From a virus (lineage: Duplodnaviria; Caudoviricetes): DNA of 59,971 nucleotides. The translations under genes and the position numbers were made by a program. Every line of letters starts with the position of its first letter. Positions within the stretch are counted from its first letter, which is position 1. The stretch covers positions 1 to 59,971 of IMG/VR virus record IMGVR_UViG_3300048556_000258. One strand, written 5' to 3'. The notes beneath the pieces are model-generated. The model was given only the letters and a program-made list of their open reading frames with translations, did not search any database and had not been told where the DNA came from. This document shows, in pieces, positions 1-59,971 of the stretch.

Positions 1-33
1 TAAAGTTTTTAAAATTTTATTTTCTTTATTCAT
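1..33 (-). CDS. 5' end (MNKENKILKTL) of the gene continuing at the right end of the window
   Basis: ATG at 33 preceded by GGAGG; frame joins NTLSPDFGQLRLTNTMLNKS at 59971 through the 11-nt terminal overlap. Confidence 0.65.
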   Translation of the reverse strand, partial: MNKENKILKTL

Positions 34-196
34 AATCACCCTCCAATTTTTTAAGTTCTGAGAATTGTGAAATACCAAAATCATATCCTTGTTTATAATA
101 GTGCATTTCTTTATGAAATTCAGCTCGATGTCCCTCTTGTAAAGCATCAGCAACTCCATCTTTAAAAGCTTTTAAAATTTTATCTACTTTATCCAT
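26..196 (-). CDS. Small hypothetical protein, 56 aa (paralog of 3267..3470)
   Basis: Hand-translated MDKVDKILKAFKDGVADALQEGHRAEFHKEMHYYKQGYDFGISQ...; AGGAGG upstream; coupled to neighbours. Confidence 0.75.
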   Translation of the reverse strand: MDKVDKILKAFKDGVADALQEGHRAEFHKEMHYYKQGYDFGISQFSELKKLEGDYE

Positions 197-419
197 CGTT
201 TGCCTCCTTATTTTCTATTTCTTGATTAATAAAATCTCGCAATTCAATTATTTGTTTTTTATTCCAAATATCCCTTACAAGATAATTAGTTCTCATAGTA
301 TTTTCTTCATGCTTTTCAATATTTAATAATGAATTATAGGAAATTTCTTCATGTTCCTTTTCATCATATTGAAAACCATTTCCCATTTCATCTTTAGTTT
401 TCCAATGTTTCATAATCAA
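189..419 (-). CDS. Hypothetical early protein
   Basis: ORF track, 76 aa, overlaps both neighbours, GGAGG upstream. Confidence 0.7.
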   Translation of the reverse strand: MIMKHWKTKDEMGNGFQYDEKEHEEISYNSLLNIEKHEENTMRTNYLVRDIWNKKQIIELRDFINQEIENKEANDG

Positions 420-658
420 TCCTCCACAACATGAACAGTATCTAATTTAAATTGAGCATCGCCAAAGACCCAGTCTTCTAACTTTTTATAATCTAAAGAA
501 GGTGTTGGATTTACTGTGGCATACAAATCGTTTTCAGTTTGGTGCATTAACTCTTTGGCCTTTTGTTCCGCCTCTTCCTGAGAATCCGCTTGAACCAAAA
601 AATTTCTATCAAACCAAATACAAACGTCATATTTAACGGTGTAATCTTTTTTACTCAT
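416..658 (-). CDS. Hypothetical early protein (VxAxSxEEA motif)
   Basis: 80 aa, GGAGG RBS; VQADSQEEAEQKA motif common in small phage proteins. Confidence 0.75.
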   Translation of the reverse strand: MSKKDYTVKYDVCIWFDRNFLVQADSQEEAEQKAKELMHQTENDLYATVNPTPSLDYKKLEDWVFGDAQFKLDTVHVVED

Positions 659-694
659 ATCTAGCCTCCAAGCTATTTGTTTAAGTTAAAAACA

Positions 695-723
695 ACGATA
701 TGCGATTTTCTCTATAAGATCAA
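695..723 (-). promoter_or_regulatory. Sigma70-like promoter with TATGCGA operator overlapping -10
   Basis: Minus strand TTGATC-17nt-TATCGT; TATGCGA at 699-705. Confidence 0.5.
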
Positions 724-1143
724 GTCAAAAGTTTTTTGCCAATCAAAAGGCTCAGGACAAAAGAAATGTGGTTCTAATTTTATTCCTTGTTCTTTCAACT
801 CTATGGCTTGGTTAGCCCTATAAAGGTGAAGGCCTTTAGTACTCTTAACTAATATCCAAACGGAAGCTTCTTTATGTAAAGTAATCCAACTTACTTGTTG
901 AGGGCTTAAATTAACTGCATTAAATTTTACATATTTCAATTCTACAAAATGAAATTTAAAATTATGATCACAGATAAGTAGGTCAGGAAGACCTAAAGTC
1001 ATCCAGTTCTCTATTCGGCTAAGTCTTAAAGGTTTATTGTAAAGTAGAGACGCTCTCTTTAGTTGCTCGTACAGACCCGATTCTTTTTTTGTCGGACTTC
1101 TCTTCTTCGTGTTCAATAACGTCTTCAGCGTATCTCGGTTCAT
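712..1143 (-). CDS. VRR-NUC / PD-(D/E)XK Holliday-junction-resolvase-like nuclease
   Basis: KES...RIEN...GLPDL...FVELK...LSPQQ motif pattern. Confidence 0.8.
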   Translation of the reverse strand: MNRDTLKTLLNTKKRSPTKKESGLYEQLKRASLLYNKPLRLSRIENWMTLGLPDLLICDHNFKFHFVELKYVKFNAVNLSPQQVSWITLHKEASVWILVKSTKGLHLYRANQAIELKEQGIKLEPHFFCPEPFDWQKTFDLIL

Positions 1144-1615
1144 TTTGTTTAAGTTCCTTCAAAGCTTTGAGAACTTCTTCTTTAGACATACTATCTATTG
1201 TGCCATGACGTATTTCAGATTTATTTATATAAATGTTACCATTAGCTTGGCCTCGTCTATATTCTGCCTGAACTGCGGCTGAGTATGCCCCGTTTTCTAT
1301 AGCCAAATCTCTTATTCTCTGTAAATCCCGTAAATGTCTTTTAAAGTTTATGCCATACTTTTCATCTAGCTCATCTCGATAAGCTTGAATGGCTCGGCAT
1401 ATATGAGGGCAAATTTCAGGGTTAGTCATTTCATAAGCTCTAGTATGAGCTGAAGAAGCTGGATAGCCCGCATTGATTGCGGCCTCTCTCAAAGTTATCA
1501 TTCCATCGTTAGATACAAGCTCTTTTACAAACTTCTCTTGTTTTCTTGTAAGCTTACTATGTAGGTCGGCTTTAGGTCTTCCACGACCTTTTTTCAAAGG
1601 CTTTAATTTATTCAT
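1034..1615 (-). CDS. terS: Terminase small subunit
   Basis: LTRKQEKFV...EAAINAGY...AHTRAYEM HTH N-terminus followed by oligomerisation helices. Confidence 0.8.
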   Translation of the reverse strand: MNKLKPLKKGRGRPKADLHSKLTRKQEKFVKELVSNDGMITLREAAINAGYPASSAHTRAYEMTNPEICPHICRAIQAYRDELDEKYGINFKRHLRDLQRIRDLAIENGAYSAAVQAEYRRGQANGNIYINKSEIRHGTIDSMSKEEVLKALKELKQNEPRYAEDVIEHEEEKSDKKRIGSVRATKESVSTLQ

Positions 1616-1867
1616 CCTTTATATATATACCAGAAAATATTTTTTTGCAAAAAACTTTTTCGGCCTTAGTAAAGCCAAAATCGATTTAATACTGTAAAGT
1701 TACATTTTTAAAATTAAATATGTAACCAAATATGTAACCATAAATTTGTTGTATATAAAGGGATACAGAGTGAAGTTACATAAGTTACACCAGTTACACC
1801 TATTTTTAATAAAAAATATTTTTTTTATTTTCAGCTCTATATATAAAGGGAAGTAATAAATGTAACT
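1616..1867. repeat. AT-rich iteron-like repeat cluster (origin or packaging-signal candidate)
   Basis: AGTTACA at 1698, 1774, 1783, 1792; tandem AAATATGTAACC at 1716 and 1728; TGTAACT at 1861; TATATAAAGG at 1752, 1840 and inverted at 1616. Confidence 0.7.
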
Positions 1868-2510
1868 ACTTTTCTTGTTTCGTTTTCCAAAAGTATTCAT
1901 CAGTATCACCAAGTCTCGTGTTATTACCATTCTCGACCTGATACTCAATAGTACTAACTTTAAAGTCTGGCATCTTTGGCTCGTGGGGCGTGAGACTATT
2001 GTCATAAACTCTCATCCGATTATTAGGATACAAACAGAACTGCCCATTATTGAGCTGAAGCAAATTAAAAGATTTATGCTCATCAGGTGTTTCAGCTGTA
2101 CTATAATCTATTGTATTAACATCTATGTGATAGTTATCTAGGGTAGCTATATAAGTACCTTTTTGTACGCCGTAGTCTCTTGTTAGGACTTCAAAGTCCA
2201 TTGACCCTATAAATTGCTTACAGATAGCTGTAACGCCGTAATCCATACAATTCCAGAACTGAAGATTATTGAGTGTCATATCGGGATCGGGAGCCGTGGG
2301 CCGTGCGACAAAAGCACTAATGGGTAGTTTATCGAACAAAGCCCCGTACTCAGGTAGGTATGTTTCAAAATAAAAGGCTCTTCCGGGGATAGATTTAGCT
2401 GATACCCAGATGCCTTCGACAAATTCGCCGTGACCATCTTGCAGATCACGGAGATATTCTTTTCGCACAAAGACTTTTTGTGCTGGTAGGTTACATATGA
2501 GTTCGGCCAT
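1866..2510 (-). CDS. Conserved marine phage protein of unknown function
   Basis: 214 aa; VRKEYL..GHGEF..GIWVSAKSIPGRAFYFETYLPEYGALFDKLPISAF recalled from marine phage proteins. Confidence 0.8.
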   Translation of the reverse strand: MAELICNLPAQKVFVRKEYLRDLQDGHGEFVEGIWVSAKSIPGRAFYFETYLPEYGALFDKLPISAFVARPTAPDPDMTLNNLQFWNCMDYGVTAICKQFIGSMDFEVLTRDYGVQKGTYIATLDNYHIDVNTIDYSTAETPDEHKSFNLLQLNNGQFCLYPNNRMRVYDNSLTPHEPKMPDFKVSTIEYQVENGNNTRLGDTDEYFWKTKQEK

Positions 2511-2824
2511 TAAAACAGTTCGCTGAGGGTTGTTTCGGTGGGGGCTGCATTAGATACACGTCGAACACGTCCATAATCTCTTTCGGCTTCGGCTCGTGGA
2601 TCGTCTTGTGTTGACCAATCATCGTCATCTACAAGATTGGCATTTCGTTTTTTAAGGTCTTCGGTTACATCACGAATAGCTTGACTACCTGAGGTTCGTG
2701 AGCCACGGCAATCGGGGCATAATTTTTGTCTATGCCTAATATGTTTTACTATTTTGAGTTTTTGTCCGCACTCTTTACAAGAGTTGAGGTCTTCACCTTT
2801 TTCATAAGCTTCTTTTTTATTCAT
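2510..2824 (-). CDS. Zn-ribbon-containing hypothetical protein
   Basis: CKEC...CPDC. Confidence 0.7.
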   Translation of the reverse strand: MNKKEAYEKGEDLNSCKECGQKLKIVKHIRHRQKLCPDCRGSRTSGSQAIRDVTEDLKKRNANLVDDDDWSTQDDPRAEAERDYGRVRRVSNAAPTETTLSELF

Positions 2825-2997
2825 CAGTACCCTCTTTTGATAACAATTAGGCTTTTTCTTAACAGCTCGGCGTTTTGCATATCGTTTTTTTTGCTGAGCC
2901 GTGAGACTTCTTCATTAACAAGCCCTTCCACTTCTAAGATAGCTTCAGCCCATAATGGCATTTCGTGGATATTAATCCAATCATTTTTTTGATTCAT
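2824..2997 (-). CDS. Small hypothetical protein, 57 aa
   Basis: Hand-translated MNQKNDWINIHEMPLWAEAILEVEGLVNEEV...KRGY; GAGGAG RBS; fills the gap exactly. Confidence 0.7.
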   Translation of the reverse strand: MNQKNDWINIHEMPLWAEAILEVEGLVNEEVSRLSKKNDMQNAELLRKSLIVIKRGY

Positions 2998-3270
2998 TTA
3001 GATCTCCTCTGTTTCTATATAATCTATGATTAATTCTATATTCTTGGCCATTTCCTGGCATCTTACGAGTGTTTGGACTTGTTCATCTTTAAGTCTTTTA
3101 CGGTTACGTCGTAGGGCGCTACCGTGGGCCACGACTTTTGCAAGACACCACCGTAACACTTTGATAGTCGTTTTTTCTTCGCGAGGCTTGATATCTTCAA
3201 AGAGATATATGAGCCGTGGGTCTTTCTTCAAGGTACGACTAAGTGTAACGATGGGATCTTCATCTTTCAT
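2998..3270 (-). CDS. Hypothetical protein
   Basis: 90 aa, AGGAG RBS, coupled to neighbours. Confidence 0.7.
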   Translation of the reverse strand: MKDEDPIVTLSRTLKKDPRLIYLFEDIKPREEKTTIKVLRWCLAKVVAHGSALRRNRKRLKDEQVQTLVRCQEMAKNIELIIDYIETEEI

Positions 3271-3470
3271 TTTATGCTCCTTATTTTAATATGAACTTTC
3301 ATTCCAAAATCAAATCCTCGTCTATAATAAGCGGAAGATTTTTTAGTTTCGTCCATATGTTGATATATAAGAGCGTCCTCAGCTCCTTCTTCAAAATGAA
3401 CGAGATAGTTTCTCCGCTTTTTTTCGGTTGGATTAACCACATGTTTAGAAATTTGGTTCATAAAAAACAC
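3267..3470 (-). CDS. Small hypothetical protein (paralog of 26..196)
   Basis: FEEGAEDAL...YYRRGFDFG aligns ungapped with FKDGVADAL...YYKQGYDFG. Confidence 0.7.
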   Translation of the reverse strand: MFFMNQISKHVVNPTEKKRRNYLVHFEEGAEDALIYQHMDETKKSSAYYRRGFDFGMKVHIKIRSIK

Positions 3471-3705
3471 CTTTATTTAAAAGTTTTTTCTTTTCTAAGG
3501 CCTGAAGTTGATAAACACGGGCTGCTTCCGGTTTATCCGCCCACTCATAATTATATTGAAGAGACCTAAGTCTTTTATATTCATTGTGGACATCGCTAAG
3601 TCTATCGTCTGAACATTCGCATTTTATAGAATCATCAGCCACCATGGCACTCCATTCATAACCACAGCGACTGCAAGTTGGACGACCTTTTATTTCTTTA
3701 ATCAT
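3445..3705 (-). CDS. Hypothetical protein with CxxC...CxC
   Basis: 86 aa, AGGAG RBS. Confidence 0.7.
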   Translation of the reverse strand: MIKEIKGRPTCSRCGYEWSAMVADDSIKCECSDDRLSDVHNEYKRLRSLQYNYEWADKPEAARVYQLQALEKKKLLNKGVFYEPNF

Positions 3706-3869
3706 TAGTCTTCTCCTTTTATGTTAAATTTATTAAATAAACTGTAACAAGCTCTGTCAAGAGCTTTGATATCCGCTAGCGAGACATCATTAAGATCTTT
3801 TATAGACAAAAGAGTACTATTTATAGCTTCGTAAGCTTCGTGAACCGCTTTTATTTGCTCGACAGTCAT
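3705..3869 (-). CDS. Small helical protein, 54 aa (paralog of 4002..4259)
   Basis: Hand-translated MTVEQIKAVHEAYEAINSTLLSIKDLNDVSLADIKALDRACYSLFNKFNIKGED. Confidence 0.7.
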   Translation of the reverse strand: MTVEQIKAVHEAYEAINSTLLSIKDLNDVSLADIKALDRACYSLFNKFNIKGED

Positions 3870-4009
3870 TCACCGTACTCCTCGGGACAACAATCCTCAC
3901 AAAATGTTTGATCATTATAAAAGAAAGCTACTTCGGCACAGGTCTTAGCCCCACAGTTTTCACATTCACGATCATAAACATAAGCCTCTTCGCAGCTAGA
4001 CCTACTCAT
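3866..4009 (-). CDS. Small Cys-rich (Zn-finger-like) protein, 47 aa
   Basis: Hand-translated MSRSSCEEAYVYDRECENCGAKTC...FCEDCCPEEYGE; overlaps both neighbours. Confidence 0.65.
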   Translation of the reverse strand: MSRSSCEEAYVYDRECENCGAKTCAEVAFFYNDQTFCEDCCPEEYGE

Positions 4010-4259
4010 AATAGTCCCCCGGATTTATCTCAAACTCATGTCTTATTTTCCACATAGCAGTATTCATATCCCGTATGTCAGATAAATAAATATCTTCCAT
4101 ATCTTGAATATTTCCTAGAACAGTTACTAAAGATTGATGAGCTAAGTTAAGAGCTTCTTTTTGTTCAGAAGACAAAGCCTTCAAGCCTTTTTTTCTATTA
4201 GTTTTAATCTTCTTTTGTTTTAATTGCCATTCTGTTTGTGTAGTCATTTTGACCTCCAA
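4002..4259 (-). CDS. Hypothetical early protein (likely start MTTQTEW)
   Basis: GGAGG RBS before the second Met; first gene after a promoter. Confidence 0.75.
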   Translation of the reverse strand: MEVKMTTQTEWQLKQKKIKTNRKKGLKALSSEQKEALNLAHQSLVTVLGNIQDMEDIYLSDIRDMNTAMWKIRHEFEINPGDYYE

Positions 4260-4279
4260 GTCATTTGTTGTTTTTATAA

Positions 4280-4308
4280 GATGTAAGATTTATCGCATAT
4301 CCTGTCAA
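4280..4308 (-). promoter_or_regulatory. Sigma70-like promoter with semi-palindromic operator in the spacer
   Basis: TTGACA-17nt-TACATC; plus strand TGTAAGA-TTTA-TCGCATA at 4282-4299. Confidence 0.6.
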
Positions 4309-4318
4309 GCACAAAAAT

Positions 4319-4573
4319 TTACATTTCCATTTTTGCATGGCAAATTTTACAAAGACACACGCATTTTTCTATTTCAGCGTTGATTTTGTCTATGTTTCGA
4401 TCTTCGCTAACAATTTGAGCTATACTTTTGTATTTTGTTTCGGGGACCGTGTGATGCCATTCTAAATTTATGGGTTTTGCATTATAGCCACACTTTTCAC
4501 AGCCACGTTCTATTTTACATTGATTGACATAATCTCTCAATCGAGCTCGAGAACGTGCCCATCGACTCTTCAT
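4319..4573 (-). CDS. HNH endonuclease-like protein
   Basis: CEKCGY...LEWHH...EIEKCVCLCKICH. Confidence 0.75.
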   Translation of the reverse strand: MKSRWARSRARLRDYVNQCKIERGCEKCGYNAKPINLEWHHTVPETKYKSIAQIVSEDRNIDKINAEIEKCVCLCKICHAKMEM

Positions 4574-4578
4574 TTAAC

Positions 4579-4607
4579 AAAAAACCCGTGAAGGATAGCT
4601 TCACGGG
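4579..4607 (-). terminator. Intrinsic terminator
   Basis: CCCGTGAAG-5nt-CTTCACGGG stem followed by a T-run on the minus strand. Confidence 0.7.
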
Positions 4608-4713
4608 CCTTTGTGTTTTGCAATTTAACCTCAATGAATAGGAGTACATTGAATCGTTTGCTTGAGTATCTCTCCAGAGCGCTATTAAACATTACTAAAA
4701 TAAACCTATATCG

Positions 4714-4905
4714 TCAATCCCATATATTAATATATTTATATTTTTTTAATTTTGCCCTTAAATTTTCGTTAGAACAGTTTTTGCAGAATATTTTTATAGC
4801 GACACGACTATCGCCTATAAATAACAGAACATTTTTAAAGTAGACGGTGCTTCTAGAGCTGTTATCCATATCAAGTGTAAGATCATCCGATTTAAATACC
4901 GTCAT
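4714..4905 (-). CDS. Hypothetical protein
   Basis: 63 aa; ATGA overlap with upstream stop; AAGGA RBS. Confidence 0.6.
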   Translation of the reverse strand: MTVFKSDDLTLDMDNSSRSTVYFKNVLLFIGDSRVAIKIFCKNCSNENLRAKLKKYKYINIWD

Positions 4906-5003
4906 TTTTCCTTAAAAGCTTGCTTAATCTCTTCAATGCTTCGGTTGCAGCCGATGCATATCTTTTTTTCATTTAATTTACAAACACCAATACATTTACT
5001 CAT
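4902..5003 (-). CDS. DUF1289-like small Cys-rich protein, 33 aa
   Basis: Hand-translated MSKCIGVCKLNEKKICIGCNRSIEEIKQAFKEK (CxxxC...CxGCxRxxEEI). Confidence 0.7.
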   Translation of the reverse strand: MSKCIGVCKLNEKKICIGCNRSIEEIKQAFKEK

Positions 5004-5755
5004 TTATTTTTAACCGCATTATTCAAAGAATTGACTACATCATCTATATTGGGCTCTTTTTGCCACGGATTATAGACACATTTGTATTGTTTCGGGCACC
5101 ATGACTCGATCATCAGCTCGTAGGTTTTGTTTCCGCCCTCATAAATACAAGCCATTTGACCTGATTTAGATTTTATACGCTTTGTCAGGCGGCACGTTGT
5201 ATATTTAACGGCTTTATTCTTGCCTTGGTTCAGGAGCTGCTTTTTTGTATAAGACTTTGACTTATATTCATAAGCGTGGGCTGTTTTAGACCATATAGAA
5301 GCGACCAGTAAAGCAAGTCCTCCAACAATACACGCTACAATTAGCCAAGCAACGCCCTCCCCTACCTGTCTTCTTAATTTTTGTTGTGCATAAATAGTTC
5401 TTTGTCGTTCTTTTCTAATTTTACCTTCCATAGCCAAGAGCTCTTCATAAGCCCCAGGTCCATGGGTAAGGTTTAGAAACATCTTGAGTTCGTACCTTTG
5501 TTCCTCAAGTTTCTTCTTGGCTGCATAAGCAGCGAGAGCTGCCTCCTCAATCGATCCAGCTTTAAACAATTTGCCAAACAGGGGAGGATTTTTCGCTTGT
5601 TTTTCAGCATTATCAACATCAGAGACAGCTCCCATCCAACGGCCGATGTCCCCTGACATTTGTTCAATGTCACGAGCTGCGGCAAAGCCAGCCTTAATGG
5701 CTTCAAAAGATTTCGTCGCGATTCCCATCGCAAGCGAGATAGTAACAGGGTCCAT
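5000..5755 (-). CDS. Conserved phage membrane protein with Cys-rich C-terminal extension
   Basis: MDPVT..A...F.AIK.G N-terminus; TM segment VAWLIVACIVGGLALLVASIW; four C-terminal Cys. Confidence 0.75.
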   Translation of the reverse strand: MDPVTISLAMGIATKSFEAIKAGFAAARDIEQMSGDIGRWMGAVSDVDNAEKQAKNPPLFGKLFKAGSIEEAALAAYAAKKKLEEQRYELKMFLNLTHGPGAYEELLAMEGKIRKERQRTIYAQQKLRRQVGEGVAWLIVACIVGGLALLVASIWSKTAHAYEYKSKSYTKKQLLNQGKNKAVKYTTCRLTKRIKSKSGQMACIYEGGNKTYELMIESWCPKQYKCVYNPWQKEPNIDDVVNSLNNAVKNK

Positions 5756-5849
5756 ACTTATTTATAACACGTTTTTAAAAAAAAGTGAAAGTCAAGACTA
5801 TTAATTTAAAAAAATATTTTATATGATGTTTGTTTCAGAGGAGAAATAT

Positions 5850-6074
5850 ATGATAAATTTACCAAACAGACGACCGTGCATTACCACGGACGTGGGAGAA
5901 GGTTTAGCTGTAACCGTCTCTTTTCATCCAGAAACAGCTATTCCAATAGAAGTTTTTTTATCCGGTAGAGGTAAAAAAGCATCTGATGGACCTATGACAG
6001 ATGCTTTGTATAACATGGGTGTAGAAGCGTCTAAATTAATGCAAAATAAAGATACTCAGGTCGCAGCTGAATGA
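5850..6074 (+). CDS. Stand-alone TSCPD-like domain (NrdJ C-terminal/NrdJb-like)
   Basis: LPNRRP...VTVSF...PIEVFL..GK...S pattern; GAGGAG RBS at 5838 supports ATG 5850. Confidence 0.6.
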   Translation: MINLPNRRPCITTDVGEGLAVTVSFHPETAIPIEVFLSGRGKKASDGPMTDALYNMGVEASKLMQNKDTQVAAE

Positions 6075-6265
6075 TCTTTGGCTTTTCTTAAAGTCATTTC
6101 GGCATCTACGAGCTCTTTTACTCTCTTTTGTTCCTCGGAAACATATTGAGAGTAAATGAATCGTAGTTGTCCACCTAAAGTTCGACCTTCTTTGGCAGCA
6201 GTTTTCTTAATTTCTAAGTAAACGTCTTTAGGAACTAAGATGCTTTTCCATTTTTCGGTATCCAT
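6056..6265 (-). CDS. Ribbon-helix-helix (Arc/CopG-like) DNA-binding protein
   Basis: MDTEKWKSILVPKDVYLEIKKTAAKEGRTLGGQLRFI; AAGGA RBS before ATG 6265. Confidence 0.7.
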   Translation of the reverse strand: MDTEKWKSILVPKDVYLEIKKTAAKEGRTLGGQLRFIYSQYVSEEQKRVKELVDAEMTLRKAKDHSAAT

Positions 6266-6266
6266 A

Positions 6267-6322
6267 TCGCATAAATCCTTCTGTTTTACGGGATTATATG
6301 CGAGAATATATAATTTAGTCAA
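6267..6322 (-). promoter_or_regulatory. Promoter of RHH gene with two operator half-sites
   Basis: TTGACT-18nt-TATAAT; TATGCGA 6297-6303 overlaps -10 and TCGCATA 6267-6273 lies between RBS and ATG. Confidence 0.65.
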
Positions 6323-6326
6323 TAAA

Positions 6327-8219
6327 TTATTTTGATTCGCCCCAAGATGGTCCTATTTCTACATCAACTTTGCTGGGGACACCTAGTTTGACAGCATTTT
6401 CCATGGCATAAACGATCGAATCAATTTGATCATCATTAGAAACGGAGACAGCAACCTCATCATGAATCTGAATGAGCGGAGTTATTCCCAGCTTGTGAAT
6501 ATCTACCATTGCTTTTTTTGTCATATCTGCAGCTGAAGCCTGAATTAAGCGGTTTAAAGCTTTGTATGTGTAGGCTCTCTTTAATCTGGTCGTTGGGCCG
6601 TGTTCATTGAGTGCTTCTTTATAAGGCAAGGCTTTATTCATAGCGAACGTGTCTGGTTCCCAAAGCTCAAATCGGCACTTTCTACCTAGAATGGAACGGA
6701 TAGAACCGGAGCTTTGCCTTGCATTAAGTTTATTCATTACACCATGCATGAGCATTTTAACGAAAGGCACTCGTTCATGGTACTGACTAACGAGTTTTTT
6801 AGCCTCATCTACGGGGATATCAAGCTGGTCAGAGAGTTTATTGACACCCATGCCGTACATCATACCTAGATTTATAGTTTTAGCTTGCTTACGAGGTATT
6901 TTAGCCATGTCAGCGACCATGGTATGGAAGTCCATATCCGGATCATTTTGGTATCCATCTACAAATTCTTGTACACCTTTCATGTCATGTCCTTGAGATT
7001 TACCATAAGCGTGAGCATAATGGACCAAGATCCGTGGTTCTTGTTGCGAGAAGTCTATACTAGCCCACTGTTGATTCTCTTCCGGTAGAAACAGTGATCG
7101 AATCATGGGTCCCAACTCAGGATCTCTAGCTGGAATTTGTTGTAAATTTGGGTTATTCATACTGATTCGCCCTGAAACAGTACCTCCATCGTCTGATCGG
7201 ATCTGATTTATATGGGAATGTATACGTCCGTCATGGGCTGTATGCTTCATAATTGTGTTAATAAACGTACCATGGGTCTTGTTAAGATCACGAGTTCTTA
7301 GTATCATCTTAGGTAATTCGTGTGGATGCTCAGATAGAAAGGATTTTGTAAAAGATGGAGCACCTTTTTCAGTTTTCGGGTAATTTATACCGACCGTGTC
7401 AAAAGCTTTGGCTAGGGATTGTGCAGCCCATACTTCTACATTCATCCCGGTTATATGCTTGATTTTAGCGAGCATAGCTTTTTCTTCCTTCAAGAGAAAG
7501 TCTCTAGTGCGCTCGACTCTGTTCTGATCGATACGAACACCTTTCCAAGTCATATCTATGAGTACTGGGAGAACATCAAGTTCGAGATCAACCACACTCC
7601 AAAGGTCCTCTTTAGTGATAAGAGGTTTGAAGAAGTTCCAGAGCTCCAATGTGAGTTCGGCATCTACTTCAGCGTATGGCCCGACATGCATACTTGGGAG
7701 CTTCCAGAGTTCGGCTTTAGGATCAACCCCGAAATCTCTAGCGGCTTCAGTCAAGTTCTTTTCACTTTTTGTTTTTGAAAGATAGTCAAAAGATAAAGCA
7801 TTCAAGCTATAACTGAAACGATTCTCATCTAACAAGGATGCGATAACCATTGTATCAACAATACGTCCATTGACTTTGAAACCCATACGTCTTAGCCAAC
7901 CGGCATCATATTGAGCGTTGTGCATAATTTTTTCTGCTGGAGATTCGCAAACTTTTTTCATCCAGTTATTGACTATACGTTCATCAATATTACCGCCTCC
8001 TCCGTGACGAATAGGTATATAGCCTTTCCAACCGTCCACAGCTACAGCATATCCGACGACTTCGCCGTCTCCAGTAGGCCATCCGGGACCTTTTGTCTTT
8101 AGATTTGGATCTTTTGTCTCTACATCTATAGCTATTGTCTTGGCATCGAAAATATCCGGGAGTTCGTGTGGTGGAACCCATTCTGATTTAGGAGTGAACA
8201 TCGCCATTTGAAGTGTCAT
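6327..8219 (-). CDS. polA: DNA polymerase family A with 3'-5' exonuclease (Leu762 type)
   Basis: Exo I DVET, HNAQYD; motif A DFSQQEPR; motif B RKQAKTINLGMMYG; motif C QIHDE. Confidence 0.96.
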   Translation of the reverse strand: MTLQMAMFTPKSEWVPPHELPDIFDAKTIAIDVETKDPNLKTKGPGWPTGDGEVVGYAVAVDGWKGYIPIRHGGGGNIDERIVNNWMKKVCESPAEKIMHNAQYDAGWLRRMGFKVNGRIVDTMVIASLLDENRFSYSLNALSFDYLSKTKSEKNLTEAARDFGVDPKAELWKLPSMHVGPYAEVDAELTLELWNFFKPLITKEDLWSVVDLELDVLPVLIDMTWKGVRIDQNRVERTRDFLLKEEKAMLAKIKHITGMNVEVWAAQSLAKAFDTVGINYPKTEKGAPSFTKSFLSEHPHELPKMILRTRDLNKTHGTFINTIMKHTAHDGRIHSHINQIRSDDGGTVSGRISMNNPNLQQIPARDPELGPMIRSLFLPEENQQWASIDFSQQEPRILVHYAHAYGKSQGHDMKGVQEFVDGYQNDPDMDFHTMVADMAKIPRKQAKTINLGMMYGMGVNKLSDQLDIPVDEAKKLVSQYHERVPFVKMLMHGVMNKLNARQSSGSIRSILGRKCRFELWEPDTFAMNKALPYKEALNEHGPTTRLKRAYTYKALNRLIQASAADMTKKAMVDIHKLGITPLIQIHDEVAVSVSNDDQIDSIVYAMENAVKLGVPSKVDVEIGPSWGESK

Positions 8220-8499
8220 TTTGTACCTCTATTAGTTTGTTAAGGTACCACTGTGCCTTTTTAAGGTCTTGGATACCGTTTTTGTGTCTGTAGCGTGTTA
8301 GATATTTCATTATGTTTCCTTCTAGATAGTAATGAAAACCTTCAGCTGTGACGGATTCTATCATGTCTATGGTTTCAATAGAGCTGTTTGTATAATGTTC
8401 AGGATGGTTAACCATATCTTTTTTCATCTCGTCTTCCTCTAATAATTTCTTTTGGCTTTTTGTGAGCATCCATTTCATATATTCCATATGTCTCATCAT
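8188..8499 (-). CDS. DUF3310 (T7 gp1.7-like) protein
   Basis: DMVNHPEHY...IETID...GNIMKYLTRYRHKNGIQDLKKAQWYL. Confidence 0.85.
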   Translation of the reverse strand: MMRHMEYMKWMLTKSQKKLLEEDEMKKDMVNHPEHYTNSSIETIDMIESVTAEGFHYYLEGNIMKYLTRYRHKNGIQDLKKAQWYLNKLIEVQNDTSNGDVHS

Positions 8500-10007
8500 A
8501 TCGCGTAGCTCCTGTTACTATCTTCTGGTTCTACAATAAATAAACTGTCTTTAGCCCGTGTGACGGCAACATAGAACACTCTGTGTAAATCATCATTGCC
8601 TCCGCTCATAGCATTGTCAGCTGAGGTAGACAAATCTGTAAACACAACTACGTTTTCTGATTCTCCCCCTTTAGAACCGTGGATCGTGGACAATGTAATA
8701 CGAGGCTCTGCATTAAATTTTTCTCCCCTTCTAAGCATAGCTGTAATATATGCCCTTGATTCTTCAGGTAGTCTATCAAGAGCGTCTCTCCAAATCAACT
8801 CTTCCCCTACCATAAGTCCCCATTCTTTTTGCAACTCAGCCATGTCAAAGAGATTGTTGTCATCTGCTCCACTCATTGTCTTGAAGCCTCGCTTGATACG
8901 CTTACCTGTTGACATAAAACTGTAAATATCTTTGACGGTTTCTAAAGTGATGCTTTTACCTTTGCGCATCTGCTCCCAACCGTTCACAGCTGAGGATATC
9001 TTTGCGGAGATAGATCGATGGCCTTTATAATTGAACAGGTATCCAGAAGACCTGAGCATCGTAACAACGGGAATTAGTATGTAACCCGCCTGAGCTAGTA
9101 TAAGCCACTGTCCTTCTGAAACATCTAGATCTTCTACCCGGCTTATGTATTGTACACTACCTTCTTCTTTTTTAGGGTTGTATTTTTTTGGATAACGATC
9201 GCTTATTCTGGATACGATTGTCTCAGCGATACGATGTATACGCCGTGGGACACGGTATGATTGCGATAATGTCTCACTAGATCCATCAAGAGTAATGAAT
9301 TGTTCTACATCAGCACCGGCCCATCTATAAATAGCTTGGTCATCGTCGCCAGCTGCATACATTTTTTTAGCATTCCTATCAAGTATGTGAGCTATATCCC
9401 ATTGTAAGGGACTTAGGTCTTGAGCTTCATCAAGAAACACCAGATCAAACTTGGGGCAAGCCATATCAGCTTCGTCAATAAAACATTGTAACATGTCTGT
9501 AAAATCGTAGAGCTCGTAATGTTTTTTATATTGTTTGTAACACTTGTCTACATAATTAACAGTGTTCCACTCAAACTCTATTGAAGATTGGTTGTATTGT
9601 TTTCTCAAAGATGTTTTACATAGTCGAGCTAAATTTATTAGACTAAGGATAGGGTGATCGGTTGCTTGTTTGTCTACGATATCATCATTAAGAGATGTTT
9701 TTGAGACTAAAGGTATAGAGATAATATCACTCAACTCCTTGTAATGTTCTTTACTCATAACTTGTTCGGACCTTATACCACTAGCATTCAAGGCCAAGCT
9801 GTGTAGGGTACGGAAATAAAACAAATCTTTTTCTGGATCTAAATGGAAACGAGCTGAAGCACGTTCTTTTGCTTCGTTAGCTGCTTTACGCGTAAAAGCA
9901 AGAAAAGCAATGCTATTAGGCGTGACGCCACTCTCAAGAGCCTTATCTAACATGTTAAGCAATGTGGTGGTTTTACCCGTCCCAGGTGGTCCAAAAATCC
10001 TAAACAT
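8496..10007 (-). CDS. Superfamily 1 (UvrD/Rep-like) DNA helicase
   Basis: GPPGTGKT, DEAQD, GDDDQAIY, STIHGSKGGE, YVAVTRAK. Confidence 0.93.
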   Translation of the reverse strand: MFRIFGPPGTGKTTTLLNMLDKALESGVTPNSIAFLAFTRKAANEAKERASARFHLDPEKDLFYFRTLHSLALNASGIRSEQVMSKEHYKELSDIISIPLVSKTSLNDDIVDKQATDHPILSLINLARLCKTSLRKQYNQSSIEFEWNTVNYVDKCYKQYKKHYELYDFTDMLQCFIDEADMACPKFDLVFLDEAQDLSPLQWDIAHILDRNAKKMYAAGDDDQAIYRWAGADVEQFITLDGSSETLSQSYRVPRRIHRIAETIVSRISDRYPKKYNPKKEEGSVQYISRVEDLDVSEGQWLILAQAGYILIPVVTMLRSSGYLFNYKGHRSISAKISSAVNGWEQMRKGKSITLETVKDIYSFMSTGKRIKRGFKTMSGADDNNLFDMAELQKEWGLMVGEELIWRDALDRLPEESRAYITAMLRRGEKFNAEPRITLSTIHGSKGGESENVVVFTDLSTSADNAMSGGNDDLHRVFYVAVTRAKDSLFIVEPEDSNRSYAI

Positions 10008-10291
10008 CAGTGAGCCGTATCTGTTCCTATGGTCTCATGCCAATCGACTATTGGATATACAAAAATAGGTGTTCCATCCCCCAGCCATGCTCCAACTACA
10101 TTGAAGTCCATCCATTCGACAGCTTCATCGTAAGTCCAGCCCTCTCTTTCCATAAATATCGCACAACATTTCTCATAGTCGTAAACAAGAATGTCGTTTT
10201 GACCACAACGTGATCCAACCCCTATAATAGCCTCATCTAAACCATCGGCTTTTAACATAGGCACGTCTTCCATTATGGGTTTATCTGTCAT
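10007..10291 (-). CDS. Conserved hypothetical phage protein
   Basis: KADGLDEAIIG...VYDY...EAVEWMDFNVVGAWLGDGTP. Confidence 0.75.
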   Translation of the reverse strand: MTDKPIMEDVPMLKADGLDEAIIGVGSRCGQNDILVYDYEKCCAIFMEREGWTYDEAVEWMDFNVVGAWLGDGTPIFVYPIVDWHETIGTDTAH

Positions 10292-11826
10292 TAGAAAGGT
10301 GTCTCCTCTTTCTTGCCCATAGAGGGCGGGTTAAGTTCCATGTCTGCATTTTCAAAAGCGGGTATTGCCCAACATCTTACGGACCTGTTTTGTATTTTTA
10401 AAACAGTACTGGACCCGTTAATATCTCGCAAGCGTTGGGCAATTTTGTGAGACTTATATTCAAAGAATTTATTCTTTTTAAGAAAATTTTCAAAGTCTCG
10501 TAATCTAAAGTATGTTAATTGATCTTCCTCATTTGTCCAAGGACGTCGTAAAAGTATTTCTTCTTTATCCTGAGCTTGTTGTAAATGTCTACAGAACTCT
10601 TCTAAGTAATCATAGAACTGGCCAGAAGTACTAGCGTCTTCAGCTACCTCAATAATAGCAGCTTCATTCTCTTTCATCTCGTTTAAAAGTGAACTGATCC
10701 TAGACTCCCAAGCGGGTTTACCTAATGTGCGAGGCATGAAGTTAAGCTGTTCCATACAAGCCTTTTGAAACGTGGGCTGTGATAAAAGAGCTTCTGTATC
10801 TAATTCAAGAGGCTCAGAGTTAACATCCATAAACCATACAGGCGGTGTTGAGTTATACTTCCTAAGATTAGCTATTGTAGCTCCTTGTACAGCAGACCCT
10901 ACACCGTGCTTTCTTGTTCTACACAAGTCTTTGTTACAGTGTGCATTGATAGGTGAATCATTACATTTGTAGGCATAATCCTTACGTTTAGCTTGTGAAG
11001 CCACGATGTTAACCTCTGATAAAGGTAGAGGTGGTTCAAAATACATCATATTGTAAGTAAGTATCTCTGTTTCCCAGCTGTCGGGATATGCCTTACGCAA
11101 ATAAACCGCAACATTAAATAAACCATTGTTCCGCCCACCTTCGGATATTTTGCTTGCGCAAAGAGTTTGGAGGCAAGGTGGGCCGTCTTTAATAGGTGTA
11201 TCTGTTTTGTCTTCTACTTGTAGAGCCATGACCTGTTCTAAAGTCTGCTTATGATCCTCGTACAGCGCTATAAACTCGTCTAAGGTCGCAGAGGTGCCAT
11301 CATCCTTAATACCATACCGTAGCCCTCCCTCAGCGTCGTAATAAGGTAGGTTTAGAAAGTTACCTACATCGCCACGCTCTAGCTGTAATTTAATTTGTTT
11401 TGGAAATATTTCGCTTTGTCCGTATCCAAGAGCAGCGGAGATATGTTGAAGCGTTTGTTGCATCTCCTTAGCTTCGATCCATTCACTAGTGAACAGAAAA
11501 CAATGAGCTCCACCACTCTTAGAACGACAAACCACAAGAGGCAGTTTCATCCGCCTTATCTTTTCAACTAAAGACTTGTGATCTAGCGGGTATTGGTCAA
11601 TGTCTATACACCCCCACTTGCAGTTATTTTCTGCGTTTATGGGTATGATACCTAGAGAATCACCTTTCCCGCTAAGATGACCCAGCCAATGGTCTTTGGT
11701 CCGTGGTTCGCGTATTAGTGCGGCTCTTCCAGACTTCTTACCATTCGCTTGAGTCTTGTCTATCTTATACGTTCCAAAGGCTTCTTCTAGGCCATCAAAG
11801 ATAGCACTAAAAGATTGCCACGCCAT
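10291..11826 (-). CDS. AEP-superfamily primase(-polymerase) with PriCT-like domain
   Basis: WGCIDID, RSKSGGAH, GNFLNLPY, PPC, EGGRNNGLF motifs. Confidence 0.85.
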   Translation of the reverse strand: MAWQSFSAIFDGLEEAFGTYKIDKTQANGKKSGRAALIREPRTKDHWLGHLSGKGDSLGIIPINAENNCKWGCIDIDQYPLDHKSLVEKIRRMKLPLVVCRSKSGGAHCFLFTSEWIEAKEMQQTLQHISAALGYGQSEIFPKQIKLQLERGDVGNFLNLPYYDAEGGLRYGIKDDGTSATLDEFIALYEDHKQTLEQVMALQVEDKTDTPIKDGPPCLQTLCASKISEGGRNNGLFNVAVYLRKAYPDSWETEILTYNMMYFEPPLPLSEVNIVASQAKRKDYAYKCNDSPINAHCNKDLCRTRKHGVGSAVQGATIANLRKYNSTPPVWFMDVNSEPLELDTEALLSQPTFQKACMEQLNFMPRTLGKPAWESRISSLLNEMKENEAAIIEVAEDASTSGQFYDYLEEFCRHLQQAQDKEEILLRRPWTNEEDQLTYFRLRDFENFLKKNKFFEYKSHKIAQRLRDINGSSTVLKIQNRSVRCWAIPAFENADMELNPPSMGKKEETPF

Positions 11827-12641
11827 TAGAACGGTATGTCCTTGTCAGAAACGTCAACATCAGCCGGAGCAGATGAAGTCCCACCTTCCTGTTCGTGCTT
11901 GACATTAACATCGCCTTTTTCGACAGATAAGGCAAACATCTTAGCTTCATCGTAATGAGCTCTTTCTGTTACCTGACCTTCCAACTTCATTTCCCAATTA
12001 TACCAAGAGTATCCGCTTTTCTCCTCTAAATAAGTCCAAAGATGATAGACGTGCGCAAATCTTGGTGGGCTGAAAACATGACCATCTGGACCCGTCATCT
12101 TTCTTCCCGAAATAATTGAGTTCCACTTCTTACTTTTCTTTAAAGAAGTAGATTTCATTGCAATCATGCCAACGTCAGTTGAACCATCCTTATTCAGTAC
12201 AAGAACAAAATGTTGATGTGTATCTTCTATATACTGACCAGAACCATCTGTAAGATATTCTTTATTATCTTCTTTAGATCTTTCTGTTTGAGGACAATCT
12301 TCTTTTTTGGTGTAGATTGCAATCGGAGCAGTATTATCGTCACCTTGTGGAGACCATTGGATAAATCGTCTCTGATATGCACAAGGTATAACTTTAATAC
12401 CTTCTTCCCCGTTGTAGATATTATTTGTTACTGTATTAATAATATCTCCTTCACTAGAGCCTTTGTGTAAAGCTCTAATCTGCTTGGTCAAGTTAGTTTT
12501 TAAAAACGGAATACTTAAACTTTCTTGATCAACTTCTTTGTTACCAATGCCTGCATCTACTGCAAACATTGACATATCTAAAATATTAGCGTCCTGAGCT
12601 ACAACCTCAGAAGCACCTTTTTTTGCTGGTGTATTAGCCAT
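11826..12641 (-). CDS. Putative single-stranded DNA-binding protein
   Basis: Lies in the replication operon; acidic C-terminal tail ending DVSDKDIPF. Confidence 0.6.
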   Translation of the reverse strand: MANTPAKKGASEVVAQDANILDMSMFAVDAGIGNKEVDQESLSIPFLKTNLTKQIRALHKGSSEGDIINTVTNNIYNGEEGIKVIPCAYQRRFIQWSPQGDDNTAPIAIYTKKEDCPQTERSKEDNKEYLTDGSGQYIEDTHQHFVLVLNKDGSTDVGMIAMKSTSLKKSKKWNSIISGRKMTGPDGHVFSPPRFAHVYHLWTYLEEKSGYSWYNWEMKLEGQVTERAHYDEAKMFALSVEKGDVNVKHEQEGGTSSAPADVDVSDKDIPF

Positions 12642-12642
12642 T

Positions 12643-13221
12643 CTATTTCCCCTTTACGATTTTAGCTTTTTTACCTATGAAGGCCCCAAATAGATCACTT
12701 GGAAACTCACAACCAAACTCCGTCATCTCTTTGACCCACGACTTTAAACTCATTGGATGAACCGCTTCCTTCTTATCAACCTGAAATCCTCTATCGACAG
12801 CTGATTGATAAAAATCTTTTGCTAAATTATCCTCGCCCATGCCAAAGTTAGCGGAGATAGTGTTTTTGACTAGGTCACCATAACCATTTTCCCTTAACCA
12901 TTGATGTGCTTGAGGTCGGTCCTCAGCTCGTATCGTACCACCATAAGTTGGTACAACCTTCACCTCTGAACCATCGCTTAAAGTAAAACTCTCCATGTTA
13001 ATCTCCTCCATCGCGGCAGGAAGATCTTGGTCAGTAAGTTCTAAAAGTTTCTTTTTTGATTCTTTTAGTTCTTCTTCAAGACTTTTAACTTTGTCTTCCA
13101 TTTGGATAATTTTACTAGCTAGACTAGATACATTCGATAATCGACCTGTATCTGTGCTTTCTACACCAGTACGCTGTTTTGCAGCGTCCAGTTGCATTTC
13201 TTTGAACAAACCGTCTTCCAT
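12643..13221 (-). CDS. Conserved replication-module protein (coiled coil + LxDGS domain)
   Basis: LPAAMEE...FTLSDGSEVKV...AHQWLRENGYGDLVKN...VHPMSLKSWVKE. Confidence 0.75.
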   Translation of the reverse strand: MEDGLFKEMQLDAAKQRTGVESTDTGRLSNVSSLASKIIQMEDKVKSLEEELKESKKKLLELTDQDLPAAMEEINMESFTLSDGSEVKVVPTYGGTIRAEDRPQAHQWLRENGYGDLVKNTISANFGMGEDNLAKDFYQSAVDRGFQVDKKEAVHPMSLKSWVKEMTEFGCEFPSDLFGAFIGKKAKIVKGK

Positions 13222-13271
13222 ATTTTTCCTTTCGTGTTTGTTGTTTCGTGTTTAAAGACTTTTTTATAGCC

Positions 13272-13314
13272 TTGCATTAATATAATAAATCGCATATTGT
13301 AATATAGATGTCAA
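13272..13314. promoter_or_regulatory. Divergent promoter region with TCGCATA operator
   Basis: Plus strand TTGCAT-17nt-TATTGT with TCGCATA 13290-13296; minus-strand TTGACA at 13309-13314. Confidence 0.55.
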
Positions 13315-14777
13315 GCACGGAGATAAAAAAAATGTATAAATTTAAAACAAAACCTTTTAAGCATCAAGAAGATGTCTTGAATGATAGTTGGGACAGGCCT
13401 TATTATGGTTTGTTTATGGAGATGGGCTTAGGTAAGTCTAAAGTAGCTATAGATACTGTAGGTAAATTAAAATCTAAAGGAGAAATTGATTCGGTAATGA
13501 TCGTAGCTCCAAAAGGTGTATATGACAACTGGGTCAAACAAGAGATACCGAATCACTTACCGGATGAGTTTGAAAGATTCGTGGTTCGTTGGCAACCTAG
13601 CAGTACCAAAGCTTTTCAAGACACGATGCAAAAGTTAGTATTTGAAACTATGCCGGGCATAAAGTTTTTTGTGGTTAATGTTGAGGCCTTCAGCTCAGAT
13701 CGAGGTAAGAAAGCAGCTTATTATTTTTTAAAGAAAAACCCTGACAATATGGTGATTGTAGATGAGAGCACCACAATAAAAAATCGTAAAGCATCTCGTA
13801 CTAAGAATATATTGCAGCTGTCAAAACATGCTAAGTACAAAAGAATATTGACAGGATCTCCGGTTACAAAAAGTCCAATGGATTTGTACTCTCAGTGTGC
13901 CTTCTTAGATACTATGGCACTAGATCAGGCTAGTTATTTTGCTTTCCAAAACAGATATGCAATCGTACAAAAAAGACATATGGGTCCACGAAGCTTCAAT
14001 GAAATTACTGGTTATAGACGTCTGGACGAGCTCAATGATAAGCTCAACAGGTTTAGTGTAAGAACTTTAAAAGAAGATTGCCTGGACTTACCTGAAAAGA
14101 TTTATGTCAAGCGTAATGTGCCGTTGACCGCGGAACAAAAGAAACTGTACGAGCAGATGAAAAAGTATGCTTTGGCTCAGTTAGACGAGGGCCAGCTTGC
14201 GACTACAGCTAGTGTGCTTACACAAATTATGAGACTGCAACAGATATGTTGTGGTTATTTGGTTAGTGATGAGGGTAAGATGCAAGTATTGGATAACAAT
14301 AGATTAACTGAGCTGTTGGCCGCGGTTGAAGAGTGTTCCGGTAAAATAATTATTTGGTGTAACTACACTCATGACATTCAGGAAATAGAAAAAACTCTGG
14401 CTTCTAAGTATGGCCGTGATTCGGTGGCAACGTACTATGGTGAAACTAAACAGGAAGACAGGCAAGAGACCGTAAACAAATTTCAAGATGTCAATAGTCC
14501 GTTGAGATTTTTTATAGGTCAGCCCAAGACAGGTGGGTATGGCATTACGCTTACAGCTGCTAACACCATGATCTATTATAGTAACAGTTATGATCTTGAA
14601 ATTAGATTACAGTCGGAAGATCGAGCTCACAGAATAGGTCAAAAGAATGCCGTAACATATATAGACTTGATTGTAGAAGACACTATAGATGAAAAAATTG
14701 TCAGGTCTTTACGAGAAAAGATTGATTTAGCTGGTCAGGTTTTAGGTGAAGATCAAAAAAGATGGTTACTTAATTAA
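13308..14777 (+). CDS. SNF2/DEAD-like superfamily 2 helicase (start may be 13332)
   Basis: MEMGLGKS, DES, LTGSP, GGYGITLT, QSEDRAHRIGQ. Confidence 0.92.
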   Translation: MSSTEIKKMYKFKTKPFKHQEDVLNDSWDRPYYGLFMEMGLGKSKVAIDTVGKLKSKGEIDSVMIVAPKGVYDNWVKQEIPNHLPDEFERFVVRWQPSSTKAFQDTMQKLVFETMPGIKFFVVNVEAFSSDRGKKAAYYFLKKNPDNMVIVDESTTIKNRKASRTKNILQLSKHAKYKRILTGSPVTKSPMDLYSQCAFLDTMALDQASYFAFQNRYAIVQKRHMGPRSFNEITGYRRLDELNDKLNRFSVRTLKEDCLDLPEKIYVKRNVPLTAEQKKLYEQMKKYALAQLDEGQLATTASVLTQIMRLQQICCGYLVSDEGKMQVLDNNRLTELLAAVEECSGKIIIWCNYTHDIQEIEKTLASKYGRDSVATYYGETKQEDRQETVNKFQDVNSPLRFFIGQPKTGGYGITLTAANTMIYYSNSYDLEIRLQSEDRAHRIGQKNAVTYIDLIVEDTIDEKIVRSLREKIDLAGQVLGEDQKRWLLN

Positions 14778-15209
14778 CCCTTCTCTGTATTTGTTTACTC
14801 TATCGTATGTTAGTAACTCTTTACGAGCTCTCTGTGCATAAGAACAGTGTATCCACCCTGTGTTACCGCCTGTGTAGCACTCGAGTATCAGCTGGTCGAA
14901 AACAAGGTTGTCTCGTATCCACTGAGCTAAAAGATAGTTATCTACATTAGCTACTTCAAAGTCGGCTGCTTGACCTTTGCAGTGTTGTGAGTTCTTGGAG
15001 CTACCAATCGCTATTGAGAGTTCTGGACAACGGTACCCACTTGATACAATAAAGCTACCAAACTCATTACGAATTGGTTGTAAAATGTTTTCTGCTAATA
15101 GCTTTAGATTTGTGATAGCTTCGGCGTCAGGTACATTTTTTATGCCCCTACGTTCGGCTGTCTGGCTTTTTGTTAACTCGGCCAGAGTAAAGTTTTGACT
15201 TAATTGCAT
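14766..15209 (-). CDS. Peptidase M15A (D-Ala-D-Ala carboxypeptidase-type) endolysin
   Basis: LSQNFTLAEL...SSGYRC...SQHCKGQAADF...WIHCS. Confidence 0.9.
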   Translation of the reverse strand: MQLSQNFTLAELTKSQTAERRGIKNVPDAEAITNLKLLAENILQPIRNEFGSFIVSSGYRCPELSIAIGSSKNSQHCKGQAADFEVANVDNYLLAQWIRDNLVFDQLILECYTGGNTGWIHCSYAQRARKELLTYDRVNKYREGLIK

Positions 15210-18200
15210 TATCTATTCCTTAAAGAGTTAGCTACATTTAAAATGTTCAAGGTATATTGATTAGGGTTTTGATCAAAAACAGTTTGAGGTGTTACAGGAA
15301 GTAAAGGCTTAATAGGAGGTGTTACAGGTTGATATTGAAAATTATCATTACCATTACCATTACCATCTATGCTAGTATCTTTTTGATTATAACCTGTTGT
15401 AGTCGTTACCCCTAACTTATTTCCAATCATAGCGGCCAAACTAACAATACCGGTTGGAAGACCCAATCCTGCGGAACCTCCGGGACCTGTTACACTTGTA
15501 ATGTTACCTAGAGCATCTTTACTAAAGCTAGGTTGTACGCCTGCTTTTAAAGATTGTCTAGCATGTTTATTCATTTTGTTTTTTAAACCAAAAATATCGT
15601 AAGGAACATTTTTTACAGGAGCGTAGGTTACAGACCCTTGCATATTTTCTAAACCCGATACACCTTTAGATAAGCCCCCCATCACATCCGCCATAGCTGC
15701 GATGCTGTCATCTAAGCCTATATTAGTAGAACCTACGCTAGAAGAAGGACCATAGCCCCCAATTCCACCAATCCCAGTCATTCCTGTAGGGGATGAATCA
15801 GCCATTGCGTCAGATATACTACCACTATACCCTGTGTCACCGCCAGAACTTGGACTTTCAGTGCCCGCTCCGCTTGGATCAGCTTCATTAGACCCGTCAT
15901 CTCCTGGACCACCTGGACCATAGAAACTTGGTATACCCATAGGTCCGGGTTTTCCAGAACCTCCAAGCAGCTGCAATATACCGCCTTCTTGTGGTGTAAT
16001 ATACGCAAGCATATGAGGCTGACCTTTAATATCTATTTCTCTTGGGGGCACTGCACCACCCTCCGCCATAGTAGCTGTGGGCGGTATCATGCTTGAGACA
16101 ATATCTGTTGGAAACAATGAAGCATATTTAGTTCTATCTGTGGGCGCGGAGGTGGCGGAGGAGCCACCACCTCCCGCGGAAGCGGTGTTCAATCCGCTCA
16201 AAAATGGTTGACTTGAAGTTACTTGGGTGGTGGGAAAACCCTCTTGTACCCTCGGCTCAACCGAACTCTGATCTCCTATAGTTTGATCCTCAGCCGTAGG
16301 ATCATATTCTTCTGTTTCAATAGCTCTAATTCCAGATGGCATAGCTCTTATAAAAGTTTGTCTTCCACCTGTTACAAAGAACCCTGCTTCTGTAAATAAT
16401 TGTTTTAATCTTTTTGAGAGTTTTAATTTCTCTGGTTCTGTTTTTGCTTTTTTAAGAAGCGTAGCTAATAATCTAGGATTCTCCATGACTTCTGTCATTA
16501 CATCTGTTTTCATACTAGCAGGTATATCTTCGAATATTCTTCTCAAAGCTTTAGAACCAGCACCAGCTGCAACTAACTGACCCGCCCCTGTTTGGCCTGG
16601 AATTAATCCTTGCATTCTTGTACCAATAGCTGATCCAGTAACTCTTAAATAAAAGTCTATTATAGGACCTGCTCTCTCTACCGTTTCTAAAGTTCCAGCC
16701 ACTTCCGAAGCCTCTAACTTAATCATCTCAGTCAATAATTTTTTAAAGCTGTTTGCCTCAGATTTTTTTATCACATTATTTGTTAACATGTGATCCATGA
16801 TAGAAGTATCACCTAATGAATTAGGGATTTTAGTATATAAAGTTTGATAAACTTCTCTTGGGCTAAAGCTTTCGCTTGTCTTGCCACCTTTAGTTAAAGC
16901 CCACTCTAATATACTAGACTTTAACCCAGCTAACGCCTCTTCATTACCTTTTGCAGGCTTAACCAAAGAGTTAAGAGATTTTATAGGAAACTTGGAATTA
17001 AAAGCTTGTGACACAGCTGCAGTAGGATTGTCTTGCTTTGTTAAATTTCTGTATGTGATTTGATTTTTTATATTCTTTTGAATGTTCTTATCTTTAGTAA
17101 CCCAGCCTCTTAAAAGATTATTAGCAGTTACAGTATTCTCTAAGTCTGATTTCAAAGTAGGAAAAGCCTCTAAGAGCTCTTCGTTTTTATTCATCCAATC
17201 TTGAAGTTTCTTTTGATTTAAAATGACTTCTCCGTCGGGTGTTTCTGTAAAGACTTCTGATCTAGCGTTTCTTAGTATGGAATCTAAAGTGCCATTGATT
17301 GTGGATATTGTTTCCTCAGCTCCTTCAATGCCTTGCTCTTTCGCAAAGTTACCTATATCTTCTATTTGTTTAATTCTTAAATAACTTACATCTGCATCGG
17401 CAGTCATTAGATTTTTGTGTAGTAACTCGGGAGATTGTCTTTGAGCCCCTGTCTTAGATTTAGCTAAAACATTACCCGCAAAGGCTCTTGTATAAACGTC
17501 ATTTAAGGCTTTGGAATAAGATCTTGCAATATCTAAAGCTTGGTTTACTCCTTCGGGCGCGTTTTCTAGGTCATCTAAAATTGCCTCTGCGATCCCGTAC
17601 ATAAAGCTAGATCCATTATCATCTCCCGCTGCAGCAAGTTTTCTGCCATTAGCCAAAGCTATGCTTCTCATGTCTCTTAATTCAGTTACAGTTAAAGGTT
17701 TAAGCTCCTCTTCTCCGCCAGCTACAGTAGTAGAGGATTGTTCTACTTTTCTTTTTCGATAAGTATTAACTAATTCCATAGCATCTTTGTGACGAGCTCT
17801 TTGATTGTTCAAAAGTCTAGTGCGTTCTTTCATAGCATCTCTTGTTTGACCTTTGAAAGCATCTCCAAAACCTTGAGGTGGGTTAGATCTAATCCTTTCT
17901 AAAAGAGTTGTTAACTGACCTGCATCTAAACTCTCTAAATCACCAAAATCTAAATCTTCTCTGGCTTGATCAACGACATTTAAAACTAGATTGTCTGTTC
18001 GTCTAGGCTGAGTACCTTTTGCTTTGATAGATTCTATAATTTTATCAAATTCTGCAACACGGTTAGAGGTAGCTCCTGGAGTAACATCTTCTAAGCCAAG
18101 TTCAATTCTTTTTCTTTCCACAAAATTTTGTATGTATTTAAGACCGGCAGTATCTCTTATATAATCAGCGGCCTCTTTTGTATCAGGTATTCTGCTATCA

Positions 18201-19891
18201 AAATAACTTATAAATCTAGGAGTATCGGTTGGATTGCCTTGAGTATTAACAAAAGATGTAATCTCTACATTAGCAATGTCTCTATAAAGTCTTTTTTCTT
18301 CATCTCTAGCTTTGTTTAGCTGGTTTCCTGTTAGTTCAAACAAAGATCGGCTTAATTCTTTATTATTCTTTGGGTCTTCACCTTTTAATTTAGATCTAGC
18401 TTCTAATAATTTTTCAGTGCTATTAATCAACTTTTGTGAGAGATATTGATTAAAACGTCCTTCTTGTATTTTAGCCGCAGCTTTTATGAGTTCAGGGTTA
18501 CCTGTTCTACTTAACGCAAAAACAACTTTTCTTATAGCTTGGTTGGCAGCTTTATTTTTCTCTCTAGCTTGTTTAGCTAAACCTTCTGTAGACTGTGCAA
18601 TAGAGTTTTCTATTGCCATCAAAGTTGTGTTACCTGTCTTTTGAGCTGCAGTTAAATCTAAATCACCTACAAGATCTACAACTTCTTTTGAGTTTAAAGC
18701 TTCTATTAAGCCATCAACATCTTCACCTTGTGTTTCCAATATTTCAAGGATACGTCTTGCGCCAGAAAGCTGACGATTTTCTCCAAAACCTCGTGCAGCA
18801 GATTGAAAGCTTTCTTTAAAAAAGTTTTTATACCCGCCTGCTTCCTTTATAGTAGCTTTTACTTCAGGAATATATTTTAAGAGTTGTGTGAAGCCTATTT
18901 GAGGTAGTATGCCTCCTGAGACTTCTGATATGAAACGTGTTCCTGCCCCACCTGGATCGGCTGTCTCCGCTAAATAAGCTCCTGTGCCTGAACCTAACAC
19001 GCTTGTTAATTCTGCGGCTCCCATAGTTTTAGGTCTTTTACTAAATTCTGTTCCAATCTTACCTAAAAGTTGTTCGGCTGCTCTAGAGATTCTAGCTGCT
19101 TTAGGACCTTTACCTGTTTTTAAGGCTTTTGCTATCACGGCATCACTAAAACCTTTTACACCTTCAGGAGATATTTTTTGAGGTTGAGGACCTTTAGCTA
19201 GTAAATCATCTAAGTTATCTAAATAAGTGGCAGCTCCCATACTAATATTTTTTGGAACTAAAAAAGGCATAGGTAGCCAAGCTAAACCACCTCCTACAGT
19301 CTTACCTGATTCGTAGGCCGCGGACTGTGAGGGTGTAACCGCTTTCTCCGGTCCTAGAAGTAAGTCAGTAAACTCATCGCCGACTCGATACCCTTTAAAA
19401 GCCCCGATCAGTCCTGTTATAACAGGAACACCGTACTTTACCCCAATAGTCAAAGGCGATGTAGGTGGTATCATAGAGGTTGCTTTTGCACCAAGCTTAA
19501 CTCCTGCGTAACCTCCTGCCGCGCTAGGAGCCATTTTTGTTAACTCTCTTGTTAAACCTTCAAAGAAACCCACATCTTTTAAATTAGTAAACTGATCTAG
19601 AATGTCTTTATCAGTCATGGACCTCTCAGATGGGTCTAAACTCTTGGTATCAGGAGAGAAGTCAAATAAAGGAGCTGTGCCATCTCTTAATTGCTTGTAG
19701 TTAAAAAGATTAGGAAAATCTAAAGATAGTTCTTCAGCTACGTTTTCCGCAATAGCACTTTCAGCTTTATCGGCACCGTATGTCTTAGTAAGAAAATCAG
19801 TTTCTCCTTTTTCAAAAGAAACAATAGGGACCGTAGTAAAAGTACCTTCACCTGTAGGTATATCTATAACTTCATTGTTTTCTTCAGCCAT
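15209..19891 (-). CDS. Large internal virion/ejection protein, 1560 aa
   Basis: Last of four large genes after the tail genes; helical with Gly/Ala-rich hydrophobic segments; C-terminal MAEGG + HMLAYITP module. Confidence 0.7.
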   Translation of the reverse strand: MAEENNEVIDIPTGEGTFTTVPIVSFEKGETDFLTKTYGADKAESAIAENVAEELSLDFPNLFNYKQLRDGTAPLFDFSPDTKSLDPSERSMTDKDILDQFTNLKDVGFFEGLTRELTKMAPSAAGGYAGVKLGAKATSMIPPTSPLTIGVKYGVPVITGLIGAFKGYRVGDEFTDLLLGPEKAVTPSQSAAYESGKTVGGGLAWLPMPFLVPKNISMGAATYLDNLDDLLAKGPQPQKISPEGVKGFSDAVIAKALKTGKGPKAARISRAAEQLLGKIGTEFSKRPKTMGAAELTSVLGSGTGAYLAETADPGGAGTRFISEVSGGILPQIGFTQLLKYIPEVKATIKEAGGYKNFFKESFQSAARGFGENRQLSGARRILEILETQGEDVDGLIEALNSKEVVDLVGDLDLTAAQKTGNTTLMAIENSIAQSTEGLAKQAREKNKAANQAIRKVVFALSRTGNPELIKAAAKIQEGRFNQYLSQKLINSTEKLLEARSKLKGEDPKNNKELSRSLFELTGNQLNKARDEEKRLYRDIANVEITSFVNTQGNPTDTPRFISYFDSRIPDTKEAADYIRDTAGLKYIQNFVERKRIELGLEDVTPGATSNRVAEFDKIIESIKAKGTQPRRTDNLVLNVVDQAREDLDFGDLESLDAGQLTTLLERIRSNPPQGFGDAFKGQTRDAMKERTRLLNNQRARHKDAMELVNTYRKRKVEQSSTTVAGGEEELKPLTVTELRDMRSIALANGRKLAAAGDDNGSSFMYGIAEAILDDLENAPEGVNQALDIARSYSKALNDVYTRAFAGNVLAKSKTGAQRQSPELLHKNLMTADADVSYLRIKQIEDIGNFAKEQGIEGAEETISTINGTLDSILRNARSEVFTETPDGEVILNQKKLQDWMNKNEELLEAFPTLKSDLENTVTANNLLRGWVTKDKNIQKNIKNQITYRNLTKQDNPTAAVSQAFNSKFPIKSLNSLVKPAKGNEEALAGLKSSILEWALTKGGKTSESFSPREVYQTLYTKIPNSLGDTSIMDHMLTNNVIKKSEANSFKKLLTEMIKLEASEVAGTLETVERAGPIIDFYLRVTGSAIGTRMQGLIPGQTGAGQLVAAGAGSKALRRIFEDIPASMKTDVMTEVMENPRLLATLLKKAKTEPEKLKLSKRLKQLFTEAGFFVTGGRQTFIRAMPSGIRAIETEEYDPTAEDQTIGDQSSVEPRVQEGFPTTQVTSSQPFLSGLNTASAGGGGSSATSAPTDRTKYASLFPTDIVSSMIPPTATMAEGGAVPPREIDIKGQPHMLAYITPQEGGILQLLGGSGKPGPMGIPSFYGPGGPGDDGSNEADPSGAGTESPSSGGDTGYSGSISDAMADSSPTGMTGIGGIGGYGPSSSVGSTNIGLDDSIAAMADVMGGLSKGVSGLENMQGSVTYAPVKNVPYDIFGLKNKMNKHARQSLKAGVQPSFSKDALGNITSVTGPGGSAGLGLPTGIVSLAAMIGNKLGVTTTTGYNQKDTSIDGNGNGNDNFQYQPVTPPIKPLLPVTPQTVFDQNPNQYTLNILNVANSLRNR

Positions 19892-19894
19892 TAA

Positions 19895-22720
19895 TTATTC
19901 CTTACGTCTTTTGAAGACATTTTTAAAGACCTTATTTGCGTCAGCTCCCGAGCCAGTTTCTCCAAACCCACCAAATTTTTTGTAACTATTGATGGCGGTT
20001 TCGTATTCATTAATGAGACCACTTGTGAGTGTGAGGGCTTTTCTTGCTTTATCCAAACTTACATCTCTGTATTTCTTTGGATTATCAATTATATCTTGAA
20101 GTTCTTCTTTTGTCTTTTGCATAACATTTCTAGTCACTTCAAGTTGTGCCAAAGCATCTGAATCTGTTCTAAAACCACTAGGCCTAACTAATTCTTTCTG
20201 TAGTCTTGCTAAACTCTGTACGTCCAGTCTGTCGTTTGTAGCTTCTCTTACAAATCTCTCTGTTGAGTTAGCCAAAGCATTTAGCATTTTTCTACCAGCA
20301 GATGTTTCTTTAAACACATCTCCCTTACCAATTCCAACTTCAGAAGCTTGACCAGCTAAGAACCTCATGCCTGATTTTAAGGACGATACGAAACCTGTTG
20401 CATCGGTCAAATCTACGTTTGGATCAATTATCTTAGTTACAGCTGCATTACCCTCTTCTTCGCTAATAGGACCAAATGCTTCCCTTTCTGCTTTACTTAA
20501 GTTTAACTTACTCAAAGGTATATTTGGTATAGTCAATCCTTTTTGCAGTCGTTGTTTTAGGACATCCTGTAGATACGGGGGCAATTCTTTTTCGGTTGTT
20601 TCACCTTTAATATCAGTGGTCTTTGCGACATAGTTCTGTATCGCTGTTTCAAACTGGGGATCATTTGCACCATTTGCATAGTCTGTAAATCTCTTAGAAT
20701 CTGTTACAATATTTAAAGTTCTACCCTCAAGGCCTGTCCCAAAAACCTCTAACCGAGCTTTGTGCTTTTTAAGAACAAGTTCTTTTTCTTTTAGTTCTTG
20801 ATTAACGACATTGTTAGTTCGAGTAATTTGATTCATCTCACTCTTAATTTGATTAGATTCTTTTCTATACTGAACTAATTTATTTAATTCTTTATTTTTG
20901 AAAGCTAAGACATTAACATCATTTTCGGCTCTCTTTTCTGCAGAGAACTTTTTAATTTGTGTTTCGGCAATCTTTACTTCGTTAAGTTCCTTTTCAATCA
21001 AAGCTATCTTTTGTTGATCTCTTTCTCCTTCAGCTTTCTTTAACTCATAGTCTCTTAGACCCTCTAAAGTTTTTCTAGCTTCAGTAACTTTATCTAAATC
21101 TAACTCGGCTATAGCTTGTTGGTTCTCGGCTCTTCTTTGCGCAACCAAATTGCTTTCTCTTACTTTGTCAAACTCTAGCCTTTTATTTTTTTGAGCTATG
21201 TTATTTTGATTAATTAACTTATCTGTATTGTTTTTTTCAGTAGAAATTAATTGTTTTGTAGCATTATCTTTATCTGTTATCTTTTCATTAGACTCAATAT
21301 CTTTTATCTTTCTTTCCATAGAAGCAATGTTATTTATATTAGCAACATCTTTTCTACCTGTTATTTCAGTGTTAATTTTTTCTAAATCATTTTCTTGTTT
21401 TATGTCAATTTGATTAAGGTCAATCGCCTCTTGAACTTTTTTAAGTTGTTCTTGAATATCACCCTTTTCTTTTTCTAAAGTAATATCATAGCCCGATTGT
21501 AATTTTTTGTTCACTTCATCTAATTTTGTCTGTAAAGCAAACTTATTTTTTTGCATAGACTGATCGTGTGCTCTGCTTGATACTCCCTCAGCTTTTTTAA
21601 AAGCAAGATCTTTAGATTGTTTAATTAAGTCATAGCTAGACTTTGTTGCTATCTGTTGTAAATTTGCTACGTTTTTTAATCTCGCAGTCTCTAAGCCAAG
21701 AGCTCCTTGTAAGGCAGCAGTCTTTGCTGCTGTATCAGCCGCTGCAGCTTCTTTTCTTGAAGCAGCTGTTCTTGCCGCTATAGTAGGTAATAGTTTTGTT
21801 TGTTGTGTGGCCATAGCCAAACGCTCTGCAGCACTCATACCTTCTTTTTCACCCTGCATAGGAGATGCAAAAGCTAAAGCTGTGTTAGCTATGTCAAACA
21901 AAATATCTGATTGAAGCGCTTCTTTTCTTTCTTCAGCAGATTTAGTAGGCATGAAAGCTTGAAAGGTGGGTAAAAGAGCCTCTGCGGTCTCACCTACCTT
22001 TTGTTGATAATCAAAATCAAAATTTTTTGGCGAACCACCCGCTTGCATATACTGAACAGGACCACCTTGCTCAAACACAGGAACTGGATCTTCATCACCT
22101 CGGCGGCGGACTTCGCCGCCTAAGTTAAAATTTACGGGTGGCTCGTTACCAACCCCCATATTCCCGTTAGCTGCCATTGACATAATGCCTTCCCCCATGT
22201 CGCCTTCGACTGGAGTGTTCATCTGCTCTTGGGCCATTGGTCCTATGCCTTGATCAACTAATGCTAGTTCAACCACTGGAGTAACCAAAGCCAAAACACT
22301 TTCTGGTGTTTGACCCGCGTCCTCTGGTCCAACTATGCTTGCTAAATCTGACCTTCTCTCTTCAGCACTTTTGTTCTCACCTGAAACACTGTTCATCATC
22401 TCTTCAAAACTTCCGGCAGCCTCTGGGTCAGAAAACCCTGCCGCTTCAGCGCCTTCTATCATTTGACCTACAGTATTTGGGTCTATCATTTCAGCTCCCT
22501 GTTGTGCCATCATTTCAGGAGAAGGAGATCCCATTGCAGGGGCTGTGGCCATAATACCCTCAGACATCATCATTGGATCACCGCCTTCTGCCATATAGCC
22601 CATGTTATTTCTTACATTTTCAGGCAAATTAGGTAAGCCCTGATTTCCTGCTGGTATAGGCTTCAACCCTGCGGCTCCACCATTTTGAAACATCTGCCGT
22701 TCCATTACGCTTCTATTCAT
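19895..22720 (-). CDS. Internal virion/ejection protein, coiled-coil, 941 aa
   Basis: Position; long K/E/Q coiled coil; five xxGG motifs in the N-terminal quarter. Confidence 0.7.
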   Translation of the reverse strand: MNRSVMERQMFQNGGAAGLKPIPAGNQGLPNLPENVRNNMGYMAEGGDPMMMSEGIMATAPAMGSPSPEMMAQQGAEMIDPNTVGQMIEGAEAAGFSDPEAAGSFEEMMNSVSGENKSAEERRSDLASIVGPEDAGQTPESVLALVTPVVELALVDQGIGPMAQEQMNTPVEGDMGEGIMSMAANGNMGVGNEPPVNFNLGGEVRRRGDEDPVPVFEQGGPVQYMQAGGSPKNFDFDYQQKVGETAEALLPTFQAFMPTKSAEERKEALQSDILFDIANTALAFASPMQGEKEGMSAAERLAMATQQTKLLPTIAARTAASRKEAAAADTAAKTAALQGALGLETARLKNVANLQQIATKSSYDLIKQSKDLAFKKAEGVSSRAHDQSMQKNKFALQTKLDEVNKKLQSGYDITLEKEKGDIQEQLKKVQEAIDLNQIDIKQENDLEKINTEITGRKDVANINNIASMERKIKDIESNEKITDKDNATKQLISTEKNNTDKLINQNNIAQKNKRLEFDKVRESNLVAQRRAENQQAIAELDLDKVTEARKTLEGLRDYELKKAEGERDQQKIALIEKELNEVKIAETQIKKFSAEKRAENDVNVLAFKNKELNKLVQYRKESNQIKSEMNQITRTNNVVNQELKEKELVLKKHKARLEVFGTGLEGRTLNIVTDSKRFTDYANGANDPQFETAIQNYVAKTTDIKGETTEKELPPYLQDVLKQRLQKGLTIPNIPLSKLNLSKAEREAFGPISEEEGNAAVTKIIDPNVDLTDATGFVSSLKSGMRFLAGQASEVGIGKGDVFKETSAGRKMLNALANSTERFVREATNDRLDVQSLARLQKELVRPSGFRTDSDALAQLEVTRNVMQKTKEELQDIIDNPKKYRDVSLDKARKALTLTSGLINEYETAINSYKKFGGFGETGSGADANKVFKNVFKRRKE

Positions 22721-23670
22721 TAACCGAATAACCCCGCTTTAGCTGCTCCAGCACCTGCTGACAATCCAGCAATACCTAAACCTAGATATTGTTGAAAAGG
22801 TGACACACTAGGTGACGTGGATTGTGTTATAGTTTGTTGTGTCGTAGGTGTCTTACTGTAAACGTCAGATAAGAAACCTAATCTTTGATAAGGCTCATAC
22901 ATTTGTGACAAATCACTTTGTCTTTGTGCTTCTAGTTTAGCCTGATCTTGTGCTTGAAGGAGGGACCCAATCTTGAAAGCACCCTCAACATCTCTCTGTC
23001 CTAATCCCTGTACAGTCTCGCCAAGAGCCGCTTGCCTTAGTCCTAACTGTCCTCTCTCTCCTGCTAGTCCTGCCTGCTGAGAAGCTAACCCTGCAATACC
23101 TTGACCTAACTGAGTTTGTCTTCCTAGCTCACGCTCCGCAGCTTGTTGAGCTTGCATAAAGTTTTGTGCCTGCGCTTGTGCCAGAGCTTGTGATCTGTTT
23201 CTGTCTATCTCACTTTGAGCAACCTGAGACCTTGACCCACCAAAAGCACCTTGACCGACGGCGCCTGCTCTAGTTCCTTGAAGTTGTATATCATAAGCTC
23301 GGTTAATTTCATCTGCGACAGCTTGTTGATAAGGATTCATATATCTTTCAGTCATTTCCTGTGTAACAGGTCCTGCGCCAGCTCTCAAAGCAGCTTCTAC
23401 ACCACCAAGTGTTTGTCCTGCGCCAGTTAACTGCTGTCCTGCCTGACCTAAGGCCTGACCACCTGCGGTAATATACGGCATAAAAGATCCAAGGCCAGCT
23501 TCAGCTTGTTTCCTTGCAGCTTCTTGTAGACCTGTTAACTCCGCAACCTGTTGAGGTGGCAAAGTCATGCCTTGATCGGCTAGTTCCTTTGCAGACTTTA
23601 AAAGACCAATTCTATAGGCTTCTATCTCAGGAGATTCCCCTACCTGTTGTATGACGGTTTCTGTTGCCAT
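22720..23670 (-). CDS. Internal virion (DNA transfer/pilot-like) protein
   Basis: Q/A/G-rich; YMNPYQQAV, GAFGGSR motifs; C-terminal GLGIAGLSAGAG. Confidence 0.7.
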   Translation of the reverse strand: MATETVIQQVGESPEIEAYRIGLLKSAKELADQGMTLPPQQVAELTGLQEAARKQAEAGLGSFMPYITAGGQALGQAGQQLTGAGQTLGGVEAALRAGAGPVTQEMTERYMNPYQQAVADEINRAYDIQLQGTRAGAVGQGAFGGSRSQVAQSEIDRNRSQALAQAQAQNFMQAQQAAERELGRQTQLGQGIAGLASQQAGLAGERGQLGLRQAALGETVQGLGQRDVEGAFKIGSLLQAQDQAKLEAQRQSDLSQMYEPYQRLGFLSDVYSKTPTTQQTITQSTSPSVSPFQQYLGLGIAGLSAGAGAAKAGLFG

Positions 23671-25226
23671 TATGCCATCGCCTTTCCACGTTGTTCTAGA
23701 TTACGCATGACGTTATACATATTACTTATACCTTTGTTCATGTCACCACCACCTAGACCTTTTACAGCATCGGTAGTCATAACGAACTCTCCGGGCATTA
23801 ACATAGCTCTCACGCTGTCTTTGTTTGGGATACCCTCATTAGGCATAATACCCCCTACACGTCTTGGAAATATCTCACCGCCCTCGGCCGCAGCTTGGAA
23901 AGGTGTCTGAGAATAAAGATAAGGGTTGTACTCAAAGCCATAGCTCGTGGGCCGTGAGACAGGGCCCGTAGATCTTTCTACAGCTAAGTCTTTTATGTCA
24001 TAAGTGTCAGGGCTTTCTTTATAAACGTCTAATCCTGTCCTGACAGGACCTGTATCTTCTTCTTCGGGCACGTCAAACATACCACCAGCTGCGCCAGCTG
24101 CAGTAAGTAACGCGGCACTCGGACCGTATTTTCTAAGAAAGCTAGGACTTTGCTTGGCAGCTTTTTCTGCTGCGTCTAAATATAAGGCACTATTTTTACT
24201 AACTTTGCTTAAATCTATGTTTGGATTTTCTGCTTTTAATATGTCGGCGGCAGTAACATCATCAGGTCCAAAGAGAAAATCACCGGCTTTGCTGCCATAT
24301 TCTTTTAAAGTATCAAACATGCTAGTAGGTTTTGGAGGTAAAGTTGTTTGCGTTATAGGTTTCATACTAGAATCTAACGGTATAGCTTCACCACTTGGAC
24401 GGGTCATATCTATGAAAGCGGGTTTTTCTACACCGGAAGTGCTAAGACTTGCTTTTTGTATACCATCTGGAGAAACAGTTGTCTCACCTTCAAACAAACC
24501 TCTAAGACTAGGCTGTGTTGTGCTTTGTAGTGGATCAAAATTACCTTGAAAAGCTGCTTTTACACTTGAAGTACCTGCACCGACATCCGCGGCTATGTTA
24601 TCCATAAAACCGCCCTTACCAGAAAGTCCTGCAGTTACAGCACCTGTGGCACCTCCCATAAGAGCAGATTTAAAGGCGTCTTGTACGCTACCACCTTGAA
24701 CTAAAGTTCCGATACCTGCGCCTAAGGCGCCTGACATAACGGTACCTAATCCGGGGGCAAAGTAATTAATTGCCATAGGTATAATCAAAGGAGCGGCCTT
24801 CTTTAAAGCTTTACCTACACCCTTAGCTATCTTACTAACAGATTTAAAAATCTTTTTGAAGAAAAACTCCGGTAAACCTGTTGTAGGGTTCAAGCTGTTT
24901 TTGCTCTCACCAACAACATATCTTTCTGGGTCTTCTACACCTAATTCTTTTAAATGCTTAAATATACTTTCTTTTAAAGCAGGGTTCTTTTCAATCAAGG
25001 CCCGTGGGACGATGAGCTCGCCTGTTTCAACGTGGGCCACGGTGTCATCCCCGTAACGACCGAAGTTCGCCATCTTTTTTCCAACATCCGAGAACTGAGC
25101 AATACCGTTCGTGCCAAACTGCTCTCGAAGCTCTTCGGCTTCCAGCTGTTCAATCTGCTCATCCGTCATTACAAAATCTGCAATACCGCCTGCAGGTATG
25201 GTTTCTTGTTTAAGCGCTTGATCCAT
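23670..25226 (-). CDS. Internal virion protein with two DT/DS-xx-A...GE domains
   Basis: GDDTVAHVETGELIVP...NPTTGLPEF; Gly-zipper segment; AAEGG...DSVRAMLMPGEFVMT. Confidence 0.7.
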   Translation of the reverse strand: MDQALKQETIPAGGIADFVMTDEQIEQLEAEELREQFGTNGIAQFSDVGKKMANFGRYGDDTVAHVETGELIVPRALIEKNPALKESIFKHLKELGVEDPERYVVGESKNSLNPTTGLPEFFFKKIFKSVSKIAKGVGKALKKAAPLIIPMAINYFAPGLGTVMSGALGAGIGTLVQGGSVQDAFKSALMGGATGAVTAGLSGKGGFMDNIAADVGAGTSSVKAAFQGNFDPLQSTTQPSLRGLFEGETTVSPDGIQKASLSTSGVEKPAFIDMTRPSGEAIPLDSSMKPITQTTLPPKPTSMFDTLKEYGSKAGDFLFGPDDVTAADILKAENPNIDLSKVSKNSALYLDAAEKAAKQSPSFLRKYGPSAALLTAAGAAGGMFDVPEEEDTGPVRTGLDVYKESPDTYDIKDLAVERSTGPVSRPTSYGFEYNPYLYSQTPFQAAAEGGEIFPRRVGGIMPNEGIPNKDSVRAMLMPGEFVMTTDAVKGLGGGDMNKGISNMYNVMRNLEQRGKAMA

Positions 25227-25262
25227 GTTTAGTACCTTACCATGAAAGTTTTACTTGTTCAA

Positions 25263-25652
25263 CTATATCTGTGTTATCGCACTTGTTGTAATTCTAGTCT
25301 TAATTAGCTCTTGTATACTAGCAACAACAAGAAGTCTGTTAGCCACTCCTGCCTGTACTTTTATTATATCACCACCTTGTAATATCAGATCTCTTGTTAA
25401 AAGTTCTTCTGTTGCGTGTCCTGCAACGCTTTTTTCAAACAATTCAAATACATTATTATCTTTGTCCGTTAAAGTTACTGTTAAGGTATCTCCATTGTTA
25501 CTGCTGTCATGCACTAATATTGAATTAATAACAGAAGCATTTGATTCTGCTCCAGTAGGGGCTGTGTATAAGGTTGTTACATCGGTTGTTGTTAAGTCAA
25601 CTTTTGCATTTGTTAAACCTTGAATATATTGAGGAATAGCACTAACTAACAT
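25263..25652 (-). CDS. Small virion structural protein
   Basis: LTTTDVTTLYTAP...SILV...L+LQGGDIIKV beta-sandwich pattern; similar to 38971..39309. Confidence 0.7.
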   Translation of the reverse strand: MLVSAIPQYIQGLTNAKVDLTTTDVTTLYTAPTGAESNASVINSILVHDSSNNGDTLTVTLTDKDNNVFELFEKSVAGHATEELLTRDLILQGGDIIKVQAGVANRLLVVASIQELIKTRITTSAITQI

Positions 25653-27787
25653 TATCGTCTTCCATCTTCTCTTATACTAGCTCTTGGCGTACCAAGTTTA
25701 TATTTTGTACCCAAGGACGTTGAATCAATTCGTAAAGCAAAAGACCTACCTCGTAAACGATAGTTTAATTTTTCTGTAAATTGTTCTACAGGACTAGTTG
25801 CTGTTCTTTGTGTGGTACCAGATTGTGTTTGTAGAAAATTACCTCCAGAAAAGTTTTTAGCTTTAACAGTAAAATCAACATCTGGGTTTAAACTGGTTGA
25901 TCCGTTGAACGTGATATCTGGTATAACTTCTGTTAAAAACACATACTTATCACCATCACCAATATCTATAGGTGCAGATTCAATGAAAGATGTCATAGCA
26001 GACCCGTCATCATCGTATCCCACTTCATGGTTATATAAATATTGACCACCTGTTGCTATAGGTAATGTTCTAATTCCTCTGTCGAGCCATGATTGACGAA
26101 CCATTGTGCCATAGTACCACAATTTTTCTGAGTAATTATAGGCAACATATCTGTCTATTTCTGTACTACTACTAGATGGATAAAACCATAGTAGTTCACT
26201 AAACTCTGAATTTACACCTACATGAACCTTGTTTCTCTCTTCAAAGTTAAAATCTAAGAAAACTTTATCTTTTACAGTACAAGGTAACTGAATTGTTTGA
26301 CCACTTATATAGCCATAAAAAGTATCTACACCCATCCAAAACACGACATCCTCAACAGCTATGGCTGAATAAGGACTCATAATTGTTATGTTCTTAGATA
26401 GTTCTTGCAAACCAAAAGTAAATGGAGGACCTATAAACTTCATAGCATGAAGCGTCTTATCTGTAAAAACAAGTATCTGTTGTTTGGCTTCAACAGCTTG
26501 AACAAAGGTTGATCCACCACCAAGTCTTAGATCACCTGCTGTATTGGTAGCTGTTGGGAACCATTCAAGAGGATTTTCTTGAGAGGAGAATCTAATCAAC
26601 AAAGGGTCTTGTACCCCGTCTCCTTGAGTAGCAGTAGCACTTGTGTTTAATCCATCACAGCCAAAAGCTATAACGTGTCTGTCTTGGTCGGATACTATTG
26701 TTTGTTTGGCTCTTTGTGGGATACTTGTCTTTGTTCCAGAAAGGGTGCTTAACTCTACGGCTCTGCCGCTCAACCCATTTGTTCTATCCCAATAATACAA
26801 AGCTCCGTCTCTGGGATTGATTATTAAATCTTCCCCAAAGTTATCGTGTGACCATAGTCTAATCTGTGCACCGGGAACAGTAATTGAAGCAGCACTACCC
26901 CAACCTACAAAGTCATCTGTAGCTAATGTGTTACCTTTAGCTAATCTAACTAAAGCTCCATTACTGTGCGTAGTAGCAGTAGTATCACTATGACCACGAG
27001 TAACAGTCATTGTGTTGTCATCTGCCGATGCAGTTATTAACATTAATTCATTACCAACAAGAATTACATCCCCATCTGTATTCATACCTGTTTCATCAAC
27101 AACATCAACGCCTGTTTCGCTTGCGTCTAAGGCTTCGTTTAAAGTGGTAGCCAAAGCACTACTAGTTGTGCCACTCCACTGTCCAGCACCCCAACCAGTA
27201 CCGCCTACAGTCACATCTAAACCAGTATTTAATTGATATTCACCGACAACACTACTACCACCATTGCCAGTATCAGAAGAGTTAGCTGCTACGCTTGATG
27301 TAATTTCATATGAATTAGAACTTATCAAAGATGTGATTTGATACTCTTGATTTAGTACATCAGCTGTTATAACACCACCTAAACTAACGGCTCCAGAAAA
27401 AGTAACAAAGTCATTTTCATTTGCACCGTGAGCCGTGTCTGTAACAGTTATGGTTGTTGAACCATTTGTAGCTGAAAAGGTTACGTCACCAGCACTTGTT
27501 GTTGCTCTTATTGGTGTTATATCATTAAAACCTTCACCTTCTTCTATATAGTATTTTAAATTAGTTCCTATACCTAGTAAGTCAGAACCATCCAAAGTAA
27601 CCCAATTATGCAAACGTCTGGCAGTACCTTCAAAAGTAGAACTGGTATACTTTGACCACCCACCTATTTTTTCGGGAAAACCAAACCTAAACCTTACCTT
27701 GTCTCCGTCAACATAACCACCTTCGTTACTTTCAGAAGTTATGTCGGAAATAATACCAGGTTTAAATTTTAACTTAGTTATAGGCAT
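25652..27787 (-). CDS. Tail nozzle/head-stabilising protein (tail tubular B / P22 gp10-like)
   Basis: MPITKLKFKPGI...DGDKVRFRFGFPEKIGGW; beta-propeller-like; ends DGRR; directly before the ejection genes. Confidence 0.7.
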   Translation of the reverse strand: MPITKLKFKPGIISDITSESNEGGYVDGDKVRFRFGFPEKIGGWSKYTSSTFEGTARRLHNWVTLDGSDLLGIGTNLKYYIEEGEGFNDITPIRATTSAGDVTFSATNGSTTITVTDTAHGANENDFVTFSGAVSLGGVITADVLNQEYQITSLISSNSYEITSSVAANSSDTGNGGSSVVGEYQLNTGLDVTVGGTGWGAGQWSGTTSSALATTLNEALDASETGVDVVDETGMNTDGDVILVGNELMLITASADDNTMTVTRGHSDTTATTHSNGALVRLAKGNTLATDDFVGWGSAASITVPGAQIRLWSHDNFGEDLIINPRDGALYYWDRTNGLSGRAVELSTLSGTKTSIPQRAKQTIVSDQDRHVIAFGCDGLNTSATATQGDGVQDPLLIRFSSQENPLEWFPTATNTAGDLRLGGGSTFVQAVEAKQQILVFTDKTLHAMKFIGPPFTFGLQELSKNITIMSPYSAIAVEDVVFWMGVDTFYGYISGQTIQLPCTVKDKVFLDFNFEERNKVHVGVNSEFSELLWFYPSSSSTEIDRYVAYNYSEKLWYYGTMVRQSWLDRGIRTLPIATGGQYLYNHEVGYDDDGSAMTSFIESAPIDIGDGDKYVFLTEVIPDITFNGSTSLNPDVDFTVKAKNFSGGNFLQTQSGTTQRTATSPVEQFTEKLNYRLRGRSFALRIDSTSLGTKYKLGTPRASIREDGRR

Positions 27788-29163
27788 TAACCTATTCTCC
27801 CTGCTACTGTACCATTATCTGTCAATGATACATTACTTTGTCCTAAAATGTAATACCCTGCTGAACCCCCAGCAGATCCAGACGCACCATTTGTTGGTGC
27901 TGTTGATGGATAAGAAATAGTAGTTCCTGTCCCATTTGAACCTGTAGACCCACTGCTTCCACTTGCTCCTAGTGCACCACCTGCACCACCTGCACCACCA
28001 GTTCCTGCATTTGTTCCACCGCTACCACCCGATGAGCCACTACCTGCTGATTGAGCAAAACCTTGACCTACACCACCTGCACCACCTGCACCTGCTGTAG
28101 AGGGAACATTTACAGAAAGAGACAATGTTGCGTTCATATCATTATAGAAAAAAGCACCATCTGGAGACGAAGATCCATAAGGTTCTTCAGTGTAATTACA
28201 AAAATAATATGTTGTGCTTGCAGCTAATGGAGCTTTTAATCCGCTCCATGATAATCCACTACCATAATCTGCACCACCTTGTCCTTGACTTTTTGTATCT
28301 TCGGCTGTGCTTATATTAACTACAGGTGTTCCACGATGACCTGTCTGCCCATCCTCTGGAAAAGGATCGGTTATATAAGAGGATAAAGAATATTCAGCAG
28401 AAGTGTTAACTTGAAAACTATACCATACAGGTCCTCTATTTGATATATTAGACCTTAACTGCCCCCCAGATGTATTTAATCCCCATTGCCCACTACCAAT
28501 GCCTGACCAAGCTCTTGGCCCAAATTGTGTTAATACAGAATATGAAACAAAGTCTGGTTTATCACCAACTTTATCTGTTACGCTAGATGCTGTTGCAGTA
28601 GTAGAAGAACTTCCTTTACCTCCAGCTCCACCATTTCCACCACCACCTCCACCACCTTTAAGATTAGCCCCACTATTATTATTTAATGTTATAGCAACAT
28701 CTGCCTTTAAAGCAGTTCCACCATCAGAAGCGGCAGCACCGCCTTGTCCATAGATATTACCATTGTTTGTTACTGTTATTGTACCAGAACCACCAGTTGG
28801 TAAATCAATAGCAGGTGTGCCAGATGCTGTACTGTAAACGGTAATTCCTGCATTTATAATTATAGTCTTGGGATAATCTACTGCGTAATCATCACCAAAG
28901 ATACCTGTGCCAGACTGTTGTGTGGCATTAGATGAAAAGGTTTTCTGCCATCCTTTAGCTTGAGAATAAAAATTATTAAAGCTTATAGCACCACTTGTGG
29001 GAACACCAGCTGCCAAATTTGTTGCTGTATTATTGGCAGCATTAGATCTTACATTTGTGTTTGCTCCACGATAATAACTAGCCATGTCAACGGCTCCACT
29101 GCCACCAACAAATTCAGTTCTTATATCTGAAGCTGATATTGCACCCGAAGCCGCTAAAGTCAT
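27787..29163 (-). CDS. Glycine-rich tail fibre tip/adhesin-like protein
   Basis: MTLAASGAIS..DI...PTSGAISFNNFY N-terminus and GGGGGGNGG glycine-rich motifs. Confidence 0.7.
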   Translation of the reverse strand: MTLAASGAISASDIRTEFVGGSGAVDMASYYRGANTNVRSNAANNTATNLAAGVPTSGAISFNNFYSQAKGWQKTFSSNATQQSGTGIFGDDYAVDYPKTIIINAGITVYSTASGTPAIDLPTGGSGTITVTNNGNIYGQGGAAASDGGTALKADVAITLNNNSGANLKGGGGGGGNGGAGGKGSSSTTATASSVTDKVGDKPDFVSYSVLTQFGPRAWSGIGSGQWGLNTSGGQLRSNISNRGPVWYSFQVNTSAEYSLSSYITDPFPEDGQTGHRGTPVVNISTAEDTKSQGQGGADYGSGLSWSGLKAPLAASTTYYFCNYTEEPYGSSSPDGAFFYNDMNATLSLSVNVPSTAGAGGAGGVGQGFAQSAGSGSSGGSGGTNAGTGGAGGAGGALGASGSSGSTGSNGTGTTISYPSTAPTNGASGSAGGSAGYYILGQSNVSLTDNGTVAGRIG

Positions 29164-29786
29164 TATGGAGATCCAAAAGCTGTTATGTTATCCGCTGAAG
29201 TTACCGCACCACTTGATGCTAATTTAAAGACTGTTGTTCCGTTATACTTAAAAAGAAGGTCATTATCACCAGTATCTAGTTCTATTGCCCATTTACTAGA
29301 ACCAAATAAAATAGCATTACCATTCGTATCAAGATCTGCTCCAAGTTGTGGAGTTGTGTCGTTGACTAAATCAGTAGGAACTTTAGCTACATTGGCATTT
29401 GATCCTGTACCATCTGCATAAACTATGTTTGTAGCTCCATTAGCTACAGTGATAGTGGTTCCTGATCCACCGCCTTGTTGTATAGTGGCTGTCTGACCAG
29501 TGCTGTTTTTAAATATGTACCACTTTTGTTGATCATTAGGATCTATTGTTATTGTAAAAGCTGAACCGGGACTACCCGTTAAAGTTATGACTTTATAGTG
29601 TCCGTTAGATAAAGTGCCATCTGTAGCGGTTAGCGTTGTATTCCCAGAAATCGATAAACTAAGAACACCGTTAACAGTTCTATCAATAATGTCTAAATTA
29701 TTATTAGTAGTAACCCCCCAGGTTCCCGCTTGTTCACCAGAACCTATCTTTTCTAAACCACTGTTATTTGTATATGTACTAGCCAT
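29163..29786 (-). CDS. Tail/virion structural protein
   Basis: MASTYT...GEQAGTWG.TTNNNL; DTTPQLGADLD motif. Confidence 0.7.
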   Translation of the reverse strand: MASTYTNNSGLEKIGSGEQAGTWGVTTNNNLDIIDRTVNGVLSLSISGNTTLTATDGTLSNGHYKVITLTGSPGSAFTITIDPNDQQKWYIFKNSTGQTATIQQGGGSGTTITVANGATNIVYADGTGSNANVAKVPTDLVNDTTPQLGADLDTNGNAILFGSSKWAIELDTGDNDLLFKYNGTTVFKLASSGAVTSADNITAFGSP

Positions 29787-29793
29787 TATTGCC

Positions 29794-30273
29794 TCATATT
29801 TCTGTTTCTGCCCATGTTTCCGATCCAGTCGGTGTTATTTCTGTCCATGCCTCTGTTCCACTTGGTGTAATAGTGGTATATGTTTCAGGTGTTGCACTTG
29901 CATTTATATCTTCAAACAGTATATCACCAAGAGATGCTTGTGAGAAATTAAAATCACTGGAAGCAACGCCTGACCCTATCATAATACCAATTGAAGTTTT
30001 TGTAAATGCAGACTCAATATCAGCTGAATCTGTTTGAATCCTTGTTCCAGCAGATGTTTCTGTGAAATTAAAATCCAGATCTGAGTTTGCACCAGCACTA
30101 ATGTAAATGGCATTTGCTGACTGAGTGGCAGTCGAACTCATAGAAGAGATACCAGACATTATACCTACACCTGCATTTGCAGACGAGGCAATACCGCTCA
30201 TTTCGGATACACCTGCTAATAGAATACTTTGATCCGATAGAGCGTATTCAGATAGAGCAGATGCACCTAACAT
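29794..30273 (-). CDS. Virion structural protein
   Basis: MLGASALSE...; C-terminal WTEI repeats; tail cluster. Confidence 0.65.
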   Translation of the reverse strand: MLGASALSEYALSDQSILLAGVSEMSGIASSANAGVGIMSGISSMSSTATQSANAIYISAGANSDLDFNFTETSAGTRIQTDSADIESAFTKTSIGIMIGSGVASSDFNFSQASLGDILFEDINASATPETYTTITPSGTEAWTEITPTGSETWAETEI

Positions 30274-30506
30274 TAGCTAGCCTTTTCTTCTTTTGGCTCT
30301 TCTTCACCTTTAACAGATTGTATCAATGAGTTTGTAAAAGCGTTCTGGGCCACTGTAATCTGGTCTAGTTGAAACTTTAGATTAGCAGCTTTGCCCTGTA
30401 AGTCTTTTATCTGATTGATAAAATAGTTTTGGTCTTGAGATAAGTCCTCTGTCTTATACTCTTTACCATCAATAGTGATTACGTTTGATTGTTCAGTCAT
30501 TACCAT
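30273..30506 (-). CDS. Small coiled-coil protein (fibre-associated)
   Basis: ITIDGKEY..EDLS..Q...INQI.DL. Confidence 0.7.
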   Translation of the reverse strand: MVMTEQSNVITIDGKEYKTEDLSQDQNYFINQIKDLQGKAANLKFQLDQITVAQNAFTNSLIQSVKGEEEPKEEKAS

Positions 30507-30811
30507 GTTACTCCACTTGCTGTTGTTGGGTTAGCTGCTGCCTCTATCTGACTAGCTATTCCTGCTTCTATTGATGCCACTTCGTCTTCACCAAGTGCAT
30601 CTTTAGCCCATCCAATAGCTTGTGTCTCTGTGATATCTGCGTATGGTGTTGGTGTGCCTACAAGTGTTACACCGACTGTGCCATAAGCTGACCCTGTGTT
30701 ACCATCTGCGTCTTCGTCAGATGCTCTCCAGTGCAAGATAGTCACAATATCTGTGTTGTCTCCCTGCACTAAGTCTCTTTCCATTGTTCCTATTGTCCAA
30801 GTTACTGCCAT
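30500..30811 (-). CDS. Small fibre-associated/chaperone-like protein
   Basis: MAVTWTIGTMER...HWR...YGTVG...YADITE..AIGW; follows a fibre gene. Confidence 0.7.
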   Translation of the reverse strand: MAVTWTIGTMERDLVQGDNTDIVTILHWRASDEDADGNTGSAYGTVGVTLVGTPTPYADITETQAIGWAKDALGEDEVASIEAGIASQIEAAANPTTASGVTW

Positions 30812-30822
30812 TTTATTCTCCT

Positions 30823-32940
30823 TTATCTAACTAAATATTCATGTACTGTGTCGGATATTTCTCTCATTTTAATCCATCGGTCACCGACAGTTTGACCAAC
30901 TGTAACTCTAAGTTTGCCAACTAACCCAATAGGACTAAACTCTTTTCTTTGTTCTCTTGGTATATATGTTTGTGATGAGTCATAAGATGAATTTAACTTT
31001 CTTCTAGTTAACGGAGTTTCACCATCTATTTCAGTTGATGTTACAATAGCGTCACTTGGTACAGTTACATCACTTGGTATCATATCTGTTTGATATGTTT
31101 TTGTTTCTTTAGCACCATCACTAGTTTCTATTGTCCATTCTGTTTGTGTGTAATCCTCATAAACATATCTGCCATAATCATCTGTTTCATATTTATCTTT
31201 CCATTTTTCGCTTTGTGCATCACCAAGAATTACTGGTTTTGCAGAAACAACACCTATAATAATTGCTTGTGCATCATCACTTGTAGATAATCTTATTTGA
31301 TTACCATCAAGAACGACTGTCTTGCCTACTCTATCTTCTGAACTTGTGTTGCCATCTTTCCATTCAAACATTTCAGCATAGTCACCACCACTTGAACTAT
31401 AAGCACCATCAGCATGAACAGTACCATCACTATCTACTCTAAATTCTCTATCTGCTGCATTACCAGAATAACCCTCAAACAATTTATAAGTATCACCTGT
31501 GGCTGCTCTAGCAGCAATTACTTGAACGCCACCACCAACATAACTTGCGTGGTGCATACCAAAAACAACTGCACCCTGAACATTACTAGAACAGCGAATC
31601 TCATGAAAACCACCAGTAGAATCTCTATAAGTTCCGTCATCTGATATTTTAAAATATCCACTATGAGAAGTGCTAGGTCCTAAAATTCTTGCTCTTTCAT
31701 AAGCATCTCCAGTACTGAAATATAAAACCTCATCTTTTACACCTACAGTTGGCATCAAAGATGTATTGGATGCTCTAAATGCTATGTGTGATGAAGTTGA
31801 ATTGTTTGCTTCAAATCTAGCCACTCTTTGTCCTGATGCTAAATAAACATGAAGTGGGTCTGATGGACTACTAGTACCAATACCTACTTTGCCACTGCTA
31901 TCAATACGCATACGTTCACCAGCATTAGCTCCAAATAAAAGTGCATTATCGGCATGATGATAAATTACATAACCGACATTATTATCGTTTTCATCTCCAA
32001 AATAAATAACTCCATTACCACCAGCTGCTGAGTTTGTAAGAATATTTATTCCAGCAGTAGTATTTGATTCTATAACAAGGTCATCTGTTGATGCGTTTAC
32101 AGAACCTCCACTACTTCCTTTGTAAATATGAAGTTTTGCACTCGGACTACTAGTACCAATACCTACTTTGCCTGAGCCATCTGCTGTTAAAACAATACGA
32201 CTATCAGTGACATCCATTAATTGAAATTTATCAGAATCACTATTGTCTATTCTAAAAGTCCAACTTTGAGTTGGAGAAGCCTGTGTGCCTCCTACAGAAA
32301 AGTTTAATAATGGGTCACCTGATCCAGTATCATGTATTTGAATATCACCATTTTCTAAGGTGAGCATCCTATTTGGACTACTCGTACCAATACCTACGTT
32401 GCCACCACTAATAATACGAACACGTTCTGTTCCAGAACTAGTCTTGAATATAAGCTCTCCCGGTCCAGAGTTACCCCCAAATATCAAACCACCATTAGCA
32501 TCAGAAGATATAGTTGCTTCTTCTGTAACACTACCAGAATCCATGAAACGGATTACTCCAGCAGTTGTTCCATCTACACCAACTTGTATAGTTCCCCTTA
32601 CATCAAGTTTTTCAGCAGGACTACTAGTACCAATACCTACGTTTCCACCTGTAGTTACTGTAAGATTGTTTTGCCAAGAAGAACCAGTCCAGTGTTGTAT
32701 TTTAAAATTGCCTGAACTGTCTTGTGTTAAGTTATTAAATCTAGCTGTGGTGCTATCATCTAATCTAATTCCATCATTGTTTTCGTCAGCAATGTCGCTG
32801 ATTGTAAGACGGCTGCCACCACTAATTGTTCCATCACCTTGAATGTCAAGACCACCTGCTGTCACTGTACCTGTTACATCAAGAGTACCACTGAGGTCTG
32901 CATCAGTGACTATCTTGGATATGTCTTTTGCTCTTGTCAT
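30823..32940 (-). CDS. Tail fibre with C-terminal Peptidase_G2-type intramolecular chaperone
   Basis: Four G(N/K)VGIGTSSP units; DYAEMFEW.DGN...IIGVVS...GLVGKLRV. Confidence 0.8.
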   Translation of the reverse strand: MTRAKDISKIVTDADLSGTLDVTGTVTAGGLDIQGDGTISGGSRLTISDIADENNDGIRLDDSTTARFNNLTQDSSGNFKIQHWTGSSWQNNLTVTTGGNVGIGTSSPAEKLDVRGTIQVGVDGTTAGVIRFMDSGSVTEEATISSDANGGLIFGGNSGPGELIFKTSSGTERVRIISGGNVGIGTSSPNRMLTLENGDIQIHDTGSGDPLLNFSVGGTQASPTQSWTFRIDNSDSDKFQLMDVTDSRIVLTADGSGKVGIGTSSPSAKLHIYKGSSGGSVNASTDDLVIESNTTAGINILTNSAAGGNGVIYFGDENDNNVGYVIYHHADNALLFGANAGERMRIDSSGKVGIGTSSPSDPLHVYLASGQRVARFEANNSTSSHIAFRASNTSLMPTVGVKDEVLYFSTGDAYERARILGPSTSHSGYFKISDDGTYRDSTGGFHEIRCSSNVQGAVVFGMHHASYVGGGVQVIAARAATGDTYKLFEGYSGNAADREFRVDSDGTVHADGAYSSSGGDYAEMFEWKDGNTSSEDRVGKTVVLDGNQIRLSTSDDAQAIIIGVVSAKPVILGDAQSEKWKDKYETDDYGRYVYEDYTQTEWTIETSDGAKETKTYQTDMIPSDVTVPSDAIVTSTEIDGETPLTRRKLNSSYDSSQTYIPREQRKEFSPIGLVGKLRVTVGQTVGDRWIKMREISDTVHEYLVR

Positions 32941-32949
32941 GTATTACTC

Positions 32950-33195
32950 CTAAGCAGTGTAACCTTGACCTGCTGTGATTGCAGAGTTAACTGCTGTCAT
33001 ATCTTCATCTGTCCAATAGTCTTTAGCCACCATAATCTCTAAGTGTGCTACGTTCCTATCAACACAGTCTTGTTTATCTTCAGCTTCATCATCTGCCATT
33101 GCTGTTCCACCGATAATAGCATTGATAAGGTCTACTGAGTGACCCATAGCTGTGTAGTCTTGTGCTATTTCTTCTGTTGTTTTTTCGTCTGCCAT
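32950..33195 (-). CDS. Small acidic fibre-associated protein
   Basis: EEIAQDYTAMGHSVDLIN...RNVAHLEIMVAKDYWTDEDMT; follows a fibre gene. Confidence 0.7.
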   Translation of the reverse strand: MADEKTTEEIAQDYTAMGHSVDLINAIIGGTAMADDEAEDKQDCVDRNVAHLEIMVAKDYWTDEDMTAVNSAITAGQGYTA

Positions 33196-33197
33196 TT

Positions 33198-36100
33198 TTA
33201 TTCTCCTTCTAAGGTTGCTACTTTGGCTTCTAATGTTTCAATTCTTTCCATTGCTTCTTGTAGTGCTTTGACTGCTTTCATGTAGAGTATTGAATATTTG
33301 ACTTTCTTAGTTGTTGTTCCTAAATCTTTATTTTTTCTATCTCGGTCTGTAGTATTTTTTACAAGTCCATACATTCCTGCTGTTTCAACTTCTTGAGCAA
33401 TTACTCCTAATCTCCAATGAGAATCAGAGTCACCAGTTGCAACATCTGTTTTAAATTTAAAGTTACGAACTTTTAAGGCTTTTATGTCTTCCCATTGTGA
33501 TGAAGCATCTTTTATCTGTTCTTTAAGTTTTTCATCAGAAAACCCAGTATAGCTATTATTTTGATTTTCAATATCTCCATTACTCCAAATTAATATTCTG
33601 TTAGTAGTGGAATCAAAACAATTTAAAAAATAACTAGACTCGTTATTAGGAGTTGCTGCAGAAAAATCCATAAGCAATCCATAAGGTGCTGAAGCATGGC
33701 TGTTTTCTATAAATGCAGTTATATCCCCAAGGTCTTGATGAAGAACATGAGATGTTGAACCTGTCATAGTTCTAGTTGAATCACTAATGTCAGGTGACAT
33801 GTTACTATACCCAGTATTACTAATATAGAATCTTGGATTACCATCACCATCTGATAAAATAATTCTATTGCTTGATGTTCTTATGTCTAATCCATATTGA
33901 TTGCCGTTGTAACGACCTAAGATGGAGTTGCTTCCACCAGTACTTACTGTTGCTCCAGAATCATTTCCAACAAAAGTGTTATACCCACCAGTTTCTGTTA
34001 ATTGCCCAGCATCCTTACCAATTAAGGTGTTGTGAGTTCCTGTTGTTAGCGTTGTTCCAGAATTATGTCCAACTGCTGTGTTCTGAGAACCTGTAGTATT
34101 AGAATCTAAAGCTCTATAACCTACACCTGTATTTCCTGTACCAGTGGTATTAAGCTCCATTACTTGATAGCCAACACCTGTGTTATCAGATGCTATGTTG
34201 CTTAATAAAGTTTTAGTGCCTATCGCAGTATTTTGACCACCTGTAGTATTTGCACCTAAAGCTCCATAACCAACGGCTACATTTAATCCACCAGTAGTAT
34301 TTGCATCAAGGGCTTCACCACCTACTGCTGTATTAAGAGTACCTGTATTGTTAAGTAGTGCGTTATACCCCACAGCTGTGTTATTAGATGCTGTAGTGTT
34401 TAAATTTAATGCACCTCTTCCAACAGCAGTATTATTACTGCCAGTGGTGTTTGAAACCATAGAATAACCAACCGCAGTATTGTCATCACCAGTTGAATTT
34501 GCTTTTAGTGCTTGCCTACCCAATGCTGTATTGATTGTACCTGTTGTATTGTTTTGCAAGGACTCAAAACCAACTGCTGTGTTGTTAGATGCTGTAGTGT
34601 TTGCTTTTAGTGCATCTTTTCCTAAAGCAACATTATTTGAACCAGTTGTATTGTAAAAAAGTGCTTGATGACCTGCCACCACATTGTCAGCACCAGTAGT
34701 ATTTGTATAAAAAGAATAAGTGCCTAAAGTAGTGTTGTTACCTCCAGTTGTAGTGCTGTAGGCTGACGCAAAACCCACTGCTGTATTGTTATCTACTGTG
34801 GTAAGTGAATATAATGCTGTTGCACCTAATGCTGTCGTACTTGAAGCTGTAGTAGCTGTATTCATTGCTTGAGTTCCAACTGCCACACCATTATTTGCTG
34901 TCGTACTTGCTTTAGCAGAATCTTTACCGATTGCTGTAAGATTAGTTCCTGTAGTGTTTGCAGTTAATGCTAGATAGCCCACTGCTGTATTGTTACTTGC
35001 TGTGGTTATAGAATCACCTGCTAGACCACCTATTAATGTATTTCCAGTTCCTGTTGTTATTACTTCACCTGCACCATATCCAACTGCTGTATTATAAGAA
35101 TTTGTGGCAGAAGTGAAGTTTTGTGAAGCTAAAGCATTAAATCCAATAGCAACAGTTCTGCTACCTTGAGTATCAGTGGTTAAGGCTTGAAAACCAAGTA
35201 CTGTATTTCTATCTGCATCAGTTAAAGCATCCCCCGAAAGACCACCTATTAGAGTGTTTTGAGTTCCTGTTGTTACTGATTTACCTGTATTATGCCCAAC
35301 TGCCGTATTATAAGCATCTGTTGCTCCAGAAAAACTTTGTGATTGTAAGGCTTTTGAGCCAATAGCAATACTGTTATTTCCTTTTACATCTGCACTTAAA
35401 GCATTGTATCCAAGAGCCACATTTTCTGCACCAGTAGTATTTGCAGTTAGTGCATTAGTTCCCACTGCTGTATTTAAAGTACCAGTAGTGTTTGCCTTTA
35501 AAGCACGATAACCAACTGCTGTGTTGTTACTTGCAGTAGTGTTTGCATTTAAAGCACCACCACCTACTGCTACGTTATTTGTGCCTGTCGTATTATTACC
35601 TAAAGTTGCGGCGGCTGAAGCATCAATGCCACCCACACCTGTATTATCAACACCTGTTGTATTGCCGTTTAAAACAGAACGACCAATAGCAGTTATACGA
35701 GTTCCAGAAGTGTTAGCATATCCTGCTTGATACCCCACTGCTGTGTTGTTATCTCCTGTAGTATTTGTAAATAGTGCATCCTTACCAACGGCTGTGTTAT
35801 TAGAAGCTGTAGTATTATTAGCCAAAGCTCTGCGACCAAGAGCAGTATTAGTTGCTCCTGTTGTATTGTCTTGTAAAGCATTATGCCCAAGTGCTGTATT
35901 GTCAGAAGCTGTGGTGTTAGATGAAAGAGCATAACTACCAACAGCTACATTAACATCACCTGTAGTATTTGCAGTTAGTGTATTATACCCCACGGCTGTG
36001 TTGGCAGAAGCTGTGGTGTTTGAAACTAAGGCATCACGACCTATTGCTATGTTGTTAGAGCCAGTTGTATTTACTAGACCCGCTTCTTTTCCCATAAATA

Positions 36101-36767
36101 CATTGTCTGCACCTGTAGTATTGGCTTCACCTGCTCTATGACCAACTGTTGTGTTGCCTGAACCTGAAGTATTTGCACTCAAAGAACCAGACCCTATTGC
36201 AGTATTGTTGCCACCACTTAAAGACCCATCATCTAATGCAGTATTACCCAAAGCTACGTTATTTGTGCCAGTTGGATAATTACCATCTAGCTTGATTGTG
36301 CCACCATCTACTGAGAGGTTACCTGCTATGTCTACTGCACCATCTATGTCTACAGCATCAAGATTAGTTGTTCCATCAACGTCTATGTCTCCTGATATAT
36401 CTAATGAAGTACCCGTTAAAACACCTGTAACAGCAAGTGTACCCGCCATTGTGACGTTACCATCAAACGTGCCACCATCTGCCTTGCTTACTGTATCGGC
36501 TACAGAAAATACATCATAAACAATAACCTCAACAATATCGTTTACTGGCAATCCTGGGTCAAAAACAATAGATGTACCACTAGTGGCAGTGTAATCTGCA
36601 TCACCTAGCTTTACACCATTTACATACACATCAACGTAGTTGCTATCTCTGTAGCTTAAAGAAACGCCCTCGGCTCCCGCTCCACTGAATGTTGTCTGTG
36701 AAGCAGTAGCAGTATAGGTATGTTTTTGTCTAACTCCGTTGGAAGGAGATACTCCTATGTATGCCAT
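33198..36767 (-). CDS. Long tail fibre with 14-aa beta-roll (YadA-head-like) repeats and Peptidase_S74 chaperone
   Basis: Dozens of NTA(V/I)GxxALxxNTT(G/A)xx repeats; C-terminal SDEKLKEQIKDA...LGVIAQEVE...KAVKALQEAMERIETLE. Confidence 0.85.
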   Translation of the reverse strand: MAYIGVSPSNGVRQKHTYTATASQTTFSGAGAEGVSLSYRDSNYVDVYVNGVKLGDADYTATSGTSIVFDPGLPVNDIVEVIVYDVFSVADTVSKADGGTFDGNVTMAGTLAVTGVLTGTSLDISGDIDVDGTTNLDAVDIDGAVDIAGNLSVDGGTIKLDGNYPTGTNNVALGNTALDDGSLSGGNNTAIGSGSLSANTSGSGNTTVGHRAGEANTTGADNVFMGKEAGLVNTTGSNNIAIGRDALVSNTTASANTAVGYNTLTANTTGDVNVAVGSYALSSNTTASDNTALGHNALQDNTTGATNTALGRRALANNTTASNNTAVGKDALFTNTTGDNNTAVGYQAGYANTSGTRITAIGRSVLNGNTTGVDNTGVGGIDASAAATLGNNTTGTNNVAVGGGALNANTTASNNTAVGYRALKANTTGTLNTAVGTNALTANTTGAENVALGYNALSADVKGNNSIAIGSKALQSQSFSGATDAYNTAVGHNTGKSVTTGTQNTLIGGLSGDALTDADRNTVLGFQALTTDTQGSRTVAIGFNALASQNFTSATNSYNTAVGYGAGEVITTGTGNTLIGGLAGDSITTASNNTAVGYLALTANTTGTNLTAIGKDSAKASTTANNGVAVGTQAMNTATTASSTTALGATALYSLTTVDNNTAVGFASAYSTTTGGNNTTLGTYSFYTNTTGADNVVAGHQALFYNTTGSNNVALGKDALKANTTASNNTAVGFESLQNNTTGTINTALGRQALKANSTGDDNTAVGYSMVSNTTGSNNTAVGRGALNLNTTASNNTAVGYNALLNNTGTLNTAVGGEALDANTTGGLNVAVGYGALGANTTGGQNTAIGTKTLLSNIASDNTGVGYQVMELNTTGTGNTGVGYRALDSNTTGSQNTAVGHNSGTTLTTGTHNTLIGKDAGQLTETGGYNTFVGNDSGATVSTGGSNSILGRYNGNQYGLDIRTSSNRIILSDGDGNPRFYISNTGYSNMSPDISDSTRTMTGSTSHVLHQDLGDITAFIENSHASAPYGLLMDFSAATPNNESSYFLNCFDSTTNRILIWSNGDIENQNNSYTGFSDEKLKEQIKDASSQWEDIKALKVRNFKFKTDVATGDSDSHWRLGVIAQEVETAGMYGLVKNTTDRDRKNKDLGTTTKKVKYSILYMKAVKALQEAMERIETLEAKVATLEGE

Positions 36768-36770
36768 TAA

Positions 36771-37031
36771 TTATACCTCTTGGTTAGCCAAATGTTCTGC
36801 GTAGGCTGTCTTGATTGCATCTGTATGTACTGCATTGCATATTGCTTGTACTTCTGCACTCTCATTGGCTAAGTCATCTGCACTTATATTAGGTGCAACA
36901 ACGTGCCTTGAGAAGCTTCTGCTTATCTCTGTGCCATCTCTCTTGATAACTGTGGCAGTTCTTACTTGAACGTGCTTGAAACCACCTACGACTTCTATTT
37001 TGTCTTGTATTGTCTCTTCTGTTAATGCCAT
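36771..37031 (-). CDS. Small fibre-associated/chaperone-like protein
   Basis: MALTEETIQDKIEVV...VQVRTATVIKRDGTEISRSFSRHV; follows a fibre gene. Confidence 0.75.
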   Translation of the reverse strand: MALTEETIQDKIEVVGGFKHVQVRTATVIKRDGTEISRSFSRHVVAPNISADDLANESAEVQAICNAVHTDAIKTAYAEHLANQEV

Positions 37032-37079
37032 TTTTATCTCCTTTTGGTTAATGGACTGACTACCCTATATCCAATAGGG

Positions 37080-38969
37080 TTATGCTGTTTTATATGTAAT
37101 AGAAACTGCAAACCTGTCACTTGCTCCTATGTGGGTATCACTTAAACTAGCTGCTCCTCCTCCAGAAATTGATACTCTAAATTGAAATACAGAAGCCCCA
37201 GTTGTAACATACGGACAACAGTCCACTGTATTAGTAGGATAGGTTACACCACCACTACTTGAATCAAAAATAACACCACCACCTGCACTTCTTTCAGCTA
37301 AACCACTAGTGTCCCCAGAAGCAAAAGGTAAGCTGACAAGAATAGTGCCAACGGCTGTTGAGGCTGTTATGTGAATTTGACCTTGAACATGAACTGTATT
37401 TCCAATTTTAGTATACAAAAGATATGTAGCACTATCACCAGTTGTCATACTGCCAGATGTACCTCCAGTTATAGTCGGTTGGTATGAACCCTCTTCATAG
37501 TCATCAAGCTCATTTGCTGAACCAGTGCCACCTAAATGAATACCACCTGAAATATAAATGTGCCTAAATCTCTCAGATGTATTTCCTAAATCATTAGCAT
37601 TATCAGTTAAAGGATATACATGACCATCAAATTTAGCTTGTGAGTTTGCACCAGAACCTCCAAATAATTGTAGTATGTTGTTACTAGCACCTGCAACATT
37701 AAAAAACATATCATCTGTTGCTGTAATTACTAAATCAGTAGTGTTATCATTACCAATACTTCCTACAGCAGTGTTGTCTTTCCTAAACTCTACAATAGTT
37801 CCATCATTTGTTTCTCTGTTTAAAAATAAAGAAATATTGCTATCTCTAGTAAAAGAAGCATACCCAGAAGAGCCAAGAGTTATCCCTGGAAATTCTGCTC
37901 CAGTAGAAGTTTTCCCCACCAACACGTTGCCACTGCTGTCTATTCTCATGCGTTCTGCACCACCAGTGTGAATTGTTATTAAGTCTGAACCCTCAAACTG
38001 TATGCCAGTATTACCATCATTTTGACCATATATATTTGAAGTTAATACACTACCTGATAGGTAGAGGTCTTTGAAGCGACCTGCAGGTTCACCTAAATCT
38101 ATTGCTCCATTTATTTTTGCACCAGTAGTAGCATTTACTGAATAAATGCTATTATCACCATCATGAAATCTTAATCCAGTATCACCAGTACCAATATATA
38201 AATCTCCATTTGAAGTACCAATACTTCCTACAACAGTGTTGTCTTTTCTAAACTCAATTAAATTGCCATCACTTGTTTTTCTATTAAGAAACATATTAGT
38301 ATTGTTGTCTCTTGTAGAAACTATAGTACCACTTCCCTCAATTTCAGTTCCTGCGACATTTGCAGTTTGGTCAGTCTTGCCCACCAACAAGTTGCCACTA
38401 CTGTCTATTCTCATGCGTTCTACATTATTTGTATAAAAACTCATAGGAATATTTATCAATGTTTTAATGAATAATTCAGTTGAACGGCTTTGAAATTGAC
38501 TATAAGTAGTTCCACTGTCGTTGCTTTCAAAATTTAATTGACCTATGTTATCTGCACTTCTTCCTCTTAGTTGTATTCCATTAGCTGAACTATCAGAAAC
38601 TACATCTAAAGGAAAATTAGGACTACTAGTACCAATACCTACATTACCTGCACTATCAATTTGTAAATGAACATCTCTTGATGTGTTGTTTGAGGAGTAA
38701 GTTCCTAACTCAAGATTATTTCCAGTGCCACCACCAACAAACTTATGTCTAGAACCACTAGTAAATTTTATATCATCAGCAGTTATAACCTCACCAGATA
38801 CATCAAGTGTTCCGTCTATATCAGTATTATCAAGATTGGTTATTCCATCTATATCTGCATTTCCACTAACATCAAGAGAACCAGCATCAACCTCACCACT
38901 AAACGTACCTGTAGTGGTATCAATAACAGTTGCAATAATGTCAGCAGGTTTTTTACCTATATATGGCAT
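37080..38969 (-). CDS. Tail fibre with internal 155-aa duplication
   Basis: MPYIGKKP anchor; ERMRIDSSGN(L/V)LVGKT twice; LDDYEEG...YTKIGNTVHV tip. Confidence 0.8.
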   Translation of the reverse strand: MPYIGKKPADIIATVIDTTTGTFSGEVDAGSLDVSGNADIDGITNLDNTDIDGTLDVSGEVITADDIKFTSGSRHKFVGGGTGNNLELGTYSSNNTSRDVHLQIDSAGNVGIGTSSPNFPLDVVSDSSANGIQLRGRSADNIGQLNFESNDSGTTYSQFQSRSTELFIKTLINIPMSFYTNNVERMRIDSSGNLLVGKTDQTANVAGTEIEGSGTIVSTRDNNTNMFLNRKTSDGNLIEFRKDNTVVGSIGTSNGDLYIGTGDTGLRFHDGDNSIYSVNATTGAKINGAIDLGEPAGRFKDLYLSGSVLTSNIYGQNDGNTGIQFEGSDLITIHTGGAERMRIDSSGNVLVGKTSTGAEFPGITLGSSGYASFTRDSNISLFLNRETNDGTIVEFRKDNTAVGSIGNDNTTDLVITATDDMFFNVAGASNNILQLFGGSGANSQAKFDGHVYPLTDNANDLGNTSERFRHIYISGGIHLGGTGSANELDDYEEGSYQPTITGGTSGSMTTGDSATYLLYTKIGNTVHVQGQIHITASTAVGTILVSLPFASGDTSGLAERSAGGGVIFDSSSGGVTYPTNTVDCCPYVTTGASVFQFRVSISGGGAASLSDTHIGASDRFAVSITYKTA

Positions 38970-38970
38970 A

Positions 38971-39309
38971 TTATGTTATCTCCATTATACTCATAGTCGC
39001 ACTGATCTTATCAGCTATAGAAGAAGAAACCTTTACTATGTCTGTCGTCTCAACAACTATTTTATTACCAGACATAATCTCTAAACTACCCCCAACTGGA
39101 ATAGGAGCATCTTTAATTACAGTCGATGTAACACTAGCACTTGTATCTACGATTTCAACAGTAGCCGATACTTGGGCTGTATGAACATTACAAAGAGTCA
39201 ATCCTAATATTATAGTGGTTGTCGAACTAGGAACTGTATACAAAGCATCTGTCGTATCTGCAACCGAGGACATCACTGCATTGTTTACTAGTTTAAATGT
39301 ATTAGCCAT
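38971..39309 (-). CDS. Small virion/tail structural protein
   Basis: MANTFK...YTVPSSTTTIILGL...IKDAPIPVGGSLEIM.GNKIVVETTD. Confidence 0.75.
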   Translation of the reverse strand: MANTFKLVNNAVMSSVADTTDALYTVPSSTTTIILGLTLCNVHTAQVSATVEIVDTSASVTSTVIKDAPIPVGGSLEIMSGNKIVVETTDIVKVSSSIADKISATMSIMEIT

Positions 39310-39319
39310 TCTTTATCTC

Positions 39320-40117
39320 CTATCCAAGAGCAATCGCAAGTGCAGTTGCTTCATTAGATGCCTCTGTTAATGTTGTTGCACCTATGTCATTTAATACTTC
39401 ACTAGCACTACGGCCCTCTACACTTGTGCCATTTATTCTTAAAAAATCATCATCCGCTACTGTTGAATCAGCAACCAAAACATTACCATTAGAAATACCA
39501 GTTGATAAAGTAGCTGTTGTAGTTATTGGCGTGCCATTTAACGTCATGGCATCAGCTTCTAATGTGCCATCTATATCTGCATCGCCAGATATATCCAAAG
39601 TTGCAGCATCGAGTTCACCAGTTAGCGTTACGTTTCTAAAACCAGTTATGTCTTTATTTATATCAACAACGGCTGCTTTAGATGCTGATATTGTACCAGC
39701 AGTAACGTCATCTATAGATTCTAAATCATTTTCATTTATATTAGCGTTACCAATTATAAAGCTATCTGCTGTTACAGAACCACTAATTGTTGTATTTCCA
39801 CTAGCATCTAAAAAAACTGTCTTTGCAGCTGGTAATGTACAAAAAACTGTTCTTGTACCTGCACTCCAGTTCACGGCACTGCCAGAATTAGAACTGGCTA
39901 ATATTGTTGTTCTTGCTAAAGTTGTACCAGAAGCAGTAAAAGTCCCAAGACCAACCTCAAAGTCTACATTGTCGGTACACGCATAATATGTTGTATCCCC
40001 GTCACTAAGATTGGCAGTAAAAGTCTCAAAACCAGTAACGGCACCACCTAATGTAAGGGTGCCAGTACCAGTTGTTGTGGTTGTTTCTTTTACTCTATCT
40101 GATATTACTAGTGCCAT
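39320..40117 (-). CDS. Tail fibre-proximal/adaptor structural protein
   Basis: MALVISDRVKETTTTTGTGTLTL...EVGLGT...LARTTIL.SSN; ends ALAIALG. Confidence 0.7.
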   Translation of the reverse strand: MALVISDRVKETTTTTGTGTLTLGGAVTGFETFTANLSDGDTTYYACTDNVDFEVGLGTFTASGTTLARTTILASSNSGSAVNWSAGTRTVFCTLPAAKTVFLDASGNTTISGSVTADSFIIGNANINENDLESIDDVTAGTISASKAAVVDINKDITGFRNVTLTGELDAATLDISGDADIDGTLEADAMTLNGTPITTTATLSTGISNGNVLVADSTVADDDFLRINGTSVEGRSASEVLNDIGATTLTEASNEATALAIALG

Positions 40118-40548
40118 TACTTCAACTCTATTGTCAGATTCCCTGCATTGATTCTAAATATATCACCATCAGCTATTGTTTTATTAGCATCCAAAGCTCC
40201 CACAAATAGTATGTTACCACTGCTAGAAGCATCTGCGACAAATACATGAGTGATTGTCTCTGTTGTGCCACCAGATGCTGGGTACTCAATATTTGCAGAG
40301 TTAGTGGCAGTTTGGGTGTCTGTGCTATCATCACCTATTGTAGTCCAGTTCGCTGCAGTAACTTGTTGTCTTGCATAATTTGTAAAGGTTGCTTCTGTTA
40401 ATGAACCAGTTTCAGCGGCGGATACGGCTGTTGCAAGACCAACGTAAATACTATCTCCTGGACTAGAAAAGCTTAGAGAATTATTCTTAAATATGTAATG
40501 TAATAATCTTCTCTCTAAATAGTTGCTTGCTGCATTTGCTGTTGCCAT
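40117..40548 (-). CDS. Virion tail structural protein
   Basis: SNYLE..LL...YVGL...YARQ...KTIADGDIFRINAGNL. Confidence 0.75.
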   Translation of the reverse strand: MATANAASNYLERRLLHYIFKNNSLSFSSPGDSIYVGLATAVSAAETGSLTEATFTNYARQQVTAANWTTIGDDSTDTQTATNSANIEYPASGGTTETITHVFVADASSSGNILFVGALDANKTIADGDIFRINAGNLTIELK

Positions 40549-40557
40549 TTTTAACTC

Positions 40558-41214
40558 CTATGTTCTTGGTCTGGAAGGTAGACCCATTCTATAGCCATCT
40601 GTATTTTCTCTTGCTTCTCCAAAGTCTTTTAGTCTTTCCATATATTGCATGTACAAATCCATATAATTTTTTATGACATCTGGCTCACCTTTCATAAAAG
40701 TATAAGCTTCTATAAGACATCCATATAACAATGCAAAAGGAGCGTTTGTACTTATCCAAGTTGTACCACCGTCTGCTCCTGCGGTCAAACTATCGGGTCT
40801 ATAATAATAATGTAGTTCTACCGCATAATTAGAGTCTGGAATGGGGGCCACAACAAAGTTAGATATGTCAAATTGTGCATAATATCTTGGTCTTCCTGTA
40901 GAAGAGGAACCATTATATGCTTCTTGTAAAAAGTTAACATCTTTGTGTAATAAAAACTGTTCACTTCCAGCCGTTGTTATTTGAAGAGAGAAAGAAGAAA
41001 GATAGTCTGTTGGTAAACTTAAATATTTATCATTTGAGGTAAAAGCAGACGTTACGTTTTTCCTGAATAAATCTAAATCTACCGATTTAAATATTTTTTC
41101 TTCAGCGGCTTTAATAAAATTATTAAGATTGTTAACAAATACAGTTTCATCATTATCTGTATAATCTTGTATAGCTGTTTTTAATTGTGCGTATGTAAAA
41201 CTCATTTTAAGCAC
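40558..41214 (-). CDS. Head-tail adaptor (tail tubular A-like)
   Basis: TYAQLKTAIQDY...FIKAAE..I...GRPRYYA...APIPD..Y.VELHY. Confidence 0.7.
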   Translation of the reverse strand: MLKMSFTYAQLKTAIQDYTDNDETVFVNNLNNFIKAAEEKIFKSVDLDLFRKNVTSAFTSNDKYLSLPTDYLSSFSLQITTAGSEQFLLHKDVNFLQEAYNGSSSTGRPRYYAQFDISNFVVAPIPDSNYAVELHYYYRPDSLTAGADGGTTWISTNAPFALLYGCLIEAYTFMKGEPDVIKNYMDLYMQYMERLKDFGEARENTDGYRMGLPSRPRT

Positions 41215-41710
41215 TCACCGTGGTTGGACCTGCTGTAGCTCGACTTCCTCCGCCTACAATACCACCTATTGTAGCGGTTTCTCCATTAGCTGTAAATGTA
41301 TAACTATCTGTAGTAACAACCGTAATCGTATAACCAGAATCTTGTTCTAAAACAGCTTTGGTAAAACCATCAAAACCATATACATTTCTAAACCTCACTG
41401 TATCACCTGTAGTTCTCCCATGACCAAACTCTCTTACAGTTATAACACTTGAGCCAGATGAGCTTGATATAAACGGGTTTAAAGGTAATAAGACTTCTAT
41501 AGGATTTTCTGTACGACTTGGTCTAGCATCTCGTAAAGCTTCGGGGTCTGCTACAGTTCTAAAAGGACCTAATTGAGGGTGTTTAGCCTCAAATTCATCC
41601 GGACCTACTAACGAACCATTCCACTCTTTTTTTAAATCACGATATTTATATCGCATACCGGATCTATCTGATATGCCATATGCGTGTTTTCCTGTAGCGA
41701 ACCTAGCCAT
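41207..41710 (-). CDS. Virion structural protein
   Basis: MARFATGKHAYGISDRSG.RY...EWNG.LVG.DEFE.KHPQL. Confidence 0.7.
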   Translation of the reverse strand: MARFATGKHAYGISDRSGMRYKYRDLKKEWNGSLVGPDEFEAKHPQLGPFRTVADPEALRDARPSRTENPIEVLLPLNPFISSSSGSSVITVREFGHGRTTGDTVRFRNVYGFDGFTKAVLEQDSGYTITVVTTDSYTFTANGETATIGGIVGGGSRATAGPTTVSA

Positions 41711-42378
41711 TAGTTAGATCTCAGATAAGAATATTGTGGACTTACCGTAAAACTAGAGCGATCCCTATCTTCTCCTATAGCTCTTTCAAACTCTTCTTCA
41801 TAAATCGCTTTTAACATTTGAGTTCTTTGTGGAGCTTTCTTTAAAGAAAGATAATATGCTAAACCAGCGGACAAACACGGGTAAAACCTAAAAGGAACAT
41901 CCATGGTATTGGTTTGAGTATCAACATCCTCTATTCTAGTAAGAGCATCATAATGAATAACATCTGTACTATTTTCTGGAGTAGGCCATATTTTTAAAGT
42001 AGGTGTTATCTGTCTATCAAGAAAAAACTGAGTCGGTCTACCCGTGGTAGACTTGTTAGGTATAGCTAAATCATCAGATCGACTAACTCTTGTCATAGAA
42101 AAGTCAGTACCGGATCGCCTTACAACTAAATTCAGAACATCTATTACATCTGTTCCTAAAGAATATTCTCGATCTCCTGACGTAAGTGCTTGTGTTCTTT
42201 GAGATATAGTCCATTGATTCAAACCTCTATTTGCCCATTCTGCAAACATAAGATTTAAAGAACGCCTAGCTGTAGTTAAATCATAACCTGTTCTTACTTC
42301 TAAACCGCATCTTTCAAAAGCTTCTTCTATGTATTCTGCGGCATCTAGCTCAAAATTTGTGGAATTAGATGTTGCCAT
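41710..42378 (-). CDS. Head-tail connector/adaptor-like protein
   Basis: IEEAFERCG...GYDL.TARRSLNL.FAEWANRGLNQW. Confidence 0.7.
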   Translation of the reverse strand: MATSNSTNFELDAAEYIEEAFERCGLEVRTGYDLTTARRSLNLMFAEWANRGLNQWTISQRTQALTSGDREYSLGTDVIDVLNLVVRRSGTDFSMTRVSRSDDLAIPNKSTTGRPTQFFLDRQITPTLKIWPTPENSTDVIHYDALTRIEDVDTQTNTMDVPFRFYPCLSAGLAYYLSLKKAPQRTQMLKAIYEEEFERAIGEDRDRSSFTVSPQYSYLRSN

Positions 42379-42379
42379 A

Positions 42380-42754
42380 TTAAGTCCTTACTCTTGTTTG
42401 TTTACGCCTGTTTTCCATAACAACCCCACAACCTCTGGCAACCACGGTTCCTTTACCTGTTTTACCTTTGTAAGGTCTTTTAGCTTTAGTTGAAGGCACT
42501 TCTCCTCCAAAACTCATTTTTGTAACTTTTGCGGATTTAGTGTTTGCAACAAAAGTTTTACCTTTTGCCCCTTCTTTTTTCTTTTTTTTAGCGGTAGAAG
42601 CCCGTTGTGATTGAGATAAACTATTGGCCTTGGATCTAGGTAAGCATCTGTCGGGATTTTTTTTATCTTTGGAAGTACCGCACTTGCCTTTAATCTTACC
42701 ATCTGTGCCTATTCGTACCCAATCTTGTTTTACCCAATCTTTAAGAGCACCCAT
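42380..42754 (-). CDS. Small highly basic virion-region protein
   Basis: LKDWVKQDWV...KCG...RCLP; Lys-rich; MSFGGEV and ARGCG motifs. Confidence 0.7.
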   Translation of the reverse strand: MGALKDWVKQDWVRIGTDGKIKGKCGTSKDKKNPDRCLPRSKANSLSQSQRASTAKKKKKEGAKGKTFVANTKSAKVTKMSFGGEVPSTKAKRPYKGKTGKGTVVARGCGVVMENRRKQTRVRT

Positions 42755-42978
42755 TACTTTTTCCTTTTTGATCCTTTAGCGTAGTTAGGGTCTTTACAAT
42801 ACTTTGAAGCGGCCATGTTGGCGTAAGCACTCGGATATGTATCAAAAGTTCTTTTAGCCCATGCTTTACCCGCAGGACATATTTTACTACCTTTGCTCTT
42901 GGCAGCACCACCTTTTTTGAAATACGTTACAGATAATTTAGAGGGTTTTGGCCCGGTTCTTACTCTACTAGTGTTCAT
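42754..42978 (-). CDS. Small basic protein (start MNTSRV)
   Basis: TAATG overlap with the upstream stop at 42978; FKKGG, ICPAGKAWAK...YPSAYAN. Confidence 0.7.
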   Translation of the reverse strand: MNTSRVRTGPKPSKLSVTYFKKGGAAKSKGSKICPAGKAWAKRTFDTYPSAYANMAASKYCKDPNYAKGSKRKK

Positions 42979-43172
42979 TAAAACAACTCCTGTACAATGG
43001 CAGCTCCTATAATCAAGGCCGCTAATCCCCACATTCTTGTGTCAAGAGCTTTTAAATGACTTTTTTGATCATCCAATCGTTCTTCTATTCTTTTATATCT
43101 AAGATTACACTCGGCCTCGTGTTTAGCTAATTCCGACATTACGTCTTGTGCAGTTAATTTATCCTTAGGCAT
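42978..43172 (-). CDS. Small coiled-coil membrane-anchored protein
   Basis: HEAECNLRY..IE.RL...MWGLAALIIGAAIV. Confidence 0.7.
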   Translation of the reverse strand: MPKDKLTAQDVMSELAKHEAECNLRYKRIEERLDDQKSHLKALDTRMWGLAALIIGAAIVQELF

Positions 43173-43456
43173 TAGCACTTCCACCTTCTTCTAGCTTGCC
43201 GTAAACGACTGTTAGGATTCTTTGCAGCTTTAGGAAACTTTTTCATTTGACCCGCACTTCTGGCACAATATGATTTTCTTCTTTTAGCGTCCTTACTACC
43301 CTTCTTCACCTTACCCGTTACAGCGGTCTTTAAATTACTTCCAGGGTTATCTCTCTTATACCTAGCAACACCCGCTTTAGTCATCCCCGCTCCAGATTTA
43401 GTGGAGCGGAAATATTTTTTTGTTTTAGGCGGTTGTTTATCTGCTTTTCTGGGCAT
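43172..43456 (-). CDS. Small basic protein (DUF6321-like)
   Basis: GAGMTKAGVARY...NPGSNLK...RRKSYCARSAG...SRLRQARRRWKC. Confidence 0.75.
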   Translation of the reverse strand: MPRKADKQPPKTKKYFRSTKSGAGMTKAGVARYKRDNPGSNLKTAVTGKVKKGSKDAKRRKSYCARSAGQMKKFPKAAKNPNSRLRQARRRWKC

Positions 43457-43740
43457 TATGATAAAAATAAAGTTATTTTATTTCCTGAACCTGTAAAAGC
43501 TGAGATATAAGCCCCACTTTCTGCTAATATCCCATTACTTGGAATATTAAGCGTGTGCAATCCTGTAGGAAAGCTTTGTTGTAATAAGGTTGAACCACCA
43601 CTACCATTAGTTATGGTCAACGCTCCCGCAGCATTTCCAAAAATTACAATTTGCCTGATCCTTGATCTTGAAGGCCCCACAACCGCCGCGGCGTCGCCTT
43701 GGTCGTGGTTAAAGGCTTTTACGTCCGATGCTGTCGCCAT
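43456..43740 (-). CDS. Small virion structural protein
   Basis: SDVKA...SRIRQI...IPSNGIL; GGAGG RBS. Confidence 0.7.
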   Translation of the reverse strand: MATASDVKAFNHDQGDAAAVVGPSRSRIRQIVIFGNAAGALTITNGSGGSTLLQQSFPTGLHTLNIPSNGILAESGAYISAFTGSGNKITLFLS

Positions 43741-43752
43741 AATGGCCTCCTA

Positions 43753-44259
43753 TTATTGATCACCAAAAGTTGGAGCAGTTGCAGAAACTACGTTCCCCCA
43801 AACATACCAGTTAGTTGAATCTTTAGCGACTATGTTGATTTCCATAATACCAAAATCAATTAAGGTAAGTACTGAATTTGAGTTTCCATCTGAGTAGACA
43901 GATACGTTATCCGCATTTGTATCTAAGTGTTGAACACCCCCAATAAAGAAGTTAGTATCTGAACCAGTGTCAATAATTAGGTTTTCTGTTTCCTCTGCAG
44001 CACCACCGTATATAAATTTAAAAGTAGCTCCTGCTGTTGGAGAAGGAAGTGTGATTGTTCTATTAGCGGCTACCGCAGGTACCGCAATAACTCTACCACT
44101 ATGTGTCGCATTATCCAGAGTCTTATCTTCGTCTCCTAATGCTACGGGCGCATCACCCATAGTCATGACTTCTGTTATAGTTCCAGTAGTAGCATTTTTG
44201 CTAATAGTTTTAATTGTGCTTTCAGATCTAATAGGACCTGAGAATGTTGAGTTAGCCAT
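43753..44259 (-). CDS. Capsid-associated/decoration-like protein
   Basis: MANSTFSGPIRSE N-terminus; immediately after the major capsid gene. Confidence 0.7.
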   Translation of the reverse strand: MANSTFSGPIRSESTIKTISKNATTGTITEVMTMGDAPVALGDEDKTLDNATHSGRVIAVPAVAANRTITLPSPTAGATFKFIYGGAAEETENLIIDTGSDTNFFIGGVQHLDTNADNVSVYSDGNSNSVLTLIDFGIMEINIVAKDSTNWYVWGNVVSATAPTFGDQ

Positions 44260-44268
44260 GTTTAATCT

Positions 44269-44311
44269 CCTTGTCGTGGCAAATGTCAGTTACACCATGT
44301 AACTGTCAAGG
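44269..44311 (-). promoter_or_regulatory. Structured 5' leader that can sequester the RBS
   Basis: CCUUG-A-CAGUUACA-UGG-UGUAACUG-ACAUUUGCCACGA-CAAGG(AG). Confidence 0.5.
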
Positions 44312-44328
44312 TTTATTCTATTATACAC

Positions 44329-44358
44329 AAAAAAAGAAGGGCGGCAAGTGCCGCCCTT
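44329..44358 (-). terminator. Intrinsic terminator after the major capsid gene, overlapping a promoter
   Basis: AAGGGCGGC-ACTT-GCCGCCCTT then CTTTTTTT; TTGCCG-16nt-TATAAT embedded. Confidence 0.85.
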
Positions 44359-44387
44359 AAAACTGGTGCATTTAAAATGCTTGGAGG

Positions 44388-45299
44388 CTACGCTGCACCA
44401 GGTGTTCCAAATAAACATCTCCAGTCTGAAAAACCGAAGCTGTATCTTTCTCTTGCCTTAAAACGCATATTTCCAGTGTCAAAATCACCTTCCATAGCTG
44501 TCTTAATAGCTGCTCTGTTAAAGTACTTTAGACCATTTGGAGCGTCTGTTTTGATAAAGAACGCATCTGTATCAGTTAAGAAATGGTTTACAACGGCACC
44601 TTCTGGTAACATTCCCATGTTCTTAATTGCATTTGCATCATTATCTGAAGTTCCCGGTCTTAAAGCGCTGTTTAACACTCTTTCAGCAATAAATTGTAAC
44701 TCTTTTGGAATTATCAACTTAGTGCCTCTTACAGCAATTTTTAAGCCTCTCTCATCCTGTAAACCAGCAATGTCGATCAAAGCTTGCTCTAGCGAAGTCT
44801 CGTTTAAGTCTGCCGCTGTAGACAAGATGTTGCTCTGATTACCGCTGATTGTTGGGTGAGCGCTACTTAGTAAAGCAACTCCATCGCCGCCTGCAGAAGC
44901 TCCTGCAGTAAAAGCGTTGTTTAACACAGATGCAGCTTTAATTTGCTTTGTCTGTGCCATGGATCTTGCTAATGCTTTTGTGTAACGACCTGCAAGTCTG
45001 TCATAAAGATTATCCTCAATAGCTTCTTCTGTAATTGAGAAAGCTAATGCAATAGTCTCATGTGTGTATCTTGCAGTGAAGGTTTCTTGTGCGTCATCGA
45101 AGCTAATCGCTCCACCCTCTGCTTTAGACGGTGCAGTTGAAAAGCCTGCTAACATCACTTCTTCTTCAAACGCTCTATCTGATGATTCCTCATCAAATAT
45201 CTCTGCGTGTTCGTTTTCATAACGATCGTACTCTAGACCAAACAGGGCGTTAAGTCCAGGTTCTAGCTCTTTCGCTAATTGTGCTCTTGATATAGCCAT
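44388..45299 (-). CDS. Major capsid protein
   Basis: MAISRAQLAKELEPGLNALFG...FSITEEAIEDNLY...DFDTGN.RFKARERYSFG; followed by a strong terminator. Confidence 0.88.
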   Translation of the reverse strand: MAISRAQLAKELEPGLNALFGLEYDRYENEHAEIFDEESSDRAFEEEVMLAGFSTAPSKAEGGAISFDDAQETFTARYTHETIALAFSITEEAIEDNLYDRLAGRYTKALARSMAQTKQIKAASVLNNAFTAGASAGGDGVALLSSAHPTISGNQSNILSTAADLNETSLEQALIDIAGLQDERGLKIAVRGTKLIIPKELQFIAERVLNSALRPGTSDNDANAIKNMGMLPEGAVVNHFLTDTDAFFIKTDAPNGLKYFNRAAIKTAMEGDFDTGNMRFKARERYSFGFSDWRCLFGTPGAA

Positions 45300-45313
45300 T
45301 GTTTAAACCCTCC

Positions 45314-45946
45314 CTATATACCTGTTGTAGCGAAGGTACCAACCGCCGCACTTGTGTTAAGATTATAGTGACCGTTTAGTCTTACTATGTACTGATGACC
45401 AACTGCAGAATAGTCTGAGTTAGCCTCATCTTCATAAAGACCAACAATCCTTACATCAAGTGTATTAGTTGTAGCGGCTGTACTGATATCTAGCATATCA
45501 CTAGATCTACCAGTAGCTGTACTACCGTTGTTTACACTTGCCATGTCACAGTTGACAAAAACATCCGCAAGAGCTGTTGCTCTATTAGTGTTTGTACCAT
45601 CTGCAACTACAGCATAAAGTTGAAAAGGATCGTCATAGACGAATGCTTTCACAGGAAAGTCTGTGTCCACACTTACTGCGTTTGCTCCCGGCCAATAGTT
45701 TTTAAAAGTAGTTTTACCAGTAACAGAGTCTACAAACTCTACGCCTGCTAATACACCTAAAGGAGATATCGCTTGATCAGAGATAATGATAGTTCCTGTA
45801 GAGGCAGGACATACGATCCCGCCATTGTATATAGCTGTTGCATAAGTGCTTGCAATCTCATACTGTGTTGTGGCGTTATTATTTGGGTTGCCACCTACCT
45901 TTCCTATCGGACGAAGACCATAACCAGCTGTTAGATTATTTGCCAT
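45314..45946 (-). CDS. Capsid-associated (decoration/cement-like) protein
   Basis: MAN...YGLRP.G...; directly upstream of the capsid gene. Confidence 0.65.
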   Translation of the reverse strand: MANNLTAGYGLRPIGKVGGNPNNNATTQYEIASTYATAIYNGGIVCPASTGTIIISDQAISPLGVLAGVEFVDSVTGKTTFKNYWPGANAVSVDTDFPVKAFVYDDPFQLYAVVADGTNTNRATALADVFVNCDMASVNNGSTATGRSSDMLDISTAATTNTLDVRIVGLYEDEANSDYSAVGHQYIVRLNGHYNLNTSAAVGTFATTGI

Positions 45947-45973
45947 TTATTTTACTCCAATAATGGGGCCATC

Positions 45974-46462
45974 CTATTGTTTTTTAGGACCGCCAAAGGT
46001 TACACGAGATTGACGATCTGGTCGATTGATCGTCATAGTTGAATGTGCGTTTTCTCTCATCATATCTGAATCCACTGCTTGCATCTGATCAGCTTTTCTT
46101 TGATTAAAATAAGCTGTTCTTTCTGCGATGGTTTCAACAGGCATACGAGCTAAAACTAACCCACCTACTCCGAAAACACCTTCATATTTACCCGAATCTA
46201 CTACTGGGGCTTCAAAATCTGGGTATTCGTCTGCTCTTACGAGCTCCCAACCTTCTCTAAGTTTTGCGGAAACATTTTTGGTATCATTGAAACCACGAGT
46301 TTCTGCTCTTACCCATCGATGTTTAAAGCCATCTGGTGCGGGTGGTGCATCCAGCATGGATGGTGGAGCCCACGGCTTACGCGATGCCGCCTTCTCCCTT
46401 GTCTGTGTTGCGCGAGGAGTTCTTTTAATAGAACCTTCAAACATTTCGTCTTGTTGTGCCAT
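45974..46462 (-). CDS. Conserved head-module protein
   Basis: WAPPSMLDAPPAPDGFKHRWVR...LREGWELVR...GVGGLVLARMP. Confidence 0.75.
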   Translation of the reverse strand: MAQQDEMFEGSIKRTPRATQTREKAASRKPWAPPSMLDAPPAPDGFKHRWVRAETRGFNDTKNVSAKLREGWELVRADEYPDFEAPVVDSGKYEGVFGVGGLVLARMPVETIAERTAYFNQRKADQMQAVDSDMMRENAHSTMTINRPDRQSRVTFGGPKKQ

Positions 46463-46467
46463 TTATT

Positions 46468-47367
46468 TTACTCCTTAACGTATTTTGCGTATTGTTCTAG
46501 ACTTACCCCAAGTTTTTTGGCCATAGCCACTTGTCTTTGAGTTAGTCTAACCTTGTTCCCACTACTGCGCCCAGTTCCGGAGGACCTATTAACAGATGCA
46601 ACCGTCTGGGCGGGTCGCTTGCTCTGAGATCCTTCCTTAAACTTATGAGGAAACTCTTCCTTCATTCGTTTATCTAATACATCATAATACTCATCGCTCT
46701 TCGGGTCAATACCTTCTGACTCAACAAGTTCTTTATGTATGCCAAATGCTGCATATGTCATGGCGCTATCTTCGCCAAACCAATCATTCCTTTGTGCCCA
46801 ACTTTCTGCTTTAGGGTCAGGCCTTGCAGGGGCTTGAGGGGCTGTTTGCTGGGCCACAGGCTGCGCTGGGGGCTGCTTTTGTCTTCTCTCGTTAGCTGAC
46901 TTAGCCTGAGCCGCTCTATCGGCCTCTACAGCTAATTGTGTCATTTTTCTTTGAGCAGCTACAGCAGATTCTGTATCACCAATTTCCATGGCATTTCTCA
47001 AAGCAGCTTCTGTTTGAGCCATCTCTGATTCTACGCGACCACTGTATTGATCAACATAGCTGTTATCCATTTGATTCAGTCTTTGGGCTAATTCTGCGTT
47101 TTCTTTAGCCTTTATTTGCGCGAACCGAGTAGCTTCTTCAGCGTTCTTCTCAGCTTCCCGCATCTTTTTTGTAAGTCTATTAATTCTCTTCTGAGTTTGG
47201 TTCTCACTTTTCTTAAACTCATCTTCAGCAGCTTCCGAAGTTGCAACAGCAGCTTCTTGAGCAGCTTCCTCATTTGGAGAATCGTTTTCAACAGTAACTT
47301 CAACATCAGGACCTTCTTCTTCCCCTAAGTCTAAATCTAATTCAGCTTGTGCTTCTTTTCCACTCAT
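46468..47367 (-). CDS. Capsid scaffolding protein
   Basis: Acidic N-terminus, coiled coil, C-terminal LTQRQVAMAKKLGVSLEQYAKY capsid-binding-like helix. Confidence 0.75.
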   Translation of the reverse strand: MSGKEAQAELDLDLGEEEGPDVEVTVENDSPNEEAAQEAAVATSEAAEDEFKKSENQTQKRINRLTKKMREAEKNAEEATRFAQIKAKENAELAQRLNQMDNSYVDQYSGRVESEMAQTEAALRNAMEIGDTESAVAAQRKMTQLAVEADRAAQAKSANERRQKQPPAQPVAQQTAPQAPARPDPKAESWAQRNDWFGEDSAMTYAAFGIHKELVESEGIDPKSDEYYDVLDKRMKEEFPHKFKEGSQSKRPAQTVASVNRSSGTGRSSGNKVRLTQRQVAMAKKLGVSLEQYAKYVKE

Positions 47368-47376
47368 ATCTACCTC

Positions 47377-47796
47377 TTAATAATGTAAAATGTCTTCAGG
47401 GTCCATAATTTTTGCTAAAATCTCGTCATCATTTAAAATTCTGACCTCTCCGCCATCTATTTTAAAACGAGACCCCGCATATCGGGCAAACATCACCCAA
47501 TCTTTCTCCACGCACCACGGTCCTGCTGGAAATTTCTCTGTATCCTTGTAAGCTAAAGGTCCTGTCTTTAAAACATAACCAACTTGCGTAGAAACTTGAC
47601 CTTCTTCTACAATTTTATCCGGTAAAAAAATACCCCCTTCTGTCTTACCTTTACCTCTGTAAGGTAAAATAAGTATTCTCCAACCCGTTGGTTGGGGCAT
47701 TCTGTCTATTAAGCTTTGTTCAATTAAATTAGGGTCTAAAACTCTATCTTTTGGGTCTACATAAGCCCCATTTAGTTCTGTTGCTGATGCTTCCAT
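47377..47796 (-). CDS. groES: Co-chaperonin GroES
   Basis: PTGWRILI...KTEGGIFLP...GYVLKTGP...DWVMFARYAG...RILNDDEILA. Confidence 0.9.
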   Translation of the reverse strand: MEASATELNGAYVDPKDRVLDPNLIEQSLIDRMPQPTGWRILILPYRGKGKTEGGIFLPDKIVEEGQVSTQVGYVLKTGPLAYKDTEKFPAGPWCVEKDWVMFARYAGSRFKIDGGEVRILNDDEILAKIMDPEDILHY

Positions 47797-47994
47797 TTAA
47801 ACTTCCTCTTGTTCTTGCTTCTCTAAAAGATTTTTTATTTCACTCTCTAAAAAATCTAAAGACTTTAACTCTCCCATGAGACCCTTGTAATGTATCATGT
47901 CTTTTACATTATCAAATTCTAATGTCTCACGAATAAGTTCTCTTCTTTCTTTTATAAGCCTAAATACAGCTTGTGCAAGATAAATCTCATTCAT
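47797..47994 (-). CDS. Small conserved head-module protein
   Basis: 65 aa; VKDMIHYKGLMGEL pattern before groES. Confidence 0.7.
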   Translation of the reverse strand: MNEIYLAQAVFRLIKERRELIRETLEFDNVKDMIHYKGLMGELKSLDFLESEIKNLLEKQEQEEV

Positions 47995-48056
47995 TTCTAT
48001 AAAAACCTAATATTTTCTTATTCTGTCGTATATAATCTTATATATTGCAGCAAATG

Positions 48057-48167
48057 TCAACGTTCCTGAGCACGTTTTATTCCTATAACATGCTTTCTGT
48101 AAAAAAAATTACCTATCTTACAAAAAAACTTTGAAAACTCTAGATATGTTCTGGTTTTGAAGGTCAT
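48057..48167 (-). CDS. Micro-ORF, 36 aa, amphipathic/basic
   Basis: MTFKTRTYLEFSKFFCKIGNFFYRKHVIGIKRAQER; TAATG coupling. Confidence 0.5.
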   Translation of the reverse strand: MTFKTRTYLEFSKFFCKIGNFFYRKHVIGIKRAQER

Positions 48168-48262
48168 TACATACACAAGTCCTGATACTTAGTTGTGTGA
48201 AGCCTATGTTTAGATAAATCTCCGCTAGAAGAATTTAATAATTTTTTAATCCAATTAATCAT
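48167..48262 (-). CDS. Micro-ORF, 31 aa
   Basis: MINWIKKLLNSSSGDLSKHRLHTTKYQDLCM; ATGA overlap with the holin stop. Confidence 0.55.
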   Translation of the reverse strand: MINWIKKLLNSSSGDLSKHRLHTTKYQDLCM

Positions 48263-48654
48263 TTTGTTAACCCCTTATACTTTTCAAATGACCTCAAACC
48301 GCCAAGTCCCAACATACCCATCAAAACAGTCATTAAACTGCCCATATCAAAAGCAGGTAGGTCTGGTATAAATATGTCTAAATAAGCACACACAAACAAT
48401 GTAATAGGAGACAGCACGAAATGCCAACATAGGGCTACACCACAAGTCCAACCAATGAAAGGCCTCCATCCTGCTACAAAAATAGATTTGTGTTGTGCCT
48501 CGGCCTTGTTGATTTCAAGCTGACCTTTAGCTAGTTCTTGTGCATGGTTCTCAGCCATAGTGGCTATTTCATGTGCTAATTTATTTTTAGCATCTTTATC
48601 TTCTATAAACTTACCAACTAAATTACTTACTGGTCCTATTAAAGCTGTTAACAT
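48259..48654 (-). CDS. Holin (3TM, GTA-holin-like)
   Basis: FVAGWRPFIGWTCG...LMGMLGLGGLRSFEK. Confidence 0.85.
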   Translation of the reverse strand: MLTALIGPVSNLVGKFIEDKDAKNKLAHEIATMAENHAQELAKGQLEINKAEAQHKSIFVAGWRPFIGWTCGVALCWHFVLSPITLFVCAYLDIFIPDLPAFDMGSLMTVLMGMLGLGGLRSFEKYKGLTK

Positions 48655-48863
48655 TACTTATGCTCCTTATGTTCGTGACCCATCCATATACCAAACACAC
48701 CCGTCATTACACCCATAACCACAGATACAAAAGCTGATTGTGCCGCAGTCGGTGCATCTAAATCCATAAACCACTCAGCACAACGCCATGACATGACTGT
48801 ACTAGCAAGCATCATACATCTTGGGAGAATTTTCCATTTAAGAAACTGTTCAACTGTAACCAT
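48654..48863 (-). CDS. Small two-TM membrane protein
   Basis: WKILPR.MML...WFMDL..PT..QSAFVSVVMGVMTGVFGIW. Confidence 0.75.
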   Translation of the reverse strand: MVTVEQFLKWKILPRCMMLASTVMSWRCAEWFMDLDAPTAAQSAFVSVVMGVMTGVFGIWMGHEHKEHK

Positions 48864-49060
48864 TAGTACACCTTCACTTCCTCTGCATTTACAAAAGGTA
48901 TTAACTTACACATACATTCATAGACCTGCGGTTTGTCTTGTTTCATATATGTTTGATTATTTAATTTATCTCTGTATTGCAAACAAACATTAACATCCTG
49001 AAAATAAATACCACCCGTGGCTATACCGTTTAGTGTGCAAGCAAGCATGAAGGCTGTCAC
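48863..49060 (-). CDS. Small Cys-containing hypothetical protein
   Basis: AFMLAC...IYF.DVN.C...C.CKL. Confidence 0.65.
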   Translation of the reverse strand: MTAFMLACTLNGIATGGIYFQDVNVCLQYRDKLNNQTYMKQDKPQVYECMCKLIPFVNAEEVKVY

Positions 49061-49062
49061 TT

Positions 49063-49257
49063 TTACATTAAATCCTTATAATAGTCAGAATTTGGAGCAA
49101 AAACTTCTCCACCATCCGCCATTTTCACAGGCTTGACTTTGTCTCCGTGACCCTCTCTTATTAAAAACTGCTCGAAGCTCATAGAATCAGAGGCAGGACC
49201 ATCAAAAAATTCTTTTCTTAACTCCTTCTCACTTCTTTTATCACCTGATTTAGCCAC
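49063..49257 (-). CDS. Small protein carrying MADGG tag
   Basis: 64 aa directly after portal; VKMADGGEV. Confidence 0.7.
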   Translation of the reverse strand: MAKSGDKRSEKELRKEFFDGPASDSMSFEQFLIREGHGDKVKPVKMADGGEVFAPNSDYYKDLM

Positions 49258-51673
49258 CTTGACCTCCTTGGTTGTTTTGTTGTTTTAGTAACTCACGTTC
49301 CATAGACGAATTAATCCTAGCTTGAGCTATACTCTCCGAACTCTGTATTCTCTTGTTAAACTGATCGTCTCTCTGCTGAACTTTCTTCTCTTCAAGACCT
49401 AGTTTAGCTCTATCTACCTGAGCGTCATTCTCTTCAGCCTGAGCCTTAACCTGTAACTCTTTCTCTTTCAACTGTACTAATGGATCAGGTCCCTGACCGC
49501 TTAGTTGGCCACTTAGAGCTTTCAGTTGTGACATACCTTCCGCAACATACTGAGCGGTCTTAGCTTCCATATCAATCATCTGCTCTTCTGATACGGCCTG
49601 TCCACCACTGGTTTGGATTAAGTCAACCGCAGCTCTCTCGCGAGCTCCAATCTTCACATGTTCCATTATATGTTTTTGAAGGGCTACCGCCATTTGTGGA
49701 GATTGAGCGACTAGAGGTGTGGATCCAAAAACCATGTGCGCCATTATATGCGCCTCGTGATCCTGCCCTTCAAAAGCTACTAATTTTATCTGATCCAAAA
49801 CATCTATGTTCTCTTGAGCTGGATCCTTTGGTATAGCCTCTGGCTCCGGTGTACGCTTCAAGATTCTGTCTATATCCCTTACGCCCAGCGCCTCGTACAT
49901 GTCTCTAAAAATCTCATACATGTTGTGCATGTCAGGAGCTGCTGTAGCTAACTGCATCTTAGTCTGAGCTAAAGATATGCGCTGGGCCTGACTGAAAACA
50001 TTCGGATTGGATACAGGTAATACATCTACCCTGTTATCAAAATCCTGCCTTCTAATACTGCTATCAACACCTGTTATACTATAAGGATATTCGTCAGGTA
50101 AAAACTCTGACATAACCTTAGATAACAACTTAAACTCAATCTTCATTGCATAATGTAAACGCTTGTGAACAGCAGACATGACCCGTGAGCCCTGTTCCAA
50201 CATCGCTATAGTTGTCCCAACAGCCGCACCTTGATTACCGTCGCCAACCTTTAAATCCGTAATCGTAGCAAATCGCTGTCCCGCATCAACCACAAAACCC
50301 AATAGACTCATTAAAGTCTGGTCAGGACCCTTAAAGGGTAAAGACATCAAACTCGCTTTTATATCACCACCCGGAGCATCTACATCTCTAAACTCTCCCG
50401 GTTGCAAGGGCTCGTCATCATCCCTGATCCGTAGGCCGCGGGCCTTGAAGCCTGCTGGTAAGTTCGACAACGTACCTGCATCAATCAACTGCCTTAATGC
50501 AGCAGTCGCGGTTCGCGATAAACCGCCAATAGTATGAATAAGTCCTAGTCCATAAAAACCAAATCCTGGAAGAAACTTGTAATGTACAAAATATTGTATC
50601 TTCGCTTTCTTCTCGTCATCTTCTTTGTAATTCCTGCGGATCGATAGTATCTGTCCATTATCCTGTGAAATAGTAACAATATAAGGAACTTTTATGCCTG
50701 TCGGCTCACCGTCCTCGTCTGTCTCTTCATAACCCTCAAGATCTAAATCAACATGACATTCTAATAAGGTACAGTCATAATCAATCTGTGATGGATACAT
50801 ACCATCAATTCTCTCAATCTCATCCGTTAAACTACCTGATTCGCTTTGGGCAGGTACCACAGGTATATCCCTATAAAATCCAGAAACTTGACGCTTTCTC
50901 AAATCATTTAAACTTAATTTTAAAACCTGTGTGATATTAGGACAAGTTTCCAGATCTGTAGTGTTGTACGGTACAATCAAATTCTCAGCGGGAACAAATT
51001 TACTGACAGCCCGCTCCAAATTCTCATCATAGTAAACCTTCTTGAAAGTACTACCCGCTAACGGTAAGTAAAATAACATCTGATCTAATTCAGGAGTATA
51101 CTCTTCCATAACACAGGTTATGTAATAATTCATAAACTCCTTTACTCGTTGAGCTTGATCCTCTTTTGCAGGAGTGCTCGATCCAAGCACAGTAGTTCGC
51201 ACGGGGCCAGTTGGGGGCAACAGCTCATTGAAGGCTTGGGCTTGGAACTGCGTCGCCGATTCCGCCAAAAGCGGGTGAGTAACCCCACTCGCACCTCTGA
51301 ATGGTTGTGATCTCTCTTCGTAGCTAAACCCAAGTAATTCCAAACCATTGGCGAAGGCATCTTCCCACTCCTGTCTACCACTCTTGTTCTCATCAAACTC
51401 ACCTGTAAGCTCACTCGCAATCCTGCCAAGTAAACCATCCGGCATCTCTTCAGCTAGGTTAGCATAGAAGTCTTCGGTAGTGCCGCGTTGATCCCGTGGC
51501 TCAAAATCAACAACAACACTACCATCATCTTCTTCCATAATCTCTACGTCTTCTGGGATAGGTCCCATGTCAAGACTATCTGGCATCTCTATTTCTACTT
51601 CAGCAGCTAACTCTTCTTCGTCCATCTGAGATGGGACACCCTCCATCATGCTGCCTATCGGTTCTCTTGCCAT
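49250..51673 (-). CDS. Portal protein
   Basis: 807 aa; FYANLAE...PFRGASGVTHPLLAE...LPLAGSTFKKVYYD...LIDAGTLSNLP; C-terminal coiled-coil barrel. Confidence 0.88.
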   Translation of the reverse strand: MAREPIGSMMEGVPSQMDEEELAAEVEIEMPDSLDMGPIPEDVEIMEEDDGSVVVDFEPRDQRGTTEDFYANLAEEMPDGLLGRIASELTGEFDENKSGRQEWEDAFANGLELLGFSYEERSQPFRGASGVTHPLLAESATQFQAQAFNELLPPTGPVRTTVLGSSTPAKEDQAQRVKEFMNYYITCVMEEYTPELDQMLFYLPLAGSTFKKVYYDENLERAVSKFVPAENLIVPYNTTDLETCPNITQVLKLSLNDLRKRQVSGFYRDIPVVPAQSESGSLTDEIERIDGMYPSQIDYDCTLLECHVDLDLEGYEETDEDGEPTGIKVPYIVTISQDNGQILSIRRNYKEDDEKKAKIQYFVHYKFLPGFGFYGLGLIHTIGGLSRTATAALRQLIDAGTLSNLPAGFKARGLRIRDDDEPLQPGEFRDVDAPGGDIKASLMSLPFKGPDQTLMSLLGFVVDAGQRFATITDLKVGDGNQGAAVGTTIAMLEQGSRVMSAVHKRLHYAMKIEFKLLSKVMSEFLPDEYPYSITGVDSSIRRQDFDNRVDVLPVSNPNVFSQAQRISLAQTKMQLATAAPDMHNMYEIFRDMYEALGVRDIDRILKRTPEPEAIPKDPAQENIDVLDQIKLVAFEGQDHEAHIMAHMVFGSTPLVAQSPQMAVALQKHIMEHVKIGARERAAVDLIQTSGGQAVSEEQMIDMEAKTAQYVAEGMSQLKALSGQLSGQGPDPLVQLKEKELQVKAQAEENDAQVDRAKLGLEEKKVQQRDDQFNKRIQSSESIAQARINSSMERELLKQQNNQGGQGG

Positions 51674-51692
51674 GTAATTCTCCTTTTAGGTA

Positions 51693-53291
51693 CTATACCA
51701 CAGATTGTATATAATATTCAATGCCCCGTGGGCCACGGTTCATGTTTACCGCTTTTTCCTTCAAACTTACTACGCCGCCATCCTCCATCATAAAGTCTGG
51801 ATCATCAAACTTTTTAGGATCTTTTTTAGCCGCAGGACTTTGCAAAACCTTAGTGCTTCCCTTTGGTCTGTCTAATAACATTACATAGGAAAGATTACCG
51901 GTATCTTCATACTTGTTGACGTATGGTATATGTGTAAACCCTTCATCAGCCAACTCTCTTGAAAGTTTTTGCATAGCTTTTCTTATATCGTTATCGGAAA
52001 CATTGGGGCTTTCAAAATATAAATCATCTTTTGAAAATTTGTTGTTACTTAATCGTCCTAATTGATTAGCTTTAAAAAGATCTAATTCTTCTTCAGTAAA
52101 AGGTTTTTTGGTTGCAGGGTTTAAAAAAGGTTTACTTAAATCTGCTTTTAAAGGCACAGAGCCCCCAAGAGTTTCTTTATTGTCGGGCTTTATATCTCTT
52201 TTTTGTATGTCTTTAAGTATTTCATCAGCACTTTTACCTTCATATCTCTTGTTAAGATCCGGCATTATACCATAGTTTTTTGTGAAAAAACGATCAGAGG
52301 CCGCCTTGGGTGTAGACCCTACATGTGGGCCTAGGTCTAAATAAGGTAATTTATTTAAATCAAACTCTGTAAATCCCGGATCCATAGTGAAATGATACAC
52401 AGGTGTATCTATCTTACCAAAAGCAACAGCCTCTTTCATACCTTTTCTTTGATCTCCAATACCTCGAGCACCGGGAACTTCAGTTATTTTAGCATCACCC
52501 ACTGCTGCCTGTATCACATCCTTATAATCCTTACCTCCCTGAACAATAACATTATCATAGCCCTCTAAAGTATTTCTGATCCTATTCATTTGAGAAGCAT
52601 CTTGCTTAAACAACTCTGCTTTCTTAGGACTCATCTTGTCATTGTAATTTTCTATAGGAGTGTCCGCTCTTATCAAACCATGCTTGGCAGACATTATCGC
52701 TACGTCAACATCCGAAGGGACACCCATTGATTTTAAACTTTGAAACACGGGACCCAGATAACGGTCAATGGCTTCTTTATCCCCAACATCAGGACATTTT
52801 GTGTCACTACAAGATAAAACTAAAAGACGACGTCCTGACTTGTTTTCAGAACTGAATAAGCTACCTGAACCTAAGTTCAAATCATCTGGGACAGCAGACA
52901 CGCCTGACGTATCACCTTCCATCTTCATAACGCTAGAATCCACATCAGGACCTCCAGCTACAGCTGTCTTGGGTCCCAAATAAGGTATAAAACCCTCTAA
53001 CCCCTTTTTAGCTGCTTTGGCCGCAGGACCCACAATAGGTAACATACTTGCAACACCTAAAGTCGCTAAACCAGTACCTTTAGCAGCCTCTACAAAATCA
53101 TCGCTTGAAATCATTTTACCGCTTTGAGACAAAACTTCCGGCAGCTCGTATGCCGCTATAGCTTCCCCCGTGCCGGGTAAAAAAGATAAAGCATCATACG
53201 CATCTTCTATGGAAGTACCTTTTTTGTCCTTAGCCTCTAAACGAGATAAAACATCTCTATAAGTTTTTTGAGCCTCAGCCATCTCTTCCAA
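51693..53291 (-). CDS. Modular effector-like protein: pre-toxin-like hairpin + DUF6884/YaaA-like + ART-PolyVal-like ADP-ribosyltransferase + MEDGG tag
   Basis: SFLPGTGEAIA...LGVASMLPIVG; LVLSCSDTK...A.DRY.G...IMSAKHGLI...IENYNDKM; PVYH...F.EFD...G.H.G...GFTHIPYVN..E...SYVML. Confidence 0.65.
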   Translation of the reverse strand: MEEMAEAQKTYRDVLSRLEAKDKKGTSIEDAYDALSFLPGTGEAIAAYELPEVLSQSGKMISSDDFVEAAKGTGLATLGVASMLPIVGPAAKAAKKGLEGFIPYLGPKTAVAGGPDVDSSVMKMEGDTSGVSAVPDDLNLGSGSLFSSENKSGRRLLVLSCSDTKCPDVGDKEAIDRYLGPVFQSLKSMGVPSDVDVAIMSAKHGLIRADTPIENYNDKMSPKKAELFKQDASQMNRIRNTLEGYDNVIVQGGKDYKDVIQAAVGDAKITEVPGARGIGDQRKGMKEAVAFGKIDTPVYHFTMDPGFTEFDLNKLPYLDLGPHVGSTPKAASDRFFTKNYGIMPDLNKRYEGKSADEILKDIQKRDIKPDNKETLGGSVPLKADLSKPFLNPATKKPFTEEELDLFKANQLGRLSNNKFSKDDLYFESPNVSDNDIRKAMQKLSRELADEGFTHIPYVNKYEDTGNLSYVMLLDRPKGSTKVLQSPAAKKDPKKFDDPDFMMEDGGVVSLKEKAVNMNRGPRGIEYYIQSVV

Positions 53292-54348
53292 GAACCTGTG
53301 CTAACTGGGCCATGAGCCGTGGGTCGCGGGATTGGGTTACACCACCTTGTTTCATGATGCGGTTCATTACCAACATGTTTCTGTCAGCAGGTATCTCCTG
53401 CATCTCAACTGTTGTCTTTTTCATTAAACTAGATACACCGCCACCGTCGGCGAAAAGTTTAGGTTCCTCTGAAATATTAAACACTCCTTGCATAGGGGAC
53501 CCTGCATTAGGGTCTGAAGGACCTTTAGCTAAAGCGGCCTGTATTCTAGCGTTCTCTTCTGGACTTTTTATATCTCGTTGTTGTTGCCTACCTAAAGCTT
53601 GCTCGTAAGTCATTTCAGGTGAAACGCCTAAAGTAGGTCTTGCACTTTGAAATTCAAGAGCAGGGTTTGACAAAGAATAAGTATCTGGTCCAAAGTTAGA
53701 TAAAAAAGGCAGTCTATTGAGCGTAAAGTCAGGCTGCGGTCTATCGTAATCTTGAGGTTTAGGAAAACCATTAGGAAATAAGTTAGTTTTAACGGGTCTT
53801 GCCATTGTATCTTTTATTTTCATAGGTCCAAAAACGCTTTGACCACCCGTGTCGACCCCACCTAAATTAAATCTTTCAGAGGCCATTTGATGAATTTCAT
53901 CAATAAAAGGATCTACTTGATTCTGGTCTATGACTTCACTCAAAAATTGACGATAAGAGTCTAAGGGTCCACTACCCCCATGAGAGCTTATCTGTCCTAG
54001 CATAGCTAATCCGCCTTCTCTCATATAAACTTTATCAGATTGAGGTGTACTTAATATTCCAGAAGGATCCGCCAATCCGCCTTCCGACTCGCTACCACCG
54101 AACTCTAAAAACTTTCTTCTTATTTCATCCATAGGTTCTGCAAATTCTTCAGGAGCAGTTGTCGTATCTTGGCCTAAGGAGTCTAACGCATAAGGATCCT
54201 CTTCTAACATCCTTATGATTTCATCAGGACCCATATCATCTATATTCTGGTTCTCCATCATATACTGGTCACCAAAATCTGTACTACTGTCAAAAATAGG
54301 AATGTCGTCTTTAGTTGCGTTGCGTACTACACTATCAGCCATGTTCAC
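53275..54348 (-). CDS. Low-complexity protein with multiple xxGG tags
   Basis: 357 aa, likely disordered; YMREGGL, FNLGG, FADGGGV, MKQGGV. Confidence 0.65.
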   Translation of the reverse strand: MNMADSVVRNATKDDIPIFDSSTDFGDQYMMENQNIDDMGPDEIIRMLEEDPYALDSLGQDTTTAPEEFAEPMDEIRRKFLEFGGSESEGGLADPSGILSTPQSDKVYMREGGLAMLGQISSHGGSGPLDSYRQFLSEVIDQNQVDPFIDEIHQMASERFNLGGVDTGGQSVFGPMKIKDTMARPVKTNLFPNGFPKPQDYDRPQPDFTLNRLPFLSNFGPDTYSLSNPALEFQSARPTLGVSPEMTYEQALGRQQQRDIKSPEENARIQAALAKGPSDPNAGSPMQGVFNISEEPKLFADGGGVSSLMKKTTVEMQEIPADRNMLVMNRIMKQGGVTQSRDPRLMAQLAQVLGRDG

Positions 54349-54349
54349 C

Positions 54350-55804
54350 TCAATAATAAGCCCTTACTTGAGCTGACCCGTCGCCTTCTTCCCAATCATC
54401 GCTTGGCAACTGTACAAAATTACCCTGACGATAACGCATTAAGGCTTGTGTCATGCTATCCACAAGGTCATCATACTCTCCATTTGGAAAAGCTGCAACC
54501 TCTTCTATCATCTCGTCTGCAAAAGTTTCGTCAGGGACCCAAACCATCCCTGCCTCAAACAAAGGAGATACAGAATGTAATCTTGACACTTTATCATTAC
54601 CTTTACTCGGTGTAAAGTTAACAACAGGTATACCCATATTACGCAATTCATGCGTCAAAGGCAGACCCGTAGCCTTAGCTTCTATAATTACTGTCTCGGG
54701 GTCCCAATAATTATATTGCTCCATAGCAACATTCTTCAATTCTGGGAAATCCCACCTGTCTTTTATGCTATCTAACAATATTAAAGCAGGTTGACCCCCT
54801 ATTTCCTCCGGATAAAACACTCCCCACGTTGTTATAGCACTAAAGTCAGCCGTTTCACGCTTTGAAAACGCCGTATCGTAGCTCTGAATGACATATTGTA
54901 GGTTTGGGACACTCTTTTTCTCCCACCTCTTCCACCATTCTCGCTTAATTATCGCATTTTCTTCACCAGTAGGCTGCTGCTGGTACTGAGCATTCCATTT
55001 ACTGGGCGGAATAGACGCTTTTACCGCCGTTAAATCGTCCAAACTCCAATATTCTGGCCAACAAGGTTCCCCACTATCAAAAATAGCAGGTAATTCCACT
55101 ATCTCCCATTGATCCGCTAGGGGATCCTTTGCCATCGAGCGCACCAACTGGCCCGTCAAGTCCTTCTCTGACCATCTTGTCTGTACTAAAACTATACTTC
55201 CACCAGGCTGGAGCCTCTGTCGGGGGCCCCCTGTGTACCAATCCCAAGCATCTTCAAAACCATTGTTACTCATAGCCGTTTGTTCAGAGTGAGGATCATC
55301 TATTATAACTAAATCACCACCACGACCCGCTAAGTTTGAGCCAACACCCACCGCATAATACATACCACCCTTATTTGTATCCCATCTTCCTGACGCTTTA
55401 CTATCTACCGCCAAGCTTACATCTGGGAATACCGTCTTAAACTCATCTGTTTCAATAAGGTTCTTGACCTTTCTGCCAAAATTAACAGCGAGTTCTGTCG
55501 TGTGTGTCGCTTGAATGATCTTCATGTTCGGACTACGGCCCATCATCCACGCAGGGAACAGGAAAGATGCAAACTCAGACTTCGTGTGTCTAGGGGCCAT
55601 GTTGATTATTAATCTTTTAAGTTCCCCACGAGCAACTCTTTCTAGTTTTTCTGCAATTATTTCGTGATGTCTTCCTTGAATAAAACTCGGCCAGATACTT
55701 TTTACAAAACTTAAAAATGTATTTTGGCACTCCTCGTTCTTTTCTAACTGAGCTAGTCTTAGTTCAAGTTTGAGGATCCTTTCGTTTTGTATTCTACCAT
55801 CCAT
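54350..55804 (-). CDS. terL: Terminase large subunit
   Basis: LIINMAPRHTKSE Walker A, IIDDPH Walker B, QTRW, SYDTAF, IEAKA, DDLVDS nuclease motifs. Confidence 0.95.
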   Translation of the reverse strand: MDGRIQNERILKLELRLAQLEKNEECQNTFLSFVKSIWPSFIQGRHHEIIAEKLERVARGELKRLIINMAPRHTKSEFASFLFPAWMMGRSPNMKIIQATHTTELAVNFGRKVKNLIETDEFKTVFPDVSLAVDSKASGRWDTNKGGMYYAVGVGSNLAGRGGDLVIIDDPHSEQTAMSNNGFEDAWDWYTGGPRQRLQPGGSIVLVQTRWSEKDLTGQLVRSMAKDPLADQWEIVELPAIFDSGEPCWPEYWSLDDLTAVKASIPPSKWNAQYQQQPTGEENAIIKREWWKRWEKKSVPNLQYVIQSYDTAFSKRETADFSAITTWGVFYPEEIGGQPALILLDSIKDRWDFPELKNVAMEQYNYWDPETVIIEAKATGLPLTHELRNMGIPVVNFTPSKGNDKVSRLHSVSPLFEAGMVWVPDETFADEMIEEVAAFPNGEYDDLVDSMTQALMRYRQGNFVQLPSDDWEEGDGSAQVRAYY

Positions 55805-55829
55805 GTAGGGGTCCCTTATATAAAATTTA

Positions 55830-55874
55830 TATGCGATTTATGGGTTATTATAATATAGTTAACGACTATATCAA
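55830..55874 (-). promoter_or_regulatory. Promoter upstream of terL with downstream operator
   Basis: TTGATA-16nt-TATAAT; TATGCGA at 55830-55836. Confidence 0.5.
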
Positions 55875-56019
55875 ATTATTTATAATTGTTTGTGAAAAAC
55901 TTAGCCCTTGCCCTCGGGCCCAAAATCGCGGGCGTCTGATTTTTTTTAATAAAATCTTTATTTTTGGGCTACGTTTTAGCCTCTATTGGATAGGGTACCT
56001 TAACCGTTTTTAATTGTAT

Positions 56020-56360
56020 TTTCCCCGCTGATCTTCGCCGTTGCCCCGTTGATCGTTGTTTTTTTTGCCGTCCTGATGTCTTGTGGATCTTGTCAGCTGG
56101 TCGGCGGGGCTTAGATCTTTTACAGCTGGTTAACGGGGCTTAAAACGTGGGCTTTTGTCTGGTGCGTTCGTCGTTATTTGCTCCAGCTCCGCCAGCTGGT
56201 GCCGTTGCCCCGTTGATCCTTGTATAATGTTCCGTAGTTCATACGTTTTAAATCATGTCTGAGCGCCTGCGGTGGGCTTATTTAACTATTTAATACTAAG
56301 ATCCGCAGGCATAAAAAAAGCCCCGCTTAACGGGGCTTAAATCGTCTTTAAATAGGGGCT
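56020..56360. repeat. Repeat-rich non-coding region (genome end/packaging candidate)
   Basis: GCCGTTGCCCCGTTGATC twice (56037, ~56200); several GGGCTT and CAGCTGG copies. Confidence 0.65.
56313..56338 (-). terminator. Intrinsic terminator ending the early cluster
   Basis: AAGCCCCG-5nt-CGGGGCTT followed by a T-run on the minus strand. Confidence 0.8.
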
Positions 56361-56477
56361 TTAGTTTATACGTTCAGCAATTAACAAAAGAAAAATAGCA
56401 AAAGCAAAACATATTGGAATGAATAAAAATTCAATTAAATAAATAAAAAACTTTCTAATTTTTAAATAAATCTTCAT
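56361..56477 (-). CDS. Small hydrophobic membrane peptide, 38 aa
   Basis: MKIYLKIRKFFIYLIEFLFIPICFAFAIFLLLIAERIN; GGAG RBS; ends just before the terminator. Confidence 0.55.
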   Translation of the reverse strand: MKIYLKIRKFFIYLIEFLFIPICFAFAIFLLLIAERIN

Positions 56478-56480
56478 GTT

Positions 56481-56954
56481 TTAGATCTCCAAAAAATGAA
56501 AGTTGAAACAATCCCAAATAATATTTTTTAATCTTTTAGATTGTGAAATTATAGAAGCTCCATCATACCAATCATTATAGTGATATTCAATTCTATTTAA
56601 TCCGTCTTTTGGATTATAAAAAATCCTAAACTCATCACTAGGACCGCCCCAAGATAATTGCCAGCGGTGAAAACTTTCTTTCTGATCTTCAAAAGTTCCC
56701 GCCTCTACATAATCAAAACAAAGCCCGTATTGATCAACAAAATCTAAAAAATTATCATACTGATTTAATTCAAGGTCTTTAATTGTTTTAAAGTATTTAG
56801 ATTTATATTTATCGTTAATACTGCAGAAAGTATTAATTTCTTTTTGATCTTCATTTAAATACATTTCAGCTATTATTAAATCATCCCAGCGATCTCTATA
56901 ATTTGGGTGCACTAAATCAATACATTTTAGCTTTCTATTTTCAGTTTTTAACAT
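56481..56954 (-). CDS. Conserved early phage protein
   Basis: YGLCFDYVEAGTF...RWQLSWGGPSDEFR...IEY.Y.DWYDGA; AGGAG RBS. Confidence 0.75.
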   Translation of the reverse strand: MLKTENRKLKCIDLVHPNYRDRWDDLIIAEMYLNEDQKEINTFCSINDKYKSKYFKTIKDLELNQYDNFLDFVDQYGLCFDYVEAGTFEDQKESFHRWQLSWGGPSDEFRIFYNPKDGLNRIEYHYNDWYDGASIISQSKRLKNIIWDCFNFHFLEI

Positions 56955-57006
56955 GGTTTTAATCTCCTATTAATTAAAGTTATCTCATAATATTGCATAC
57001 TTTATA

Positions 57007-57041
57007 CAAAAAGAAAAGCCCCGCCAGCTGGTAGGGCTTTT
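57007..57041 (-). terminator. Intrinsic terminator
   Basis: AAAAGCCC...GGGCTTTT then CTTTTT. Confidence 0.7.
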
Positions 57042-57065
57042 ATAAAAAGAGCAGCTCTTAATATT

Positions 57066-57386
57066 TTAATCAAATACAATCACATTTAAACCCGCTTCAT
57101 TTAAATTATTTTTAAGCTTGTTAATATTTAACTGGTTTGGGTTATCTTCAAAAGCTTCCCTATTTGATTTTTTAAAGTTATTAATTTGTTCTTCATTCAA
57201 ATCATTTAAAGAGGGGTTGTCTTCTAACTCCTCTTCATAAAATTGGTTTTCATTTGTATCGTCTATTAAAGTTATTGTAGAAACAAACCCGCCAAAATAA
57301 TCCTTATGAATATCTATAATTTTTTTGAGCTCTTCATGTGATATCTTGGGGCCTTTACTTGCCACGTCTAATATAAACCTTGCCAT
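57066..57386 (-). CDS. Hypothetical early protein
   Basis: 106 aa, AGGAG RBS. Confidence 0.7.
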   Translation of the reverse strand: MARFILDVASKGPKISHEELKKIIDIHKDYFGGFVSTITLIDDTNENQFYEEELEDNPSLNDLNEEQINNFKKSNREAFEDNPNQLNINKLKNNLNEAGLNVIVFD

Positions 57387-57411
57387 TTTTATTTCTCCTA
57401 TTTGTTAAAGT

Positions 57412-57469
57412 TATATAGTTTATCGCATACTTCCCCCAAAAAGAAAAGCCCCGTATCTCTACGGGGCTT
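57412..57469 (-). terminator. Terminator followed by TATGCGA operator and leader
   Basis: AAGCCCCGTA-GAGA-TACGGGGCTT+TTCTTTTT; TCGCATA at 57423-57429. Confidence 0.75.
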
Positions 57470-57494
57470 AAATCGGCTTTAAATGTATAAAAAT

Positions 57495-58634
57495 TTAGGA
57501 CGCCATTGCTACCCTGTGCCAGTCGGTTTTTTTCATGTTTAAAACCTGCCCGCCTAATTTTTGCCAAAAGTCCACGTCGTCGGCTTTGGCGTTATTACCT
57601 ACCCTTGTTACTGCATTCACAAAAGTTGCCCTATTAACGGGCTTGTCATTTTCATAACCAGCTTGTCCAATAGTTTTTAACAATCCGTCTAATACGTTGC
57701 TAGTTTCTTTTTTAGATAAAGTTAAAACTTTTCCTAAATTCTCGACGGCTTCGCTCGCTTCAACATTAATTGTATCTTCAGAAGCTAACCGCATTTTTTC
57801 AAGATTTTCATCAAAAGTATCTCTACTAGCATATGAGCTGACAATATCCCTGAGTTGCAATTTTAAACTATGGTTATCAGCTTGTTTGGTTTCGTCGGTT
57901 AAAATATTCCAAGTGTCCCCGTCCCTCGCTGAGGTAATGTGAGATTTTCTTGTTATGTTTTGCGTCTGCATTCCGTTAAGGCAAGCTAACGTCCAATTAA
58001 TTCCAAAAGCTGAAATACTGCCCGCTCCCGTTTCAGAATTAGAAAGCCCTATTCCATGCGCCATAATGTCATTAACATTTGCACCAGCTCCCGTAATAAT
58101 TTCAGATTTTAAACGTATATACATTTTTTTCTGAGTAATTGCACAATTAACAATTTTCCAGCAAGCGTCCGAATCCATAAGCTGAGGTAATGCGGATTCT
58201 AATAAATCTGAGTTATCAAAAGTTTTAAACTTATCGGATAAAAAAGCTCTAGCCGTACCGCTGGGGTTCATACCTTGGTTTAAATCATCATACGTTCTGA
58301 TCATACGTTTAGAATTTTCTTTTTGCCAAATAGCATTTGTCAATAAATCGTATTCTCTAGAATATTCAGATTGTAAACGTCTAGCCGTTCTAACATCTAA
58401 CCCGTTCTTTTGGGCTATTTGATCAAAACATAAATCATTAACTTTTAAAAAGCGTGTCGGCTCCCCGCCGTTGCCCTCTATAATGATTTCGCTTTGTGGC
58501 TGGTCATCTAATTCAATAGTTCTAAACTGAAGCTCTTTAGTAGGTGCTATAAAATCTTGTTTTCTAGCATTTGTATCTTTAATTCTAATTAAAAGCTTTT
58601 CTAAAGTGTTATTTTCATTTTCGATATTATGCAT
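57495..58634 (-). CDS. DUF932-family protein
   Basis: RAFLSDKF...DN; GIGLSNSETGAGS...LACLNGM. Confidence 0.8.
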   Translation of the reverse strand: MHNIENENNTLEKLLIRIKDTNARKQDFIAPTKELQFRTIELDDQPQSEIIIEGNGGEPTRFLKVNDLCFDQIAQKNGLDVRTARRLQSEYSREYDLLTNAIWQKENSKRMIRTYDDLNQGMNPSGTARAFLSDKFKTFDNSDLLESALPQLMDSDACWKIVNCAITQKKMYIRLKSEIITGAGANVNDIMAHGIGLSNSETGAGSISAFGINWTLACLNGMQTQNITRKSHITSARDGDTWNILTDETKQADNHSLKLQLRDIVSSYASRDTFDENLEKMRLASEDTINVEASEAVENLGKVLTLSKKETSNVLDGLLKTIGQAGYENDKPVNRATFVNAVTRVGNNAKADDVDFWQKLGGQVLNMKKTDWHRVAMAS

Positions 58635-58689
58635 GTTTATCTCCTATTTGTTAAAATGCAAAAAAGCGAGCTTAATTACCCGCTTTTTT

Positions 58690-58718
58690 AATATAAGATT
58701 TTTCGCATACATAGTCAA
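58690..58718 (-). promoter_or_regulatory. Sigma70-like promoter with operator in the spacer
   Basis: TTGACT-17nt-TATATT; plus strand TATAAGA-TTTT-TCGCATA at 58692-58709. Confidence 0.7.
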
Positions 58719-58735
58719 ATTGAATTTTTGAAAGT

Positions 58736-59434
58736 TCAAACTTTTCCAAAATCTCCAGCTATGTGATGCCTTAAAACTGTTCCATAGGGCAATTCCTGAG
58801 CAAATTTTAAAAGCTTTATTTCGTCCCGCTCAATTTCAGATTGTTTAGCGGTTGCCTCCCAATGTAATTTAACATTGCCAGCCGTTGCATAGCACCCGCC
58901 GTCTTCAGTTTCACTACCCGCTTTTTTCTTATACGTCCCATGATCAGTAAACCCTATAGCATAATCTCTTTTAATACGACTACATAAAGGTTTTCCATTT
59001 CCACAATCTCTACAATTAGAATTATTATATTCTGCGGGACATCTAACAATTTTAAAACCATTTACAGTTTCTGATTTTCCATTTGTTTTCCAAAATGTTT
59101 CTTTAACATTTATTACGACGGGTACGAATGAATGCAATAACATATCTGCAATATTTCTTGCTGAATAATTTATAGCCGTTTTACCCGCTCTAAGTTTATG
59201 TTTCCAATATTTAGGATTAAAATGTGAATAAGTAAAACTTATCCCGCCTTTTGGTACGGCGTCCGATACTGCATCTAGATAAGAATAATCTATTTCAGTT
59301 GCCCCCGCTGACGTGTCGGGCTTTAGATTACACGTTTTAGGGCAAGTTGCGAATTTATCAGCTCCTCCCGCTCTATAAGTTACTGCACAATAAGTTGTTT
59401 TTTTTGCAGTAGAATTTTTGACTAATTTAATCAT
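58736..59434 (-). CDS. Cys-rich DUF7227/Gp88-like protein with rearranged segment order
   Basis: TCPKTC, FTYSH, INYSA, RCPA...C..C...LC, GFTDHG, then GCYA..G...HW...LP.G..LRHHIAGD. Confidence 0.65.
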   Translation of the reverse strand: MIKLVKNSTAKKTTYCAVTYRAGGADKFATCPKTCNLKPDTSAGATEIDYSYLDAVSDAVPKGGISFTYSHFNPKYWKHKLRAGKTAINYSARNIADMLLHSFVPVVINVKETFWKTNGKSETVNGFKIVRCPAEYNNSNCRDCGNGKPLCSRIKRDYAIGFTDHGTYKKKAGSETEDGGCYATAGNVKLHWEATAKQSEIERDEIKLLKFAQELPYGTVLRHHIAGDFGKV

Positions 59435-59448
59435 TTATTTTCTCCTAT

Positions 59449-59507
59449 TATGTGATTTATCGCATACCTATTATACATAAAAAAATAGGCGGGTCAAATA
59501 CCCGCCT
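59449..59507 (-). promoter_or_regulatory. Terminator-embedded promoter with downstream operator
   Basis: AGGCGGG-7nt-CCCGCCT+T-run; TTGACC-16nt-TATAAT; TATGTGA-TTTA-TCGCATA at 59449-59466. Confidence 0.7.
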
Positions 59508-59601
59508 TATCTTTCTTATTTCTTTTAGGTTTTTTACCGTTCATGTAAGTACCAAAATCTTTCCCATAAATCAGCATTCCTATCCATTTAAGTAAAAACA
59601 T
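59494..59601 (-). CDS. Micro-ORF, 35 aa
   Basis: MFLLKWIGMLIYGKDFGTYMNGKKPKRNKKDKAGI; TAATG coupling. Confidence 0.5.
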   Translation of the reverse strand: MFLLKWIGMLIYGKDFGTYMNGKKPKRNKKDKAGI

Positions 59602-59971
59602 TATGCAATTTTCCTATTCTCGGCTTTGGCCGTTACGTTTATAACAATTACATTTTCTTGTAAATCATTATCTAAAATTATTCTTTTATAATTAAAAGCT
59701 ATTAAATCATTTATTTGGGCTTTTTTCTTTATGCCTGAAATAGATAATCTTCTATCGCCTCTATTTATAGTTTTGTAAAATGAAATAGTACAAACTGTAT
59801 CATCTTCATAATAAGCTAATAACTTATGCTTTTCGCCATTAACCATTGTATCAAAATCAATTCCAAATAGTTTTGCAAAACGTCTTATACTAGTATTCGC
59901 ATCTATTATAGATTTGTTTAACATTGTATTGGTTAATCTCAGCTGGCCAAAATCAGGGCTTAAAGTGTTTA
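59601..59971 (-). CDS. Stand-alone domain resembling the N-terminal (EcoRII-N/B3-like) region of MvaI/BcnI-family restriction enzymes
   Basis: LT.TML.KSIIDA..SIR.F...SFYK...RGDRRLSISGIKK.A..NDLIA; frame open to the window end. Confidence 0.55.
   Translation of the reverse strand, partial: NTLSPDFGQLRLTNTMLNKSIIDANTSIRRFAKLFGIDFDTMVNGEKHKLLAYYEDDTVCTISFYKTINRGDRRLSISGIKKKAQINDLIAFNYKRIILDNDLQENVIVINVTAKAENRKIA

Follow-up and report, generated by a model that had tools for sequence, protein, structure and literature searches.

A short linear motif, made up of M, F or Y, two variable residues, Gly-Gly, one variable residue and Val or Ile, is conserved in the internal, ejection and small basic virion proteins of an HTVC023P-type marine podophage, and it looks more like a mark of module boundaries or processing, carried by tape measure proteins too, than like a capsid address tag. 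The window analyzed here is the whole stretch of 59,971 nucleotides, corresponding to the ~60-kb genome of this phage. A preliminary description had reported a shared [M/F]xxGG tag on many virion-region proteins and had proposed that it loads cargo into the prohead, marks it for processing or chains it for ejection. All 14 of the [M/F]xxGG strings that it listed were recovered in the ORF translations of the genes concerned; the AAEGGEI string of the 518-aa protein was also present, but with no M or F in the anchor position. For two sites, the coordinates were confirmed by translation. The motif proved to be genuine and limited to internal, ejection and small basic virion proteins, as had been claimed, with about 13 sites kept in orthologs in which the x positions vary, and in six protein families every ortholog keeps GG while the x residues change (41/41, 12/12, 10/10, 46/46 and, twice, 16/16). 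The hydrophobic anchor lies three, sometimes four, residues before the first Gly, and the two hydrophobic anchors stand six residues apart around the GG turn. In 75 non-redundant instances, the residue after GG was variable (A 12, V 11, P 8, R 8, E 7) and the second position after GG was V or I.

Motif counts were obtained for 71 long, non-overlapping ORFs chosen from the 146 ORFs in the window. These ORFs contain 183 GG dipeptides, 20 of which belong to an [MF]xxGG string, versus 11.4 expected from the combined frequency of M and F (6.2%; binomial P = 0.010). Within-protein shuffling gave an expectation of 8.4 ± 2.8, with none of 2000 shuffles reaching 20, under a null in which GG clustering is also lost. 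With GG fixed, the expectation was 15.9 ± 3.7 and 48 of 300 shuffles reached 20, which is not significant; this null has a weakness of its own, in the additional GG pairs that shuffling makes. Given GG, the plain motif is only modestly enriched. Enrichment is clear for the longer form, [MF]xxGGx[VI], in the window (8 versus 1.75 expected; 0/300 shuffles), and likewise in 023Pt_psg01 (7 versus 1.92; 1/300) and HTVC027P (5 versus 1.18; 2/300); there was no enrichment in HTVC023P (1 versus 1.49; 236/300). When five related genomes were pooled, 32 copies of [MFY]xxGGx[VI] fell within the 63,605 residues of the virion modules and a single copy within the remaining 31,779 (Fisher P = 4.8e-5 per residue, P = 0.17 per GG), the contrast per GG being weak because the replication proteins have few GG pairs. 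Pam1, a more distant podophage, had no copy of this form.

Six [MF]xxGG hits lay beyond those of the preliminary description: FVTGG, FSVGG, FVGGG, FIYGG, FFIGG and FGVGG. Four of them were covered by the ortholog comparison: the GG was lost in orthologs for FVTGG (1560-aa protein) and for FIYGG and FFIGG (168-aa protein), and FGVGG (162-aa protein) lies inside a wholly conserved fold. The other two are tail-fibre hits (FSVGG, 705 aa; FVGGG, 629 aa). By that comparison, some five of the 20 hits reflect chance or lie within a conserved fold.

The 941-aa ejection protein carries five copies of the motif in its N-terminal part:

22670..22690, minus strand: site 1, FQNGGAA, residues 11-17 (F, GG and AA each in 16/16 orthologs; x positions vary)
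22574..22594, minus strand: site 2, MAEGGDP, residues 43-49 (Y 9/16, M 7/16, GG 16/16)
22109..22129, minus strand: site 3, FNLGGEV, residues 198-204 (F and GG in 15/15 orthologs reaching the column)
22055..22075, minus strand: site 4, FEQGGPV, residues 216-222 (F and GG in 14/14 orthologs reaching the column)
22028..22048, minus strand: site 5, MQAGGSP, residues 225-231, weak and variable (3-4/16 orthologs)

At site 4, GG is followed by Pro in 11 of the 14 orthologs reaching the column. In 5 of the 16 orthologs, a module is inserted right after site 2 and a new M[EQ]EGG copy follows it. The motif sites fall in segments modelled with low confidence; the five-copy N-terminus of this protein has a mean pLDDT of 43.5 and no residue at 70 or above.

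Further copies are found in three small proteins, two of them basic, in a DUF6884 protein and in a 357-aa protein:

42497..42517, minus strand: MSFGGEV, residues 80-86 of a 124-aa basic protein (M 12/12, GG 12/12; 5 and 6 kinds of residue at the two x positions)
42901..42921, minus strand: FKKGGAA, residues 38-44 of a 92-aa basic protein (F..GG in 10/10 orthologs)
49102..49122, minus strand: MADGGEV, residues 46-52 of a 64-aa protein (GG 41/41; M 36/41, K 5/41; coordinates confirmed by translation)
51768..51788, minus strand: MEDGGVV, residues 502-508, C-terminal in the 532-aa DUF6884 protein (GG 46/46, V 46/46, V/I 46/46)
54004..54024, minus strand: MREGGLA, residues 109-115 of the 357-aa protein (segment found in 7-8 of 20 orthologs, motif kept in these)
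53851..53871, minus strand: FNLGGVD, residues 160-166 of the 357-aa protein, partly conserved (FNL kept, GG lost in some orthologs)
53434..53454, minus strand: FADGGGV, residues 299-305 of the 357-aa protein (F 10/20, Y 10/20; GG in register 10/20)

The gene for the 64-aa protein directly follows the portal gene, overlapping its end by 8 bases. In the 532-aa family, the constant Met is shifted one residue upstream in 28 of 46 orthologs, and three of the 46 have an inserted module of ~110-120 aa that is closed by a second copy of the motif. Orthologs of the 357-aa protein without an in-register GG at the FADGGGV column read YGGSPGI there, and the GG of MKQGG, at position 332, is kept in only 15 of 20 orthologs. 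Downstream of the motif, sequence conservation continues in the 64-aa, 532-aa and 357-aa families.

The portal protein of the window is motif-free, and its homologs place the motif at a fusion border:

49250..51673, minus strand: portal gene (PHROG portal, E 1.6e-58)

Among the 150 portal representatives listed, seven have long C-terminal extensions (282-455 aa). In all seven, Y/F-x-x-G-G separates the extension from the portal core, and five of these extensions have a Phage_lysozyme, Pesticin-type lysozyme or Hydrolase_2 domain. No strict motif hit was obtained for the 59 portal representatives with shorter tails (60-270 aa). The motif travels with modules, as the preliminary description had supposed of new effectors: where an ortholog has an additional module, it has an additional copy too, and the enzymes appended to portals are joined through the motif. 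A wall-degrading enzyme tied to the portal would have to be freed first in order to work outside the particle. Cargo covalently fused to the portal has no need of an address.

Two long proteins carry composite elements, in which the motif lies 5-25 residues upstream of a beta hairpin; that at the C-terminus of the 518-aa protein links the motif to tape measure proteins:

16049..16069, minus strand: MAEGGAV, residues 1275-1281 of the 1560-aa protein (M..GG in 5/5 unique sequences, the window and four orthologs)
15974..16018, minus strand: variant hairpin element PHMLAYITPQEGGIL of the 1560-aa protein, downstream of MAEGGAV (similarity by eye, unscored)
23673..23897, minus strand: C-terminal element of the 518-aa protein, with AAEGGEI, RRVGGIM, the hairpin DSVRAMLMPGEFV and two helices (profile matches, AF2)
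25179..25199, minus strand: IPAGGIA, residues 10-16 of the 518-aa protein, N-terminal (P11, G13, G14, I15 and A16 invariant, n = 46 sequences)
25005..25052, minus strand: N-terminal hairpin-like GDDTVAHVETGELIVP of the 518-aa protein (invariant, n = 46 sequences; short strands and helices of modest pLDDT in AF2)

The C-terminus of the 518-aa protein was modelled by AF2 with strands at 471-475 and 480-484 and helices at 485-491 and 496-517 (pLDDT 57-77). At this moderate confidence only, it has the arrangement of the 'hook', a hairpin plus two helices, predicted for the JBD30 tape measure protein (PMC11445458). The profile of this element, the only part of the window proteins covered by a tape measure match, detected two copies in the Douge tape measure protein gp16 (8zdo_S, E 3.4e-15) and matched the JBD30 tape measure protein gp46 (8rk3_A, E 0.0022); Rosebush and cyanophage Bellamy gp12 were also matched. 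By tblastn, 52 Mycobacterium phage records were matched in genes annotated as tape measure protein (E ~4e-3). The match to lambda gpH 722-771 was weak (6.8 bits only), T5 pb2 was not matched by the profile (E 2.3), and the window element matched neither Pfam Tape_meas_lam_C nor, at E up to 1, TIGR01541, the lambda family model covering gpH 472-813 (E 1.1e-134). By these profile matches, the GE(F/Y)V hairpin-helix element downstream of the motif is common to the window and siphophage tape measure proteins. The pattern D.MLAHITPQE, judged by eye to be the same as that of PHMLAYITPQEGGIL, follows FAMGG in the 759-aa protein of DSL-LC04. Since siphophage tape measure proteins are located in tails and not in capsids, the capsid-loading address put forward in the preliminary description is not supported.

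Processing is the best of the three roles initially proposed, given that a mapped cut adjoins AEGG in T5 and that a fragment size fits F733|ATGG in lambda; no protease for it was found. T5 pb2 is reported to be cut after R1127 (PMC10038345). Placed on the sequence, this site is directly upstream of AEGGMMYPG...GEHGTEVV, and R-A-x-G-G is present in 4/4 divergent T5-like homologs. The residue preceding the T5 cut is Arg, not M, F or Y. For lambda gpH, a 2025 paper states that ~14 kDa is lost from the glycine-rich C-terminal region and that neither the site nor the catalyst of cleavage is known (PMC12617516). A computed cut after F733 (F733|ATGG) yields a 120-aa fragment of 12.5 kDa, versus the ~14 kDa given in that paper, so that this position fits, as judged from gel mass only.

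We therefore consider the motif a candidate junction or processing signal freeing ejectable modules, a reading that is plausible while falling short of probable. The motif would mark the borders between modules of proteins that the particle stores and that exit by way of the portal or tail channel, and would either be a maturation processing site or adjoin one. Once assembly is complete, cleavage in or next to the motif would separate the modules, small basic peptides and enzymes among them, from one another and from the proteins that carry them, so that they could be ejected. The cutting agent might be a host enzyme, an unrecognised phage protein or the downstream element itself, by self-cleavage. 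The motif may be the determinant of the T5 and lambda cuts, and the window's own proteins may be cleaved in the same manner. Many copies of the motif lack GE(F/Y)V and may remain uncut if that element causes cutting. The Pro found after GG in 8 of 75 instances would disfavour a cut directly after GG, and the conserved post-motif segments of the 64-aa, 532-aa and 357-aa families, the pattern expected of binding peptides, count against cleavage. The sole protease found in a Pfam scan of 42 virion-region ORFs was an M15 endolysin; separate scans identified G2 and S74 tail-fibre autoprocessing domains. NCBIfam returned no families for 10 window proteins, and an Atlas search with two head-module proteins (210 and 162 aa) came back empty. 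The text of PMC9599517 makes no mention of proteomics, nor of structural, internal virion, ejection or tape measure proteins.

If the motif marks cargo processing or docking, it would provide a sequence rule for the head-carried, cell-delivered proteins of abundant marine podophages, and would account for the addition of new enzymes, by fusion to portal or ejection proteins. It could also aid the finding of family-less ejection proteins in uncultured phage genomes, and it predicts a precise cleavage site for lambda gpH, between F733 and A734, a question open since 1974. A broader proposal, which we regard as speculative and on balance unlikely, is that hydrophobic-x-x-G-G is the recognition site of one widespread processing reaction acting on the tape measure and ejection proteins of tailed phages, self-catalysed through GE(F/Y)V or performed by a host enzyme. 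Such a reaction would explain the cuts in both lambda gpH and T5 pb2, and the HTVC023P-type podophages would have expanded it into a polyprotein-like system, in which enzymes and basic peptides enter the head on portal or ejection proteins and are later cut free.

Docking without cleavage, the main idea of the preliminary description, is possible though doubtful. A short strand-turn peptide would add onto a common receptor, loading the carriers into the prohead or chaining them for an ordered exit. Candidates for this putative receptor are the portal or core, scaffold and inner capsid surface, as well as the hairpin element found in the 518-aa and 1560-aa proteins. The anchors conserved around the GG turn, the low-confidence segments, often with several copies, the maintenance of the post-motif flanks, the proximity of the hairpin in the composite elements and the overlap between the 64-aa and portal genes are all consistent with docking. 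However, tail tape measure proteins carry the motif yet never enter a capsid, an address is redundant on portal-fused cargo, and inserted modules would need no copy of their own. A passive structural element, in the form of a flexible two-anchor hinge (a linker or refolding nucleus) that has no partner and is uncut, is improbable. In its favour are the location of the motif at domain borders and in low-confidence stretches, and its occurrence across very different phages and hosts, which suits a role based on physical properties better than one that needs a particular partner. A linker alone, however, would not hold GG and the hydrophobic positions over 41 and 46 sequences with varying neighbours, and the mapped T5 cut falls exactly at such an element.

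Chance or composition, by which glycine-rich virion proteins would simply yield [MF]xxGG, is scarcely credible. The outcome of the GG-fixed shuffle for the plain motif, the virion/other contrast per GG and the five or so unconserved or fold-embedded hits are as chance would have them, but the conservation of GG and anchors around variable x positions in six families already contradicts it, and the enrichment of the longer motif in three of the four shuffle-tested genomes and the 7/7 long-extension portal homologs count against it. It is equally hard to believe that the motif mimics the GroES mobile loop and lets virion proteins bind host GroEL. The phage does encode a GroES-like protein (47377-47796, PHROG E 4e-16) with the loop KTEGGIFLP, which some copies resemble, such as EEGGAILPL in an ortholog insert. 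The position after GG is, however, mostly polar or variable, the hydrophobic residue three before GG has no counterpart in the K-T-E of the phage loop, and the motif also occurs in phages without a known GroES. The mobile loop has GG followed by three hydrophobic residues; in the motif, the first position is variable and only the second is V/I (n = 75).

The closest likeness of the motif is to the sites of lambda gpH (processed to gpH* and gpHC) and T5 pb2 (pb2* and pb2C). Both are long proteins that leave the particle before the DNA does, and near their end hydrophobic-x-x-G-G is immediately followed by a GE(F/Y/H)-type hairpin. Unlike these tape measure proteins, the podophage has the motif in at least seven proteins, mostly without a hairpin, in the head rather than the tail; T5 pb2 differs in the Arg before its cut, and the lambda site is unmapped. 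Further comparisons are the capsid targeting sequence of T4, cleaved by gp21, and the propeptides of phiKZ and SPN3US head proteins (for SPN3US, see PMC10052503). All of these stand at the N-terminus, and a prohead protease of the phage cuts them after Glu (LxE or S/A/G-x-E). They resemble the motif as short linear signals on unrelated internal or ejected proteins, linked there to cleavage, which is only proposed here. The window copies differ from them in sequence and in being internal, multiple or C-terminal, and no prohead protease was found (Pfam, 42 ORFs). A T4-type sequence is a single N-terminal stretch of ~10 residues cut after Glu; the window copies start at positions ranging from 11 to 1275, and there was no conserved Glu at a fixed distance from the motif.

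Adenain cuts adenovirus core proteins at (M/L/I)XGG-X, and African swine fever virus polyproteins have GG-X sites. These sites also place a hydrophobic residue before Gly-Gly in several core proteins of no mutual similarity, some of them small, basic and DNA-associated. In the motif, however, GG is separated from the hydrophobic residue by two positions instead of one, and the virus lineages are unrelated. The hydrophobic residue, at P4 with GG at P2-P1 in adenain sites, is three, sometimes four, residues before the first Gly in the window, and no clan CE protease was recognisable among the 42 virion-region ORFs by Pfam. Double-glycine leaders, of 15-30 residues and served by a C39 ABC transporter, lie at the N-terminus, from which most copies are distant, and the same scan yielded no C39-type peptidase or transporter. 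Encapsulin cargo-loading peptides are terminal and single, and bind the inside of an HK97-fold shell. As short Gly-containing hydrophobic peptides on unrelated cargo, they are the closest analogue of the address idea; unlike them, the motif of the window is often internal, repeated and present also in tail proteins.

The window is probably the entire genome of an HTVC023P-type podophage, an affiliation based on its terminase, which is 54-62% identical to those of the Pelagibacter phages HTVC027P and HTVC023P, of 023Pt_psg01 (hereafter referred to as psg01) and of DSL-LC04. Nearly all the genes lie on the minus strand. PHROG matches identified a large terminase, a portal, a GroES-like protein and a major head protein, and Pfam searches identified SU10-type adaptors, a GP4-type fibre protein, an M15 peptidase, a holin with three TM segments and tail fibres with G2 and S74 autoprocessing domains.

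Selected genes of the window, with the basis of assignment
54350-55804: large terminase (PHROG match)
49250-51673, minus strand: portal (PHROG match)
23670-25226: 518-aa protein (position usual for podophage internal/ejection proteins)
22720-23670: 316-aa protein (match to a PHROG labelled DNA ejection protein)
19895-22720: 941-aa protein (position usual for podophage internal/ejection proteins)
15209-19891: 1560-aa protein (position usual for podophage internal/ejection proteins)

Every [MF]xxGG string listed in the preliminary description, which proposed a tag for capsid loading, processing or ejection, was found in the window translations. The 71 chosen ORFs of the window contain 183 GG pairs, 20 of them within such strings; an M plus F content of 6.2% would give 11.4 (binomial P = 0.010). 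Within-protein shuffling, a null model that also destroys GG clustering, gave 8.4 +/- 2.8 strings, and none of 2000 shuffles reached 20. The plain motif was not significant when GG was kept in place (20 was reached in 48/300 shuffles), under a null model that is itself imperfect, as shuffling makes new GG pairs. The longer, strict form of the motif, with V or I two residues after GG, occurred eight times in the window, for 1.75 expected (0/300 shuffles), five times in HTVC027P (1.18 expected; 2/300 shuffles) and seven times in psg01 (1.92 expected; 1/300 shuffles); it was not enriched in HTVC023P (1 versus 1.49 expected from shuffles). In five related genomes, 32 strict motifs lay in virion modules and one elsewhere, a difference that was significant per residue (P = 4.8e-5) and not significant per GG (P = 0.17), because the replication proteins hold few GG pairs. 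The motif was present in DSL-LC04 in the same protein classes as in the window, and the more distant podophage Pam1 had no copies.

Conservation of the motif provides stronger evidence than these counts. In IMG/VR orthologs, GG was invariant and the hydrophobic anchor (M, F or Y) nearly so, whereas the two residues between them varied. Chance occurrence, with which the result for the plain motif at fixed GG is compatible, is very improbable in the light of this pattern.

Conservation of the motif in orthologs of the window proteins
64-aa protein: GG 41/41; anchor M 36, K 5
124-aa protein: GG 12/12; anchor M 12/12; 5 and 6 different residues at the x positions
92-aa protein: GG 10/10; anchor F 10/10
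532-aa protein, C-terminus: GG 46/46; V then V/I 46/46; constant Met shifted upstream by one residue in 28/46
941-aa protein, site 1: GG 16/16; anchor F 16/16
941-aa protein, site 2: GG 16/16; anchor Y 9, M 7
941-aa protein, site 3: GG 15/15; anchor F 15/15
941-aa protein, site 4: GG 14/14; anchor F 14/14

In a profile built on 75 non-redundant instances, the anchor was M in 39, F in 19 and Y in 17, and was preceded by K, P or V. The residue following the anchor was most often A, that preceding GG was D or E, and V (66) or I (9) lay two residues after GG; Pro immediately followed GG in 8/75 instances. Several other strings were set aside: FVTGG of the 1560-aa protein, like the two hits in a 168-aa protein, was judged to be due to chance, GG being lost in orthologs; FGVGG of a 162-aa protein, where the whole surrounding stretch is conserved, was judged to be part of a conserved fold; site 332 of the 357-aa protein was rejected, with GG kept in only 15/20 orthologs; and MRFRQGG in the terminases of HTVC027P and psg01, a conserved region in which the window reads QGN, was also judged to be due to chance.

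The motif recurs at the borders of modules. Residues 1-270 of the 941-aa protein, with five copies, had a mean pLDDT of 43.5 and stayed below 70 throughout in an AF2 model based on a shallow alignment (16 rows). In 5/16 orthologs of this protein, a module (FDPxNP...GIFEKP, sometimes longer) is inserted immediately after site 2, with an additional M[EQ]EGG copy behind it. The 532-aa protein has, in 3/46 orthologs, ~110-120 inserted residues downstream of the motif that end at another copy. These bracketed modules look like polyprotein units. Portal homologs numbered 5028; of the 150 representatives listed, seven carried an extension of 282-455 residues at the C-terminus, and in each of them Y/F-x-x-G-G separated the extension from the portal match. 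Pfam assigned Phage_lysozyme to three of these extensions, a Pesticin-type lysozyme to one, Hydrolase_2 to one and no domain to two. The strict motif was absent from the 59 listed representatives with shorter tails (60-270 residues). The homologs P0139, P0155, P0157, P0158 and P0241 have C-terminal lysozyme or cell-wall hydrolase fusions, an unusual means of carrying a muralytic enzyme within the head.

By sequence, the C-terminus of the 518-aa protein belongs to the C-terminal region of siphophage tape measure proteins, the processing region of which is the closest known system. It contains, in order, AAEGGEI, RRVGGIM, DSVRAMLMPGEFV and two helices. This element matched 52 Mycobacterium phage records and a T4-like cyanophage protein in tblastn searches; Rosebush and Bellamy have the same order of elements, with lone copies of HFADGGEV, MMDGG and YAAGG nearby. 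A profile of the element built from six sequences (A2) matched two tape measure proteins of solved structure: Douge gp16, with two copies of the element (E 3.4e-15), and JBD30 gp46, at residues 1002-1058. For residues 1022-1066 of the latter, PMC11445458 gives a predicted 'hook', and AF2 modelled the window element as a hairpin and two helices (pLDDT 57-77; 44.6 for the whole model), a predicted shape that is of the JBD30 'hook' type. The layout of lambda gpH is similar (F733-ATGG, GGKYEPAGIVHRGEFVFTKEA..., Y778-ATGG and a terminal M842-RDGG), and the profile aligned with it weakly (6.8 bits). The element of the 518-aa protein fell outside all the Pfam and NCBIfam models checked, including the lambda-specific TIGR01541; in lambda gpH, Pfam Tape_meas_lam_C spans residues 627-701 only, and there is no separate Pfam model for the GG-GEFV element at 722-790. 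The C-terminus had 1637 homologous proteins at E <=0.001, the 120 listed being close marine relatives with uninformative names, and the first 125 residues of the protein had no tblastn match in phages.

We tentatively favour the motif as a putative processing mark, on the basis of the T5 cut, the size of the lambda fragment, the enzymes fused to portals and the bracketed modules. T5 pb2 is cut after R1127 (PMC10038345; ...FVPR|AEGGMMYPGVSYQMGEHGTEVV...), the only cleavage site yet mapped in a tape measure protein. R-A-x-G-G and a GE(H/N)GxE element are conserved in 4/4 divergent T5-like proteins. Lambda gpH is described in PMC12617516 as shedding ~14 kDa from its glycine-rich C-terminal region, with site and catalyst unknown; a cut after F733 would yield a computed 12.5 kDa, and the motif provides a concrete, testable prediction of the gpH cleavage site. 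Wall-degrading enzymes on the inner end of the portal could hardly act without release. However, several observations count against processing. The residue preceding the T5 cut is Arg, whereas the window anchor is M/F/Y, and the A2 profile did not match T5 pb2, so that the link to T5 is through the short motif only. The hairpin element, a possible driver of cutting, is absent from most motif copies, and no protease for such processing was found with Pfam (42 ORFs), NCBIfam (10 proteins) or Atlas (the 210-aa and 162-aa proteins). The segments following the motif show conservation of the kind expected for binding peptides, and it is possible, if somewhat doubtful, that the motif serves in docking. 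It is unlikely to be a passive hinge, and mimicry of the GroES loop is scarcely credible.

Encapsulin loading peptides are terminal and single; the motif resembles them by analogy and differs in both respects. Its likeness to the T4 capsid targeting sequences is also one of analogy, as position and residue differ and a prohead protease was not found, and the adenovirus (M/L/I)XGG-X sites, a third analogy, differ in spacing. Short signals on internal phage proteins are of a known kind; no description of this motif was found in the literature searched, which included PMC9599517 and PMC1796659 and was incompletely covered.

Several other features of the window were recorded. The M15 peptidase gene (14766-15209, minus strand; E 4e-18), probably encoding the endolysin, directly follows that of the 1560-aa ejection protein. 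Peptidase_G2 (E 9.7e-31) and Peptidase_S74 (E 8.8e-10), self-cleaving chaperone domains, end two tail fibre/spike proteins (30823-32940 and 33198-36767, both minus strand). A 458-aa protein (27787-29163, minus strand), probably a glycine-rich fibre protein, has 19.7% glycine and 22 GG pairs, with zero motif copies.

The GroES-like co-chaperonin gene (47377-47796, minus strand) belongs to the head module and is flanked by the portal and putative scaffold genes; its product has an N-terminal extension of 32 residues and the mobile loop KTEGGIFLP. PMC9599517 counts GroES among the 13 core genes of phages of the HTVC023P type. Neither the portal nor the capsid protein had a match in PDB sequence searches. 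The portal C-terminus (49250-49300, minus strand) reads ...NNQGGQGG, and the next gene, encoding the motif-bearing 64-aa protein, overlaps it by 8 bases, suggesting coupled translation.

The 532-aa protein (51693-53291, minus strand), between terminase and portal, contains DUF6884 at residues 158-268 (E 5.4e-9). This interval varies widely in size and domains among relatives, encoding proteins of 357 and 532 aa in the window and of 483 and 892 or 615 and 751 aa in others. HTVC023P and DSL-LC04 have just one protein here, of 201 aa in the former and of 825 aa, annotated as PcfJ-like, in the latter. Small, strongly basic proteins, one of them a DUF6321 protein (E 3.1e-13), are clustered after the head genes (43172-43456 and 42380-43032, both minus strand). 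They may be internal peptides associated with DNA, and some of those in relatives consist of K-K-M-x-K-G-G-x-V units repeated at intervals of ~10 residues.
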